Shown: positions 1-64,000 of the stretch, one piece after another
How the letters are laid out: each line of letters starts with the position of its first letter
Numbering within the stretch: the first letter of the stretch is position 1
Assembly (NCBI GenBank): GCA_038496445.1
Contig: JALMLS010000621.1
Span: 112,064-176,063, forward strand
Length of the DNA stretch: 64,000 nucleotides
DNA from: Trichosphaerium sp. ATCC 40318
Lineage: Eukaryota; Protista; Tubulinea
Reading direction: 5' to 3'
Position numbers and translations under genes: made by a program
Notes under the pieces: model-generated
The model's input: only the letters and a program-made list of their open reading frames with translations
Database searches by the model: none
What the model was told of the DNA's origin: nothing

Positions 1-1056
1 GACATCGAGTTAAGGCCAAAAAAAAACAACTGCAAAAAAAAAAAAAGCAAACAAAAAAAAACGGCCGGAAAACAAGAAAGTCTCGGTGGGTACCTTTACA
101 ACTTCCTTGGAGTACAAATACTCAGACTGTTGTGTAAGTGCTGTGAGTTTGTTATTATAAACAAAACCACGTATTACAGTTCCAGCACGTAGGTCTGCAT
201 TCCATTTTGATATAAAAACGGGTACAGGGAATTTACGTTGTACCCTTGACATGTGAATACAAGTCTGTAGATCTTTTTTAAAAGCAAGACTTCGTGTTAT
301 TAACTCTACAGCATCTTGTCCTGTAGTAACTTTGAGTCCTTGGCGAGCTGCCTCATGCAATGCGTCAATTTCGGCGTTATCTAGGTCAACTCCCTATTTA
401 CAAAGAAAAAAAGCGTTAGAGTAACGCTTAAGAGTGGTTTGGTGCTATTGTACTTCTTTTTTATGCTTTTTGAATGTTTTTTCATGTAACACCTCGTTTA
501 GGGTTGCTTTTGTACTGCCGCAGAACTCATTAAACGTCCAGTCTTTTGCAGTTTTAGAACCTAGTACGTAAAGGTAAGTCCCTGCGTTTGATTGTCCGCA
601 AAAAACAAAAAAACCCTATCAGACACGCACCCATACGGATGAATACAGGTGCTCCCATCTGTGAAATGGCTGTATCCAGCTTTGCAACTAAAACGTCTTA
701 GAAGGTTATATTAAACGCATAACACATACCTAGGCCATCTAGAATCACTTTAACTTGTTCAGGAATCGGGATAACCAGTTTAGGGTCTTCCTGTGCGTTG
801 AATTTTGCTACGACGGCTTTTGCCTCTACTTCCGATAGTGGAACGAATGATAGGAAAACGCCATTATCCTAGCGTAAAATAAGCGGCGGAACGCTCGCTA
901 CAAAAAAAAGAAAACGCTTACCCCAAGCTTACTCCACCATTTGTACATGCCGGCGATGAGGCAAGAATCTACGGCGTTTAGTTCAATGTTAACTTTGCCA
1001 GACAGGAAATCCTCGGCCATTTTACTCAAATCTGATTTTTGTGCTGCTTCAGCCAT
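1..1056 (-). CDS. Cdc123/D123-like (R2K clade) ATP-grasp protein, multi-exon, 3' end runs off the window
   Basis: ATG at 1056 (MAEAAQKSDLSK...). Spliced product contains FIRMG-SKTAKD and VIRGFVYNNKLTALTQ, resembling the R2K motifs F-x-R-x-S-x-R-S-P-K-D and EFRxFVxxxxLTAISQ. A GT donor at 93 shows the gene continues past the ORF-track frame. Confidence 0.6.
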
Positions 1057-1188
1057 TGTTGATGATAATAAGTGTTCAACTAACTGGTGCTTATTTGGAC
1101 GATACCGTTTTGATTACTTAACTGTTCAGTTTAAGTGTATGCAATTTTTTGGCGCACAGAGGGCATTGTACATGGTCGTAAAGCCGTT

Positions 1189-3358
1189 ATGACTAATTGC
1201 AGTTTGTATCTCAGTGAAAACGCAAAGAATTTATCAAAAGAACAAGCAAACGCCCGTCGTCTCATCCATGGTTCGGTAGAACACAATTTGCGGGAATTTT
1301 TGTATTTAGATGGCACCTCGGAGCTACGATTATGGCTATGCAGTTCTCTTAGCGTAATTAAGGTTGTTCTCAATACCGTTAACGATTTTTAACCCTCTAC
1401 TAGCTGAAGGACAGGCATAAGGTGGATATAGTCAAAGGGGCATTACTCGACGCGTCAGACGCTTCCCTGGAACAAATATTGCTGGTAAAGTGACACTTTA
1501 CACCTAAACCACAAGGACGCCATACTGACGTTGGCATAGAAAATGTGCGGCGTTATGGAGGATAAGATTGGACGAGTGCTTGCCACTGAACCAAGATTAT
1601 TTCAAAAATACTTTAAGGGCGACAAGGCGAGAATGTTAAAGTGGTTTGACTGGTTTTACGTCGATGACGACCAAAGTAAGAGAAATCAGCCTTTCCAGTA
1701 TGGTGCTGATGCAATTGAAAAATTCGGGTTTGCGCATCGAGATGAGAGCTGGGACGACACCATGAGATGGGATTCTCATAGACCTATAACACCTGTATCT
1801 GCTGCGCGGCAGCGACAACTATTTATGCATTTGAACGTCTATAAAACTGTCAAAAAACTCATCAAATGTACGTGCCCCTTTGGTTTATCACGTGACCTGA
1901 ATGAGAAATAGCAAACAAAAAAACTAGAAGACGAGAAAAAAATGTCTTTTTTTTTTTTGCCTTTTTGTTTCTTCTTAGCTTTTCCATCGCCACTAACCCT
2001 TTGTGTGGTTACAGATGATAGATTTTGGGAATCAGAAGATTTCTTAAACACTGTAAGGGATGGGAAGTTCTTATCTGTGCTGGACAAGATGTACTTCGTA
2101 CAGTACGCTCAATCCAACGGTTTCTGTTCTTTTTTGCTTATCTGTGCGTTTTAGAATAATGCTTAGTGAATACCGTCGGAATGACCGCTCTTATATTGGT
2201 CGCAAAGTAGATCAATTATTTGATGATTATATCGCATCTTGCGATGTTGGTGAAGTGCTATCTGATTTACTAATGACGCTCACTGTAGAACAATCTGTTC
2301 ATATTGTAAAGCGCTTACATAGACTCCATGATAACCCTAGAACAGACGTACGTTAAACATCCCACTATCAGAAAACTGTTGTGTCCATATTCTATGAAAC
2401 GATCTTTTTCAAGTTAACTAAATGCAGTATCCCAATTTTCTTTTTTTTACGAAGTTTTTCTCATGCAGTTATAGGTAATAACTCGAATCCTTGGTTGTAT
2501 TCTTGGACGTGAAAACAATGATAGTATATCTGAGAAGTGGGATAAATTGTTACTATTTAACGCGCTAACACCTCAACACCGTCATAAAGTCATTTATGCC
2601 ATTGTGCGTATTTTCTTGTTAAGTTTTCAAACCATGTGAACTTCAATACAATCAACAACCAATCAAAACATTTTGTGTCAACAAATCAGCACTAGTAATT
2701 CTCGTATTACAAGTTGTGGCATAAATAGCGCTTTGAGAGTTATTTTTATTTTACAAACAATCACGTGATTGTGTGACTTTTTTTTGCTTATTTTATTTTT
2801 ACCTAGTTTCATGATGATTCACAAACACCGGTGTATAACAAGTTTAATACTCTGCATGGTGATCCAAAGGTTGATAGTTGTCAACATTACGCTTTAAAAA
2901 AAGAGGTGTTGTCCGTCACTAGTTCGAAACAATCTCATGGTGGTGATTATAACGCTCTCAAGTTTTTTTTGATTGAGTCTGTAATTCTAGAATACCGGCT
3001 TACAAAATTCGCTACAGACAAGTCTTCTTATGATGATATTCTTAAAGAGAATAGTTTAATTGTTACGCCGTATTATCAAGAAGCAGTCAGTACACACAAA
3101 AAAAAGAGACGTAAAAAAGATAAAGGAAAGAAAAAAAAACACAAAAGATGGTCGGGTGATGACGGGTCATCTGATAGAGATACTAAAACATTTGATGGAT
3201 GGCATTTAAATTTTATAGATGAGAATATTGGAAAGCGTAATTCTACCTCAAGAAAAAGAGAAATAGGCGCTACACGTCCTCGAGTTGTTGGGATTTCTGA
3301 GATGCCTTGTATTTTAGCAACTTATTTTTTTAATGTACAGTTTTTGTATAAACAATAA
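1189..3358 (+). CDS. Uncharacterised protein resembling the plant At5g48340 family, with a Lys/Arg-rich NLS-like C-terminal patch
   Basis: Spliced motifs SELRLWLCSSLS, FKGDKARMLKWF, GADAIEKFGFAHRDESW and RFWESEDFLNTVRDGKFLSVLD match recalled family motifs (SEARLWLCS, GAKALxQFAFxNRDICW, FWSSNEFAESLKDG). KKKRRKKDKGKKKKHKR lies near the C-terminus. Confidence 0.65.
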
Positions 3359-3906
3359 AAGACACGAACTATCTTTTTTTCAAACAAAAAAATGTCACCC
3401 CCTTTTAATTCCTTTGGATCCTATGTATGAGTGGTACAATATGTGTCCGGAAAATTCGGTAGTCCTTTTTTCTATACATAGTAACGTAAGATAACTTTTC
3501 CGACAAAAATGAAAAAAAAAAAATCTACAAAAAGATTTTCGGAGTTGTCTTGCATTTATTTCAAGTATTTTTCTGCGCAAAGTGCTTTAATAGATATATG
3601 TGATGTATAAAGATATATGTTCGCAAATTGTACACAATATTAGGGCTGGATAGTTTGTGAAAAAAACACTAAAGAAAGAAGAACTAGAGTTTTTTTTTTT
3701 GTGAATGTATTTTTTGACCATTTGCAGTAGCCTTTGTGTAAATTTACTCGGCCGGAGTTGAAGATATGTGTGAATACGTATGTACTTGTATTATATCTTT
3801 TACATGTCCTTATTACAAGTTTATTCTTTTTTCAGTTTGTGTTGCTGTTACCCTTTTTGTGTGTACGTTTTCAAATTTAATTAAATCTCTACAGTTAACC
3901 ACTCAG

Positions 3907-6900
3907 ATGTTTCAAAGCGAAGCTCCTATGCTTACACTGTTAGCAACGCTGTTAATTCTGTGTAGAGTTAACGCTCAAATAAGCGGTATAGTATACCGTG
4001 ACTATGATTTTGACGGCAGAAGAGACGCTCTAGAGCCAGGTATGTAAGGTAACAATAGGCTAATTAACTTTCCGGAGGTATCTCTATGGTGGATCTTGAC
4101 CTTTTCGACGGCAACAATATGAATGTTGGATCTGCTACAACCGATTCCAACGGCGCCTACAGCATTTCAGTTGTAGCTGGTAAACCCGTTTTGTCACGTG
4201 ACACCAAATATTTTTAACTTTGGTTAGGAGTGTACAGACTAGAAGTATCGAACAGTCCAGCACTGTTCACCCATTCCTCTTCAACGAACAATGACGGAGG
4301 ACCTGTTTTTTCAACAACACATGTATTTTCGGCTCCTACAACTAGTGCTGATATTCCTCTATCTGCACCTCATGACTATTGTGTTGGTGATATTGTAGAT
4401 GGAGTCAGAGCACAATTTGATGTCGTCACCACATGCTTTGTAGCAGGTTAGTTGAACTGTTCGCTTCTCGCAAAAAGTTCTAACAATTACTGGGTAGGTG
4501 ATCAAACTACTGCGGAGTCAACGATAGTTTTAAAACCAAACACTGCCGGCACAATGGACTTTTTTGATTTTGCAGCCGGTTCAGAAGATTTTACAACGGA
4601 TGTATGTACAGATGTACAGACAGGACCTGTTTGGGGGGTTGCCTATTCACGACTTACAAGGCAGTTATATCTAAGTAAGTCGCCACCATGCAGAATGATT
4701 ATTTGGGCTTATACTAAATAGGTTCGTTTCAAAAGACGCATGCTGGGTATACTGTTGGTCAGACACCATCCACCATTTATAGGCTTGACACTAGAGCCGG
4801 AGTAACATGTAACATTGTACAGAACATTGACATGGCAGCGTTTGGATTCCCGGCTACTGACTTGGCGCCGAACCAATTGCATAATGTCGCAGACTATTCA
4901 ATTGATTCAATTGCTATACCGCTTATTGGCAAGCATGGGTTCGGGGCTATGGATATAAGTGATATCGAAGACTTCCTTTACGTTGTAAACTTATTTTCCA
5001 GGACAGTTATTCGTATTGGCCTTGGTACGCAGCCTCACGGTTTTTTTTTTGGTGTTCTCAGCTTTCAAACAAAAACCCAAAGTCCGTATCTTGTAAATTT
5101 TAAATCACACTCTTTTTAGAAGTCTCTGCCATGCCTAGACTTATCGAAGCGAGTGATATCATCGCAAAAGCTATACCGGATCCAGGTACAAACAAAACCC
5201 CACATGTTAGCTCGCGCACCTTGATAAACACGTTTTAGGTGCATCATGTGTATTTGATATGGCAACGCCTGTTAACGTATTGAACTTGAATGTTCGCCCT
5301 TACGCCATTAAGTGCGTCTTTTATTTTTTTTTACTAACAACAATACCTTATAAACGCTCTAAAAGCACTACAAACCATGTTTGTTTGCTACCTGAAAACA
5401 TCAAGTTTTGTTCAAAAACAAAACATTTTGGCTAACAAAAGACCGTATTTAGATACAATGAGGGTGTCTTATACCTCGGTATGGTTTGTACTGCCGAAAC
5501 AACTAATTTGCGCTCTGACTTGAGGTACTACGTGTACACTACTCCAGCAGACGACTTTGGTGCGCCTGGGCCAGTAACTTGGACCAAGGTAAATTTTAAT
5601 CTTTTCTCTTCATTTTGAAGTTCGCTAAGCGTTTTAACATTAGATTGTGGACGAAGGAATGGACTACGATCGTCAACCTGCTCTGCAATGTGGTTCCTCA
5701 GGTATCCCAGCCCAGGAGCATATTCAATGGAATGCATGGACGGAAACTTTTTTAGCTCCTGAATGTTTCGAAGAAGGTACTGTATCTCTCCTTTTGGCTA
5801 TTAACACCTAGCTTTTTTTTTAATTTTATCACGTGACTTTTTTTTTTTTCAAATTTTTTCTCAACCTATGATTAGTGGCACATCCGCAACCTATACTAGC
5901 AGGCATTGAGTTTGATGAAACAGGGAACATGATTCTGGGATTTCAAGATAGATTTGGAAGTCAAGCAGGAGATTATAGTGTCGACGTAGTTGGCGATATT
6001 GGCGGGGACGCACTCTGTTTTTCATACGACAGTGGCAATGGTACTACACACATTTATTAGATCTGTTTGAATAATTTTTACCGTTGACGCGTTGTGTAGA
6101 CATTTGGATAAGAGAAAGTGGACTTGGTGGTCCCGCAACTTGCGGTAGTAACACAGCAAATATAGCAAGTGGTCTTGGACCTGATGGCGGCAGTGAATTT
6201 TTCTACGGTGACGTTTACACTGATTCTAATGGCGCCGGCTTTCATCAAGAAACTTTTCAAGGTGGCTTGGTAACTGTTCTTGGTGGGTATCTTTTTCACA
6301 ATTTTATTATTTTTCTTTTTTCAAGGCATCACCAATATTGGTTGATTTTTACTCTTTGATTTCTTCTTTCGTATTTTATTATTATTTACAATGAGTTTGG
6401 TATACATACATTATTACGACTTCTAAATTAAATCATATGCTGAGCCTTTTTTTTTTTCAATAATTATTTTCCAATAAAATCTGGTCTGATTGAGTATAGG
6501 AACTGGCGAGCTTATAATGCCAGCGATGGACCCTCTTGATGGAAATTCCGGTGCTTTCTCAGGTGGTATTACAAATCAGCAGTCCAGGTATTTTTATACA
6601 TGGTTGACTAGCTTGGATTAGACAGTTACTCTGTATCTGAAAAATAATTTTATTTACGTTTTAACTACAACACATCTACTCTGTATAGCCAGAATTTAAT
6701 TTTTCAGAGTAAACGTATAGGATCAATCAAAAACCAACCTTTATTTTTATCGAAATACAGAGTAAACTTACAGAATCAATCAGTATTTTCTCTTAATATT
6801 TTTGACAAAATTCAGGGATGGACAAAAAGTACTTTCCTATCTATTATATACAGGCGGCAATACTGGTATTTTTTTTGCGAAATCTACAGGTGTGGGGGAG

Positions 6901-9900
6901 GTAGAACCAATATGTGATCCTCCACCATCACAAATCGGCAACTACATTTGGATTGACACTGATTGTGATGGTATTCAAGATCCAAACGAGTCAGGTCCTG
7001 ATGGCGTCATTGTTACGTTAAATCGTAATGACGGTAGCCCATTAGTAACTTCAGTTACTTCGAATGGCGGGTGCGAACACTCTAAATATATTATTAAATA
7101 TGTCTCTTACTTTACACCAGCTACTTTGGATTGACATCTCCTGATCCAATATTTTCGCCTGTCAGTTGGACAATTACCGTGGATATGACACAAGCAAACT
7201 TACAAATGCCTGACGTTTCTAATTTTGTGTCAGCATTGAACGCTGGAACAAATGATCGTCATGATAACGATTTTGTATTAGGTGTCAATGCTGTAGCGTC
7301 CGTAGATGTTTTAGTACCTACAACAGGGTACAGAAATCACAACATTGATCTTGGGGTTTGTCATGGAATACCACCAACGACGTTGCCACCAACGACATCG
7401 CCACCAACTACAGAACCACCGACAACCGAGCCACCAACAACATCGCCACCGACTACAGAACCACCAACAACCGAACCACCAACTACTGCGCCGCCAACAA
7501 CTGAGCCACCAACTACTATGCCCCCAACCACAGAACCACCGACAACTATGGCACCAACACGTGCGTCTAAAAATAAAAATCAATATTGATTTTTTATCAA
7601 TTAAACAAAATACTTAGATCCGCCTGTACTCATTGGTGATTATGTGTTCCTTGATGTTAACAATAATGGCATACAAGGTACGCTACTTTAGGTCCAAGAC
7701 AACTAAAATATTAATAGATGCTGGTGATGAACCTATTCCTGGACGTATCGTTGTTATTATTGATCTGTTAGGTGTAGAAATTGAAAGAACTACAACAGAT
7801 ATGTCTGGCTTGTACTATCTGGATGATAATGCTCTTGATCCTCTTACTGAATACTCCGTGTGCATACCTGTTCTTGCTGGCGAGATTTTATCACCAACAA
7901 GAGTTGGCTCTGATATATCCATAGACTCTGATGGTACTCAAGGCAGCTACGACTTTGATGGCGATTCTACATCTGATTTCGCATCTTGTCGCGACATTCG
8001 CACTCCTGCCTTCAAAATCAGTGACTTCACACTTGATTTCGGTATTGTTCGACCTCAACAAGCTCTTGGAGATCAAGTATTTTTGGACGAAAATAGAAAC
8101 GGCATATTCGGTACATGCAATAAAACCAAAACACGTGATTAAAAGGATTGTTCTCACATTTTTCTTGATTTAGATATGGGTGACACACCAATTAACGGTG
8201 CAGATATTGTTTTGTTGGACATGAATGGTATGAGAGTAGCCATCACGTCTTCAGATCCAATGGGTATCTTTACTTTCGATACAATGGATGGCGTACTGCC
8301 TGACACCTCATACACCATTTGTGTTCGCATACGCATGTTCGATGAGCCAACTGCGATAAACGCTGGTGTAGACGATAACATCGACTCTGATGGCGTGTTG
8401 AGTATGGCTGACTTTACAACACCTCCTAATGGCATGACTGAACCGGCTTCATGTGTTGGTATTGTACGTGCTATTAAACATCAACTTTTCACTCACAAAA
8501 GTTGTTTAGATGTCTCCTGCTCTGGGTATTGACAATCGAACAATCGGATTTGGATTTATCATCATGCCAGTGGCTATTGGCAATTACGTGTTTTTTGATG
8601 TGAACGCAGACGGTCTCCAAGATGGCACAGATATTCCTGTTTCAATGAGAACTGTTGTCGTACTTCTACCTGGTGGCACTGAAGTATCAAGAACAACAAC
8701 TGATATATCCGGTGCATACTCATTTGCAACACCTTTAATAGAACCAGCAACAGATTATCTTGTTTGTGTACAACTCATCACAAACGAAGCTTCAACTTCA
8801 ACAACTGCGGGTATCGATTCCACCATCGACTCTGATGGCAGTGACTCCATGTTTGATTTTGATGGAGACATGATGGGTGATCCAGCATCTTGCACATTAA
8901 TTGTACGTTAATAGTTCATTTTCACTCAGTTCTAACAATACCCACAGAGATCACCAATACCAGGCCAGACTGATATTACGATCGATTTCGGTTTGTTGAC
9001 ATTAGACATCGAACTCGGTGATTATGTGTTTTTCGATACCAACAGAGATGGTATTCAAGGTAAACAGAAAAATAATTATTGTTATCAAAACAAAATAACA
9101 TGTGCTTAGATATGACTGATGTTCCAATCATTGGTGCCACTGTGGTGTTAATACAGGGTGGACTGGAAGTCAACCGCACTATAACAGACTCGGACGGGCT
9201 GTACTTATTTAACACAATGTCTGGTGTTGAAGCTAGCATGCCATATGTGATTTGCACTACGATTAGAGCTGATGAAGAACCCACCACTGCCAATCAAGGT
9301 CCCTCGGATATGCGTGATTCAGATGGATTCATTGACTCATATGACTTTGATAATGACATGGTGCTCAGACCTGCATCGTGCGCTAGTGTCGTAAGCTGTT
9401 TTATAAAACTGACTTTATTTGTATTAAGTATTTTGTCTTAGACTGCACCGTTATTAGACGAGTCCGATCTAACAATAGATTTTGGATTTGTTGCTCAAAC
9501 CATCACGATGGGTGATAGAGTCTTCTTTGACATCAATAACGATGGCATTCAAGGTACAATTAAAAATGCAATTTTGATTGAATGTTCTTTTTTATTTTTG
9601 TCACTTATGAACGTTTAGATTCCGGTGATGTTCCTGTTCAAACTCGCACTGTCGTTATATTTGAGACTGGCGGTAGCGGCCTTGAGATTGCTAGAACAAC
9701 TACAGACTCATCTGGATTGTTTACATTCGACACTTTTGATGGCATTAGTCCAAGCACACTTTATACCATATGTGTACAAATCGTATTGGGAGAGCTACCA
9801 ACAACAGCGAACCAAGGTTCTGATGACATGATTGATTCTGATGGTAGTTTATCATCCTTTGATTTTAACATGGACACAGTTCAAGAAGACGCCAGTTGTG

Positions 9901-12900
9901 TATCTGTTGTGCGTTGTTTTGAATTCCGCTCTTTATCCAATGCTGATTTTTTGTTCAAATTAGATGAGTCCTGTTCTTGGTACAACAAACTTGGACATTG
10001 ATTTTGGTCTTATCACCCCAGATCAATTTATTGGTGACTTTATTTTCACTGACGTAAACAGAGATGGTCTTCAAGGTATGTCTTGGAGCAAACCCCAACT
10101 TTCATTGATGTTTGTAACGTTGTTATCTTTAGATGGTGGAGACACACCTATAGCCATGAATCCTGTAGTGTTATTTGACAGTATGAGTGCGCGTGTTAGC
10201 AGTACAAATTCGAACAACCTTGGATTTTACATGTTTGGTACAATCGATGGATTGGATCCCAGCACATTGTACACTATCTGTACATTGATCCCAGATGTAC
10301 ACAACCCAGCAACAACTTCAGTGGGTTCAGACGGGACAATTGATTCCGATGGTGTTCTACGTATGGTTGATGTATCCATACCACCTGATGGCATGCCTGA
10401 TAGGGCTTCATGTCTTGATTTTGTACGTATTCGTTTATTTGTCATTTCTCGTTCATAACAGCTCATCCCCTTTTTTTAGACATCGCCATTCACTGGAGTT
10501 AACAACTTGAACTACGATTTCGGATTTGTAGAACAACCAAGTGTCATTGAAGGATTTGTATTTTTCGATGAAGACGGTGCTGCAATCCAAGATATGTTTG
10601 ACACACCTGTCATGATGAGACAGGTTGTATTGTTGTTTGGTGGGATGGAAGTAGCGAGAACCGATACTGACGGTTCTGGTATTTTCACATTCGACACAGA
10701 TACTGGTGTCATTGCGAACGAGATGTACGAGATATGTGTCTTATTGCTTCCAAGCGAACTTCCATCAAATGCAAATCAAGGACCGAGCGATGCTCGTGAC
10801 TCTGATGGATTATTGTCATCATATGATTTTACAGTTCCTCAAGATGCCACCCTGGAACCAGCTTCCTGTGCATCACTCGTACGTTTGTAGCACACGTTTG
10901 TTGATTGTTGATGTATTTAGACTGCTCCTGGACCCGCCATGACACATGATACAACTGACTTTGGTATCGCAAGACAAGATGTTGGTGACTTCATCTTCTT
11001 TGATGTGAATTCTGATGGTATCCAGCAAGGTAAACATCATTCCACCATACACATCTTTTCTTATTTTTCTCAGGATCCGATACTCCAATTCAAGGACAGA
11101 CGGTCGTCATCTTCCGTAGTGACGGAACTGAGCTTGCACGTACCGTGTCAGATATTGACGGACTGTACTCATTCAACCTGGCTGATGGTGTCATGCCAAA
11201 CACGCCTTACACCATTTGTGTTGCGATACGATTTGGTGAAGAACCAACACAAGCCAACCAAGGTCCAAGTGACGCTCAGGACTCTGATGGATCTCTTCAA
11301 GCGGATTTCTTTGATTTTGATGGCAATGGTGTACTTGATGATGCATCATGTGCCAACCTTGTACGAGTTTCTTACAGTTATAAATCTAAAATGAACTACC
11401 CTCCTGTAGATGTCAGCTGATTTGGGTATCACCGACTTCACAACTGATTTTGGATTTGTAAATATTGAAATTGTTACGATTGGAAACTTTGTGTTCCTTG
11501 ATAGCAATAGAGATGGTCTTCAAGGTAACGTTGAAGATAAACTTGGTTTTCTTTATTTGTTTAATTTCTGATTAGATGCCATGGATGTCGCTATTCAAGG
11601 TGCTGATGTTGTTATAATCGATATGGCAGATGCTGTAGTTGCGAGAACCATCACAGATGTGAATGGCAATTACGACTTTAATACATTCGATGGCATTCAA
11701 CCAAACGCAGACTACATCATTTGTGTTTCAATCAGGGCTGGAGAGCAACCCACATTGAATGATATTGGCATGGATGATACAAGTGACTCAGATGGTGTCC
11801 TTGATGCTTTCGACTTTGATGGAGACATGATCGATGAACCTGCCTCTTGCAATCCTGTTGTAAGTTGTTTTTTCGATATGAAACACGTTATTTACTTGTT
11901 TCTAATCCATCCTAAATAGACAACTCCAAGCCTCAGTAGTTCTGATCTATCATTTGACTTTGGATTTATTCCACAAACAATATCAATTGGTGACTTTGTT
12001 TTCTTTGATAACAACGAAGACGGCCTTCAAGGTTTGTATTTTGTTTGTCTTATGTTTAAACAATATTGCATTTGCTTATTTCTGTTTGGTAGATCCTGGA
12101 GATGTTGGGGTACAGATGAGACAGGTTGTTATTTTAAATACAAACGACAGAAGTCTCGTATCTACAACGACTTCGAGGATTACAGGATCTTATGAATTCA
12201 ATACAATTGATGACAACATTGTACCAAACACGAATTACATTATCTGTGTTCCATTGTTGGTCGGCGAACTAGCTTCTCCAAGTGGTGCTGGAATGGATCC
12301 AATTGATGATTCTAATGGAGTGCCAAGTTCATTTGATTTTGATGGTGACTCTGTTGCAGAACCAGCCTCATGTGCTTCAGTCGTATGTCATTTTTTGGTT
12401 TTGTTTTGATTACTTTTCTTACAACTTTGTAGACAAGTCCAGCGCTTGGTGATACTGACATAACCATTGATTTGGGTATCACCACACCAACGCAGTTTGT
12501 TGGTAACTTTATATTTTTTGATGCGAACGGTAATGGCATTCAAGGTACAACTTAACTGAAAGCCTTTAGTTTCATTCAAATTCATTGTACGCCCCTTTAT
12601 AACTCCTTTACCAAGATGCTGTTGATATGCCTCTCGCCAACTACGACGTGATACTATACTCTAGTGCAGGGATGGAAATATTGAGAAAGACAACTGACAT
12701 GAACGGTATTTACACGTTCGATACAAGTGAGGGAATAGCACCAGATACTCAATACACCATTTGCACTCCACTTCCAACTGACCAAGATCCTTCAACTGCA
12801 AACCAAGGTGCTGATGATACCATTGACTCTGATGGTGTTATACGTACATTGGATTTATCGAATCCACCAGACATGATGCTAGATCGTGCATCTTGCATTG

Positions 12901-15900
12901 ACCTTGTACGACCTATTTTTTTCTTACTTAAAAGCACTTTAGTTGATTATTTTATTTTTTAGGTTTCACCTAGTACTGGCATGTCTAACATGAACTATGA
13001 CTTTGGTTTTATATCTCGAACTATTACCATAACCCCTAATGTGTTTTCTGATGCCGTCAATGAAAATGGTATTCAAGATGCCATGGATTCTCCTCTTCCT
13101 GGACGGAATGTGGTCATACTACTTCCTGATGGAACAGAGATTGTACGACGTATGACTGACAGTATGGGCATGGCAACGTTCGGTACAGCAGACGGTCTTC
13201 TCCAAACAACGCAATACATCATGTGTGTCGAACTGTTGATCACAGAATCTTCAACCACCATAAATGTTGGTGCTGACGACACTATCGATTCTGATGGTGA
13301 TTCTCGTACTTTTGACTTTAACATGGATGGTTCAAACGATCCTGCTTCATGTGTTGATTTTGTACGTCTTTTTACCTTTTGGTCTTATTTTATTAATCTG
13401 ATTTAGACATCGCCTATGCCTGGCGTTACTGACGACACCATTGACTTTGGCGTGGTGACACCTGAGATTGTCATTGGCGATCTTGTCTTTTCTGACGTGA
13501 ACACGAACGGAATTAAGGGTACCTGTCTTAGCTCAACTTTTGCTTGCAAAAATAACACCTCTGCACTTTAGATCCTTCTGATCCTGGCATTGCATCTCAT
13601 CCAGTTGTGTTACTTAGATCTGATGGCACTGAACTTGTTCGTACAATGACAGATTCAATGGGTATCTACTCATTCACAACTGCTGATGGTCTTCTCCCAA
13701 ATACAGCTTACACTCTATGTTCTCCAATCATACCAAATGAAGAAGTCGCTTCTCCAAATCAAGGAGCAAGTGATGATAATGACTCTGATGGTATTTTCAA
13801 TACTGCGTTTTTCGATTTTGATGGAGACATGATATTTGATGATGCTTCATGTATTTCCATCGTACGCCACACCAAACGAATAACTTGGGTATTCCTACTA
13901 ACAACTCTTCAACAGACATCACCTGATCTTGGTGTTACTGACACATCTCATGACTTTGGTTTCACCAACATACTCATTACAATCGGTGATTCCATCTTCC
14001 TTGACAACAATCGAGACGGTATCCAAGGTAAACGTTGTACTGACTAAATGATTACAAATCTAAAATTGTTGTTTAAGATGGTGGAGACACACCAATCTCT
14101 GGTGTAGACGTTGTTCTACTATTCAACAATGTCGAAGTCTCGCGAAAAACAAGTGATCTATTGGGTACATTCATCTTTGACTCGAACGATGGATTGATGC
14201 GAGACACACAACATACAATTTGTATTGAAACTCGAAACGGAGAACAGCCCACAATCGATAACCAAGGTGGAGATGATACTGTTGACTCTGATGGTATGGT
14301 ATCTACCTTTGATTTCGATGGAGACTTGGTCCCTGACAGCGCTTCTTGCGCTATTCTGGTACGATTTATTGTAAAAAAAATCAAACAATTGTTTATTCTC
14401 GTTCTTTATTTGTTTCTTTAACACTCTTGTGTTTTTTTAGATGTCGCCTTCGACTGGATCAGACTTGACTTTTGATTTTGGATTTGTACCTCAAACAGTA
14501 GCGATTGGAGATCGCATATTTTTTGATGTTAACCAAGACAACGTACAAGGTACGAAACAACTCTATTCTATAAAAAGTGAATTTGTCACTAAAAATACAA
14601 TCAAAATAGACGGTGGTGATATTGGTGTTCCATCACGACTTGTTGTCTTGTACAGAGTAAGCGATGGGTTGGAAGTAAGACGAGAATTTACTGACAGCTC
14701 TGGTGCATACTCTTTTGACACTTTTGATGGTGTTCTTCCCAATGTGCAGTACACTGTATGTGTTCCTATTCTCGCAAACGAGCGTGGAGCAGATCCAAAC
14801 GCAGGATTGGATACCATTGATTCAGATGGACTTGTACAAATCATAGACTTTGATGGTGACGGTGTCCTTGATGCTGCTTTGTGTGCTGATGTTGTACGTA
14901 TAATTGTTTGGTTTGATATTTTCTTAAATGACGCCGTGTGTAGGCTTCTGGACCGCCAGGCACTGTTGATGATACAATCGATTTTGGCGTTGTGACTTTG
15001 GATCAGTTCCTTGGAGACTTTGTATTCTTCGATGCAAACGGAGATGGCTTACAAGGTACCCAATATTTGCCTTTTCATTTAAACTTACAATGTTCAAGAC
15101 ATTGGAGATGTACCAGTTTCTATGTATCCTGTAGTTTTATTGGATACCTCTGGTGGTGTGGTTACTACGACCAACACTGATATGAACGGGTTTTATAGTT
15201 TCCAAACTTCTGATGGTGTAATGCCTGATACGGATTATATCATTTGTACTGAACTACCTCCAACTCAAGATCCTGCGACTATTGGTCAGGGTGGAGACAT
15301 CACCATTGACTCTGATGGTACCATAACTACCATTGATCTCACATCTCCGCCTGATGTAACCCTTGAGAGAGCTTCTTGCGCCTCTTTTGTACGCTATCTA
15401 TTCAGTTAATTTTCATCACTAACCTGTACTAGACATCACCAAGTGCAGGGTTTTCGAATACTGACATTGACTTTGGATTTGTGACTCAACCAATCACAAT
15501 CGAAACATTTGTATTCTCTGATGTCAACGACGATGGACGTCAAGATGCTGGTGACTCTCCAATACCATCCAGAATTGTTGTGATCACCCTTCCTGATGGT
15601 GTCACTGAAATTACACGTACCACCACATCAAGTGGAGGTATCGCCACATTCACCACATCTGATGGCATACAACATGACACACCATACATTCTTTGTGTTG
15701 AAATGGTGGCCGCAGAAGATTCCGCCATGTTAAACATCGGATCAAACGATCTCGATTCTGATGGTGATTCTCGTACTTTTGACTTTAACATGGATGGTTC
15801 AAACGATCCTGCTTCATGTGTTAACATTGTACGTGCAGTTCTTGACTTTATATTTCTTACGTATAGTTTAGGTATCGCCATCACCTGGCATGACACTTGA

Positions 15901-18900
15901 CACATTTGACTTTGGTCTTGTTACGCCAGAAGTAACAATCGGAGACTTTGTATTCTTTGATGTGAACAGAAACGGCATTCAAGGTAATCTACCGTAACCA
16001 AAAATCATGTTAACATCATCTTTAGAACCCTCAGACACAGCCATAACATCTCATCCAGTTGTGTTACTTAGATCTGATGGCACTGAACTTGTTCGTACAA
16101 TGACAGATTGATGGGTATCTACTCATTCACAACTGCTGATGGTCTTCTCCCAAACACAGCTTACATCCTGTGTTCTCCAATCAGACCAAATGAAGAAGTC
16201 ACTTCTCCAAATCAAGGAGCAAGTGATGATAATGACTCTGATGGTATTTTCAATACTGCGTTTTTCGACTTTGATGGAGATATGATATTTGATGATGCTT
16301 CATGTATTTCTATTGTACGTCGCCAAACAAATGTAACTTTGAATTATTTGACTTACAACTCTTAACAGACATCACCTGCTCTTGGTGTTTCTGATACATC
16401 TCATGACTTTGGTTTCACAAACATACAAATCGTTTCAATTGGTGACACGTTGTTTCTCGATAACAACAGAAATGGTCTCCAAGGTAAGACCTTAGTTGGG
16501 CGAAGTCAATGAGTACCAACCCTTTCAAATAGACATGGGCGATAACCCAATTATCGGATCAACAGTAGTACTAACCCAAGGTGGAACTGAAGTTTCACGA
16601 GCAACAACAGACAGCATGGGAACCTACATATTCGATACATTCGATGGCGTTCAACCTAACGTCGATTACATAATCTGTGCTGCTGTACAAAGTGGTCAAC
16701 AAGTCACTGCTTTTAATCAAGGCGATGACACTTTAGATTCAGATGGTACAGCCAGTATGTTCGACTTTGATGGAGATATGGTTACTGACCCAGCCTCTTG
16801 TGCTGCTGTTGTACGGACTAGTTTTAGTATAGTAGTAGAACAAATGTGATATCTAACGTCACGTGATTAGACTGCACCTGCAATAGGAAGCTCAGACCTT
16901 ACAATTGACTTTGGGTTTGTACAACAAACAGTTGAAGTCGGTAACAGAGTGTTTTTCGACATAGATAACGATGGCACTCAAAGTACGACTATAAATTGAT
17001 ATGACCCTTTTCGTTGTAGTAACTGATTTAACAGGTGTTGGTGATGTCCTTGCTCCTTCTAGAGTTGTAGCAATATCACGTACCAGCGATGGTATTGAAG
17101 TCGCACAAACAATTACAAACGTTGCTGGAAGCTATACCTTTGACACTCTAGCTGGTGTCCTACCAAGCACAGCATACACTATTTGTGTACAACTCAATGT
17201 TGGCGAAATACCGAGTATGGAAAACATTGGATCAGATACTGCCGATTCTGATGGTATTCTGAGCTCTTTTGATTTTGATGGAGACGGTACTCAAGACCTT
17301 GCATCTTGTGTTGACATGGTAAAGCTATTATTTTGTGTTGCTAACACTAATACCATTTTCTAGATCTCTCCACCTCTTGGCATTAACGATTTATCTCATG
17401 ATTTCGGTATCATTACTCTCAGTTTGTTTGTTGGAGACTTTGTCTTTTTTGATGCAAATGGTGATGGTCTACAAGGTGCGTAATTCAATGTTGTGATTGA
17501 CTTTGTTCTCAATTTATTCGCAATTAGACGGTGGCGACACTGGAATCTCGTCGAACTTGGTTGTACTCTTTAGAACAAGCGACCTATCTGAGGTTGCACG
17601 TCAAAATACTGATCCTATGGGCGGTTATATTTTCACAGCAGCGGATGGCCTTCTTCCAGACAGGAGTTACACCATCTGTACTGAAGTTAGCCCAACTCAC
17701 AATCCAACAACCAGTGGTCAAGGTGGAGACAATGCCATCGACTCTGATGGTGCGATTACTGTTATCGATCTAACATCACCTCCTGATGGTACACTTGAGA
17801 GAGCTTCTTGCGTTGAGATTGTACGTATGTTATGTTTAAACCAGCCGCTAATGTTCTGTTAAAAAAGACGTCACCAAGCCAAGGAATGTCAGACCTCAAT
17901 GTTGACTTTGGATTTGTGACTCAACCAATCACAATCGAAACATTTGTATTTTCTGATGTAAACGATGATGGACGTCAAGATGCTGGTGACTCTCCAATAC
18001 CATCCAGAATTGTTGTGATCACCCTTCCTGATGGTGTCACTGAAATCACACGTACCACCACATCAAGTGGAGGTATTGCCACATTCACCACATCTGATGG
18101 CATACAACATGATACACCGTACATTCTTTGTGTTGAAATGATGATCACAGAAGATTCCGCCATGTTGAATACTGGATCAGATGATCTTGATTCAGATGGT
18201 GATTCTCGTACTTTTGACTTTAACATGGATATTACAAACGATCCTGCTTCATGTGTCAACATTGTACGATAACATTCACTTTACAACCGAATATCTAACT
18301 CGTGATTGTGCTTTTAGGTATCGCCATCACCTGGTGCAATACTTGACACCTTTGACTTTGGCCTCGTTACTCCAGAAGTGACAATCGGAGACTTTGTATT
18401 CTTTGATGTAAACAGAGACGGCATCCAAGGTACTAATCTGCTTACTACAAATTTCATACTTAGGATCATTCTTAGAACCCTCAGATACACCTATCACATC
18501 TCATCCAGTTGTATTACTGCGAAGTGATGGCACTGAACTTGTTCGTACAACGACAGATTCGATGGGTATCTACTCATTCACAACTGCTGATGGTCTTCTC
18601 CCAAACACAGCTTACACTCTATGTTCTCCAATCAGACCAAATGAAGAAGTCACTTCTCCAAATCAAGGAGCAAGTGATGATAATGACTCTGATGGTATTT
18701 TCAATACTGCGTTTTTCGATTTTGATGGAGATATGATATTTGATGATGCTTCATGTATTTCCATTGTACGCCGGCACAAAACCAACATTCAAGTTTCTGG
18801 GTTTTTACTAACAAGTTATTCAGATATCGCCTGGTCTTGGTGTTTCTGATACATCTCATGACTTTGGTTTTGTAAATAACTTGACAGTATCGATTGGCGA

Positions 18901-21900
18901 CTCATTATTCCTCGATAACAACAGGAACGGCATTCAAGGTAAGTACCAATGAGGCTCGAAGAAAAATATATTGATTCGGCTTTAATCGCTTTATATAGAT
19001 GGTAGCGACGATCCAATTCCAAATGCAATCGTTGTTTTGTTGACCCGTTCTGGTGTCGAAGTTGCTCGCAAGATCACAACTGCAACTGGAAATTACATCT
19101 TTGATAATTCGGACAGCCTTCAACCTTCGAATAACTACATCATCTGTTCTTCGGTTCGCAATGGAGAACAACCTACCACTGCACTTCAAGGTTCTGACAC
19201 AACAATTGATTCTGATGGCACGCTTGACACGTTTGATTTTGACGGAGACAATTCTCTCGATCGTGCTTCTTGCGTTGACATCACATCACCATCTGGAGGA
19301 AACACCGATTTGACAATAGACTTTGGATTTATTCCTCAGACCATTGCTGTTGGAGATTCTGTTTTCTTTGACAACAACGAGAATGGCATTCAAGGTAACC
19401 TCTCCGTGTGCTTTACTCAAACTAATGTATTCTCAAAGATGCTGGAGACTTACCGTCTGGAACTCGCACTATTGTGATCATACGACAAAGCGATAATGCT
19501 GAAGTATCTCGCACTGTGACAGACTCAATGGGTCAATACAGTTTTGATACATTCGATGGTATTCTTCCAAACACAAACTACAGAATCTGTATCCCTCTCA
19601 ATGTTGGTGAACTGCCTTCGATAACAGGTCAAGGTGACGCTACAACAGATTCAAATGGTGTTTCAAGCTCATACGACTTTGACATACCTCTCAATGGTCC
19701 AGATCCAGCTTCATGTGCTTCAATTGTAAGTAACTAGAAGTGTTCAGGTTTTTTGTTAGAAATACTGACACAATGTAGACCACACCTGCTCTTGGCATCA
19801 TTGATAACACCGTGGACTTTGGTGTTGCAACTCCAGATCAATTCATTGGAGATTTTGTGTTTTTTGACGCAAATGGCAATGGCATTCAAGGTAACTATTA
19901 CACTTTTCATACGCAGTAACCAATCTCTTACCGCCACTAGATATGAATGATACACCACTTGGTGGCATACTTGTTGTGTTGTTCGATGGAAGTGGCAACT
20001 ACATTACTGAAACAAACAGTGATGGCACAGGCGCTTATTCATTCAGCACGACAGAGGGAATACTACCATCAACGCCATACATGATTTGTGTTGAAGTACC
20101 ACTTCAAAACAATCCAACAGCCACTGGTCAAGGTGGAGACAACACCATCGACTCTGATGGAAGAATAACTGCCATTGATCTCACATCACCTCCTGACAGT
20201 ACCCTCGAGCGATCTTCTTGCTTTTCCTTTGTACGTTACCTCACTTTAGACGCATTATTTCAAATATTCAATATGTAACATGTGTCACTAGACAGCACCA
20301 AGCACGGGAGTGTCAAACACTAACATTGATTTTGGATTTGTGACTCAACCAATCACAATCGAAACATTTGTATTCTCTGATGTCAACGATGATGGACGTC
20401 AAGATGCTGGTGACTCTCCAATACCATCCAGAATTGTTGTGATCACCCTTCCTGATGGTGTCACTGAGGTTACACGTACCACTACATCAAGTGGAGGTAT
20501 TGCCACATTCACCACATCTGATGGCATACAACACGACACACCATACATTCTTTGCGTTGAAATAACGATCACAGAAGATTCAACCACACTCAATACTGGA
20601 TCAGATGATCTCGATTCAGATGGTGATTCTCGTACTTTTGACTTTAACATGGATGGTTCAAACGATCCAGCTTCATGTGTTAACATTGTACGTGTACTTA
20701 GATGCTAAATATTCAATCTATACTTACCTAAGTAATCCAGGTATCACCATCACCTGGTATGACACTTGACACCTTTGACTTTGGTCTCGTTACTCCAGAA
20801 GTGACAATTGGAGACTTTGTATTCTTTGATGTCAACACAAACGGTATTCAAGGTAAAGGTGACTTGTTAAACACATTTTACTAAGTCAGGATAGAACCAT
20901 CGGATATGCCTATTACATCTCATCCAGTTGTATTACTGCAAAGTGATGGTACTGAACTCGTTCGTACAATGACAGATGCGATGGGTATCTACTCATTCAC
21001 AACTGCTGATGGTGTTCTTCCAAACACAGCTTACATTCTGTGTTCTCCAATCAGATCAGGAGAAGAAGTCACTTCTCCAAATCAAGGAGCCAATGATGAT
21101 AATGACTCTGATGGTAATCTCATCGTTTCATTTTTCGACTTTGATGGAGATATGGCACTTGATGATGCTTCATGCATCACAACGGTACCCTTTATTTTTC
21201 CTCATATTTTAGTTCTAACAAGTGTTCTTGTAGACATCACCTGCTCTTGGTGTTTCTGATACATCTCATGACTTTGGTTTTGTAAATATCTTGACAGTAT
21301 CGATTGGTGACTTATTATTCCTCGATAACAACAGGAATGGTATTCAAGGTACTCGCAAAACACAAACTGAGTGACGTTAATATTGCTATAGATGGTGGTG
21401 ATGACCCTATTTCAAATGTTGAAGTTGTTCTATTGACACGTTCTGGTGTTGAAATCGCTCGCAAGATCACCACCGGCACAGGCAACTACGTTTTTGATAC
21501 ATTTGACAATGTTCAACCTTCAACAGACTACACTATTTGCACTGCAATCCGAAACGGAGAACAAGTCTCTATGATCAATACAGGATTAGATGATACCATA
21601 GATTCTGATGGAACAACCAGTATTTTCGATTTTGATGGCGATTCAATTGTCGAACCGGCATCTTGTGTTGACATCACATCGCCTGCTCTCGGTACTGTAA
21701 ATTTAGATGTAGATTTCGGATTTGTTCCTCAAACCATTGTTGTTGGAGATTCTGTTTTCTTTGACAACAACGAGAATGGCATTCAAGGTACGCTTCGAAT
21801 ACCTTTTACAGTTTTCAAGAGCTCAATATATTTTTAAGATGCTGGAGACTTACCGTCTGGAACTCGCACTATTGTGATCATACGACAAAGCGATAATGCT

Positions 21901-24900
21901 GAAGTATCTCGCACTGTGACAGACTCAATGGGTCAATACAGTTTCGATACATTCGATGGTATTCTTCCAAACACAAACTACAGAATCTGTATCCCTCTCA
22001 ATGTTGGTGAACTGCCTTCGATGACAGGTCAAGGTGACGCTACAACAGATTCAAATGGTGTTTCAAGCTCATACGACTTTGACATACCTCTCAATGGTCC
22101 AGATCCAGCTTCATGTGCTTCAATTGTAAGTGACAATACTGTTTAAGTTACAAATGCTAACACTATAGACCACACCTGCTCTTGGCATTATTGATAACAC
22201 CGTGGACTTTGGTGTTGCAACTCCAGATCAATTCATTGGAGATTTCGTGTTTTTTGATGCAAATGGCAATGGCATTCAAGGTAAGAATACACAACATATC
22301 CTTATCACTAAAATAAATAGATGCCTCTGATATGCCTCTTGATGGAATATCTGTTGTGCTCTTTGACAACACAGACATGCCAATTAATCATATTACAACA
22401 AATGCAATGGGAGAGTACCTATTTGGTACTCAAAATGGCGTTCTACCGTCGACAACATACACAATTTGTGCTCAAATACCAGATGGCAACGATCCAACAT
22501 TACCAAATCAAACAACCGAAGATCTTGACTCTGACGGTGTCTTGCGTAACATCGACTTGTCGGCAATACCCGATGGCATTACAGAACGTGGATCTTGCGT
22601 TGCCTTTGTACGTAACTTTATTTATGTTTTGGCTCTTTACTCACGTGTTTGTTTAGACATCACCAAGTGTTGGTGTATCCAACTTAAATTACGATTTCGG
22701 GTTTAGAAACCAACCTGTGACTCTTGTCATTACTGCATTTAACGATGATAACAACAACAATATTTTTGATCTTAGCGATGCTCCAATCCAGAACAGAAAT
22801 GTTGTAATAACTGACTCTTCCGGTACAGTTGTCTCAAGGACAACAACAGACTCTTCAGGTGGTGCCACATTCGATACTTCAACAGATGGCATTCAACCAG
22901 GCACATCATACACCATTTGTATTGAAGTGCTCCCTACTGAGCTTCTTGTGAACCCTGATGCCGGTCCTGACACTGTTGATTCTGATGGAGATTCAAGAAC
23001 TTTCGATTTCAACGTTCCTCTTGATGGTACACTTGAAACAGCTTCTTGTACAGACATTATCTCCCCTGGACCTGGCATGACTGATAACACAGTTGGATTT
23101 GGTACAATAGTCGGTATCACCACTCTTGGTGATCACGTGTTCTCTGACGACAATTCAAACGGTATTCAAGGTACTACACAACATCCAGTTCCTTCCTTTC
23201 CTGACTGTACTTTGTAGATCCATCCGAAAACGGTATTACCAACCAAGACGTTGTGTTATTGCTTCCAGATGGTACTTTCGTTGCTAGCACAAGAACTGAT
23301 GGCAATGGCGACTTTTCGTTTACAACAACAGACGGTGTATTGCCAGATACAATGTACCTCATTTGTGTGGCTATACCACCAAGTACAGAACCAAGTGTTG
23401 CCAACCTCGGAGCAAATGAGACAACAGATTCCGACGGTACTCAGAACGATAACATTGCAGACTTTAACAATGACAATATTAACGATCCGGCATCTTGTGC
23501 TCAAATAGTACGCTTTGTTTTTTTATGAAGCATCTTTTTTGATTTAATTCAATAGCAATCACCTCCTCTTGGTGATACAAACAACGATGTTGATTTTGGA
23601 TTTTCAACAGTTCAAACAATAATGATTGGAGATTTTGTGTTTGTTGACGCCAACCAAGACGGCATTCAAGGTATGACATCTTTCTTCAAACTTTCTTAAA
23701 CATAAAATTTCTTACGTTTTACTAGACGGTAGCGATTTGCCTATCGTTGGTGCCACAGTAGTTTTGTTAAATCTTGCTGGTAACGAAGTCTCAAGAAAGA
23801 TAACAGACGGCAGTGGTCGTTACATGTTCGAGACTTCAGACAATGTTCAACCAAGTACAACATACAGAATTTGTTCATCAATCCGACCAGGAGAGCAAGT
23901 CACCGCTGATAACCAAGGAGACGATTCTCAAGATTCAGACGGAACACTAAGTTTGTTTGACTTTGATGGAGACTCAGTTCCTGAACCGGCGTCTTGCACA
24001 ATTATCGTACGGTTTTGATTTGAATCACTTTTTTGTTTGGTTGTATTGTTAAGTTTTTTTTTTCTTTAGATTTCTCCAGTTCTCGGAAATACAGATGTCA
24101 GTGTTGATTTTGGATTCATACCTCAAACTGTTGAAATTGGAGATCGAGTATTCTTTGATACAGATAACGATGGCACTCAAAGTACTATTGCAAACAAAAA
24201 ATTTGTCAAGCACTTAATTAACTTATTTTCAAGGTCCTGGCGATGTGCTTTTAGATTCACGCCTGGTAATTATCGCACTTGCTTCAACACGTACAGAAGT
24301 CGGTCGTGTGACTACTGGCAGCGCAGGAGAATACATTCTCGACTCAACAAATGGCATTCAACCAAACACACAGTACATTGTGTGTACTCCTCTTCAACCG
24401 GGTGAAATATCAGCACAAGCAAATCAAGGTGTCAACGATGCCATTGATTTTGATGGTCAAGACAGCTCGTTTGACTTTAATGGAGACTCAATTGAAGAAG
24501 ATGCTTCTTGTGCTGTGATTGTACGTTTCAAAAACACAACAACATGCAATTGTTCTAAGATGTTTGTTTAGACCTCACCATCACTTGGATCTACGGACCT
24601 CACAGTAGATTTCGGAATAATCACTCCACCTTTGTTTATTGGTGATTATGTCTTTAATGACGTTAACAGAGATGGCACTCAAGGTACAACTCTAGAAACG
24701 AAAGAGTTTAATTTAACTTTGCGCACAGATTCTGGAGATACAGGCGTAGCAAACCATCCAGTTGTCATTCTACAATCAGATGGCACACACTTGGCTACAA
24801 CAACCACTGACTCAAGTGGTATCTATACGTTTGGAACAAGTGATGGAGTCCTTCCACAAACGTTTTACATCATTTGTACTCCAATTCCAGCAGGCAACGA

Positions 24901-27900
24901 TCCAACAACGCCTGATCAAGTCAATGGAGCTATTGATTCTGATGGTATCGAAAGATTGATTAACTTATCTCCATCTGGTGGAACACCTGAACGTGCATCC
25001 TGTGTTGATATCGTACGTACTTTAAAACATATTCCTGGCTCTGTTAATGATTCTATTTTTAGACATCTCCTATCACAGGAGCAACAGATAATGACATTGA
25101 CTTTGGATTTGTGACTCAACCAATCACGATCGATACATCCGTGTTCCTTGATGTCAATGAAGACGGACTCCAAGACGGTGGAGATTCTGTTGTACCTTCA
25201 AGAACAGTCGTTATCACTCTCCGTGATGGTACTGAAGTTCTACGCACCACGACTTCCGGTAGTGGTATTGCGACATTTACCACGTCAGAAGGCATCCTAC
25301 CAAATACCGAATATGCCCTCTATGTTGAATTGATCGATTCAGAAATTCCAACAAGCTCAAATGTTGGTGTAGATGATACCATAGACTCTGACGGAATTCT
25401 CGGTGCTTTTGACTTTAGCGGCGATGGCGTTGATGATCGGGCTTCGTGCGCCTTTATTGTAAGTTATACCACCTCATCTATTCCTTTGTATTAACAAAAC
25501 TACGTTAGGATCCCATTCAACCAGGACAAACTGTTGATACAACTGATATTGGTCTAAGAGTTCAAACTGTTGAAGTCGGAGACGTGGTTTTCTTGGATAC
25601 TTTTGCGGATGGAATTCAATCTGGTACGCCTTACAACCACAAAAAGTACTTGTGTATCAAGCTAACAGCCTTTACAACAGATAGATTACCTGTTAGATAT
25701 GAAGACGTGGTTGTTGTCCTTCTAAGACGCGATCGAAGTGAAGTTGCTAGAACGACTACTGACGCAAGTGGAGAATACACATTCACACAAACAGATGGTC
25801 TATTGCCTTCAAGTCCTTACACAGTATGTGTTCAACAACCTCCTCAAACCGCCCTATCACCAGCGAATGTTGCATCTGTTGGTGACGCATTTGATTCTGA
25901 TGGTACAACTGGTGCTTATGACTTTGATGGTGATGGCACACTTGACAGTGCATCATGTGCTGACATTGTACGACACTTCTAAACTCTTTGACAAAGTAAA
26001 GTTGTAACACGTGTTTTCTAGGATTCGCCACCTGGAGGATCATCTGATAGGACCATAGATTTCGGATTCTTGACAGATCCTCCTATTGAAATTGGAGATA
26101 GTGTTACATTCGATATCAATAATGATGGCCTACAAGATGGTGGAGACGAACCTGTTTCTTCCCGAACAGTCGTTATTATCTATCAAGGAACAGAAGTATC
26201 AAGAACAAATACTGATGTAAACGGCAATTATCGTTTTGTTTCCACTGACGGTATCATTCCCAACGAACCTTACACAATATGTGTCGAGCTTCTACCGAGT
26301 GAAACTGTAGCACCAGCGAACCAAGGCAGCGACGATACAATAGACTTTGATGCATCATTGAATACTTTCGATTTCTCACAACCTCCAGATTCTATCAACG
26401 AAAACGCAGCGTGCTTTGACATTACAACACCAGTCTCTGGTCCTATGAGAATAGATGATTCTAACGATATTGGTATACTTCAATCGTTGATAGGTGACAC
26501 AGTATTCTATGACAGAAACTACGACGGTGCTCAAGGTACTCATTTCTTACATGCAAAAACTTTTTTTCACATCAATGGTTTAACCAGTTTTGTTAGATCT
26601 TGGAGATGGAACCTTTTCTCCTTTGCAAGTCGTTTTACTACACCAAGATATGAGCCTTTTGGAACGAACAACGACAACATTAGACGGCCAATACCATTTT
26701 ACCAGCGAAGACATGTTCTTACCTTTAACACCATACATCATTTGTGTACAACAACCTCCTGGCACTGTACCAACGACTCAAAATGCTATTGGTGATGATA
26801 CTCTCGATTCTGATGGATCTCTTGATGCTTATGATTTTAACGGGGATTCTATTGCTGATCCCGCCTCATGCGCTAGCATTGTACGTTACAACATAGTCCT
26901 TAAACAAAACCAAAAGTTAATAACCACTAACAAATATGCAGGTATCTCCACAACTAGGATCTATTGACCTCACACACGATTTTGGTTTTGTAACTGATCC
27001 TCCAATTGAAATTGGAGATACAGTCCTTTTTGATATAAACTCTGATGGCATTCAAGGTAAACGCGCTCGTTTTGGTATGTTGTTACAATCATTTCTCTAA
27101 TTTTGTTTTCAATAGATTCTGGAGATGTACCTGTACCTTCTCGTTTGGTAGTTATCGCCTTGACGAACGGTACAGAAGCCAGTCGTACAATGACGGATAC
27201 CAATGGCATGTACACTTTTGTGTCATCAGATGGCATCGATCCTTTGACAGAGTACATAATTTGTGTTGAACTCGAACAAGATGAGACAGTGTCTCCATCC
27301 AATGTCGACTACGATGCCACTCTTTCAACTTTCAATTTCGGTAGCACACCTGCACCTGCAGCTTGTACAACCATCACAACGCCATTGTCAGGCTTAGACT
27401 TAAGCACTACAGTGGATATCGGAATCATTCATCCACATGTCCCTATGATCATTGGAGATCGCGTATTCACAGATGATAGTGCCGACGGCATACAAGGTAA
27501 CAGCTTCATTTAACAAACTAAGTGCTTTCTACTAAATACTGTTTCGCAGATCCTGGAGAAGATGGACCAAGTGGTGTTTTCGTTGTTGTATTTGATACTT
27601 CTGGTGTCATTGTTACAACAACTACAACCGACACTATGGGCAGATACAGTATCCCTTCACCACCTCTTTCTCGTAATACAAACTACACTGTTTGCGCTGA
27701 TATCTCTGGTGTTTTGGGTGGACAATTCTTTCCTTTGATTCCTCCTGCAGGACAAGGTTCAGACACATCTCTGGATTCAGATGGTGTGCTGTCATTTGAC
27801 TTTGACCTTGACGGTGATGGCACAAACGATCGCGCTTCTTGTGCTCATGTTACCACATCACTTGATGGAACACCAATCTCTACTATTGATTTTGCAGTGA

Positions 27901-30185
27901 TCATTATTCCATCTACAATTGGTAACCTTCTTTTCTTTGACACAAACGGAGACGGCGTTCAAGGTACACTTACTACCTAGTCACACCCCTTCGCTAATCT
28001 TTTTTTTCAACTAGATCCTTCAGAACCGCCAATTGGTAATGCAACCATTCTTTTATTCCTTAATGGAACACTTGTGGACTCAACAGTTAGCGATCAAGAT
28101 GGTGGCTACAACTTCACCCAACTGATCCCTGATGCCACTTACGATGTTTGTGTACCTTTTGGAAGTCCTCCTTTGCTCTTCCCATCTCCAACAAATGCAC
28201 CTGCACCTGTTGGATCAGACTCTGATGGAGTACCAATGTACGGGCAAACACAATAACTATGCTGTTGTACTTATCATTTTTAAGGATGATCGATGTTGAT
28301 GGTGATGGCATCCTTGAAACAGATGCAGCTTGTGCATCGGTTGTACCTGGATCAAACGAAACTGATATATCGACAGTTGTAGACTTTGGGTTCCTACCAG
28401 ACTCTGTTGAACTTGGAGACTCAATCTTTTGGGATATCAATGGCAATGGTATACAAGGTACAAGACCATTGATTGAACGACAATTTCTTACTGTTTGATG
28501 TTTAAGACCCTGAAGATACCGGTATTCCTGATATTCAAATCGTTGTTCTTGAAAACAACATGTTCTATGCTGTTACTACAACTACAAGTACGCTTGCTAG
28601 ATAATACCATGACCACCAAGTACTCATATAAACTTTCTAGCCGGTGGTAACTTTAACTTTACAACACCTGACCATGGCATCTTCCCAAATACTGAGTACA
28701 CCATTTGTGTGAATGTCACGTACGCCCTTTTTTCTTGATGTCAGTGCCTCATATCTTTCTAGTGATACAGGATTTCAACCTACACTCTCGGGTCAAGGTG
28801 GGGATCCTACCACGGATTCTGATGGAGGTCCTATTCAATCTATTGACGTCTTCGGTGATGGCATTTTATCTGAAGTGTCTTGTGCTACATTGACAACAAG
28901 AGCACTTCCTTTTGAAGACAACACAATTGATTTTGGCCTATTCCTTGTTCCTGACATGGCACGTATGCCTGAAATCGTTAGTCCAACAGGTGGTATTGTT
29001 GTTATCTTACAGGTACGCAACATCGACGCACCCTAAAAGCAACATAGTACTCATTTTTGTTCTTTTTAGGATGGCATTACGTTGAATAAGCAACTTGTTC
29101 CTGACGGTGTCATTCAAGTCAGTGTCGACACTGTAAATACAGACGAAGTTACTTTCGAATTCTCTCTTGATGGATCTTCATTCACAGACACTTCTGGCCC
29201 TATCTTCACGTCTCAAAATGTCACTTTATTAACAGGTACCTTTAACAACACAGCTAGTAAAAGCAAATGGCTCACACATGTTTTAGAGCAATTCATCAAC
29301 ATCACAATAACATTGCGTAATACCACGACCAACAGAGAAACCGTATTTAGCTTCACATTCCGTTGTGTAAACCCAGGTATCTCTGGTGACCCTCACTTTG
29401 TTGGATTCAATGGACAGAAATTTGGTACGCTTTTTATCAACCTCATGCTTTACTTCTTGAACACTCGCTGATGTACCTCATAGATTTCCATGCAAAGCCA
29501 GACATATACTATGCCATCATTAGCGACAACAATGTGGCTGTAAACTCTTTATTTGTACACGCTGATCTCCGCGAAAAGAGTAACAAAACATACATGGGTC
29601 AGATCGGTATTATCCTTGGAAATGACAGATTGTTTGTATCATGTGATCGTAATAATCTGTCTCATCGTATTGAATTCAATGGTGGACCACTTGCATCAGG
29701 GGCGAGAAAGACACTGAGCTTGGGAAAACTGAAAAGATCAAAAGCAAACAATGATCGCATTCAAGTCATCACTCAGCACTACAGAATCTCTGTCAGATTC
29801 TCATCTTCATCACATAGTACCTGCCATCTGAATATGAGAACCAAATATAACGGCGATAAACGTGCTCTAAAAGACCAACCACACGGTACGTTTACAGCAA
29901 CTGCCTCTTATAGAATCTCCGTTTTGTTTCTGACTTCTTGATGTAGGTGTTCTTGGACAAACAGCTTGGAAAGAAGTTGTAGAGATAAATCATCATGGTA
30001 TAAATGGAGAAGGTGTTATTGATGGTAAATGGAAAGACTACGTACTTCGTAACATATGGGACACCAACTTCAAATTTTCAAAGTTCAAGCATATCGATTA
30101 TGCAAGACTCAACGCCAAAAGCAAAAAGCCGTTCAAGCTTCCTGACTATGACTCAACCACCTCGCTAGACGGTTTTGTAGAGTAA
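3907..30185 (+). CDS. Giant secreted repeat protein (about 7000 aa by estimate, about 90 or more introns): signal peptide, bacterial-type adhesin head, PT linker, about 44 tandem SdrD B-like domains, C-terminal GDPH/Root_cap-VWD-like domain
   Basis: Signal peptide MLTLLATLLILCRVNA|QISG. A chain of GT-AG introns links the exons in frame. Recurring motif IGDFVFFDxNxDGIQD...T.TD..G.Y.F...Y.IC...DSDG...ASC...DFG. Stop TAA at 30183-30185. One frameshift at ~16109. Confidence 0.9.
3976..7370 (+). other. N-terminal head of the giant protein, similar to bacterial 'SdrD B-like domain-containing' surface proteins
   Basis: ISGIVYRDYDFDGRRD, GPVWGVAY, GKHGFGAMDIS, LYLGMVCTAE, HPQPILAGIEFDETGNMILGFQDRFGSQ, EFFYGD, HQETFQGG, FAKSTGVGEVEPICDPPPSQIGNYIWIDTDCDGIQDPNE. 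This motif order is recalled from Bacteroidota/Chloroflexota/Actinomycetota proteins. Confidence 0.75.
7371..7560 (+). repeat. 15-nt coding tandem repeat, 12 x PPTT(E/S/A/M/L), mucin-like linker
   Basis: Read directly as ccaccaacNacNNNN units. Confidence 0.95.
7618..28950 (+). repeat. Array of about 44 SdrD B-like domains (~135 aa; ~480 nt including two introns) with a ~2.4 kb 5-domain super-period
   Basis: Counted 44 starts of the (I/V/L)GDxVFxDxNxDG(I/L)Q type from 7630 to 28457. The variant lacking the GIQ intron recurs at ~10545, 13030, 15497, 17933, 20357, 22720 and 25128. Confidence 0.9.
29370..30185 (+). other. C-terminal GDPH-containing VWD/Root_cap-like domain of the giant protein
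   Basis: ISGDPHFVGFNGQKFDFH...YAIISDNNVAVNSLF...TYMGQIGI...CHLN...PHGVLGQT...GVIDGKWKDY...FKFSKF. No TM helix or GPI signal follows. Confidence 0.75.
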
Positions 30186-30795
30186 ATAACAACCCACCGT
30201 GATGATAACACGTGATAGACAGCTAGAAAATAAAAGTTGTCATTTTTAAAATCATACGCTGTAGCAAGCTTTTTTGTTTTTCTTCGTGTTCAAAGTACTA
30301 TTCTATACACTTACATCCTCAAGATGAAAATAACAGTTCACCTAACTTGTATACTCTAACAATATTTTATAATAACAGTCAACAAGGGCTAAGGAGAAAT
30401 AGTACAAAGCAACTTTACAATGGCAAGTAGACTCACATGAAAAATAACGTGCAACATTTATGGATTAAGGCTTTTTATTAACAAAAGGCGATACGCTACA
30501 GAATAACCTGTCACGCACACACACAATACGATCAAGGAAACAGAAAACACCTAAAAATTAAAAAAAAGTAATCCAAAAAAAAAAAAAACTAGGTCTAGCC
30601 CTTTTGGTTCGTCCCACAATCCAAAACCAACAAGGGCACCCGTTAAAAACATAAATATAGAGAGAAATGAGGGACGACCTTTGGTTCATACCACAACCCA
30701 AAACCAAAGATCCCACCTACAATTAAAAAAAACTCTCTGAAAAAAAACTCCTTTGCCAAAAACAATGGCATCTCCAAGAGATTCTACACCGACCT

Positions 30796-31754
30796 TCAGT
30801 CATACGCTAATGAGATGAACTCATGTTCCATCAAATCCGACGCACTCTGATACTCGGCTGATGGTTCCAGGCAAGCCTTAACAAAATCAACCAGCAAGCA
30901 CTCATCGTGGTGAAGCGAGTGCTCAAAGCGTTTCAGGAATACTTCCTTCAACTTTTGAAAGCAGAGGCGATTAACCTCGAACTCACCTTCACCAGAGTAC
31001 TCATCGCACGGCACGTATTCGTCGCCTAATGCGATACGCATTGTCGTCACACCGACTGCGTAAAGGTCATTCTGCGTTGTGTACCCTCTGCGCTCAACAG
31101 AAGGCAACACATAACCAGGAGTGCCTTTAAAGGTTTTGAGCTTTCTGGTATCCTTTACATACCCAGAAGCGCCAAAATCAGTGAGCATTATGTCCATTGA
31201 GGGGAACACCAAGATGTTATCCGGCGTGATGTTGTTATGCACTACACCTTCTCTGTGCAGTTGTGTGAGTGTAGATAACGTACTCTCAGCTACTACCGCT
31301 ACAGTGTCGATCGAAGGATTGGCAAACACATCCAACACGGACCCATAAGCTCTGGGCATTGCTATCGCAACTCCATGGTCACCACTCAGAAACTTCAAGG
31401 GTTTGACAACGCCTTTACACTTGAGACTGCTTGCGAAGTCATACTCGCGCTCCTAGAGAAGTCGAGTAAGTATTTGTGCCGGTTGGTGTAAAAATAAAAA
31501 ACCTAAAAGGAAAAAGTGCTTACAAGTGCCTCAGCGTCCTCCTCATACTCATCTGTGCTTCTATTAGCCGTTTCGATAATTTTGAGAGCTACACTCTGTC
31601 CATTATCATTTCGTCGCGCTTTTAACACACGACACCTCTCACTACTTCCCAATGGCTTTGCCGACATTATCGTCGCCCAACCCGTACCTTGTAAAGTACA
31701 CTTTCTGTACGCAGTTCTAGCAAAGCGAGCTATCGTTCGGAATAAATTGGCCAT
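30796..31754 (-). CDS. Ser/Thr-kinase-fold protein, probable pseudokinase, 2 exons (intron 31453-31523)
   Basis: VALK, DFG, GTPGY and DLYAVG are present. The catalytic loop reads HNNITPDN, APE is replaced by LPS, and the Gly loop is degenerate. Confidence 0.85.
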
Positions 31755-33539
31755 AGTCTTGTTACAGTAATGCACGAGGTAAGAAATCTGTTAAGTTGAA
31801 CTAAGTGAAGCAAGTTGGCGGTAATCATCCAACCGATAGTTTTCATAACTTTGATAAAAACATGCTTTTTTTACTGAATTAGGAAAACAAAGTGAATCGG
31901 CACCACAAAGAAATGCGCCTCAGAGAATTTAGGAAATGCACGCGAAATGGCACACCAAAAAACTAAAGGCGTGGCACGTGAGGGAGCCTCACAGAATTGT
32001 GCATTATTTGCAACTAGCAATAAATCGTGCATGTTCATATTCACAGGTGCTGTTGCAATTGTTTATTTTACAATACAAAGTACTTTACCTGTTTACGCGT
32101 TCTGGAAAGATTGAAACTGTCTACATGAAGTTAATTTGTATTTTAGGGCCTACTCAGCGTTTACTTGAAGCGTGTGAGCAACAAGGATAGAGTGGTGGTT
32201 CTCCTTTTTTTTGGTTTTGATTTGATGATACATAGCATGATATATGGGTTCACTGTCGCGCTTATTGGGTGTCAGAAGGGTAGACATCAAGTTTTGGGGT
32301 TTTTTAAGCTAAATTGTAAATTGTCCTCAAATTAAGTTGGGGAAGAGTTAACCAGTACCCTTAATACTGTCTGGGATTGCCGTAGATGCAGGAATATTAA
32401 TACTCCTTCTCCTCAATTGATCTTTTACAATGAGCAGATAACGTCTAAACACAGCTGAAGTGGTTGTTAATGCGTTGGTGTCGTGGCTCTTGCAAGTAGT
32501 GGAATTGTAGAGTATCAACAAACCAGCAGTTGGAGGTGCGGTGGTTACACTGACGGTAATGTCATGTTATTATGTTGTTTAAAGCTATGAAGTACGACTA
32601 CCAAGGCACCAATATGATCTTTCAGAATCTGTGTTAGAAACTGTTTGACAACAGAAAGAAAGTTAAACATACGCAATTCTTGAACTGAAAGGGCATCAAT
32701 AAGGTTTTGCGCAGTAAGAGTACCATACTACGAGACGAAAAGTCAGAAAGATACTCGATAACGGTACGATCACGTTTCTTTGCAACCTGAAAAGGCAGGT
32801 AATAGGTTCAAAGGGTAACTGACACGTTAATTCGTAAATGTTATTAATTCGTGCTAAGTGATAACTGCTTTAGGGAAGCTACAATAGAATGTTCACGCTT
32901 TTTTTGGATCAAAACAAGACGGAAACGTATTGCTTTACATTGATAACAGGTTGATTTCAAATATTCTCGGTTTGAACGATTCCTATTTCGTAATGACTTA
33001 ATACCTTATAAATATAGACGATCTCAAAATACGAGTAGAAGATAGCATCAGAAAAGCTGAAAGTTGCGTTTAATTAAGACTTCTCGAATTTCTACGTTTT
33101 ATGTTTACACTTTGTTTCTCAAGACGTGCATGTTCGTATTCAACAAACCAACCATTGAAAGTGTTCACTGCCAAAAACCTAGTTCCTACTGAAACAAGGT
33201 TTCGTGCAAGTTACTGGTGATGTTCCAACAAAAAAATAAGACCCTGAGCCTCTAATAAGATTGGTTACTAGGCAGTGGAAAAGTTAGCATTACCTTACTC
33301 TGCGTGCACCTTGGTGAGTGCCACGTAGCGTTGAAATGGGTGTAATATGGCTAAGGTAATCAAGACTTGTACATACCCACCAAACATTGCTAAAAAAAGG
33401 AACATTACAACCGCCAATCTAACAATGAAGAACGAAAAAAGTAGGTTGGCAGTACTCAGTTTCTCAGTCTAAGTGCGTTATGCAACTTAACTAAATTCTG
33501 TAATTTCTTTTGAGACTACGATTATCGGACAACAAAGCA

Positions 33540-36335
33540 ATGCACGCACGTATTGGTTTGCTCTTGTGCATTTCACTGTTGGGTACAGATAGCGTGTTAG
33601 CAGTTATTTTGTAGTTTTTACTTACATTGCCTTCTTAGCCGTGTTTGGGGCTCCTGAGAACACGTTCTTTAACGCTACATCCTTAATAAACATATTCCCC
33701 GGTGCAACTCACATAGCTACTACACCACGTATTTCTCAAGGTGATTTGAATGGTCAGCACGTTTATGTCATTGCATTGGATACCAGTAAGTACAAAATGA
33801 CAAGCAACACTCTGTATTTTTTCTTGGGCCAAAAACCCAACCCATGTTTTCATACATGGAGCGTCACAGCGACCAACTCCACTTTACAATCTGGTCCTTC
33901 TTTAGTTCGAGTTTAGTAACATGAATCCTAGTATTATCTGTTGGAGGTCCTCCGTTAGGAGGCTCTTCTCTTATAATTTCAACACCAGCAGGTATGCACG
34001 CAAAGACACTTTTTTGATGACATTTCTTGGTTTTTTTTTGAAACGTTCAAAGTTGGAAATATCACTTAACGCTTTGTAGGAATACTGGATGAGATCGCCA
34101 CATACCCAATGGTGTTCTTTGCAAATGCCAACGATATTGTTGTACCAAAGTTCTCCGGAAATGAATTCCCTGTTCTTGTCTTGGATGGGAATTGGCAATA
34201 TCAGTTTTTGACTTTCAATACAACACTAAACGTACGCTTCGTGTATTCAAGAAACCAACAAGCGCAATATGCTCATTCAAGAATCCTAGGAGTTTGAAAA
34301 AACAGGGACACTGACGACAATACCAGGAATTACAAGCGGAGCAACCGTAGTAAATGTTTTCCAGGGTACGCCAAAAAAAAAATGAATAGTCCAATATTTT
34401 ATGTCTAATGTGTATTCACCCACATGTAATAGATGGGCCAGATGAATATGTAGTATATGCGCTACAAGATGGCTTAAACCAGTTCTTTAGAATTAGTAGC
34501 AAGATATTGTCACGGTCGTTTAACACGTCATCTAGTGCACAAGTTGCCTCTCAGCTTGTCCAACTCGATCCTAAATGCTTCGCTCAATCAACAAGCACAG
34601 ACGGAGTTACAAACTTTTTGAAGTTTTACGACACTGTCAACGAGGTAGGCAATATTACCCAACGTTGTAAATATGTATTTCTTTCTACAACTTATTTTTT
34701 TGAAATCTTTTCGAACAGCACGTGTTGCAAACTCGTAAATTTTGTTGTTAGGCCACTGTTGAGGTGCAAGCTACATCACGACCTGGAACTACAGGTCTAA
34801 GAATAGCAAGTAATACAGAGACACAAGAAGTTGCAGTTGTATCAGGTTCAAATGCTCTGTATGAAGGCGCCGGATATTCATGTCACACCAGCTTTTCACC
34901 AACAGGAATTCAAATTCTTAGTCCTACAAACTTTTCTGCCTACGATGTTGTAGGTGTTGGTTTATCGCGTATGTCATCGTTTGTAGTGATGCGTAGAGAA
35001 GCAGGCAACGTGACTTTTCAAGCACTTCCTTCTGTCACCATATCACTACCTACAATCACTGCTTCTTTTGCAATGTCAATACAAGCAGTATTCGATCCAG
35101 AACTTTGCCAAATCGTTGTCATTACAGAATCCGTTTTCAAAAATATTGAGATTGCAGTAATGACTGCTTCATCTGGTCTATTGAACTGTACACAAGGTAA
35201 GGCGCCCTTACTATACTGTTCGATCCATTCACACTGCCAAAAGATCCTCCTTCGACAATAGCACCGACACCAGCGCCGACTACAGCACCGACAATGGCGC
35301 CAATAGCTCCAACAACAGTAGCGCCTTCGGATGTTTTACCTTTTCCAAATGTAAGTTTCTTTTTTGTTTTTGATTGTGTTGAGGGCTAATGACTGCTTAT
35401 AGATAGTTCCCCGTTTAGATTGTGTCATAACAAACGGACTAGATAACTACACTGCCATACTTGGTTGGGAAACAAATGTACGCATAACAGAAGGCATACT
35501 TAGCTATTTGATTTCTAACTGTCATTTAGGAATCACTTCAAGTTCTCTACGGTTCGAATAACATGATCTCACCTACACCATCAAATACCGCAAGTGTACC
35601 AACGCAGTTTAACCGAAGTGCACCTTTCTATCCTTCAAGTGTACCTCTCAGATACTTATTCAATGGACAACCAGGAACTTGGACTCTAGGAAGGGGTACA
35701 GTGTCGTTCTCAAGCAGTAGTGCAGAATGCATTCAATCAAGTACGAATAGTTGTTACCACCAACACAATGATAGTTTCCTTGACTGTTCTTGTAGACGCT
35801 ACTATCAACTTTGAAGTAAATAATCCATTTCCATTGGAGCAAATGGTGGTTGACAGCATTGGTGATGTATTTGCTACACAAGTAAATGTGTCAAGAGACA
35901 ATGTGATAGTGACACAATCCGAGACGCGTGATTCAACAAAAAGACAAACTACAACAACTGTAGCAGTAACGGTTACAGGTGCACTACTCATGACAGCTCC
36001 AAACTTACTTGCTATGATAGATGGCGCACAGAACCCTGTTGTTGTGGTTTCTACGTTTGTAGAAAATCAAGTAGCTGTTGATACTGCAACTGTAGCAATT
36101 CAAGGAACAGTCAATGTTAGTGTAACAGTACGTTTCTTCAGCTTCGATTCTCAAGTTTTTGGGTTCCTTGTTGAGCGCTCGCTAGTACTAATCGTTTTAA
36201 CAGTCCGTCTCTATTGGCCAACCTCCAACTGTTACAGATGCTACCGAGAGGGTTCAAACGCCAAGTGGAGCATTTAAAATGGGGACAAGCATTGCATTTG
36301 CAATGGTCACAATGTTGTTCCTGGTTCTCCTATAA
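33540..36335 (+). CDS. Secreted, predicted GPI-anchored cell-surface protein, multi-exon
   Basis: Signal peptide MHARIGLLLCISLLAVFGA. PT-rich linker (APTPAPTTAPT). Cys-flanked module PRLDCV...YTAILGW...WTLG...C. SEA-like segment with STKRQ. C-terminus PSGAFKMGTSIAFAMVTMLFLVLL*. Confidence 0.8.
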
Positions 36336-36445
36336 TCGCAACTGAATCAAATAAAATATGTTTTGCTTGTAGTCAAGTTTTATTAACTTTGGCACAATAA
36401 CTTTTGCGAAAGGACATTTGAACGCTTTAGATGTTATTGTAACAT

Positions 36446-39400
36446 CTACACTGAGCAGGCTGAGAAAGCTTGGGATAGAAGCTCTTGATTCACAGTAGTA
36501 AACGTGTTAACTCTCATGTGATGGAAATTATACCCTGCCTTGTTACTTGCGGTGTACAAGTCGACACTGTAGAATAAATTGTGCTTAGCGCATTTATAAT
36601 TCTTAAACGCATGGATCTTGTGAGTGTAGTCTCCCTTCACCAAAGAAACCTAAGACGTTGTAAGGTTTCTGAGTTGACAACAAAAACAAAAATAAAAACA
36701 AAAAAAACGGTTGACGTACCTTGTTATCTATCAATGAGAAGAAACGGGTTGATATTAACGGACCGTTGTTAACTTGTCTTCGTACTTGATATACAATGTT
36801 CGGATGATGTCCTAGCCCTGAGACAAAATCCTTAAAAACTTGCTCTTTGGATATCTTTCTATCTCTCCACGGTGTCAAGGTAGTACAGCAAAATGGCTTG
36901 TCTTGTTCTTCAGTCACGCTGATATCCACCTTGTCAGGTTTAACTGTTTGTAAGTTCTCGATGTAGCAATACAGAACGTCTCCTGAACGACCTTCCTTGT
37001 ACGCTGTTGTCAACTCGCGAGGATAGTTAGGCAGCAATACCTGGTGCAAAAAAATCGTTAAGTTGGTCATAGTGTTAACGATGTACCATGTCGTCCATGT
37101 TAACGATCAGCGTTGAAAATATTGTGGTGCGGTTACGCTGAAAAGTGATGGCAAGTGTTCCAGTAGTAGCAATGCCTTTAGATATGCAGAAAACCTTCAA
37201 TTTCTTGAGAAGAGATACGTTGTCCATTACAAACGATTACACAATTTTACATTCTCTTAGAGACTTGGTCTTTGCCTGGCAAATTTCTGTTGCATGTATG
37301 GGGGAAAACCTGGCACCACTTATACATTGTTGGTACAATTATTTGCCTTTGCAATGTTGGTACGCTACCAAGACTAATCTTTGTGGAAACACGTGTAGAA
37401 AGTACATTTTTGGTTTTTCTAATGAACTGAATTTACTTTTTTGGAGATTGATTATTTAATTACACAGCACTTTGGAATTCATCAAAACACAGAAAGCCTG
37501 TTGCTCTCACCGTTTTTCCTGTGCTTTCTAAATCCGAGCTTGGATCGTTTCTCTTGCGCAGGTAGTGCGAAGGATAGACCTAAAGCAGAAACAAATGAGT
37601 GCGAACCATATTATTAAATGAGCTATGTAAATTTTTTTTGTTTTGATGATTGGATATAATTCGCACGCACCCTTTGTATCAATTGGAAATACTTCTTCAT
37701 CATTCACAACATATTTTATCTCATCCGCAGGTATCCCATCAATACCCTTGGTATTGACTTTGGGAATGAGGATGCCATAGTATATTGCTCTATCTACAAC
37801 ACACACGGTTAGCACGAGGTGTGGATGCAACAGTTAGGATCCATCCACATGCGCACCTATAAATCGTACATAATCCTCATCCAATAGACCCTATACGTAA
37901 CATGATATAAGTACACAAAATTTGATATAAAAGGTAGTACTCTTAGCCCAGGTATGGCGTTGCCCTTTCGTTTGACTTGCTTGACTATGTCAGGTTTTGT
38001 TTTCTTTGACGATGATTTCAGTATCAGGGTAACAAAGCTTTCAAAGTGACTCAGTGTTGGAAGACTGGGTACGCTGTATTCGGCCCATTTTGAAGTCAAT
38101 CGAAGTACAATCCTGAACAAAAGAAAGGGAGGTTAACATAAATTGAGCAATGAGTATTGGTGTGTTGACGCACTCAGGCTTTCCCTTTTGCTTTGTCCCT
38201 TCATCAAGCTCTACTATTGGTGGGAAAGCGGCCCGTGCTCCTTCATAGTAAGATCTAAGTTTTAAATTATGAGTGGCACGTGAGGACTGAAGAGGGAGCG
38301 AGTCACGAACCTGAAACTGGCAAAGGGATGTTTAGCGCCATAAATGTTCAAGTTTAAGGCATGCTTTACTAAAGTCTTTGGCGCCTCTCCACCCATCACT
38401 TGTAGAATACGAATCAAAGGATGAAAGTCTTCCTTGCTCGCATTTTCAGCAGGTTTGTTGTTGTCGTTGATTGTTTTGATGATAGCAGTGTTCAGATTGT
38501 TTCCAGTCTAAAATAAAAGTGAGTGAAGCAAAAAGTCCCTTGGACTAACCTTCGCAGCAAGCTCCCTTCGCTTGGATCTACGCTCTAGTAAAGAAGTCAT
38601 TTGCTCTTCAGACATTACACCTGGTAGCGCATCTAGTTGTAGCGCCTTGTTCTTCTTCCAGAGATCCCACAAATCTTGGATACCAGCCGCTGTGAACTAA
38701 AAATAAAATTAACAACATAGTGCAAAAAAAGGGTTATCTTGCGTTGTTTCGTGACATTCGTAAGTCATTAATTTTACTAAACACATTCGTTTTCACTGCG
38801 TCTACTATGTAAGATAGACCAGTATCTGTTATTTTATTGTATCCCAAGTTAATGCTTTCTAACCTCTGATTTGCAGCCAAAGCAGACGCTATAGACTTCG
38901 CACCTAAATTGAAGAGTAAGTGATCAACAACTTTTTTGTTTCAAGTTTAGGTCATCTCTATCAACGCACCAACGTCTGTGATACCATTCTCACAAATGTC
39001 TACTTTAACGAGCACACATTGAGGATGTTTTAAGAATTGAGCTATGTCTGCAGCACCTTAACAAAACAAAACAAATGAGAACCTTATGAACCAAAAAAAA
39101 TGTTGTTCACCTTTGTCGCCAATATAATTTCTCCACAAGTTTATCTTTGTCAGACTGCCGATATAGAACTTCTGTAAATGCTGTATAAGGTCCTTACATC
39201 CAGTATGTGTTAAATTATTCTTTGATAAGTCGACTGTCTTCATGCCTACCGAAAGAAAAAACCGAGATTAGATGAGCTTGCGGTACGTATTTAGAGAAAC
39301 TTACCAGGAACAAAGTGGACGAATATTGAAGTGCTGATCTGTGAATCTCCAATTTTTCTGCCATAGAAGAACATCTCACGCGTGGTATCCTTTCGTTGCA

Positions 39401-42086
39401 ATCTAGAACTCCTACGTTCAGATACCTCGACCATGTCGGGCTGTTGTTGTGCCGGTTCTTCAAAAGTGACTCCGTTTGCGCCAAGTGGAGAACTCTCAAG
39501 TCGAGGCGCACTGTCCGGCATGCTAAGGGCGTGTTACAACCACATTTTAAGAAAAAAAAATTGCGCTAGCTGGTAGCGTCTGGGTGGTTGTTGTACATTG
39601 TCATCCTAAGAGAGTCTTGGAGCGTCTTTGTAATCACGTTCTTTGGGAGCTTTTTATAAGGTACACCGAGCATAGCGGATACGTGTTCCGAGAATCCCGA
39701 AGAGTCAGTCACAAACCTAACATATAATAAACACATGAACGCGGACAATAATGAAACTATACGATTCAGTGTCTTCCTGGGCTTTTTGGAAGCGTTCAGC
39801 AAGAGACATTGAGTTTGCTTCACGACCTATATGGGAAAGAAAAAAATGAGAATGGTAACACCACTGCAGTATAGTAAGACGTACGAATCGCAGAAGCTGC
39901 GATATCTGCCTCCTTAAAGTCCTCGTGAATTGTAGGGTACAAAATGCCAATATTTCTGTAATTTTCACACCAAGGATTAGCGCTTGGCCTCGCTTTGTTC
40001 TTATTTACAAGCTAAAACAGATGAATATATTAGTATATTTTTCATAAATAGAAAGAAAATAGTATTTCGAAAAAAAAGAAGAGCCTTGTGAGATAATGAA
40101 TAAATACCCTACCTGTTCGAACCGATATTCGGCGATTTGGTACAAGTTTTCAAGAGACCTTCTAGTCGCTTTGACGAGTAGTTCGTATGTTGATAACATT
40201 TCGTTTACCTTTACTAGAGTATTAGCCGTTTTACAAATCACCTTTTTTTTTTCTTGCACATAAACAATCCCGCTGAGGATCTTTTTCATTCTTTTTTTTG
40301 TTAATTCAAATACGTACGTGTGCGTTGGCTACACCGTATACGAGGAGGTTACCGCCCTCAGCCGCTACGGTTTTTGCCTTATCAACAATGTAAAGGAACT
40401 TTCCTAATTGTAGGACAAGGCCATGACATTTAATAAATTCAGCAGCTACAAAGTCTTTTCCTTTAAAGAAGCTTTCTAGTCCTGTGTTGTCCACAAAGAC
40501 ATTAGATAATGTCAACGGCTCGTCTCTTCCTTCATTAAGGACCTAGATAAATAGTTAAGCGTATGGGAGAGGCTGATTAGAATGTGGTAACGCGGCGTAC
40601 ATCAGGAACAATTGGATTGCCAGTTTTATCCATGAAACAACACGTTTGGATTGCTCTCGATTGTGCTGCCTTGTCTGTTCTAGAAAAGAAGGTTAGTTCA
40701 ATAGCCTCAAACAGGTAATAAAGAAGCGATTGCGTACCTTAGTTCTTGTACAAGTGACTGAACAGCTACGAGATATTGATGTGTTAATGGGCTCAGGTTA
40801 AAGAAGCATCTTGGCTCGTACCTTGATTTAGTTTATAGCGGTTATCTGGGAATACAACGTGCATTATTGGTGCATTAACAAGCACCTAGTTTCTTGTGTT
40901 AATGGGATAATTAGGATTTTTAGGCCTTACTTCAAGGAGCTTCCCTGATTTGGTGCCTAACACCTCTTTAAACTCTTTTCGTGTATTCTCGTTCCTTAGA
41001 GACAATAGAGAAGGAGCAACAGATACATCCTAAGCAAGGGCACTTTAAGAAATAAATGTAGGAATCAAACAATGCTTGCCTTGGTACTTCGGAAGATCCA
41101 GAACAGAAACTCTATACAATGCGACAATGCGTGCCGTACATTTCTTTCTAATTCTTTGAAAGCATCAAGTGCTGAAGCATTCGCCAACTCTTTTTCAATA
41201 TGAGGTAGCGTCATGTACTTTAGCTCTTGTCTGATCTCTAAACAAGAAATCAACATTCCAAGCTTTTTTTTTTCGTTTTCCTCAAATCCCGCGTACGAAG
41301 GTTTACTTGCTGCATCGTATGTTCGTGCAAGGGATAAGGATCAAAAAGAGTTGGATGAGAGATTATATTCTCGAGATATTGCACGCGTTTCGTGATCATG
41401 CTATGCGTGTCCCGTGTCGCTGGAGCTACAGATAATACTTCAGTCACCTTAGAAAAAGTTATTTCTCGGGCGCGTTTCTGGGATATGATGATGGCATAAC
41501 GGGCTTACCCATGTTTTAAATTCTTCGCAAAAGAGCGTCCATGGGTCATTTTTGTAGCCTTTTCCAAGGTATCTTTTGTGCCTCTTTTGTTGGTACAAGC
41601 CTGTTTGTTTTTAATTTAAAATAACGGGTTGCGTACACTGCGATTTTATGCACGAGTTTAAACGTTTGTAAGAAAACTCTAGCGTAGTGAAAAAATGTTT
41701 TCGAAAAACGTTTAAAAATAACGTACAAACTACTTTTACTATAGTTTCAGCAGATTCTCGCAAGTCACCCCTATTTTTAAGCGTTAATTTTTTAGTATGA
41801 ACAGACGCGAAATTTGAAAATGTAATGTTACCTGTGCTTGCTGCGGTTCATTTTTTCTATCCAAGTGGCGGCGTCAAAGTCGGTTATGCTTGCTTTATTT
41901 TTTGGTTTGTTTCCTTTGCTGTTCATGTCGATCTTGTCGCTCGTACCGCCAATATACTTGTTATAGCATTTCTATGGATTAGTCAATCCATTTTTCCGCC
42001 TGTACTAATCTAACCTGTATTTCTGTCATCATCTTCTTCTCAGCGCTCGTAAACGAGCGTATTATACGAATGTACTTCCACTCCAT
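36446..42086 (-). CDS. Large multi-exon protein with central ribonuclease-inhibitor-type leucine-rich repeats; flanking domains unidentified; could be two genes
   Basis: LRRs VDLSKNNLTHTG, INLWRNYIGDKGA, VDICENGITDVGA, INLGYNKITDTG and LRMSRNNFTAAG at ~38680-39245. Exon chain from ATG 42086. The junction near 41680 is ambiguous. Confidence 0.6.
38697..38742 (-). other. GC-AG intron
   Basis: Removing GCAAG...TTTTAG restores the LRR LRMSRNN|FTAAGIQDL. No suitable GT donor was found. Confidence 0.7.
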
Positions 42087-42264
42087 CTTTGCAGCTGTTA
42101 TCAAGAGCCAAAAAGCTCAAATAATCTAGCGATAAGTGTTGTGTTTATTCTGTCCCGTTTAGGGTTTATGTACTAGCTATTCAGATCGGTACGATGCTTT
42201 TGGTATTTGACCAAATGTGACGCGTACAAAAGTTCCTTTTTTTTCAGCGTAACTAGTAACAAAC

Positions 42265-42780
42265 ATGGGCGTACAAAAGACAACAACAAAGGAAGGTAAC
42301 GGCCCTATGCCAACAAAGGGTCAAAAAGTAACAGGTACACCTAAAATAAACCGGAGGCGCTTTATTTACTCACGCGGTTTAGTACACTGCACTGGTATCG
42401 TCAAAGCCACCCAAAAGAAGTTTTGGTCTACCAAAGATCCAGGTAACAACCTAAATGGCTCGAGAAGCTCCTAAACGTATAAAACTAGGTCAACAACCAT
42501 TCTCCTTCAATGTCGGTCTAGGAAAAGTAAAAACGCCTCTTGATGCATACATTTAACTCTCCTTTAGGTTATTAGAGGCTGGGACGAAGGTGTGTTGCAA
42601 ATGAAGCTAAACGAATGTGCCACTCTCGAAATGACTCCAGACTATGGATACGGCGCAGGCGGCTTTCCAGGTACCTCAAGAAGGCGAATTATCGCTAAAA
42701 ACTGACCATCTTCCTAAGCTTGGGGTATTCCACCAAACGCTGTCTTGATCTTCCACATTGAGCTAATCAAAATTGATTAA
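42265..42780 (+). CDS. FKBP12: FKBP-type peptidyl-prolyl isomerase, plant-like FKBP12, 5 exons
   Basis: Spliced product [110 protein letters not shown]. Confidence 0.95.
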
Positions 42781-43358
42781 AAAGTCCACAATAAAATTCT
42801 AACTGTCAAAGAAAAACGAATAAAGACACTTTTGGCCGTATGTAAGCACCCTTTTTTATACCAGCTAACATGCAGCTGTCCTTGGCAAAGCATTGTACTT
42901 TAGAAGTGAGATTACTACCTTAATCCTTTTTGACAATCACGCAAAGCGTGTCACATGTTTGGGTGGCGTGAGAACAATTAATAGCAATGCGAGGACAACT
43001 GAAACAAGCATGACAACTAAAAACACATTGCACTCAAAGTTAGAATACAGTGCAGTGGCGCACTAGGTGTAAATCAATAAATATCGTCACAACAAATACT
43101 TTGGTGGCGCAATAATGATAAATACAGGTTGCGTTGTACAGTTTGCAAGCTTTACGAATTTATTGAAGGGTTGACTTTACAAGTATATCCACCAAGGGTG
43201 GTTTACAAACCCAGAATTCTTAGCTTACAATGACGTCATTATCAAGTCAAAACCTTACGTAAGTCTTTGGAATTTCACAACAACATCGTATTTGAACTGT
43301 TTTTTTTTGGAACACACGACAATCTTTTTGGTTTTTTTTGGCTGTTAAAACTACCACT

Positions 43359-45908
43359 TTAGATAAATGGGTTTGTGCCTCCATTTTGTTGTTGTGGTTG
43401 TTGCTGTTGCTGGTAACCAAATTGGTTGGGTTGTTGGAATGGAGTTTGAACAAAGTTGTTTTGTGGTTGATCTGAGGGGCAGAAGTAAGAAAAACTAATT
43501 ATATACAGATACAGAGAAAAACTGAGAAACAATGAGAATGTGTGCCGTACTTGGATTTGTGTTGTAGATAGCTGGTTGGTTGCCACCGTAGTTAGCAGCA
43601 GGACCTGGGCTTGTGTTGAAGATACTATTCGCAGATCCAATACCAAATGGATTTTGTGCGCCTTGGTAGCCGGAATTGGCAGGGTGCGTCGAATCCTGTT
43701 GATCAACGATCAGTATAAAATCACAAAGAATAAGGAGACCACATAAAACTCGGTTTTTTTTTCTTCAAGATGACTTACCACAAACGGATTCTCGCTGAGC
43801 TTAGTATTCGCGAATTGGTTTGTAAAGTTGTTAAAACCAGTATCGTATAGCGTATTAGCCAAATCCTAAACACAAATTAGTACGATTAACCCACCTTTGG
43901 TTTCATAAAAACTAGCTTGCAAGAAAATGTAACAGCCCACTTACCTTTATGGTGCTGGCCTTTTCAGAGTAACTTTGTGCGATTTGGTTGGATTGTGCTG
44001 TGTCAGGGGCGAGAATATCAACAGCAGGTGCTGCGTTGTTGTCGGAGGCGAGAGTAGGGGTCTGATTGTTGTCAAAGCCAAACGGATCGAATAGCGCTGG
44101 GTTCTGAATTGGCGCAGTGTTCAATGATGCACCAAAGTCGATCATGCCGCCATTGCCAGCAGGTGCGCCTTCAGAAGAAGATTCCTCGTCTGATTCAGAT
44201 TCGTTCTTTTGATCATTGGCAGCAGGCATGCCTTCGAAACTACCTTCAATCGACTCTTCAAGCTCGTCGGCTTCAGGATCCTCAGCGACTTCAACGTCTT
44301 TGCCGTCATCCTTGCCACCTTGTAGCTTGTTAATGTGCTTTTGCATGGAATCCACAATCGATGTTTTCGCCTAAACAAAAAACGAGTAAGCTTCTTAATT
44401 TGTGAGCACAGAGGGAGGGAGGAGTTCAAATTGTGATTAGCAAACGGGTGGGAGGTGCAACAAAATATGAAGTGTACCTTTTTGATGTCGGGTAAACTGC
44501 GTGTAAAGTGCCGACCAACGTCGTATAGCGCAATCAATGCGTCTGTTTCACGAATAAATAATTTATAGACGTCTAGTGTTTTTTGTGCGGATTTCTTGCT
44601 CATGGACTCGAATCGATCTGTAATAACATTAATGTTGTCAGATAAAATCATCCGGGCGGCTACGAGAAAAAAAAAAAATGGGGTCGTTCCAAACGTACCC
44701 AACAAAGATACTATGCCTTCATTCAAAATACGGTACAATATTAGACTGTCTTTGAGGAGGAGAACGTAGGTCGTAACGATAAGGGCGTGTTGGGTAACAT
44801 GGTGTGACTTCATCTACAAGGGTGCAAATTTCAGATAAACAGAAAAACTCCGATACAAAGGGAAATAGACAGTTACTTCTTTACTGTCGCGCGAAAAACC
44901 AGACAAACAACTTGGATGCTCGAGTATGTCGCCATCATTATTTTTAAAAAGGAGAAGGAGAAGATTTCAAAGGTTGTTTGTGCATTTTAACAAGTTGTAA
45001 AATAAAATCCCATGCATCCCCAATACGGATAAACAGGGTAACAAGATACGTACCTTGCAATTCAAGAGAGCGTTGAGTTGTGACTGCAATTTAGGAATGC
45101 GTTTGAACGCTTGATCTAACTTTAGTTTCTTGCAAGCATCTGGTTGTTTTTCGAACTGAAATCCAAGCAAACGCAATACAGACACTTTTTCCTCCAAATA
45201 TTTTGCGTATTTGCGAATAAAGACGGTGATAACGTGTCCTAAAAACATATATGATTAAATTGGAGAATTTACCCACATTTTGGATTATTATAAAATCCAT
45301 TAAATTGCTTCACAATTTGCTAATATGCTTCGTTTTGGGGGTTTTCTCTACAATATAAACAAAAAAAAAAGCTAATGACAATTTTCGTAACCGCACCTTT
45401 CATGTTTGCTGCATTAAATCTGCGCAAGGCGAATATGTTGGTTGAGCGAGGTTTTAGGCTGTCAATGAAGGATTGATCGCCTTCACGGTAACATCGGTGG
45501 AAGATCTGCAAGGACTTCAAAACAACCTAAAAATCGCACTTAGACTACCTCTGTGGTTCCACAAAATCGTACCATCCAGTTAGATTTCTCCAAGCGACGA
45601 ACCAGACCTATTTTTGTGAGCTTGAAGACCTAACATAGATCGCTGCGAATATTAAACCTCGCGTGCGTGAGGTTGCTCGCTAAGGAGTTGCGGGGTAGCA
45701 TTTACGTACCTCTTATAATTTCTTGAATTGAATCATCCCTGTTAAACGTCTGTAACACAATACCTATTGGCTCAATTAGTAACTACTGGAGGAACGCTCA
45801 CACTGGTTTACTTCTGACGTGTTTTTCCTTAGGAGGTTTAGGGTTGCCCCGTGTAGCCTTCTTAATGGCTTTTTGTATCCTCCGTTTCTTGCCCTTGTGC
45901 GAAGACAT
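43359..45908 (-). CDS. AP180: ANTH-domain clathrin assembly protein (AP180/CALM family)
   Basis: KATRGNPKPPKEKHVR (PIP2 site), WMVVLKSLQIFHR, FIRKYAKYLEEK, LYRILNEGIVSLLDRF. Disordered tail with DPF and several NPF motifs, ending NPFI*. Confidence 0.92.
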
Positions 45909-46697
45909 GCTGTTTTGTAAAAAGCCCTGGACTAATAAAAAGCACAATAATCTTTAAGTCGGTCAAAACGCAGTCGCGCCAGGACTGAGAAGAGCTGAAG
46001 TCACTGTAGATACCTCATCATGGCTCAAATCGACGCGTACACCACCTACCAATCACCAGAGCTACAGCAAGCGCAACAAGAGATGCTCAATGCATTCAAT
46101 GAGGTAATTCATTACAAATTTGGTGTTGAGGTGGTATTTAAACTTATTGGTAGCTTCAAACAGAAATGATAGTGAAAAGAGCACAAACATGTACGTATTA
46201 TCAAACAGAATCATGTATGTAAGCGTTGATGGGAATTAATGTGGTGCAGATTGCTTCGACAAGTGCGTTGCACGTCCAGGACCCGAATTGCTGAAACATC
46301 AAGGCGACTGCATGCGCAATTGTACGTCGGTCTGGTTGGAGGCTCAAACTATTGTAGTGGGTGCATGGTAAGCGCAAATAATTGAACTGTTTTTGAGGTG
46401 ACATGTTACTAGGCATGATTACAATCAAAAGGCAATACTCACACCAGATATGTAAAAATAAACCCTTTTGAATACACTGTAGTGTCTGTCGCGCCGTTAT
46501 AGCAAAAAGAAAAAGAAGGATAAAAAAGCATCTCGTGGCAGTCCATTGACGCGTAGAGATTAGTAGAAACCCGCGTTTGGAGGTGTTTGTGAAAAAAACC
46601 AAAATATTTTATTGTGAAGCCCACAAAGTACAAAAAAAATTAGTTGCAGTGGGGTAGTGCGGTTTGTGGCGCAACGCTATTTGGGCAAGTATCATTC

Positions 46698-47750
<1,053 letters not shown>

Positions 47751-48297
47751 TCTACTCGGTGAGAAAAATTGCGAAAGTAATGGCATATGCAAGCGTACAT
47801 TGTAAAGTGTTGTATCGCGCTGGAATTACAGTGAAAGCAATGACTAAAAGTGACTTGGTGCCCAGTTTAAGCCAATACGAAACAAAGCATAAATCCAATG
47901 GACAAACAGCAACAATACGCTGAAACGCGAGCGCTGTTGTACAATTTAAACACTCAAGTAACGAATACTTTTTTGTAATGACACTAAACACGCGCCAAGG
48001 AATTAGCGAGTCTGGTAGACGTTATACGCGAAGTTAACACCAATGTTTCTGATGTAATCGAAGAAGCCTCTGATTTGACGTAAAACAACGTACATACGCT
48101 TGTATTTAACTATAGATGTAGCTTGTTATCATCTAAATGGCCTAAACTGTTAACGGAGTGGCGAACGATTGACGCCACAAACAAAAACTTGAACTAGTGA
48201 TGATCATTAGAACAGATATCAGTACAAACCTAGGCGCTCCGTGGTGGAATACTAAAAGTTTATGTGACACTTTTAAAATAAAATGTACAGGCACGAA

Positions 48298-48374
48298 TCA
48301 TATCGCCACGTCTTAGTGGCACACGTGTTAATAGTGCACGCATATTAGCAGTGCACGTGTTAGTGGTGAACGTG
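48298..48374 (-). repeat. Five degenerate 15-nt repeats spanning the permease stop codon
   Basis: Minus strand reads cacgttcaccactaa cacgtgcactgctaa ta tgcgtgcactattaa cacgtgtgccactaa gacgtggcgatatga. Confidence 0.75.
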
Positions 48375-50434
48375 AGTATCCTGCTTAAAGTAATACTTGT
48401 TCAAGAAGATAAAGGTCACACTGATAATCATAATCGCAAACCCTGCGAGTGCTAGGATTGCGGACAGCAACCTCTTTGGTTCGTAAAGGGATTGGTAGTC
48501 GTGCATTTTAAAATAAAACAGACCAGGGAGTATATAACAGATTGTTGTAGAGCCTGTTGCGCCAACTAAACCGAACACCTAGTTCGAAAAAAACAGAATA
48601 AGAGGAGGTGGTCTGATGTACAATAGGATCTGTTAAAAAAATCCTAGAAAGCTTAACGTACAAGTCCTAGATCTTGCACTCGCCATGCGATTGTAAACGT
48701 AATAGCGATGAGGCCAAGTGTAATACCAATGTGTTTGAGTACAGCATAGCCCTCGAGTTTGAAGATGCCTTTAAACAATAGGTTGTTGATACACCGCCTT
48801 GCTGGGTGTATCTGTAACGGGTACGAGAATATCACGAGAGATGCCAGCATGAAGCGTGCAATAGTTACTGGTAATGTTCCTGGATCTGTGTGGAGTGATA
48901 TATATATTAGTTTTATAAAGTGTGATGCATATCATAACATGATTGATGGTCATGGCTGTGACAGCGCTTGCCGTACATGACTTGATGATGTTAGAACTGA
49001 GGTCGTTGCCTATCGTCATGTAACCCAACAGTCCAATGACTAGGTACACCCAAAAACAACTGTATGCAGCTGCCCCTATGACGGTGTGCATGTGCCTTTA
49101 CACAAAATACATTAGCTAATCAATTTGTGCATATGGTAAAGCACACTACGTGTGGGCGCTTCCTTGGGTTTTCCTAGATATTAACGTACCATCCTGAACC
49201 GCGCTTGTGGCCCATCTCATTGTATATAGAGAAGAGCTAGAAAGTCAGGTGTCAGTTCATTTTTTTGTTGGATGATGACATGAGTCGTCCGTGCGTACAT
49301 TCTGGTGACAAGTAAATCCAAATACTATTATTGGCAGCACTGAAAAGTTTTCAGTGGAAAAGTGCCAGTAGCGCCATGAGCTCATAGGTGGCTTTCTTAT
49401 TGCATGGTTGTCTGAGAAGAGCCCTATTATTAAACCAAGCAAGTAAACGATGGACACTAGCGCTACGCCACTACATATACGTGTTAGTAATTGGGTGGAA
49501 GGAGGAGCAAACTTTTGAGATTCAAGTTGTTGTTACCTGGTGTATTTCAAATACGTCAGCTTAGGTGAGAACGCTAACGGTCCAACCAAGCAACCTAGTA
49601 GTATGCTTATCCAAAATAAACGATTGACTAATACGCCGTGTGCTCTAAGAGATGAAAACCGGATTAGATTGGCCAATCCATCTTGCGAGATTTTATGAAC
49701 GCGTACCCTAGCGCCTCACAAGCTTCTGGCAGTAATCCACCAACAACAATGAGGTACGATGTCGCTGTGCAATCGTTAGACATATGACATTCAGGCGCAG
49801 GCGTCTCTCATAAATAAGGCCAGTACTAGGTAAGGTACCAGTGCGAGTACAAAAAATCAAAAATGACTGCCCAACGTACCAACCCCACTGCATTTTATTG
49901 CCACAGCACCGTCAATGATTATACTAGCGAAAGGGTACGTCTATGTCAAATACATCAATACTTGGCCTAATAAATACAACTAGTTTTCTTACCACGGACG
50001 CGACTGCAAAGTAGCTGCTTTTCCCGGGTAGCTTGCTGGCGCAAACAGCGAGTAAATGCAATCCAAAAGACGCAGCAAACGCAGCCACGAGTATTAGCAC
50101 CGTTCCAAATATAATACCTGTCTTTGCAAACGCGAAAGGCATGCCTAGTTGAGAAATTAATCAATTAACTCCAAAACAGTCAATATCGCCTTTTACCTAA
50201 TACACCAGCACCAAGTATCGTGTTGGTAAGGTTCAAATACGAACTGGCAATGCCTGCAAACTTCTGTTGTTTTGGTTGTATGTCACCATTTACAGATATA
50301 CTAGTAGCATCTTGAAGGTGTACGGGGGAAGTATCACCTCTAAGATCATTGAAGCAAAATTAGAATGTCGTAAACGACATTTCCGCGTACTTGTCGTAGT
50401 CGCTCGTCAGAGGACTTGTTTCCGTTGAAGCCAT
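48360..50434 (-). CDS. Amino-acid permease of the Aa_trans/AAAP family (AVT5/6, SLC38-like)
   Basis: NLTNTILGAGVLGMPFAF, AVAIKCSGV, FGFTCHQN, FSYPLQIHPAR, VFGLVGATGSTTICYILPGLFY, with multiple TM segments. Confidence 0.9.
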
Positions 50435-50734
50435 TGTCGCTACAAATGGTATTATTATTTGTACTAACTTAGCGCAATCGCGGTTAAGTGTCAACGACTG
50501 CAGTGGTGAGGAAAGAGCGGCTGTAGTGATGGGAGGGAAAGATTATTTATTGTTAACACAAACTAAGTGAGTGTGTTTTGTGACACCAATCAGTATATTA
50601 TATTACGTTGTTATAATTACATTTAAAGTACATTATGCAGGTTTTCTTTCTGTGTAAATTTGTCAAAAATGGCTCGGTACAGCCGACATGCTACGCGCGC
50701 GTTTCAATGCGTCAGGATTAGCAAAAGGGACATA

Positions 50735-51884
50735 TCATTTGGAGGAATTGCCTGGGTTATTCGTTTCACGCTTGCCGTTAGTTTGTTTGTGAGCCCAATA
50801 GCCGCAACTACACGAACCCTAGAACGTGGGTGAACATCGAACCGATCTAATGTACTGCTGGGATTTAATAAGTGAACGCACCTCATTGAGTGGACAACCA
50901 ACTCGAAGCTCATTACGTGCATATCGTTCTACGCAGCGGAGCATGTGAGAAAATTTATTATCGTCAGCTAGCACCTTGAAGCACAGAGGGCACTTTAATG
51001 GAGTGTTGACGGGTGGCGGCTGCTGAAAAGGCACAAGAGGCGGGATTTGCTGTTGAGTGTGACTGGGAAAGGAGGGTGGGGCAAATGCGTGCCCGCGTCT
51101 GAAATTCGGCACTGGCTGCAGGGTTTGTGTTGGAAGTGCATTGTTTGTGTGATTTGCAAATGGCAATGGAGAATACAAGTGCTGAGAAATTTTAGGTAAC
51201 GTCGTTGGAGTTGGGAGCAGAGAGCAGTACGCTACAGGGATCATAAACAAATGGTGTCACGCGCTTTCTTTGTTGTTGTTGGGTGATAAATGGTTTTTTG
51301 TCGGCACAGAGTTAGAGTGGCGCAAAAGTAAAAAATAAAGGGGTACCCAAAGTGGATGAGGATGATGGCGTAGCGTTTGACGTTGTGGAATTGGATTGTT
51401 TGTTGGTGCCTTGTATCGTGAATGAGTGTCTGGTGCGCTGGGGTGAGTGTTGTATATCTAGAGGATCATTAGTCAACGGACGAGCACACGTGGTCTGAAA
51501 ATGCTGCGTTTGGTAAATTGCCTTATTTTCTTGCGACTAATTATTTGGATCAGTCTTTAAGGCAAAGTGTTACGTAATAGGCGTATGTATGGCGAAAATA
51601 AAGTAGGAAAATAAAAAAAATGAGAAACATGTCTATGTCTGGCATCTTTACCAAAACCCATCATTAGTAGCGCAAAATGTTTGTACATACCTCTACAAGG
51701 CAATGCATGCTTTACACAGCGCGCACAGGGTCTAAATGGAGAGCAGGCGGTATGCGATTCTCTACAATGCTTGCATGCGCGTTTCACTTGTTTTCGCTTG
51801 CGTTTTTTGCTGGTAGCTACAACTTTTTACTGTACGCTACTGGAATGTATTGATTGTGTTGGTACCTTCTGTGTTATCGGCCAT
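50735..51884 (-). CDS. Zn(II)2Cys6 binuclear-cluster transcription factor with Pro/Gln-rich middle and C-terminal Cys/His clusters
   Basis: KRKRKQVKRACKHCRESHTACSPFRPCARCVKHALPC; later CPLC...HMLRC and CPLNEGSCSCGYWAH. Start and end inferred from GT-AG junctions. Confidence 0.8.
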
Positions 51885-52025
51885 CGCATGCGCACATAAG
51901 GTTATGAGTTCTTAGCTAATTTGGAACAGCGCCAAGCTTAAGTTGGCTACTGCTAAATTGTACTGCGACTAATTGTTTTTCGAGTATCGCTTGTTGTCGA
52001 ATATAACTTTGGTAGTAAACTAGCA

Positions 52026-53999
52026 ATGTCTGTAGTAGTAAATGGTTAGTTTTTTTTTTTTACCGTTTTTGTTTAGGCTTTTAGTATTTAGAATATTCAT
52101 GTGAACACTCTTCTAGATACACAAATTGTAGAACAACCTGAAGGAATTACTAATCAAGGTCAGGAAATTGAAAAATTAGACCTAAATACTCAGGCGGGTG
52201 CTACAACAACCCAAGAAAATCAAGTTGGGTTGGAGTCACAAAATCAGGTAGTTTTTTTTTTTTGTTCCGAAAAGGAATTAAATTACTAACTACCTCGTTT
52301 GGGTTAGGACCAGGAAAAACCCGGGTTAGAAAGCACTCAACAATCGGAAGCGACAGAGCATGTGAATACCATCAAAGATCAAATAGCACGCAATAAGAAA
52401 ACAAGGGCAGATAAAGGCCTCAGGCCTGAACAGGCACGTTTTGCAGCGTTTTTTTTGTACCCACAATCGTAGGTATTCGCATTTAGGGAGAACTAGTTTT
52501 GTCCGCATTTACAAGTTTTTGGACTAAACAAAGATTACCACTTACAAAAAGAGCAGATAGCCGATGAACAAAAGCGCCTTGCGCAAGTTGAAGCAAATAA
52601 ACGAGCCAAGGAGAAATTACAGAAGCGGATATCAGAAAATGTTGCCAAAAAGAAAGCGGAAAAAGAGGTAATATCCCATTTTGTAAAGGTTTGCGTGTCA
52701 TCGTAACAAAGTTGTACACAGGCCAGCCAATACAGTCCACGGGAAGATACAGGGTCTGTGTCAAACCTGAAGCTCATAATAGACAAGAACAAACAGCTAA
52801 AGGCGGAAAGGAGCCAAGCAGAACGGGAAGCTTCAATGGCCAAATATCAAGAGCAGCTAGCAGCTGAAGAGCGTGCTTCACATACACTAAAGGCGCAAAT
52901 TGAAGCTAACAGAAAAGCAAAATCGACCAAAGAGGAAGCGCAAAACGCTGAATCAATGGCCCGGTATCAAGAACAACTCGTTGCCGAAGATGAAGCCAAG
53001 CAACGACTAAAGCGCATTATCGAAGAAAGTAAGAAAGCTAACCAATCTGCAAAACATGCCGCTGAGCAAGCAACGTTAAGACAGTATCAAGAGCAGCTCA
53101 ACAGAGAGGAGGACGCAATAGTAGCGCTTAAACAGCGTATAGCAGCAAATAAAACAGCAAAAAGTCAGGATCCGGATCAAATCGCCAGCCTGGCGAGATA
53201 CCAGGAACAGCTCGCATCAGAGGAATCTGCGGTGGTGTCTCTCAAAGAACGCATTGCGGCTAACAAAGCAGCATCTGCTGCAAAAGAAGAGGCTACTGGA
53301 TGGGATAGCTATCAACAAAGTATGGCTGCCGAAGAACAGGCACTGGCTTCAATACGCCAGAGAATTGCACAAAACAAAGAAAGGACTAGTGCTGTTAAAC
53401 AGCAACATGAAGAAGCAATGATGGCAAGGCACCAAGAGCAACTCAAACAGGAAGAAGAAGCGTCTGCGGCTCTCAAAAAGCGCATTGCAGCGAATAAGGC
53501 AGCTAGTAACAAGCAAGAGACCGAGGCTGCGAAAATGGTGCGTTATCAAGCACAGCTGGATGCCGAGGAGGCAGCATTCACGGCGCTCAAGGAGCGGATT
53601 GCAGCTAATAAGAAAGCTAGCAACCGTTCGCAAGCTGAACAACAATCGGCTATGATGGCACGGTACCAAGAACAACTGGCTAATGAGGAGCAAGCAATGC
53701 AGACTTTGAAAAATCGTATTGCTACAAACAAAGAAGCAAGCAGCGCGAGTAAAGAGAGAGAACAAGCTGAACAAATGCGTAGATACCAAGAGCAATTGGC
53801 AGCAGAAGAAGAGGCAATAAATGCAATCAAACAGCGTATTGCAAACAACAAGCAGGCAAACGATGGATTTGAACAAAAACACCAGGCTGCAATGATGCAA
53901 CGCTACGAAGACCAACTAGCAGCAGAACAAGAATCTATAAACCGTCTAAAGAGCGTCATTGCAGAGAACAAGGCCAATAAAACAACAACAGACGAATAA
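52026..53999 (+). CDS. Alpha-helical/coiled-coil protein with 10 tandem ~39-aa repeats
   Basis: Consensus MARYQEQLAAEEEAxxALKxRIAANKxA repeated 10 times in the 1.28 kb last exon. Short 5' exons from ATG 52026. Confidence 0.85.
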
Positions 54000-54054
54000 T
54001 TTGTTTTCTCGAGAAAACAACGTGTTTTTTTATTGCCTGCGGTCACCACGTTAT

Positions 54055-57000
54055 TTACTGCTTATACTTTTGGCTCTCATATTCCCTATTGAGCTTGTGT
54101 CCGTTGAGGTAACGGAAATTGTGTTTGACATATGGCATTGAATTCCAGCCAAAGAGTAGTACATTACCAATAAAAGGTCTCATGATGAGGGCAACAATCG
54201 CAATGCCACATCCCCAGAAGAGTGCCAGTGTCTGCATAAGAAAAAAAAAACCTTTAGGGACGAATAGACCTCATAATGTACAAAAAGTCGTACCACACGT
54301 GCTACATTGAATAGCAAGAGATTGTTGAGGAGCACCACAGCGTACGTTGTGAATTTTTCGATTTTCTTCTGACCTTCTTCTTCATTCGGATTGCTAGGTC
54401 CAAACATAAGCCATTCATTTCACATGGTTTCAGCCTTTATAAGGGCTGTACGTACTGTAGGATAGTGGCTTTGAGGACGACAATATCACAGACGAGTGCC
54501 TTGAACGCGGAGAGTATTTTTTGTCCAAGGAGAAGCGGTATGAAGAAGTTACCAAAATTCCAAAGGCCGTATTTTGAGTACTCCACCACCTGCCAGATAA
54601 AAACGGCTACACATCGACTCATGTTAGTTTATGGACAAGAGATGATAGCGTACCAAGCATTACGACTTGCGTAATGAATCTCAAGGGCGTGACAAATGCG
54701 AAGAAGAAGTATCTAAAAATGATGAACAGACCTGCCTGCATCAGAACAAAGGCGCCCATGAACACCAACCAGAATTGCATGTGAGGATACACGAAGAAAT
54801 ACGATGCCTACAGTACAGTGAGTTGTTGACGTTTGATGTGGGTGTGGTAGATAATGTTGAGTGACGTACGCCACACCAAAAACATAGCCATCCGAAATCT
54901 ACGAAAAAGCTGACAACAGCGCCTAATTTAGTTGAAGGAAGCCCTTCAGTGTCCTTGACAGCCCAGAATTCAGACCAGTCACTGAGAGTCTAGACAGGGC
55001 AGGTTAGATGGAATAAATGAAGCGCGTGATAGAATGGTTGTTCGCACCTTTTGGGTTGGAGGCACCCACTCCTTGTAAGACACTTCGCGTTTGATATTAG
55101 ACGTCCAAATAATGAATTCGCGTATGTCCTCAACCAAATCTACACAATCCAGAAATTAGAAAAAGAATACATAATTTGACCACGCAAGCAGGTGCCAGTA
55201 CAACAGTGCATGCGTACCGAGCAGAGTATTTCGTCGCAATGTGGGGTTGAATATCTAGCAGGAAGCAGGTTGTTAGCGTTGACGTTAGGGATTGTAGTGC
55301 AAGACACATCAGTACCATTGGCGCCAGGAATATGGACAAGATGAGAACGAATATCATGATTAGAGGCAAGTTTCCACCATGTAGAGATGTCGACACACTT
55401 GACGTTGATGTAATTAGTCGAGTGTTAACATGACTGTGTTGTACCTGATGTAAGTGATGACAATGAGAAGGATATCGAATGTTGGGTATATGTGCGTTAT
55501 GGCGTAGTTCTCGAACAGATCAACAAAGGAAGACCTGTAAATGGCGAGTCCACGGCCAGTGTTGATGTGTGCTGGTGAATAGGCGTGGGTAAACTATGTT
55601 AAGGGTACAGTAGCGTACCTCCTCTTCCGGTGTGTATTGATCGTACAAAAGCCATATATTTAGTCTGTGACTGAAATAGATAGATTATTGTCGAAAGAGG
55701 GACGAACAACAACGTCTGAAGGATGCCCATAAACAGTCCATATTCTACCTAAAGGCAAGGATAAATGAGAACAACATTGGTAACTGCTTGCTGTGTGACG
55801 TACAAAGAACTCTACAACGAGAGGGATGACGGTAGAGTAACCAGCATGTATCAGCCACTCTGAACCAAACATCACTATTCAAATGTCAACGACGTATCGG
55901 ATGGGGAGGGGCACAAAGTAGGAACGTACTGTGCGAGTAAGCTCTTAAGGATTCGCCTTGAAGGGACAGTAGCAATAAAGTCATCAAGTACCACTGTTTG
56001 TTATTGGTTAGTTCAGAGAGTATTAGGTTGGAGGCAGCGTAAGTACCTTGATTGAGAACATCATTATCGCTATCGTTGTGAAATGACCTGATATGCCAAA
56101 GAAGAATAAGAACCTGTGAATAAAGTCGAGACGGTCCATCAGCGCATATGTGTCACGTGATCTCATAATGCCCGGATTTCCCAACGAAATCTTAGCGTCG
56201 AAGGTGGACATATTTGCCAATCCGGTCTCACGTCCTAGATGCAAAAGACGTTTAGCAAGCCAAATGATGCGCTTCTTAATTTGTTTCTATGTACCTTTGA
56301 AGACTTGCATGTGTTCCAGATGTTTTGTGTGTTCGCTGTACTTTTTGGCTTCTATGCCAGCGAATACATCCTCCGACACGTGTATATCTGGCGAACACTT
56401 GCTCAACCCAAAGTGCGCTGTTGCCCAAGGTGCTAAAAGAGTGTCAACCTCAAACAGCCAGAAGGTGAGTTTACCGTGGAATACATCTGGATGGCCGTAG
56501 TGCAGACGGACGCCGAGATCAGAGTATATACGAAGAACCTACAGAAATGGTTGTAAGATATGAGATAATAAATAATACTGATGAATCTTTTCTTTTTTTT
56601 GTAGCTCTTACGATTGTACCAAAAGACCATTCTTGGTATGCATGGCATTTTGCGACTGTGCCCATCTCCTTGATTGACGTTGAGACACTTGGATGTTTTG
56701 TTCATTAATGATGGGTACCTTTGTGAAGATGTACTCGCGACTTCCAATGATACGATATCGCACTTTGGACCCACCTAGGCTTCGTCACATTCAAGCGGGG
56801 TTGTGAATATCAATTGAATTACCTTCTTTCAGTTTAAAGTCGTTGAGCAGAAGAGGCATCTAGGCAACAACTCTTAATAACCACGGAAATTCTGTACAGA
56901 ACGAATTACCTTGAGATACTCTGGTGCATCAGCACCTTGATTGGCATCCAGCACTTGGATGAAATTGGCCCAGGCAAAGGTCATGCCATTGCTCTGGTTC

Positions 57001-60000
57001 ATTGATTTACCCTGGACTGTTCTTTTGTTCGGTGCGGAAACACGGAGTTTGTACTGTCGTGGAAGGAACGATTCGACACATATCTTGTTATTTCTCTATC
57101 CTATCGGTTAGTAACGCTGTTTTTAAGAAAAGGGTCCTTGGCCACAAGCGTACATGATCCCACGACAATAGGCATGTTGCAAAGTCGTAAGCTCTAGGTA
57201 TTGCATTGAAGGTGGCTCTGTGTGCCTTGGCCAGCTTATTCATTTCTGCCCTCTCAAAGTTGATGACGATCTAGTACTCAATTAGAACAAGATCGGTGCC
57301 ACCTTGCTTTTAAAGGAGCATCACGTACACGTAGACTCTTGTACTTTCTGAGAAAGTAGTGGTACGATTCAGAGTCTTGTCCAAAAGTTTCTACATAACG
57401 CTGTGCCGCCAATATAACTTGAGCTTTTGGAGGGGAGTGAGTCTAGTTCATTGGCTCCTACTATCAGCGTACCTTTTGAGGCGGCATAGCGTTCTGCATT
57501 CTCCCAACGCTTTGCTTCATTACGATTCTCCCAATCTTGGGTGTAGGCGAGGAGTGTAAGTGCATGATAGTATGAATCTGCGCCTTGAATAGTTTTTTCT
57601 ACATACTGTTTTTGGTTAGTCAACACCCACTGATAGCTTCACAACGGGGTCCCGGTAACAAGACGGATTCGTACCTGATCTCGGTAACACATCCAGGTCG
57701 TAGCCTCTTCAATCAGCCATTTGTACCATCGTTCCTATAATGATAATGGGTTGGTGTAAAAGAGACAAAAAGTGAGGAGGGACAAGGTTTACCTTTTGAG
57801 GGTTGCCCTTGAACTTATCTGAAAATTGCCATTGCGTGTACTTGTCCATGATAATGTGTTCAAGTTGCTCCACAGTTTCCTTGTCAGCGTCCTTGTGATT
57901 ACCGACGCGCTCCTTGAAGTTGAGCCACATTTCAGGATATCTAGAGACCATGTGTTCAAACTCGTCCTGGTGGTGGTCACGACATAAGTAATCAAATACA
58001 ATTTGCGGTTGTGCCTCATTTGGCTCTCGCTTGACGTACTCTAAACTGCCATTTGAATCTTAATTTATCCGCGTATGTTGGAATGAGAATATTCAGCGAA
58101 GGTATCTTCTCAATTGGTAGTATGCGACCTTGCAAACGTGTTAGAAGCAGTACAAACTTTGTTGGTATATCATTCATCATTTTTAAGTGTTTTCAGTGCA
58201 GACGGACGTCGAACTGACCTGCAGGTTGTTGTAATTGCAATGAAGAAAGCCAGAATGAGATGTGTTGTTTCGCGCTAGGTGACGGTTTGAGCGCAAGTAA
58301 TAACAATCTTTTTATAGCGCTGTGTGGGTGCGTACTCATGAGAGACGATCTTGGATGAGTCGATGATCCATTTTCCGTCCTTGGCTCCCTTTAATCCAAG
58401 CAACTTTTCGCGTTCTAAATCTGAAATGTAATCCTGGAGGTTGATGGTAAGTATTGAGTGCGAGAACCCAAATAGAAGCAGCACCTTGGCACGCCATTTG
58501 TCAACGACCCAGAGCCAAATACACTCTGCCATCTCTTGTGCAACGTCTGTACCACTCTCTTGAGAGCTAGCGACCATTTTGGCCAGTACGTCTTCTGGTA
58601 GTAATTTGAGTTTAATAGAAGAAAACAATTCGCTGTGAGTCAGCTTAATGTTCATGGATGGTCCCTGTGTCTGGTAGCCTCTCACCCAACCAGCTAGCGA
58701 AAGTACTACAATGAATGCCAGCTAATGGCGTAAGCGGTAGCACTAATTTACGTGTTTGTGTACGCCGTAGTCCATGGCAATTGCAAGAGCTATCGTAGAG
58801 CCAACTACAAATGTTGTCATCTAATAGCCGTAAATATTCTTGAGTACTTGTGGTAAACAATAATTCTTACGTAACATAATAGATACTGTGTATCCAACCT
58901 AGGCAAATCCATAAGATTATGACATGTCTTGGTAAATGGCTTTTTTCTGCGTGCCAGCTAGCGTAGTGGCCAGTAGTTTGTGTGCTCCCATGAAATCCGC
59001 AGAGCTCGCCGTTGACTACTGTGCTTATGGAGGGTACTATCAATCCGTATTCGTACGCCTGTCAGAAGTCAGAACCACGAATAAATTAAGAATTTTAAAA
59101 TAGTTTTCTTAAGGCGGGGGTACCATAGTTGTGATAACGATTACACAAAAGAAAACCACGCGGAAGAAGTATCGCTTCTTCCAAGAGCACATGCCGGAAC
59201 ATTTGGCCTAAATCAAACCGTTTTTAGCTTTTACTTCATGTTGCAACGCTAGAGACTCACATCTTGTGCAGTGCCGGAAGGAGAGAACGGAAAGGACTCT
59301 GGGATGAGGCACACCACAATGCGGACTATTAAGTAGTATGGTCCAAACTTGACCAGGGACCAGTGGAACCGCACAAGCACACTCTGAGATTTGATGTCCT
59401 TTGGCGGAAAAACAGCAGCGCCCAGAGCTAGAATAACAACCGCGCCTAACGTGGTGACAATAAGTACCAAATCGTTCCAGAATAGCACGCACTCAGCGGT
59501 GGAATCAACTTGAGGAATAGCCGTGCACGAAGGAAATTATCCATGCGCTTGAAGAAATTGACTCGGAAAAGCGCAAACCGCAATATCCAGTCGTTCAGAA
59601 CGAACAACAAGCACACGATCATATCAACCAAAGTGAAGAGTGCAATACCTACAGTAGAAGTTGAGCGTTTACTATAAGTTGTTGTATCAGCAGTGAGTAC
59701 CCTGGAATGGAAAACCAGCAATGTTGACAGTCATGAAATCCAGTTTTGTAAAATTAACAAGCCAGTTTAGTTTCTTAATGCACATCATGAGGAGTACGAA
59801 GATATTATGTATGGTAACTTACTGACTCGTACGTGAAGTAGAGCATTGCAACACACCACATTTTGAACATGATGAAGCTGTCACAATACTTTAAAATTAA
59901 AAAGTACAAACTCCATTTAGGTGGCTCGATATACGTCTTTTTGATCTCCTGTAGGTTAAACCTTCCGCACTCATCAATGTCATCCAATCACGGTATCAGT

Positions 60001-61375
60001 ATTAAGCACCAAACACAAGCTCTCGTACCGAAATTGAGTTTATCATCTCCTACATACAGTGTCAGTGGTTAAGGAGACGTGATTTTGAAGTAAACCAACA
60101 GCACCTTTGATGAATTCAGCAATGCCCTTCTTCACTTCAGGTACATCAACGTGTGGTGGTACAATAGATCCTTTATTGCTTGGCCTAGCGCCTTCTCTAG
60201 GGGAAGGGGGCTTGTAAATCAGGTGACTTTAATGCCATTGTATTAGCAGAGATACAAAACGATGGAGGGCGTGCATTAGCTTGTTTGTATCTGAGAAATA
60301 GTTGTTGTTTTTTGCAGCATTTCTGTGCATGTGAAACAATTGGACTATGCGGCCAGGACATGTGCGCACGTGTTCTGATAATCCCTACAGTTGAAGTATA
60401 TATGTGAATGGATTTTTAGTGATGTTATTGTTACCCAAATAGTTTCGTAGAGTATCTAACCGACGGTTATTTAATCCACACAATACAGATAATGTAAATT
60501 GCAAGCGTCAGAAGAAAAGCTGCTTACCAAATCGCGGAGCTTGGCTTGTTCGTCCTTATCCAAACCTCCATTGGTGTAAAAGTCTCTATGAATGTATATT
60601 AAGCGGCAAAAAGGGGGTTCGAATGGCGGAGCGGTACCTGGTCTTCGCTTCTTTTGGATAATGCGTCTTTAGCCAGTGGAAGTATCCAGCTGCTTGAAAT
60701 ATTTGTATCCATTCTGCGCTTATTTGCGATTTTAAAGCTTCCATATCTTCACGAACGTCTCCAAATTTTTTCTTGTACTTGTCAACCGCAATATCGAAAC
60801 TTTTGTGTATCTGTTCCCGATTCAGCTAGGCACCTAGAGTTAGGTACCGCCTAATATGATAGCATCGCACCCATTCTGTGTTGTTGCTGGCAGCGTCACC
60901 TTGTAATCGCATGTTGTCTCGACCCTTTTAGGTGGTAATTAATTACGTGTTGCGCGCACGGTTCTCGAGTTTTCAAGACAAACCTGTACTCCATCTATAG
61001 GCAATCTTTCCACAGCTCCATCACCCACGTGTTTCTGTCTTGGGCTTAGTGATTGCTCTTAAAGTGTAATGGAGTCATACCGACCGTCTACGAGCCTTCT
61101 TTTGTTTTTTACGCATAATTCTGTTGCCATTCTCCATGTCTTCAGATTTACCATATGCTTTATCCCCTATGTCCAATGACACGGCCTATCGCAAATCAGA
61201 AAACGGTGTTGAAGTTTCACGCACGGTCGAGTGTCGAGAACGTCTTCTTGCCTTGTGGTTTTCGTTAGTGCAGCTACAAACTATTGTCGTACGCGCTTGG
61301 TAGCGGGTAGCTGTTTTTACCGTCGTGGTCGTTAGGTATTAGCAACCTGTCTTGAGCATGCCTGGTGCCTGCCAT
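54055..61375 (-). CDS. Divergent 1,3-beta-glucan/callose synthase (GT48, FKS1/GSL family); start uncertain
   Basis: DDIDE...KKTYIE, YPEMWLNFKERV, QGKSMNQ, VLDANQ, IIGSREYIFT, QEWSFGT, RLHYGHPDVF, SEDVFAG, KGRETG and ATGRG in canonical order, with multi-TM regions on both sides. Confidence 0.88.
58899..58954 (-). other. GC-AG intron
   Basis: GCACGC...CCTAG mirrors the local GTACGC donor. Removal puts the downstream exons in frame (ASW|LDTQYLLCY|MTTF). Confidence 0.6.
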
Positions 61376-63412
61376 CGGTATTTTCTGAAACACGTGTTTA
61401 TTTTCAGGTGTAGCTTGTCTTCACACAACGAATTTTGGATATGGTGTAGCTGTTTGTTACAGATATAATTGGATTGGTACGAATTGACAAGTATTGACTT
61501 GATAAACCACAATGAGCGTATAAGATTGACTGTATAAGCGCTAGCGAGAAAATTTAGCCAAATTCTCACGGCATTATCACGTGATGTCGGATAAAGTGAC
61601 TAGGCCTCATACGCTTATTTATGCGTAGAAAAGGAGACCTAGCGTATTTACAAGGTCGTTTGTGGAGTTATACCAGAAAGGGGATATTATAACTTCTTAC
61701 ATGAGTTTTCGCTCAACCTTAACACCTCAATGACAACAGCTACAAAGAGAGTACATTACGACGCACTAAAATTACGTAAAAATTTCCAAAGTCCAACGCT
61801 TTTACGTGCGCTTCATGATACCTACACACCTTTACCACGTAATTACACATCACCTTGGTATTTTAGACCAAATGGCTCTTTAACAGTTTTGTTTAATACC
61901 AAATTTCACGCCTGTATACGTTGTATTGGCATCTCTGCAGATAAACAACACCAACAGATAACATGTCTTTTCTGTACAGTTTCAAATTATTTTTGTTTTG
62001 ATTCCTATTTACATTTTTGACACTATGTAGTAAACAACAGCAATAAAAATGTTCTTTGTTTCTGAAACAAAGAAATATGTAAATTCCCTGCTTGTAATTG
62101 GTTTTCTACATTGTAAAGTTATCATCCTTGTCATGATTGTCACTTATATTGGTATTTCTTTAGTAATAGCACTGCCATTGTAAAGAGGATGCAAATTAAT
62201 GTCTTTATCAGGGCTAAACAAGGCTTTGCCTTAAATATAAAGGCATTTTTCAAAATCAAGCATTCATGGCAAAAATCAGGCATTCAAAAATGTCAAATGC
62301 CTAATTTTGCAAAGGCAATAGCAACAAAAAGAAAAGCAAGCATTGAAATAAAGCTTTATTGGGCATTGTCTTAATTGTTGCAATGGTTTGTTTTTTTTTA
62401 GACAATGCCTGCCCTAGTTTTTTTATGCATTGCCAGCCTTAAATTTACAGGCAATAACTAGGCATTGGTTGTGTACACATTGTACATTAATGGTACATTG
62501 GTTTAAGGTAAGTTTCCACCACACCAACACTTTCTGACATTTTTTTCCATTTACTACTGACAATTTATATAGACAATATCACCACACACTTTAGTATTTT
62601 ATGGTTTCTAATGAAAGTATTGTAATTTGAACCACAGCACCCAAATGCATCTATGACAGGAGTACAGGTACTTTACACCATTTTTCAGTCCATGAAAAGT
62701 ATACCAATAATTTGTTAATTTTTTTTTCTAGCTAGGGGTGATCCCAAATAGTAATCCAGCGATTCCAAATAGTAATGGATCACTTTTTGGAATTGCAGGT
62801 TTACTATTTCAAAGTACACGCATTTTATGGAGAATGCGTGTATCTGTTGTACTAAATAAAGCAAGCCTCACATGATACAAATGAAGTCATTGAGTCCTTT
62901 CATACTTTCTTTTACTTTTATTTGTCTGTGTTGCATCAAGCGACCCAATCGCAGATACATTGATGTCAAAAGGGTTTACATAGGAGTTGCACCTACCACT
63001 CTCAATGGGAAGACAGGATGCCACCTATTAGGCGGACCATAATTGTGCAGTTATGACCCAGCTGCCTGAAAGGAGTGATCAGGTCAAGTTGTAAAAGCTG
63101 ACCAAGTTTGTTGATGGTTGATAATAATGTTAGCTGGGATGAGCGCTTGCAGGCGCTCATATTTGTATTTGTGATGAATAAACGTCAGGAACATGTGCTG
63201 TCACTGTGTTGAATAGAGTTATATTCCAGCCAGACAATTTTGAGAATCACCAAAAACTCAATTTGTTGCTTGGTTTGAGTTTACCTAAGTTGTTTAGTGT
63301 TAAAGTTGTATTTGAAAGATAGTTTAAGCGTAAAGTGTAGAATAGAGATGAGATTGGCCAAAGAAGAATTGAATAAAGACCAACAGTGGTGGAATCGGAC
63401 AGAACACGAATC

Positions 63413-63637
63413 GCACGTTTTGGGCACGTTTTGGGCACGTTTATTTTCCATGCAAAAGACACGTTTTGGACACGTTTTGGGCACGTTTTTTTCCCACGCA
63501 AAAGGCACGTTTCTCTTCCACATGCTGGCCACGCAAATCGCACGTTTTGGACACGTTTTGGGCACGTTTATTATCTACGTTTTGGGCACGTTTTAGGCAC
63601 GTTTATTTTCCACGTTTTGGGCACGTTTTGGGCACGC
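63413..63637. repeat. Minisatellite-like cluster of 11-nt CACGTTTTGG(G/A) units
   Basis: About 14 CACGTTT copies in groups of 2-3 separated by short spacers, in a gene-free region. Confidence 0.9.
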
Positions 63638-64000
63638 ATAAAACACCACTTTATAGAGGAAAAGAAAATAACGATTTATTACGATACATAACACATAACA
63701 ATTACAAAGAGGTTTGGTACAATTATTACAAACTTTACATAAAACTATCCCCACATAAACAATACCCAGTTTATATCAACCAACTTCATGTTTTTGCCAT
63801 TTTACCTGCTTTTTTCACCAATCCTGCCTTATCGTAAATACTTAAGCAAGAACTTACCTAATTAGGCAAAATCTCAAATCCAATAATCGTCTTTAAAAGA
63901 GGTTTAGTGGAGTTATTGAGCCATAATATCCTTAAACTACCCTAAATACCTATTTTCTATCGTTTTGCCTAAAAGGGGCACCGAACCCCAAACCACCACG

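What the first reader, a model, noticed from the sequence alone, without database searches (positions are those of the whole stretch)
3907..30185. A bacterial-type SdrD-B adhesin domesticated and expanded into a ~7000-aa intron-rich eukaryotic protein
Seen: signal peptide, head domain, mucin linker, about 44 tandem domains and about 90 or more spliceosomal introns. The introns exclude bacterial contamination. Known: SdrD B-type domains with DxNxDG Ca loops, and this head architecture, are typical of bacterial surface proteins. Inference: horizontal acquisition, intron gain, tandem expansion and fusion to a eukaryotic GDPH module gave a very long, acidic, Ca-stiffened fibre. Possible roles are adhesion, prey capture, glycocalyx or test cement. 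This is the best candidate for an undescribed system in the window.
Basis: partly seen in the sequence, partly recalled or inferred. Interest (0 to 1): 0.88.

Follow-up and report, generated by a model that had tools for sequence, protein, structure and literature searches.

The report
Giant amoeba fibre from bacterial adhesin parts
A single-celled eukaryote carries a transcribed, intron-packed gene for a secreted protein of about 7,000 residues. Its binding head and 44-unit calcium-loop stalk are of a type otherwise found on bacterial surfaces, so bacterial adhesin parts appear to have been rebuilt into a eukaryotic surface fibre.

Summary
There is one + strand gene, ATG 3907 to TAA 30183-30185, with 91 exons and 90-91 GT-AG introns (median 52 nt), encoding 6,998 aa.

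Layout:
- signal peptide;
- a ~600-aa head;
- one SdrD_B domain;
- a PPTT(E/S/A/M) linker;
- 44 tandem ~131-aa SdrD_B units (Pfam PF17210, above threshold on every piece tested);
- a C-terminal GDPH module.

Spliced contigs from four studies confirm 11 predicted introns and the stop codon.

The spliced head aligns end to end (26-32% identity, E to 1e-74) with a module found in at least 581 bacterial loci (Cytophagales, Saprospiraceae, Chloroflexota). A bacterial proxy folds as an SdrD_B-like sandwich plus a six-bladed beta-propeller.

Two introns sit at the same two positions in most units. The array therefore grew inside the eukaryote after it gained introns.

Bacterial origin rests on distribution, because the tree places no donor.

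Caveats:
- a 1-nt deletion creates an in-frame TGA at 16108-16110, with no reads laid there;
- the VWD-like nature of the GDPH end rests on a motif and a language-model match;
- PF17210 proteins were noted in passing in a thraustochytrid.

The scan found paralogues of this gene before, on other DNA of this genome (s1-409501, s1-378512, s1-397353).

The parts
3907..30185 (+). Whole gene: 91 exons, 90-91 GT-AG introns, 6,998-aa secreted protein
   Evidence: model; head collinear with bacterial proteins; 11 introns and the stop seen in spliced contigs
3907..3975 (+). Signal peptide (aa 1-23, predicted cut after VNA)
   Evidence: Direct reading; the only N-terminal hydrophobic segment
3979..4307 (+). 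N-terminal SdrD_B/CarboxypepD_reg-like sandwich of the head module (aa 25-105; 2 introns)
   Evidence: Own HMM hit at aa 22-81; equivalent part of bacterial relatives hits CarboxypepD_reg/SdrD; proxy model
4308..6912 (+). Head core (aa ~106-625; 11 exons): six-bladed beta-propeller with large inserts. No Pfam or NCBIfam family.
   Evidence: End-to-end alignment to bacterial modules, E to 1e-74; proxy AF2 model pLDDT 87; VIA Z 24.5 to YWTD propellers; no Pfam hit
6913..7367 (+). Head-proximal SdrD_B domain (aa 626-760)
   Evidence: Pfam SdrD_B E 7e-11; own HMM
7371..7559 (+). Pro/Thr linker, about 12 x PPTT(E/S/A/M); probable O-glycosylated mucin-like spacer
   Evidence: Direct reading; weak Extensin_1 match
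7620..28928 (+). Stalk: 44 tandem ~131-aa SdrD_B units (aa 826-6656). D 13.2%, Lys 0.1%, pI 4.05; 2 Cys in 42 of 43 full units; 72 introns, mostly at two conserved positions.
13443..23094 (+). Central zone of a 5-unit super-repeat. Exon pairs are up to 99.3% identical while their flanking introns are diverged.
15984..16110 (+). Unit 18: intron 15984-16025, then a 1-nt deletion relative to paralogous units gives an in-frame TGA at 16108-16110
   Evidence: no reads were laid here
28929..29384 (+). ~115-aa beta-rich, N-glycosylation-sequon-rich segment before GDPH (aa 6657-6772). It holds Cys 8 residues upstream of GDPH.
   Evidence: no Pfam hit
29385..29396 (+). GDPH motif (aa 6773-6776); candidate Asp-Pro self-cleavage site
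   Evidence: Direct reading; motif biology from PMC10880436
29397..30185 (+). C-terminal 222 aa after GDPH (basic, pI ~8.6 for aa 6657-end). VWD/Root_cap-like by language-model features. No TM or GPI tail.
   Evidence: Atlas 0.94 to VWD, Root_cap and RGM clusters; exons 97-100% identical in the contigs of organisms B and C

Best explanation
This is one expressed nuclear gene of a protist. Earlier notes of the scan call the organism an amoeba; I could not name it. The gene encodes a secreted fibrillar-adhesin-like protein of about 743 kDa.

Shown.
- A signal peptide leads into a ~600-aa head module of a family otherwise seen only in bacteria, here Cytophagales, Saprospiraceae and Chloroflexota.
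- In a bacterial proxy this module folds as an SdrD_B-like sandwich plus a six-bladed beta-propeller.
- Next come one SdrD_B domain, a Pro/Thr linker and 44 tandem SdrD_B units, which keep the EF-hand-like D-x-N-x-D-G-x-Q-D loop and further acidic loops.
- The C-terminal end carries a GDPH motif.

Inferred history.
- A head-plus-SdrD_B cassette came from a bacterium long ago. The head is about 30% identical to all bacterial relatives, and the gene's G+C matches its surroundings.
- It acquired introns.
- The SdrD_B unit, already carrying two introns, was then amplified by tandem duplication, partly as a 5-unit super-repeat that is still being homogenised.
- Each unit gained a Cys pair and an extra acidic FDFDGD insert, and lost almost all lysines.
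- The bacterial anchoring region is absent, and a eukaryotic VWD-type GDPH domain stands at the C-terminus.

Inferred mechanism.
- Ca2+ bound in the loops keeps the acidic units folded and the array extended, giving a rod of the order of 0.2 micrometre. That figure assumes 4-5 nm per unit, which is my assumption.
- The rod holds the beta-propeller binding head away from the cell.
- The GDPH domain fastens or assembles the other end in the cell coat.
- The ligand is unknown. Substrate or prey adhesion is the most likely role.
For: Gene model and splicing.
- Searches give the model.
- 11 introns and the stop are confirmed in spliced contigs of 4 runs from 4 studies.
- The 13 head exons splice into a sequence collinear with intronless bacterial proteins over aa 25-640, 26-32% identity, E to 1e-74.

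SdrD_B identity.
- Pfam hits are above threshold.
- Sequence match to solved S. aureus SdrD, E 1.3e-5.
- All nearest Atlas clusters are bacterial SdrD_B at 0.96.

Head family is bacterial.
- Of 45 library hits I looked up 20.
- At least 581 loci in bacterial species genomes, including cultured Spirosoma, Fibrella and Runella.
- Head fold: AF2 pLDDT 87, pTM 0.87; Z 24.5 to YWTD propellers.

Expansion after intron gain.
- A phase-1 intron after DGIQ and a phase-0 intron after ASCxx recur in most of the 44 units.
- Super-repeat at a lag of 5 units.

Stalk chemistry.
- Loop 1 is kept in 38 of 43 units and DSDG in 42 of 43.
- 42 of 43 units have two Cys.
- Only 8 Lys occur in 5,831 aa; pI is 4.05.
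- B repeats of Sdr proteins carry functional Ca2+ EF-hand loops and act as spacers (PMC3775735).

GDPH end.
- The motif plus Atlas VWD, Root_cap and RGM clusters at 0.94.
- GDPH lies between the first two strands of VWD domains and self-cleaves at Asp-Pro (PMC10880436).
- The same architecture was noted in paralogues of this genome.
Against: - An in-frame TGA at 16108-16110 would end the protein at about aa 3,120 if it is real.
- No read or contig was laid on the 5' 20 kb, so a single 21-kb mRNA is inferred from frame continuity only.
- The head tree gives no supported placement (end branch 1.97, near the midpoint), so neither donor nor direction is shown by phylogeny.
- Eukaryotes are poorly represented in the libraries searched, and this genome's own proteins are absent from them.
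- PF17210 proteins were reported as numerous in a thraustochytrid transcriptome (PMC8917795).
- Pfam does not recognise VWD or Root_cap in the C-terminal exon pieces, and the fold attempt failed.
- Ca2+ binding, rod shape, cleavage, location and ligand are all untested.
Confidence: 0.72

Rival explanations
1. The gene is, in this strain, a recently broken gene, or it makes only the N-terminal ~3,100 residues. On this reading the TGA at 16108-16110 is real, and the downstream 3,900 codons and the GDPH domain are no longer translated from this copy.
For: A 1-nt deletion relative to three paralogous units puts TGA in frame. Several paralogues exist in the genome and could cover the function.
Against: No other defect occurs in about 21 kb of CDS. 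All other 43 units are full length. Downstream exons are spliced and present in cDNA-like contigs at 99-100% identity. The lost base is the C of a CpG, so an assembly or base-calling error is possible; that cause is my guess and untested. A GT..AG pair (15994-16106) could also bypass the defect in frame.
Confidence: 0.15
2. There was no bacterium-to-eukaryote transfer. SdrD_B arrays and this head would then be an old, vertically inherited, patchily retained eukaryotic family, or the transfer went from eukaryote to bacteria.
For: The head tree does not nest the eukaryotic sequence inside bacteria. PF17210 proteins are reported in a thraustochytrid transcriptome (PMC8917795). Protist genomes are thinly sampled in the libraries used.
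Against: The head occurs in at least 581 loci across several bacterial phyla and is often duplicated within one protein. None of the 20 of 45 hits looked up in 1.84 billion representatives was eukaryotic. All nearest Atlas clusters of the stalk unit are bacterial. The unit's conserved introns show the long array is a secondary, lineage-specific build-up.
Confidence: 0.1
3. The molecule is the same but the job differs. It would not be an adhesin but a bulk structural or ion-handling matrix protein, for example a Ca2+-binding scaffold or cement of a cyst wall, test or glycocalyx, with the head acting in self-assembly rather than in ligand capture.
For: The stalk has extreme acidity (13% Asp) and several hundred potential Ca2+ sites. 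It has almost no Lys and one disulfide pair per unit, which suits a protease-rich outside world. The family has at least four large genes. VWD-type ends are typical of gel- or matrix-forming proteins (PMC10880436).
Against: The head-plus-stalk layout is the hallmark of fibrillar adhesins, in which the stalk projects a binding domain (PMC9210967). Beta-propellers of this class are usually ligand-binding, though a fold shows no function. Nothing here speaks for mineral or wall association.
Confidence: 0.25

Closest known systems
Bacterial 'SdrD B-like domain-containing' giant surface proteins of Cytophagales, Saprospiraceae and Chloroflexota (e.g. MFN8488963.1 Caldilineaceae, MCY7351045.1 Cytophagaceae)
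   Same: They share the same ~600-aa head module (SdrD_B-like sandwich plus six-bladed propeller), alignable end to end, followed directly by SdrD_B domains.
   Different: The bacterial proteins have no introns. Their head module is often repeated 2-3 times per protein. They carry only a few SdrD_B domains, mixed with DUF11, GEVED and P_proprotein domains. They lack the Cys pair, the FDFDGD insert and any GDPH end. Identity to the amoeba head is only about 30%.
Staphylococcus aureus SdrD and the other Sdr MSCRAMM adhesins
   Same: The B-repeat domain family (PF17210) is shared, with its EF-hand-like Ca2+ loop, and the repeats are used as a spacer between the binding region and the anchor (PMC3775735).
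   Different: SdrD has 5 B repeats, an N2N3 IgG-like A domain, a Ser-Asp repeat and an LPXTG sortase anchor. Here there are 44 units, a propeller head, a Pro/Thr linker and a GDPH domain. The NCBIfam MSCRAMM_SdrD model is matched only locally and far below its cut-off, even by the bacterial relatives.
Fibrillar adhesins as a class (Monzon et al., PMC9210967)
   Same: The architecture is shared: a distal binding domain on a stalk of tandem beta-sandwich domains, with SdrD_B listed as a stalk domain.
   Different: The class is defined for bacteria with cell-wall or outer-membrane anchors. This one is a spliced eukaryotic gene with a eukaryotic-type C-terminal module.
VWD-domain/GDPH proteins (FCGBP, MUC2/MUC5AC, RGM, ITIH heavy chains, plant Root_cap proteins)
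   Same: The GDPH motif is followed by F-x-x-F-[DN]-G-x-x-F. A Cys lies shortly upstream. The nearest language-model clusters are VWD, Root_cap and RGM. GDPH sits between the first two strands and self-cleaves (PMC10880436).
   Different: No Pfam VWD or Root_cap hit was obtained on the exon pieces. There are no C8/TIL partners and only 3 Cys. Neither the fold nor cleavage was verified.
Paralogous giant SdrD_B genes of the same genome (scan notes s1-409501, s1-378512, s1-397353)
   Same: They share the same layout: head, linker, 49-62 SdrD_B units and a GDPH end. One of them ends only about 16 kb upstream of this gene.
   Different: They are different loci with different unit numbers. I could not read their sequences, so identity to this gene is unknown.

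Membership tests
SdrD_B domain family (Pfam PF17210) | Match to the Pfam model above its gathering score | tested here: met
   All 8 pieces tested that contain a domain score 29.7-64.9 bits against a cut-off of 29.7, with E from 8e-7 to 9e-18.
SdrD_B domain family (Pfam PF17210) | Sequence homology to a solved SdrD B domain | tested here: met
   phmmer against PDB: 10ps_A SdrD, E 1.3e-5. The alignment covers the DLG-Y...GDYVWEDTNKNGIQD region.
SdrD_B domain family (Pfam PF17210) | EF-hand-like Ca2+ loop (D-x-N-x-D-G-x-x-D) and actual Ca2+ binding | tested here: inconclusive
   The loop is present in 38 of 43 units in relaxed form and 18 of 43 in strict form. DSDG is present in 42 of 43. Metal binding cannot be tested with these tools.
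Sdr/MSCRAMM adhesins (SdrC/D/E) | N2N3 IgG-like A domain, Ser-Asp repeat region and LPXTG anchor | tested here: not met
   The head is a propeller module, the linker is PPTTx and the C-terminus is ...SLDGFVE with no LPXTG. NCBIfam MSCRAMM models are far below cut-off on the bacterial relatives.
Bacterial head-module family (unnamed; consensus GxTWGLAY...KRHxGxGP...YPQPxLSDIEFD) | End-to-end collinear alignment of the ~600-aa module, directly followed by an SdrD_B domain | tested here: met
   aa 25-640 aligns with 45 library proteins and 80 genomic loci at 26-32% identity, E to 1e-74. SdrD_B follows at aa 626-760.
Six-bladed YWTD/TolB-like beta-propeller fold | Predicted structure superposes on solved propellers | tested here: inconclusive
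   This is met for the bacterial proxy P0025:959-1565 (pLDDT 87; Z 24.5, rmsd 2.6 over 257 residues to nidogen 1npe). The amoeba head itself could not be submitted because it is spliced, so the fold is carried over through about 31% identity.
Fibrillar adhesins (bacterial class) | Binding domain plus tandem stalk domains plus bacterial surface anchor, in a bacterium | tested here: not met
   Head and stalk are present, but the gene is eukaryotic (introns) and has no bacterial anchor. It works like one but is not a member by definition.
VWD/GDPH self-cleaving domains (PF00094; related Root_cap PF06830, ITI_HC_C PF06668, RGM) | GDPH motif in the turn after the first strand | tested here: met
   GISGDPHFVGFNGQKFDFH at aa 6770-6788. 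Strand placement was not verified.
VWD/GDPH self-cleaving domains (PF00094; related Root_cap PF06830, ITI_HC_C PF06668, RGM) | Profile or fold match to the domain | tested here: inconclusive
   There was no Pfam hit on the three exon pieces, across which the domain is split, and no PDB sequence hit. The AF2 model of the main exon had pLDDT 37. Atlas features gave 0.94 to VWD clusters, with 161 shared features, below the 170 typical of same-family hits.
VWD/GDPH self-cleaving domains (PF00094; related Root_cap PF06830, ITI_HC_C PF06668, RGM) | Asp-Pro autocleavage | not testable with these tools
   This needs recombinant protein and mass spectrometry.

The most novel reading that the evidence does not exclude
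The GDPH domain may be the functional replacement of the bacterial cell-wall anchor. Self-cleavage at Asp6774-Pro6775 would leave the 6,750-residue fibre with a reactive C-terminal Asp. That Asp would become ester-linked to a glycan of the amoeba's coat, as in ITIH heavy chains (that chemistry is from my own knowledge, not from a paper read here). Alternatively it would stay tied by the upstream Cys to a coat-bound 224-aa fragment. Either way this would be a eukaryotic, enzyme-free counterpart of sortase anchoring for a horizontally acquired adhesin. It would be used by a whole gene family that is kept uniform by exon-limited gene conversion.
Probability: 0.15. Interest if true: 0.8.

Novelty: new variant of a known kind. 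Interest (0 to 1): 0.62.

Why it matters
If the reading holds, a eukaryote took more than a single enzyme from bacteria. It took a whole structural design, binding head plus Ca2+-loop stalk, and re-engineered it. The changes were about 90 introns, a nine-fold longer stalk than S. aureus SdrD, disulfides, near-total loss of lysine, a mucin-like hinge and a eukaryotic self-cleaving end.

That makes it a clear natural example of domain-level domestication after interdomain transfer.

It also points to what amoebae may use to hold on to surfaces or prey, a topic with few known molecules.

The repeat array is a useful system for studying concerted evolution. Exons up to 99% identical sit between diverged introns.

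In the paper library searched I found no description of a eukaryotic SdrD_B protein, only a passing domain count in a thraustochytrid. The scan itself had already met paralogues in this genome.

Tried and rejected
- My first automatic exon chain skipped five head exons and stopped at 29471. I rebuilt the head and C-terminus by hand from splice sites and checked them against bacterial homologues and spliced contigs. The junction 6282/6500 remains ambiguous (6286/6495 is the alternative).
- The search for homologous proteins found nothing three times: stalk unit, C-terminal exon and the neighbouring kinase exon. This is expected from its length window and word index, and says nothing about kin.
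- Metagenome scans with the C-terminal exon and with an alignment of stalk exons found no relative. One alignment was too variable to search with.
- The PDB sequence search with the C-terminal exon gave no hit even at E 10.
- The AlphaFold model of the C-terminal exon without an alignment had pLDDT 36.8 and was unusable, so I ran no fold search on it.
- The head tree did not identify a donor: the amoeba sits on a long branch with no starred clade.
- Bacterial contamination is rejected on introns, spliced contigs and G+C equal to the flanks.
- 'Several small genes' is rejected as unlikely. There is no stop, start context or signal peptide inside, apart from the single TGA.
- Membership in the Sdr MSCRAMM family is rejected (see membership tests).
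- Intron families ('introners') as the source of the unit introns: random intron pairs average 55% identity with no outstanding family, so I did not pursue it.

Full report
**1. What is there**

The window is about 40% G+C throughout, with no compositional break at the gene. Between 3.9 and 30.2 kb the + strand holds a dense chain of open segments, separated by short stretches that begin GT and end AG.

I chained the exons by dynamic programming. I then curated the head and the C-terminus by hand.

Resulting model:
- 91 exons and 90 introns (median 52.5 nt, range 34-228).
- CDS from ATG 3907 to TAA 30183-30185, encoding 6,998 aa (about 743 kDa, pI 4.05).
- Donors are mostly GTACG(T/C); 68 of 90 acceptors are TAG.
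- One further in-frame intron (24684-24728) was left in by the model, and one acceptor should be 18475 rather than 18463. The true intron count is therefore about 91.

**2. The introns and the transcript are real**

Contigs of four public runs from four studies were laid on 24600-30400.

- The contigs skip exactly the predicted introns 25013-25062, 25968-26021, 27964-28014, 28458-28506, 28588-28640, 28720-28762, 29013-29069, 29236-29286, 29425-29483 and 29886-29946. They skip 28238-28284 approximately.
- One 2,008-nt contig (run X2, organism B) joins eight exons. It matches the window up to 30186, one base past the stop codon, and then runs on in unlike sequence.
- Contigs of organism A are 99-100% identical to the window. 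Those of organisms B and C are 82-100% identical, and most alike in the C-terminal exons.
- The gene is therefore transcribed and spliced, and relatives with the same exon structure exist in at least two other coded organisms.

As independent support, the 13 head exons, once spliced, give a sequence that aligns collinearly with intronless bacterial proteins.

No reads were laid on the first 20 kb. A single 21-kb mRNA is inferred from unbroken frame continuity only.

**3. Anatomy**

Residue numbers are from the model; genomic coordinates are in the parts list.

- Signal peptide, aa 1-23. There is no other clearly hydrophobic segment and no GPI-like tail.
- Head, aa 25 to about 625.
- One SdrD_B domain, aa 626-760 (Pfam E 7e-11).
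- A linker of about 12 PPTT(E/S/A/M) pentapeptides, aa 762-824.
- Forty-four consecutive ~131-aa units, aa 826-6656, found with an HMM built from the units themselves.
- A ~115-aa segment, then GDPH at aa 6773-6776, then 222 more residues.

Pfam SdrD_B (PF17210) is matched above its gathering score on every stalk piece tested. phmmer finds solved S. aureus SdrD at E 1.3e-5. The ten nearest Atlas clusters are all bacterial SdrD_B clusters at 0.96. No unit is found elsewhere in the window or on the other strand.

**4. Stalk chemistry**

The unit consensus is DFGF....IGDfVFfDvN.DGIQD.GD.PI....VVL...dGtEVaRTtTD..G.YtFdT.DGilPnT.YtICV.....E.P...NQG.DD.iDSDG....FDFdGD...D.ASCa.ITSP.lG..D.

- The EF-hand-like loop is kept in 38 of 43 full units (18 in strict form) and DSDG in 42 of 43.
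- 42 of 43 units have exactly two Cys.
- The 5,831-aa stalk has 13.2% Asp and only 8 Lys.
- Bacterial SdrD_B domains from the head-bearing relatives align only over unit positions 1 to about 102. They lack the two Cys and the FDFDGD...ASC insert.
- In Sdr proteins each B repeat carries a Ca2+-binding EF-hand loop that is functional in SdrD, and the repeats are thought to act as spacers (PMC3775735).
- Ca2+-dependent stiffening here is therefore a reasonable inference, not a result.

**5. The head**

Pfam and NCBIfam see nothing in its central ~500 aa.

- One head exon (4724-5023, 100 aa) was searched against 1.84 billion representatives. It found 45 proteins at E below 1e-3, the best at 5.8e-12.
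- I looked up 20 of them. All 13 that carry a name are bacterial genome records: Caldilineaceae and Caldilinea, other Chloroflexota, Cytophagaceae, and Bacteroidia/Bacteroidota.
- The whole spliced head (aa 25-640) aligns end to end with all of them at 26-31% identity, E down to 1e-74. In many bacterial proteins the module occurs two or three times.
- A pattern scan of one genome per bacterial species found at least 581 encoding loci, including cultured Spirosoma, Fibrella, Runella, Rudanella and Arsenicibacter. It also found Saprospiraceae, Chitinophagales, Anaerolineales and a few Acidobacteriota, Actinomycetota and Proteobacteria.
- The amoeba head is 29-32% identical to each of the best loci, with no favourite.
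- An AlphaFold model of the closest bacterial module, built with 45 aligned modules, is confident (pLDDT 87, pTM 0.87).
- The model consists of an SdrD_B-like sandwich (Foldseek hits to SdrD structures) and a six-bladed beta-propeller with large inserts. The propeller gives Z 24.5, rmsd 2.6 Å over 257 residues to the nidogen YWTD propeller, followed by LRP6, LDLR, TolB and Kelch.
- A fold is not a function, but propellers of this kind are typical ligand-binding modules.
- The amoeba head itself could not be folded, because spliced sequences have no reference.

**6. The C-terminal end**

The sequence ...FTFRCVNPGISGDPHFVGFNGQKFDFHAKPDIYYAIIS... ...CHLNMRTKYNGDKRALKDQPHGVLGQT... reads like a GDPH-type domain.

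- Atlas language-model features of the main exon point to eukaryotic clusters: VWD (0.94), a diatom 'VWFD' cluster, Root_cap (0.91), ITI_HC_C (0.86) and RGM (0.77).
- Pfam, the PDB sequence search and a single-sequence fold gave nothing usable.
- The same paper says that in some proteins a disulfide keeps the first strand attached after cleavage.
- It also notes that ITIH3, ITIH5 and ITIH6 have the motif in a VWD-like sandwich that is not annotated as such.
- Here a Cys lies 8 residues before GDPH and two more Cys lie downstream.
- None of the bacterial relatives examined has such an end. They carry DUF11, GEVED, P_proprotein and more SdrD_B domains.

**7. How the array was built**

Most units carry the same two introns: phase 1 after DGIQ, inside the Ca loop, and phase 0 after ASCxx. 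Nine units lack the first, about seven lack the second, and two have none.

Identical positions and phases in dozens of units mean that a unit already holding both introns was amplified. Most of the array therefore arose in the eukaryote.

In the centre, identity peaks at a lag of five units, up to 98% at the protein level.

**8. A blemish**

In unit 18 the proper intron is 15984-16025. Further on, GATTCGATG of the sister units reads GATTGATG, which puts TGA in frame at 16108-16110.

Everything downstream is intact and is seen spliced in RNA-like contigs. I therefore favour an assembly or base-calling error, or a very recent lesion. I could not test this.

**9. Origin**

The maximum-likelihood tree of the amoeba head with 45 bacterial modules leaves it on a long branch (1.97) next to the midpoint, in no supported clade.

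The case for bacterium-to-eukaryote transfer therefore rests on three things:
- distribution: hundreds of bacterial loci in several phyla, against one protist lineage;
- the secondary nature of the long array;
- the eukaryotic-type parts at the linker and the C-terminus.

Identity of about 30% and host-like G+C indicate an old event.

PF17210 proteins were mentioned as numerous in a thraustochytrid transcriptome (PMC8917795). SdrD_B is therefore not unique to this eukaryote, and wider protist sampling could change the picture.

**10. Comparison and novelty**

In design this is a fibrillar adhesin, that is, a stalk projecting a binding domain (PMC9210967). It is not a member of that bacterial class. 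It is also not an Sdr MSCRAMM, since it has no N2N3 A domain, no SD repeat and no LPXTG.

Literature searches for SdrD or PF17210 together with eukaryote, amoeba or transfer terms found no description of such a protein.

Within this scan, paralogues were already reported:
- one ending about 16 kb upstream of this gene (s1-409501: about 7,900 aa, 49 units);
- two on other pieces (s1-378512: 62 units; s1-397353).

This gene is thus one member of a family of at least four. I rate it a new variant of a known kind, of solid but not exceptional interest.

Noticed in passing
window 13443-23094, e.g. 19439-19725 vs 21839-22125: Exons of sister units are up to 99.3% identical (2 differences in 287 nt; third-codon-position divergence 2%). 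The introns on either side differ in length (44 vs 51 nt, 53 vs 43 nt) and are only 64-65% alike, against 55% mean and 64% at the 95th percentile for random intron pairs. Identity starts and stops at the splice sites. This points to exon-limited homogenisation (gene conversion stopped by diverged introns), not simple recent duplication. It is the same pattern as scan note s1-406649.
   Followed up: partly
window 15984-16110: A single-base deletion relative to sister units creates an in-frame TGA at 16108-16110 in an otherwise intact 21-kb CDS. The lost base is the C of a CpG. It could be an assembly error or a fresh lesion.
   Followed up: partly
window 3907-30185, all introns: The 5' splice sites are unusual. 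GTACG(T/C/A/G) accounts for 38 of 90 donors while the common GTAAGT accounts for only 6. Acceptors are TAG in 68 of 90. Introns cluster tightly around 50 nt.
   Followed up: no
window 7620-28928: The stalk is almost free of lysine (8 Lys in 5,831 residues; 35 of 43 units have none) while Arg is 2.6%. This may be an adaptation against trypsin-like proteases or against Lys-directed cross-linking.
   Followed up: no
window 18430-18475: Two in-frame acceptors lie 12 nt apart (18463 and 18475) at the first intron of unit 24. The downstream one fits the unit consensus. This may be an alternative 3' splice site.
   Followed up: no
window 52758-53999 (+): A 413-aa intron-free ORF is made of about ten copies of a ~38-aa helical repeat (...ARYQEQLAAEE.A...LK.RIAANK...). 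It lies in a stretch with strong AT skew (0.34). It is probably a coiled-coil protein.
   Followed up: no
window 63414-63636: Short tandem arrays of CACGTTTTGG(G) units (periods 11, 35 and 46) lie near the window end.
   Followed up: no
window 34400-36300 (+): A chain of Thr/Val/Ser-rich open segments may be another secreted or surface protein gene downstream of the giant gene.
   Followed up: no
bacterial proteins P0001, P0003, P0006, P0011, P0014: In bacteria the ~600-aa head module is itself tandemly or dispersedly repeated up to three times within one giant protein. No Pfam or NCBIfam model covers its propeller core although it occurs in at least 581 species genomes. It is a candidate for a new domain family.
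   Followed up: partly

Follow-up and report, generated by a model that had tools for sequence, protein, structure and literature searches.

How can the exons of a repetitive gene be kept nearly identical between repeats when the introns that separate them bear no resemblance to each other? The question is raised by a stretch of 64,000 nt of Trichosphaerium sp. ATCC 40318 (assembly GCA_038496445.1, contig JALMLS010000621.1, positions 112,064-176,063, forward strand; hereafter, the window). An initial annotation of this DNA proposed exon-restricted gene conversion, possibly templated by spliced RNA or cDNA, which would shuffle segments of a surface protein. We found that the locus is a case of exon-limited concerted evolution, with conflicting histories of exons and introns, two classes of introns, and effects at intron edges. 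We argue below that the part of the proposal concerning gene conversion stands, and that those concerning the template and the shuffling do not.

The exons belong to a gene, G1 (Table 1), encoding a giant repeat protein that is predicted to be secreted, with a putative signal peptide, a head, a Pro/Thr-rich linker (~7300-7560), a domain array and a C-terminal region. The usual domain of the array consists of an exon A (~287 nt, starting in phase 1) and an exon B (~112 nt), and the array has 69 introns of 40-86 nt each. Three unsplit exons of G1 match the PF17210 profile with 39.3-45 bits, above the cut-off of 29.7, under which the split exons score when taken alone; the entire genome has 146 such matches. 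Searching the PDB with the domain sequence gave no match at E up to 0.01. Units U2 to U5 contain five domains each and span ~2.43 kb; the repeats are spaced 2400-2455 nt apart. The contig also carries, upstream of G1, the inverted and collinear paralogue G2, which has one extra unit. Its identity to G1 is 90% along 15.1 kb and 89% along 12.6 kb, and we used it as the outgroup for the genealogies of G1 exons and introns. The heads of the two proteins share only 46-66% of their amino acids, and the tails 86-96%. Together with a dS of 0.148 in the stalk exons, the diverged heads fit an old duplication followed by homogenisation of the stalk.

Table 1. Features of the window, in window coordinates (identities of introns are given as fractions)
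Feature	Position	Strand	Basis or remark
Gene G1	3907-29941	+	ORFs, translations, exon map; predicted start and end
Array of ~43 SdrD_B-like domains in G1	7620-28943	+	Pfam PF17210; HMM-guided exon/intron map
Short conversion patch	13285-13355	+	71-nt exact match to 15752-15822
Super-repeat unit U2	13572-16025	+	Repeat spacing, unit alignment, slot indexing
Class-a exon (with 16026-16314 and 18476-18765)	13572-13861	+	Pairwise identity, quartets
Intron of U2	14359-14440	+	Unit alignment, exon map, slot comparison
Class-e unsplit exon (with 17868-18263 and 20292-20687)	15433-15828	+	~91% identical overall
Super-repeat unit U3	16026-18475	+	Repeat spacing, unit alignment, slot indexing
Frame break in G1	16108	+	Unit alignment; HMM match split over two frames
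Super-repeat unit U4	18476-20894	+	Repeat spacing, unit alignment, slot indexing
3' exon tail in U4	19335-19394	+	Five-copy alignment; near-identical to 21728-21787 (U5)
Intron before E4, U4	19395-19438	+	Nearest relative G2 copy-b intron (0.70); 0.61 to U5 21788-21838
Exon E4 of U4, homogenised	19439-19725	+	Multi-copy alignment; partner 21839-22125
Intron E4-E5, U4	19726-19778	+	0.94 to G2 copy-b orthologue; 0.64 to U5 22126-22168
Exon E5 of U4, homogenised	19779-19890	+	Multi-copy alignment; partner 22169-22280
Intron after E5, U4	19891-19940	+	0.85 to G2 orthologue; 0.52 to U5 22281-22320
Super-repeat unit U5	20895-23217	+	Repeat spacing, unit alignment, slot indexing
Intron before E4, U5	21788-21838	+	0.92 to G2 copy-c orthologue
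Exon E4 of U5	21839-22125	+	Multi-copy alignment
Intron E4-E5, U5	22126-22168	+	Two indels in common with G2 copy-c intron (0.69)
Exon E5 of U5	22169-22280	+	Multi-copy alignment
Intron after E5, U5	22281-22320	+	15-nt deletion and 16 informative sites common with G2 copy c

Between U4 and U5, pairwise counts reproduced the identities that had been annotated. E4 differs at 2 of 287 nt (one synonymous change and one Ile/Met replacement), E5 at 3 of 112 nt, and the last ~57 nt of the preceding exons, ending at 19394 and 21787, at a single position. This exon tail is also near-identical to all three G2 copies. The island of identity stops exactly at the 3' end of E5, and the next exons (19941-20230 and 22321-22607) are ~60% identical. 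The five genomic copies of E4 are 95-99.3% identical, with those of U4 and U5 closer to each other (99.3%) than to their own G2 orthologues (96.2-96.5%); pS is 0.04-0.16 over the five copies and just 0.014 for E4 between U4 and U5. The introns of the island had been said to share only splice signals, and they remain unalignable when gaps are allowed: in gapped global alignments they reach 0.52-0.64 identity, no better than unrelated introns (10,585 pairs, median 0.53, 99th percentile 0.67; 99th percentile 0.65 when interiors are shuffled and splice ends kept). The comparison of synonymous and intron divergence that had been suggested as a check sets a pS of 0.014-0.04 between U4 and U5 against unalignable introns. 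In the whole of G1, 21 pairs of paralogous exons are at least 80% identical; among their 35 pairs of flanking introns, 33 are below 0.70 and none reaches 0.85.

These results could be caused by an assembly or polishing artefact, if short reads were mis-mapped among repeats and made exon copies falsely alike. The array is highly repetitive, and the frame break at 16108, where the exon lacks a base that its other copies have and acquires an in-frame TGA (the G2 orthologue is intact), could be an assembly error. Yet, this is the only frame break in the ~90 domains of G1 and G2. The five copies of E4 are all distinct, with 2-14 differences along the whole exon, and their variants are common to every pairing (a+b, b+c and a+c), unlike what a collapsed consensus would give. 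G2 displays the contrast between exons and introns again, as does a third gene from a different contig, and the edge gradients and by-gene sites described below do not resemble the product of mis-polishing. We regard an artefact as very unlikely.

The same contrast might also arise without any process specific to exons, if selection conserved the exons while tiny introns evolved so fast by indels that they became unalignable. Indels do dominate intron divergence, several diverged orthologous introns partly realign with long gaps, and saturated introns of 50 nt are unsurprising beside exon pairs of 85-93% identity. But the introns that are unalignable between U4 and U5, where pS is so low, have clear G2 orthologues at 0.85-0.94, and thus do not evolve too fast to keep signal. 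There is also no sign of selection at synonymous sites: GC3 (0.306) equals the GC of intron interiors (0.295), and the low pS can therefore not be put down to codon bias. The same values show no signature of GC-biased conversion. Conversion often raises GC through such bias but need not do so, and it can have occurred even where the rise is missing. Two further observations, the existence of two intron classes at equal flanking pS and, more strongly, the conflict of exon and intron genealogies against G2, make selection and fast introns a highly improbable explanation of the pattern.

The genealogies differ between adjacent segments. In the five-copy alignment, the three introns hold 33 informative positional sites (25 uniting U5 with G2 copy c, and 8 uniting U4 with copy b), E4 and E5 hold none, and the following exon holds 42, with sharp tract boundaries between them. 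In quartets, E4 and E5 have seven by-gene sites (4 and 3) and no positional one; the two introns flanking the pair have 12 positional and no by-gene sites, and the intron between E4 and E5 has neither. The introns have therefore kept a positional genealogy that E4 and E5 have lost in favour of by-gene sites. This supports exon-restricted gene conversion, and the incongruence relative to the outgroup excludes recent duplication as a simple cause, in agreement with the initial annotation. Upstream of the exon tail U4 matches G2 copy a, and the introns downstream match copy b; judging from the alignment, this tail is also the site of a crossover junction that deleted a unit in G1 relative to G2.

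The introns themselves are, as their alignments indicate, old homologues and not foreign sequences, because same-position counterparts are recognisable in G2 with identities up to 0.94. One might suppose from the null similarity of paralogous introns in G1 that each unit acquired its introns separately, once the array had expanded, and that they were never homologous. However, they occupy identical positions and phases at two sites per domain in ~90 domains of three genes, and a similarity of 0.72-0.96 survives in one paralogous pair of G1 and in several of G2. Parallel gain at all slots is also far less parsimonious than the duplication of a domain with two introns already in place, and we give it almost no credence. 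Instead, introns fall into two classes. In G1, 33 of the 69 are at least 0.85 identical to their G2 counterpart, five of them at 100%, which implies that whole introns move at the DNA level. One slot shows intron orthology shifted by a unit (14 and 11 sites), and within-gene pairs of introns in G2 reach 0.89-0.96 identity. Where flanking pS is below 0.08, ten introns are at 0.85 or more, six are below 0.70, and none is in between. The third gene of the family (contig C72) has the same two classes.

The contrast had been extended to two other sets of exons, for which the divergence of the flanking introns was confirmed (0.50-0.73 in both) and the similarity of the exons proved weaker: 92-93% identity for 15475-15828, 17908-18263 and 20333-20687, and 95.5% for 13593-13861, 16047-16314 and 18497-18765. 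The latter, class-a exons are more alike within G1 than they are to their G2 orthologues (88-91%), and quartets give 10-11 by-gene versus 1-5 positional sites; class-e exons show the by-gene signal in part. A proposed patchwork tract was also recovered, as an exact 71-nt run in two exons that are elsewhere 60% identical. It ends 6 nt short of the exon end.

Our results are probably best explained by genuine concerted evolution of two giant repeat genes, both inside each gene and from one to the other, templated by genomic DNA and driven by ectopic gene conversion with occasional unequal crossing-over. The template would be the DNA of paralogous repeats, and recombination would require near-identical sequence, presumably because breaks are repaired by copying within homologous stretches and mismatched pairing is rejected. 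Introns of 40-86 nt, unconstrained and rich in indels, would in many cases have drifted beyond this limit and would then act as insulators, such that conversion tracts begin and stop within single exons or runs of exons. Purifying selection may keep exons similar, hence within reach of conversion, so that they would be repeatedly re-homogenised, including at synonymous sites. Such feedback would produce a two-state mosaic, in which a stretch is near-identical or else diverges freely, and an intron is taken along with its exons or omitted. Modelling has shown that divergence-dependent conversion and purifying selection can yield exon/intron mosaics (bioRxiv 10.1101/2025.10.29.685298).

Could the template have been spliced? 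A transcript, or its reverse transcript, might pair with a paralogous repeat and correct the exons across their junctions, while introns are looped out and kept. This fits an island made of three exon pieces adjacent in the mRNA, which passes over two diverged introns and stops at an exon junction. It also fits a pS far under intron divergence, the reasoning by which cDNA donors were proposed for the ribosomal-protein genes of fungi (bioRxiv 10.1101/751792). Moreover, 17 of the 86 slots of the array are precisely intron-less, and their state varies by unit: the intron at 14359-14440 has a counterpart in U3 (16811-16870), and is precisely absent from U4 (19282/19283) and U5 (21675/21676). Nevertheless, the outcome of four tests speaks for genomic DNA as the template, with intron heterology as the limit, rather than for spliced RNA or cDNA. 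Conversion by cDNA is expected to delete introns, but G1 and G2 differ in intron presence at 0 of 86 slots in spite of many exchanges, and the introns inside the E4/E5 island are kept in all five copies. Exonic identity frequently extends 7-19 nt into introns, and diverged orthologous introns match deeper from both ends than unrelated ones (means of 5.4 versus 3.7 nt, p=0.004, and 5.1 versus 2.8 nt, p=0.0003). Exons have 6.7% mismatches in the 20 nt that border diverged introns and 3.8% in their interior (p=0.007), and the density stays flat beside conserved introns; a seamless spliced template would not cause such a gradient. Where a short exon has a diverged intron on either side, it is not converted together with its neighbours: none of six such exons has a pS below 0.1, against 12 of 20 others (p=0.017). 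Sample sizes in the edge tests are modest (p = 0.004-0.017), and regional differences in divergence could contribute partly to them. Finally, many exchanges clearly took whole introns along. The suggestion of a spliced template thus finds no support in these tests, and we consider it unlikely. The shuffling of surface-protein segments is likewise unsupported: the process homogenises, and dN/dS between G1 and G2 is 0.20.

The island also holds features that count against a DNA template. Its three pieces (~57, 287 and 112 nt) are contiguous in the mRNA and all 1-3% diverged, they skip two fully diverged introns, and they end exactly at an exon-intron junction. To produce the island from DNA would therefore take three or more separate events, or else pairing across heterologies of 50 nt, and an exon of 112 nt is short for independent conversion. 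The published model lets short introns escape homogenisation only where tracts are short, which is a further difficulty (bioRxiv 10.1101/2025.10.29.685298). It is conceivable, if quite improbable, that single events copied the island from a spliced transcript or its cDNA, with exon mismatches corrected and recipient introns kept. It would then be RNA-templated gene conversion without intron loss in a giant repeat gene of a protist.

Concerted evolution templated by genomic DNA can explain the data without a new mechanism, and the locus can be taken as a clean example of a known process. Published models assume that introns this short are dragged along with exons, whereas introns of just 40-86 nt would here be enough to keep conversion in one exon from reaching the next. 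With ~150 introns in two genes, and more in a third, the family may provide a dense readout of the homology that recombination needs in this organism. Repeat trees built from exons or proteins would be misleading in giant repeat proteins of this kind, while tiny introns preserve the true history of duplication. An adhesin-like stalk can be uniform at some positions and diverge at others, while the heads of G1 and G2 drift far apart.

Several known systems show parts of this pattern. In the duplicated ribosomal-protein genes of fungi, exon-only concerted evolution was credited to cDNA donors (bioRxiv 10.1101/751792); there, as here, synonymous divergence is far below intron divergence, and coding sequences are homogenised while introns and flanks are not. 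That inference used dS against the intron rate alone, whereas in G1 and G2 the retention of introns, the identity at their edges, the gradient at junctions and the co-converted introns point to a DNA template. The spider silk gene MaSp2 of Argiope is likewise a giant gene of tandem coding repeats delimited by short introns and homogenised within the gene, but its iterated introns are themselves homogenised, at 94-99.7% identity, and are thought to promote homogenisation (PLoS Genet 2022, PMC9779670). In G1 the outcome is reversed: paralogous introns are no more similar than the null and appear to restrict homogenisation. The protein resembles the B-repeat stalks of bacterial SdrD/MSCRAMM proteins, in that its PF17210 matches are above cut-off and that, in a predicted secreted protein, a distinct head is followed by a long tandem stalk. 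The likeness is one of sequence, and the gene differs in being eukaryotic and intron-rich, with ~43 domains in five-domain super-repeats. In the HMA4 tandem paralogues of Arabidopsis halleri, mosaic concerted evolution was modelled by divergence-dependent interlocus conversion with purifying selection (bioRxiv 10.1101/2025.10.29.685298). Coding exons are homogenised there too, synonymous sites included, some introns escape and preserve the true duplication history, and conversion becomes less frequent as divergence rises, leading to a mosaic. In HMA4, however, only introns of at least 1 kb escape and those under 150 bp stay homogenised, while in this protist introns of 40-86 nt escape, and exchange takes place mostly among the repeats of a single gene and from one inverted gene to the other, over ~90 domains.

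The window forms the final 64 kb of a 176-kb contig (hereafter C129) of a 70-Mb eukaryotic assembly. It carries a giant repeat gene, G1, whose layout is given in the table with the position of its inverted paralogue, G2. Unsplit exons of G1 matched Pfam SdrD_B (PF17210) above cut-off, and a sequence search of the PDB with the SdrD_B-like domain gave no match. The exon map was built by exon-by-exon profile searches, using profiles from trusted exons and snapping the ends to in-phase GT/AG; exons were handled one at a time throughout, and the synonymous counts of the separate exons were then added up. A domain is usually encoded by an exon A of ~287 nt and an exon B of ~112 nt. The 69 introns of the gene are 40-86 nt long (median 50), with donors that are mostly GTA(C/A)GT, and 17 further slots (possible intron positions in the array) are intron-free. 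Five domains make a super-repeat of ~2.43 kb, with units at 13572 (U2), 16026 (U3), 18476 (U4) and 20895 (U5). One exon of G1 lacks a base at 16108 that its other copies have, and as a result contains an in-frame TGA; the G2 orthologue is intact. This is either a genuine frame break or an error of one base in the assembly. The C-terminal ORFs (29082-29941) had no match in Pfam; one has a GDPHF motif, which is reminiscent of the GDPH site at which VWD-type domains undergo autoproteolysis.

Location of G1, its parts and its paralogue G2 (window coordinates unless a contig is named)
Feature	Location	Strand	Remark
G1, putative signal peptide	near 3907	+	translation
G1, head region	between putative signal peptide and linker	+	
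G1, Pro/Thr-rich, mucin-like linker (PPTTEPPTT repeats)	7300-7560	+	head-to-first-domain interval
G1, tandem domains (~43)	7620 to 28943	+	
G1, C-terminal region	3' of domain array	+	
G2, mirror-image paralogue	C129 ~71,800-100,500	minus	head to head with G1; ~48 domains

The initial annotation had reported that exons of this gene are nearly identical while the introns between them are not, and this was borne out. Exons 19439-19725 and 21839-22125 differ at 2 of 287 nt, the exons that follow them (19779-19890 and 22169-22280) at 3 of 112 nt, and the final ~57 nt of the preceding exons at 1 nt. The three introns interleaved with this near-identical island in U4 and U5 have gapped global identities of 0.61, 0.64 and 0.52, against a null whose 99th percentile is 0.67 over all 10,585 intron pairs and 0.65 for shuffled interiors. 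In the two other exon sets that had been singled out the contrast is present but weaker, with exons 92-93% and 95.5% identical and introns at 0.50-0.73. A patchwork tract was also recovered, as an exact run of 71 nt (13285-13355 and 15752-15822) in exons that are otherwise 60% identical. Where exons within G1 pair at 80% identity or more, 33 of the 35 flanking intron pairs are below 0.70 and none reaches 0.85.

C129 also contains an outgroup for these comparisons. When the genome was searched with the 287-nt exon, five copies came back: G1 has two of them, and the other three lie ~50 kb upstream on the minus strand, in G2. The latter is collinear with G1, introns included, with identities of 90% (15.1 kb) and 89% (12.6 kb). 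A foldback mis-assembly is an unlikely source of this arrangement, since the arms are ~10% diverged and a unique gene-bearing spacer lies between them. Summed over 81 orthologous exon pieces, dS is 0.148 and dN 0.029; the resulting dN/dS of 0.20, together with the homogenisation of exons, gives no support to the earlier suggestion that segments of a surface protein are being shuffled, or to diversification. Synonymous difference (pS) varies from 0 to 0.36 between individual exons of G1 and G2, a spread that is a mosaic of exchange ages. The heads are 46-66% identical in amino acids and the tails 86-96%, and similarity rises from ~70% to ~90% at the linker; either an old duplication with a homogenised stalk, or a stalk later copied onto a different head, may account for this history.

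G2 has one 2.4-kb unit more than G1, a difference that is the product of ordinary unequal crossing-over. Its junction lies in the conserved exon tail 19335-19394, 5' of which U4 resembles copy a of G2, whereas the U4 introns 3' of it resemble copy b. The matching final 60 nt of the preceding exons are explained by the position of the junction in that tail. Two introns of G2 start with GC (GCACGT...AG; C129:86761-86814 and C129:81760-81806, minus) where their G1 orthologues have GT, and are either rare GC-AG introns or introns with mutated donors. Downstream of G1, a protein-kinase fragment (30473-31314, with a kinase-like ORF at 30796-31398, minus) was duplicated with the gene; it is 94.6% identical to the copy on the G2 side, whose distance from the end of the gene is ~7.6 kb greater, suggesting an insertion on that side.

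Exons and introns of the island have conflicting genealogies. The alignment of its five copies has 33 parsimony-informative sites in the three introns that unite copies according to position (25 uniting U5 with copy c of G2, and eight uniting U4 with copy b), whereas E4 and E5 (the 287-nt and 112-nt exons) have no positional site, and the few sites that they do have unite the copies in every other way. The exon just 3' of the island has 42 positional sites. The conflict recurs in quartets made up of two units of G1 with the orthologue of each in G2: E4 and E5 have seven by-gene sites and no positional one, the two introns flanking this exon pair have 12 positional sites and no by-gene one, and the intron between them has no informative sites. 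Values of pS are 0.04-0.16 among the five copies and 0.014 between E4 of U4 and of U5, and GC at silent sites (0.306) matches that of introns (0.295), so that codon bias is no explanation for the low pS. These results rule out a recent duplication, because the introns of U4 and U5 have different orthologues; rapid evolution of introns and protein-level selection likewise fail as explanations. The island exons are homogenised and the introns are not, which supports the proposed exon-restricted gene conversion. The effect is local: over all slots, exon quartets have 5547 positional sites and 94 by-gene sites, and the by-gene signal occurs in three places only, namely the island, the exons at 13572/16026/18476, and the region 15433-16368 with its partners.

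The likeness of the exon copies could have been created by polishing of the assembly. We give this a small probability, since no two of the five copies are identical, the sites at which they differ are scattered over the whole exon and link the copies in every possible combination, and there is one frame break in ~90 domains. An exon-internal 24-mer had no match in a metagenome collection, and a look-up of the exact product also came back empty; either source may lack the records of this genome.

It had also been proposed that spliced RNA or cDNA served as the template of conversion. The three exon pieces of the island are adjacent only in mRNA, have similarly low divergence and end at a junction, and precise intron absence varies by unit (the intron of one slot occurs at 14359-14440 and 16811-16870 but is missing from that slot in U4 and U5), all of which would fit such a template. 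Yet introns should be lost where cDNA is the donor, and G1 and G2 have the same intron state at 86 of 86 slots. Many orthologous introns match as closely as their exons, intron pairs within G2 are 0.89-0.96 identical, and one slot has unit-shifted intron orthology (14 and 11 sites): introns travel at the DNA level. The nearest G2 relatives of introns 15829-15871, 18264-18317 and 20688-20740 are displaced by one or two units, the first resembling the intron one unit along, and the second those one unit back and two units along. Such relatives at the 15829-15871 slot imply a unit-shifted exchange of DNA between G1 and G2.

The boundaries between exons and introns also oppose a spliced template, on modest samples. 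We compared 24 positional intron pairs of less than 0.70 identity with unrelated introns of the same type, and found that perfect identity reaches further from the junction in the former, both at the 5' edge (mean 5.4 vs 3.7 nt, p=0.004) and at the 3' edge (5.1 vs 2.8 nt, p=0.0003), with longest matches of 14 and 19 nt. In orthologous exon pairs, mismatches amount to 6.7% of the 20 nt adjoining a diverged intron and 3.8% of the exon interior (p=0.007); beside a conserved intron the corresponding values are 3.8% and 3.0% (p=0.21). This gradient would be expected if conversion needs flanking homology, and not from a seamless spliced template. Of the six short exons with a diverged intron on both sides, none has pS < 0.1, compared with 12 of 20 other short exons (p=0.017). 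A spliced template is thus not supported, although an occasional RNA-templated event may have occurred.

The introns themselves tend to be either conserved or hardly alignable. Best matches are at least 0.85 for 33 of the 69 G1 introns, nearly all to the positional orthologue in G2, and 0.70-0.85 for 16; the other 20 have no match of at least 0.70 in G1 or G2. Five G1/G2 intron pairs are 100% identical. Where flanking pS is below 0.08, ten introns are at least 0.85 identical and six are below 0.70, with no intermediate values. By eye, diverged pairs are old homologues with many substitutions and mid-intron indels, and local similarity of the interiors is significant in 46 of 69 G1/G2 pairs. 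A search for donors of the diverged introns gave no match to any intron of G1 or G2; the other family genes, present only on contigs C72 and C57, are too distant to have donated them (67-78% identical), and independent gain in each unit is excluded by positions and phases that are the same throughout. The gene on C72 (~159,000-199,000), which is built of 1.87-kb units of four domains each, with a lower number of introns per domain, repeats the split into near-identical and unalignable introns: between adjacent units the median identity of exon pieces is 0.88, and 10 of 46 intron pairs are at least 0.85 identical and 34 below 0.70. The one on C57 (~78,000-85,500) is a further giant SdrD_B-repeat gene.

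Homogenised exons beside diverged introns are already documented. In fungal ribosomal-protein paralogues, where dS is lower than the intron rate, exon homogenisation was ascribed to cDNA donors (bioRxiv 10.1101/751792). For HMA4 of Arabidopsis halleri, the mosaic was reproduced by a model of divergence-dependent conversion and purifying selection, in which escape is confined to long introns, and those <150 bp remain homogenised except where tracts are short (bioRxiv 10.1101/2025.10.29.685298). Introns have been proposed, in an opinion article, to restrict the identity of duplicates (PMC9220161). The reverse of the G1 pattern is seen in spider silk genes, whose iterated introns are 94-99.7% identical within a gene (PMC9779670). 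G1 and G2 are a new and unusually dense example of the documented phenomenon, and their sole unusual feature is the use of very short introns as insulators.
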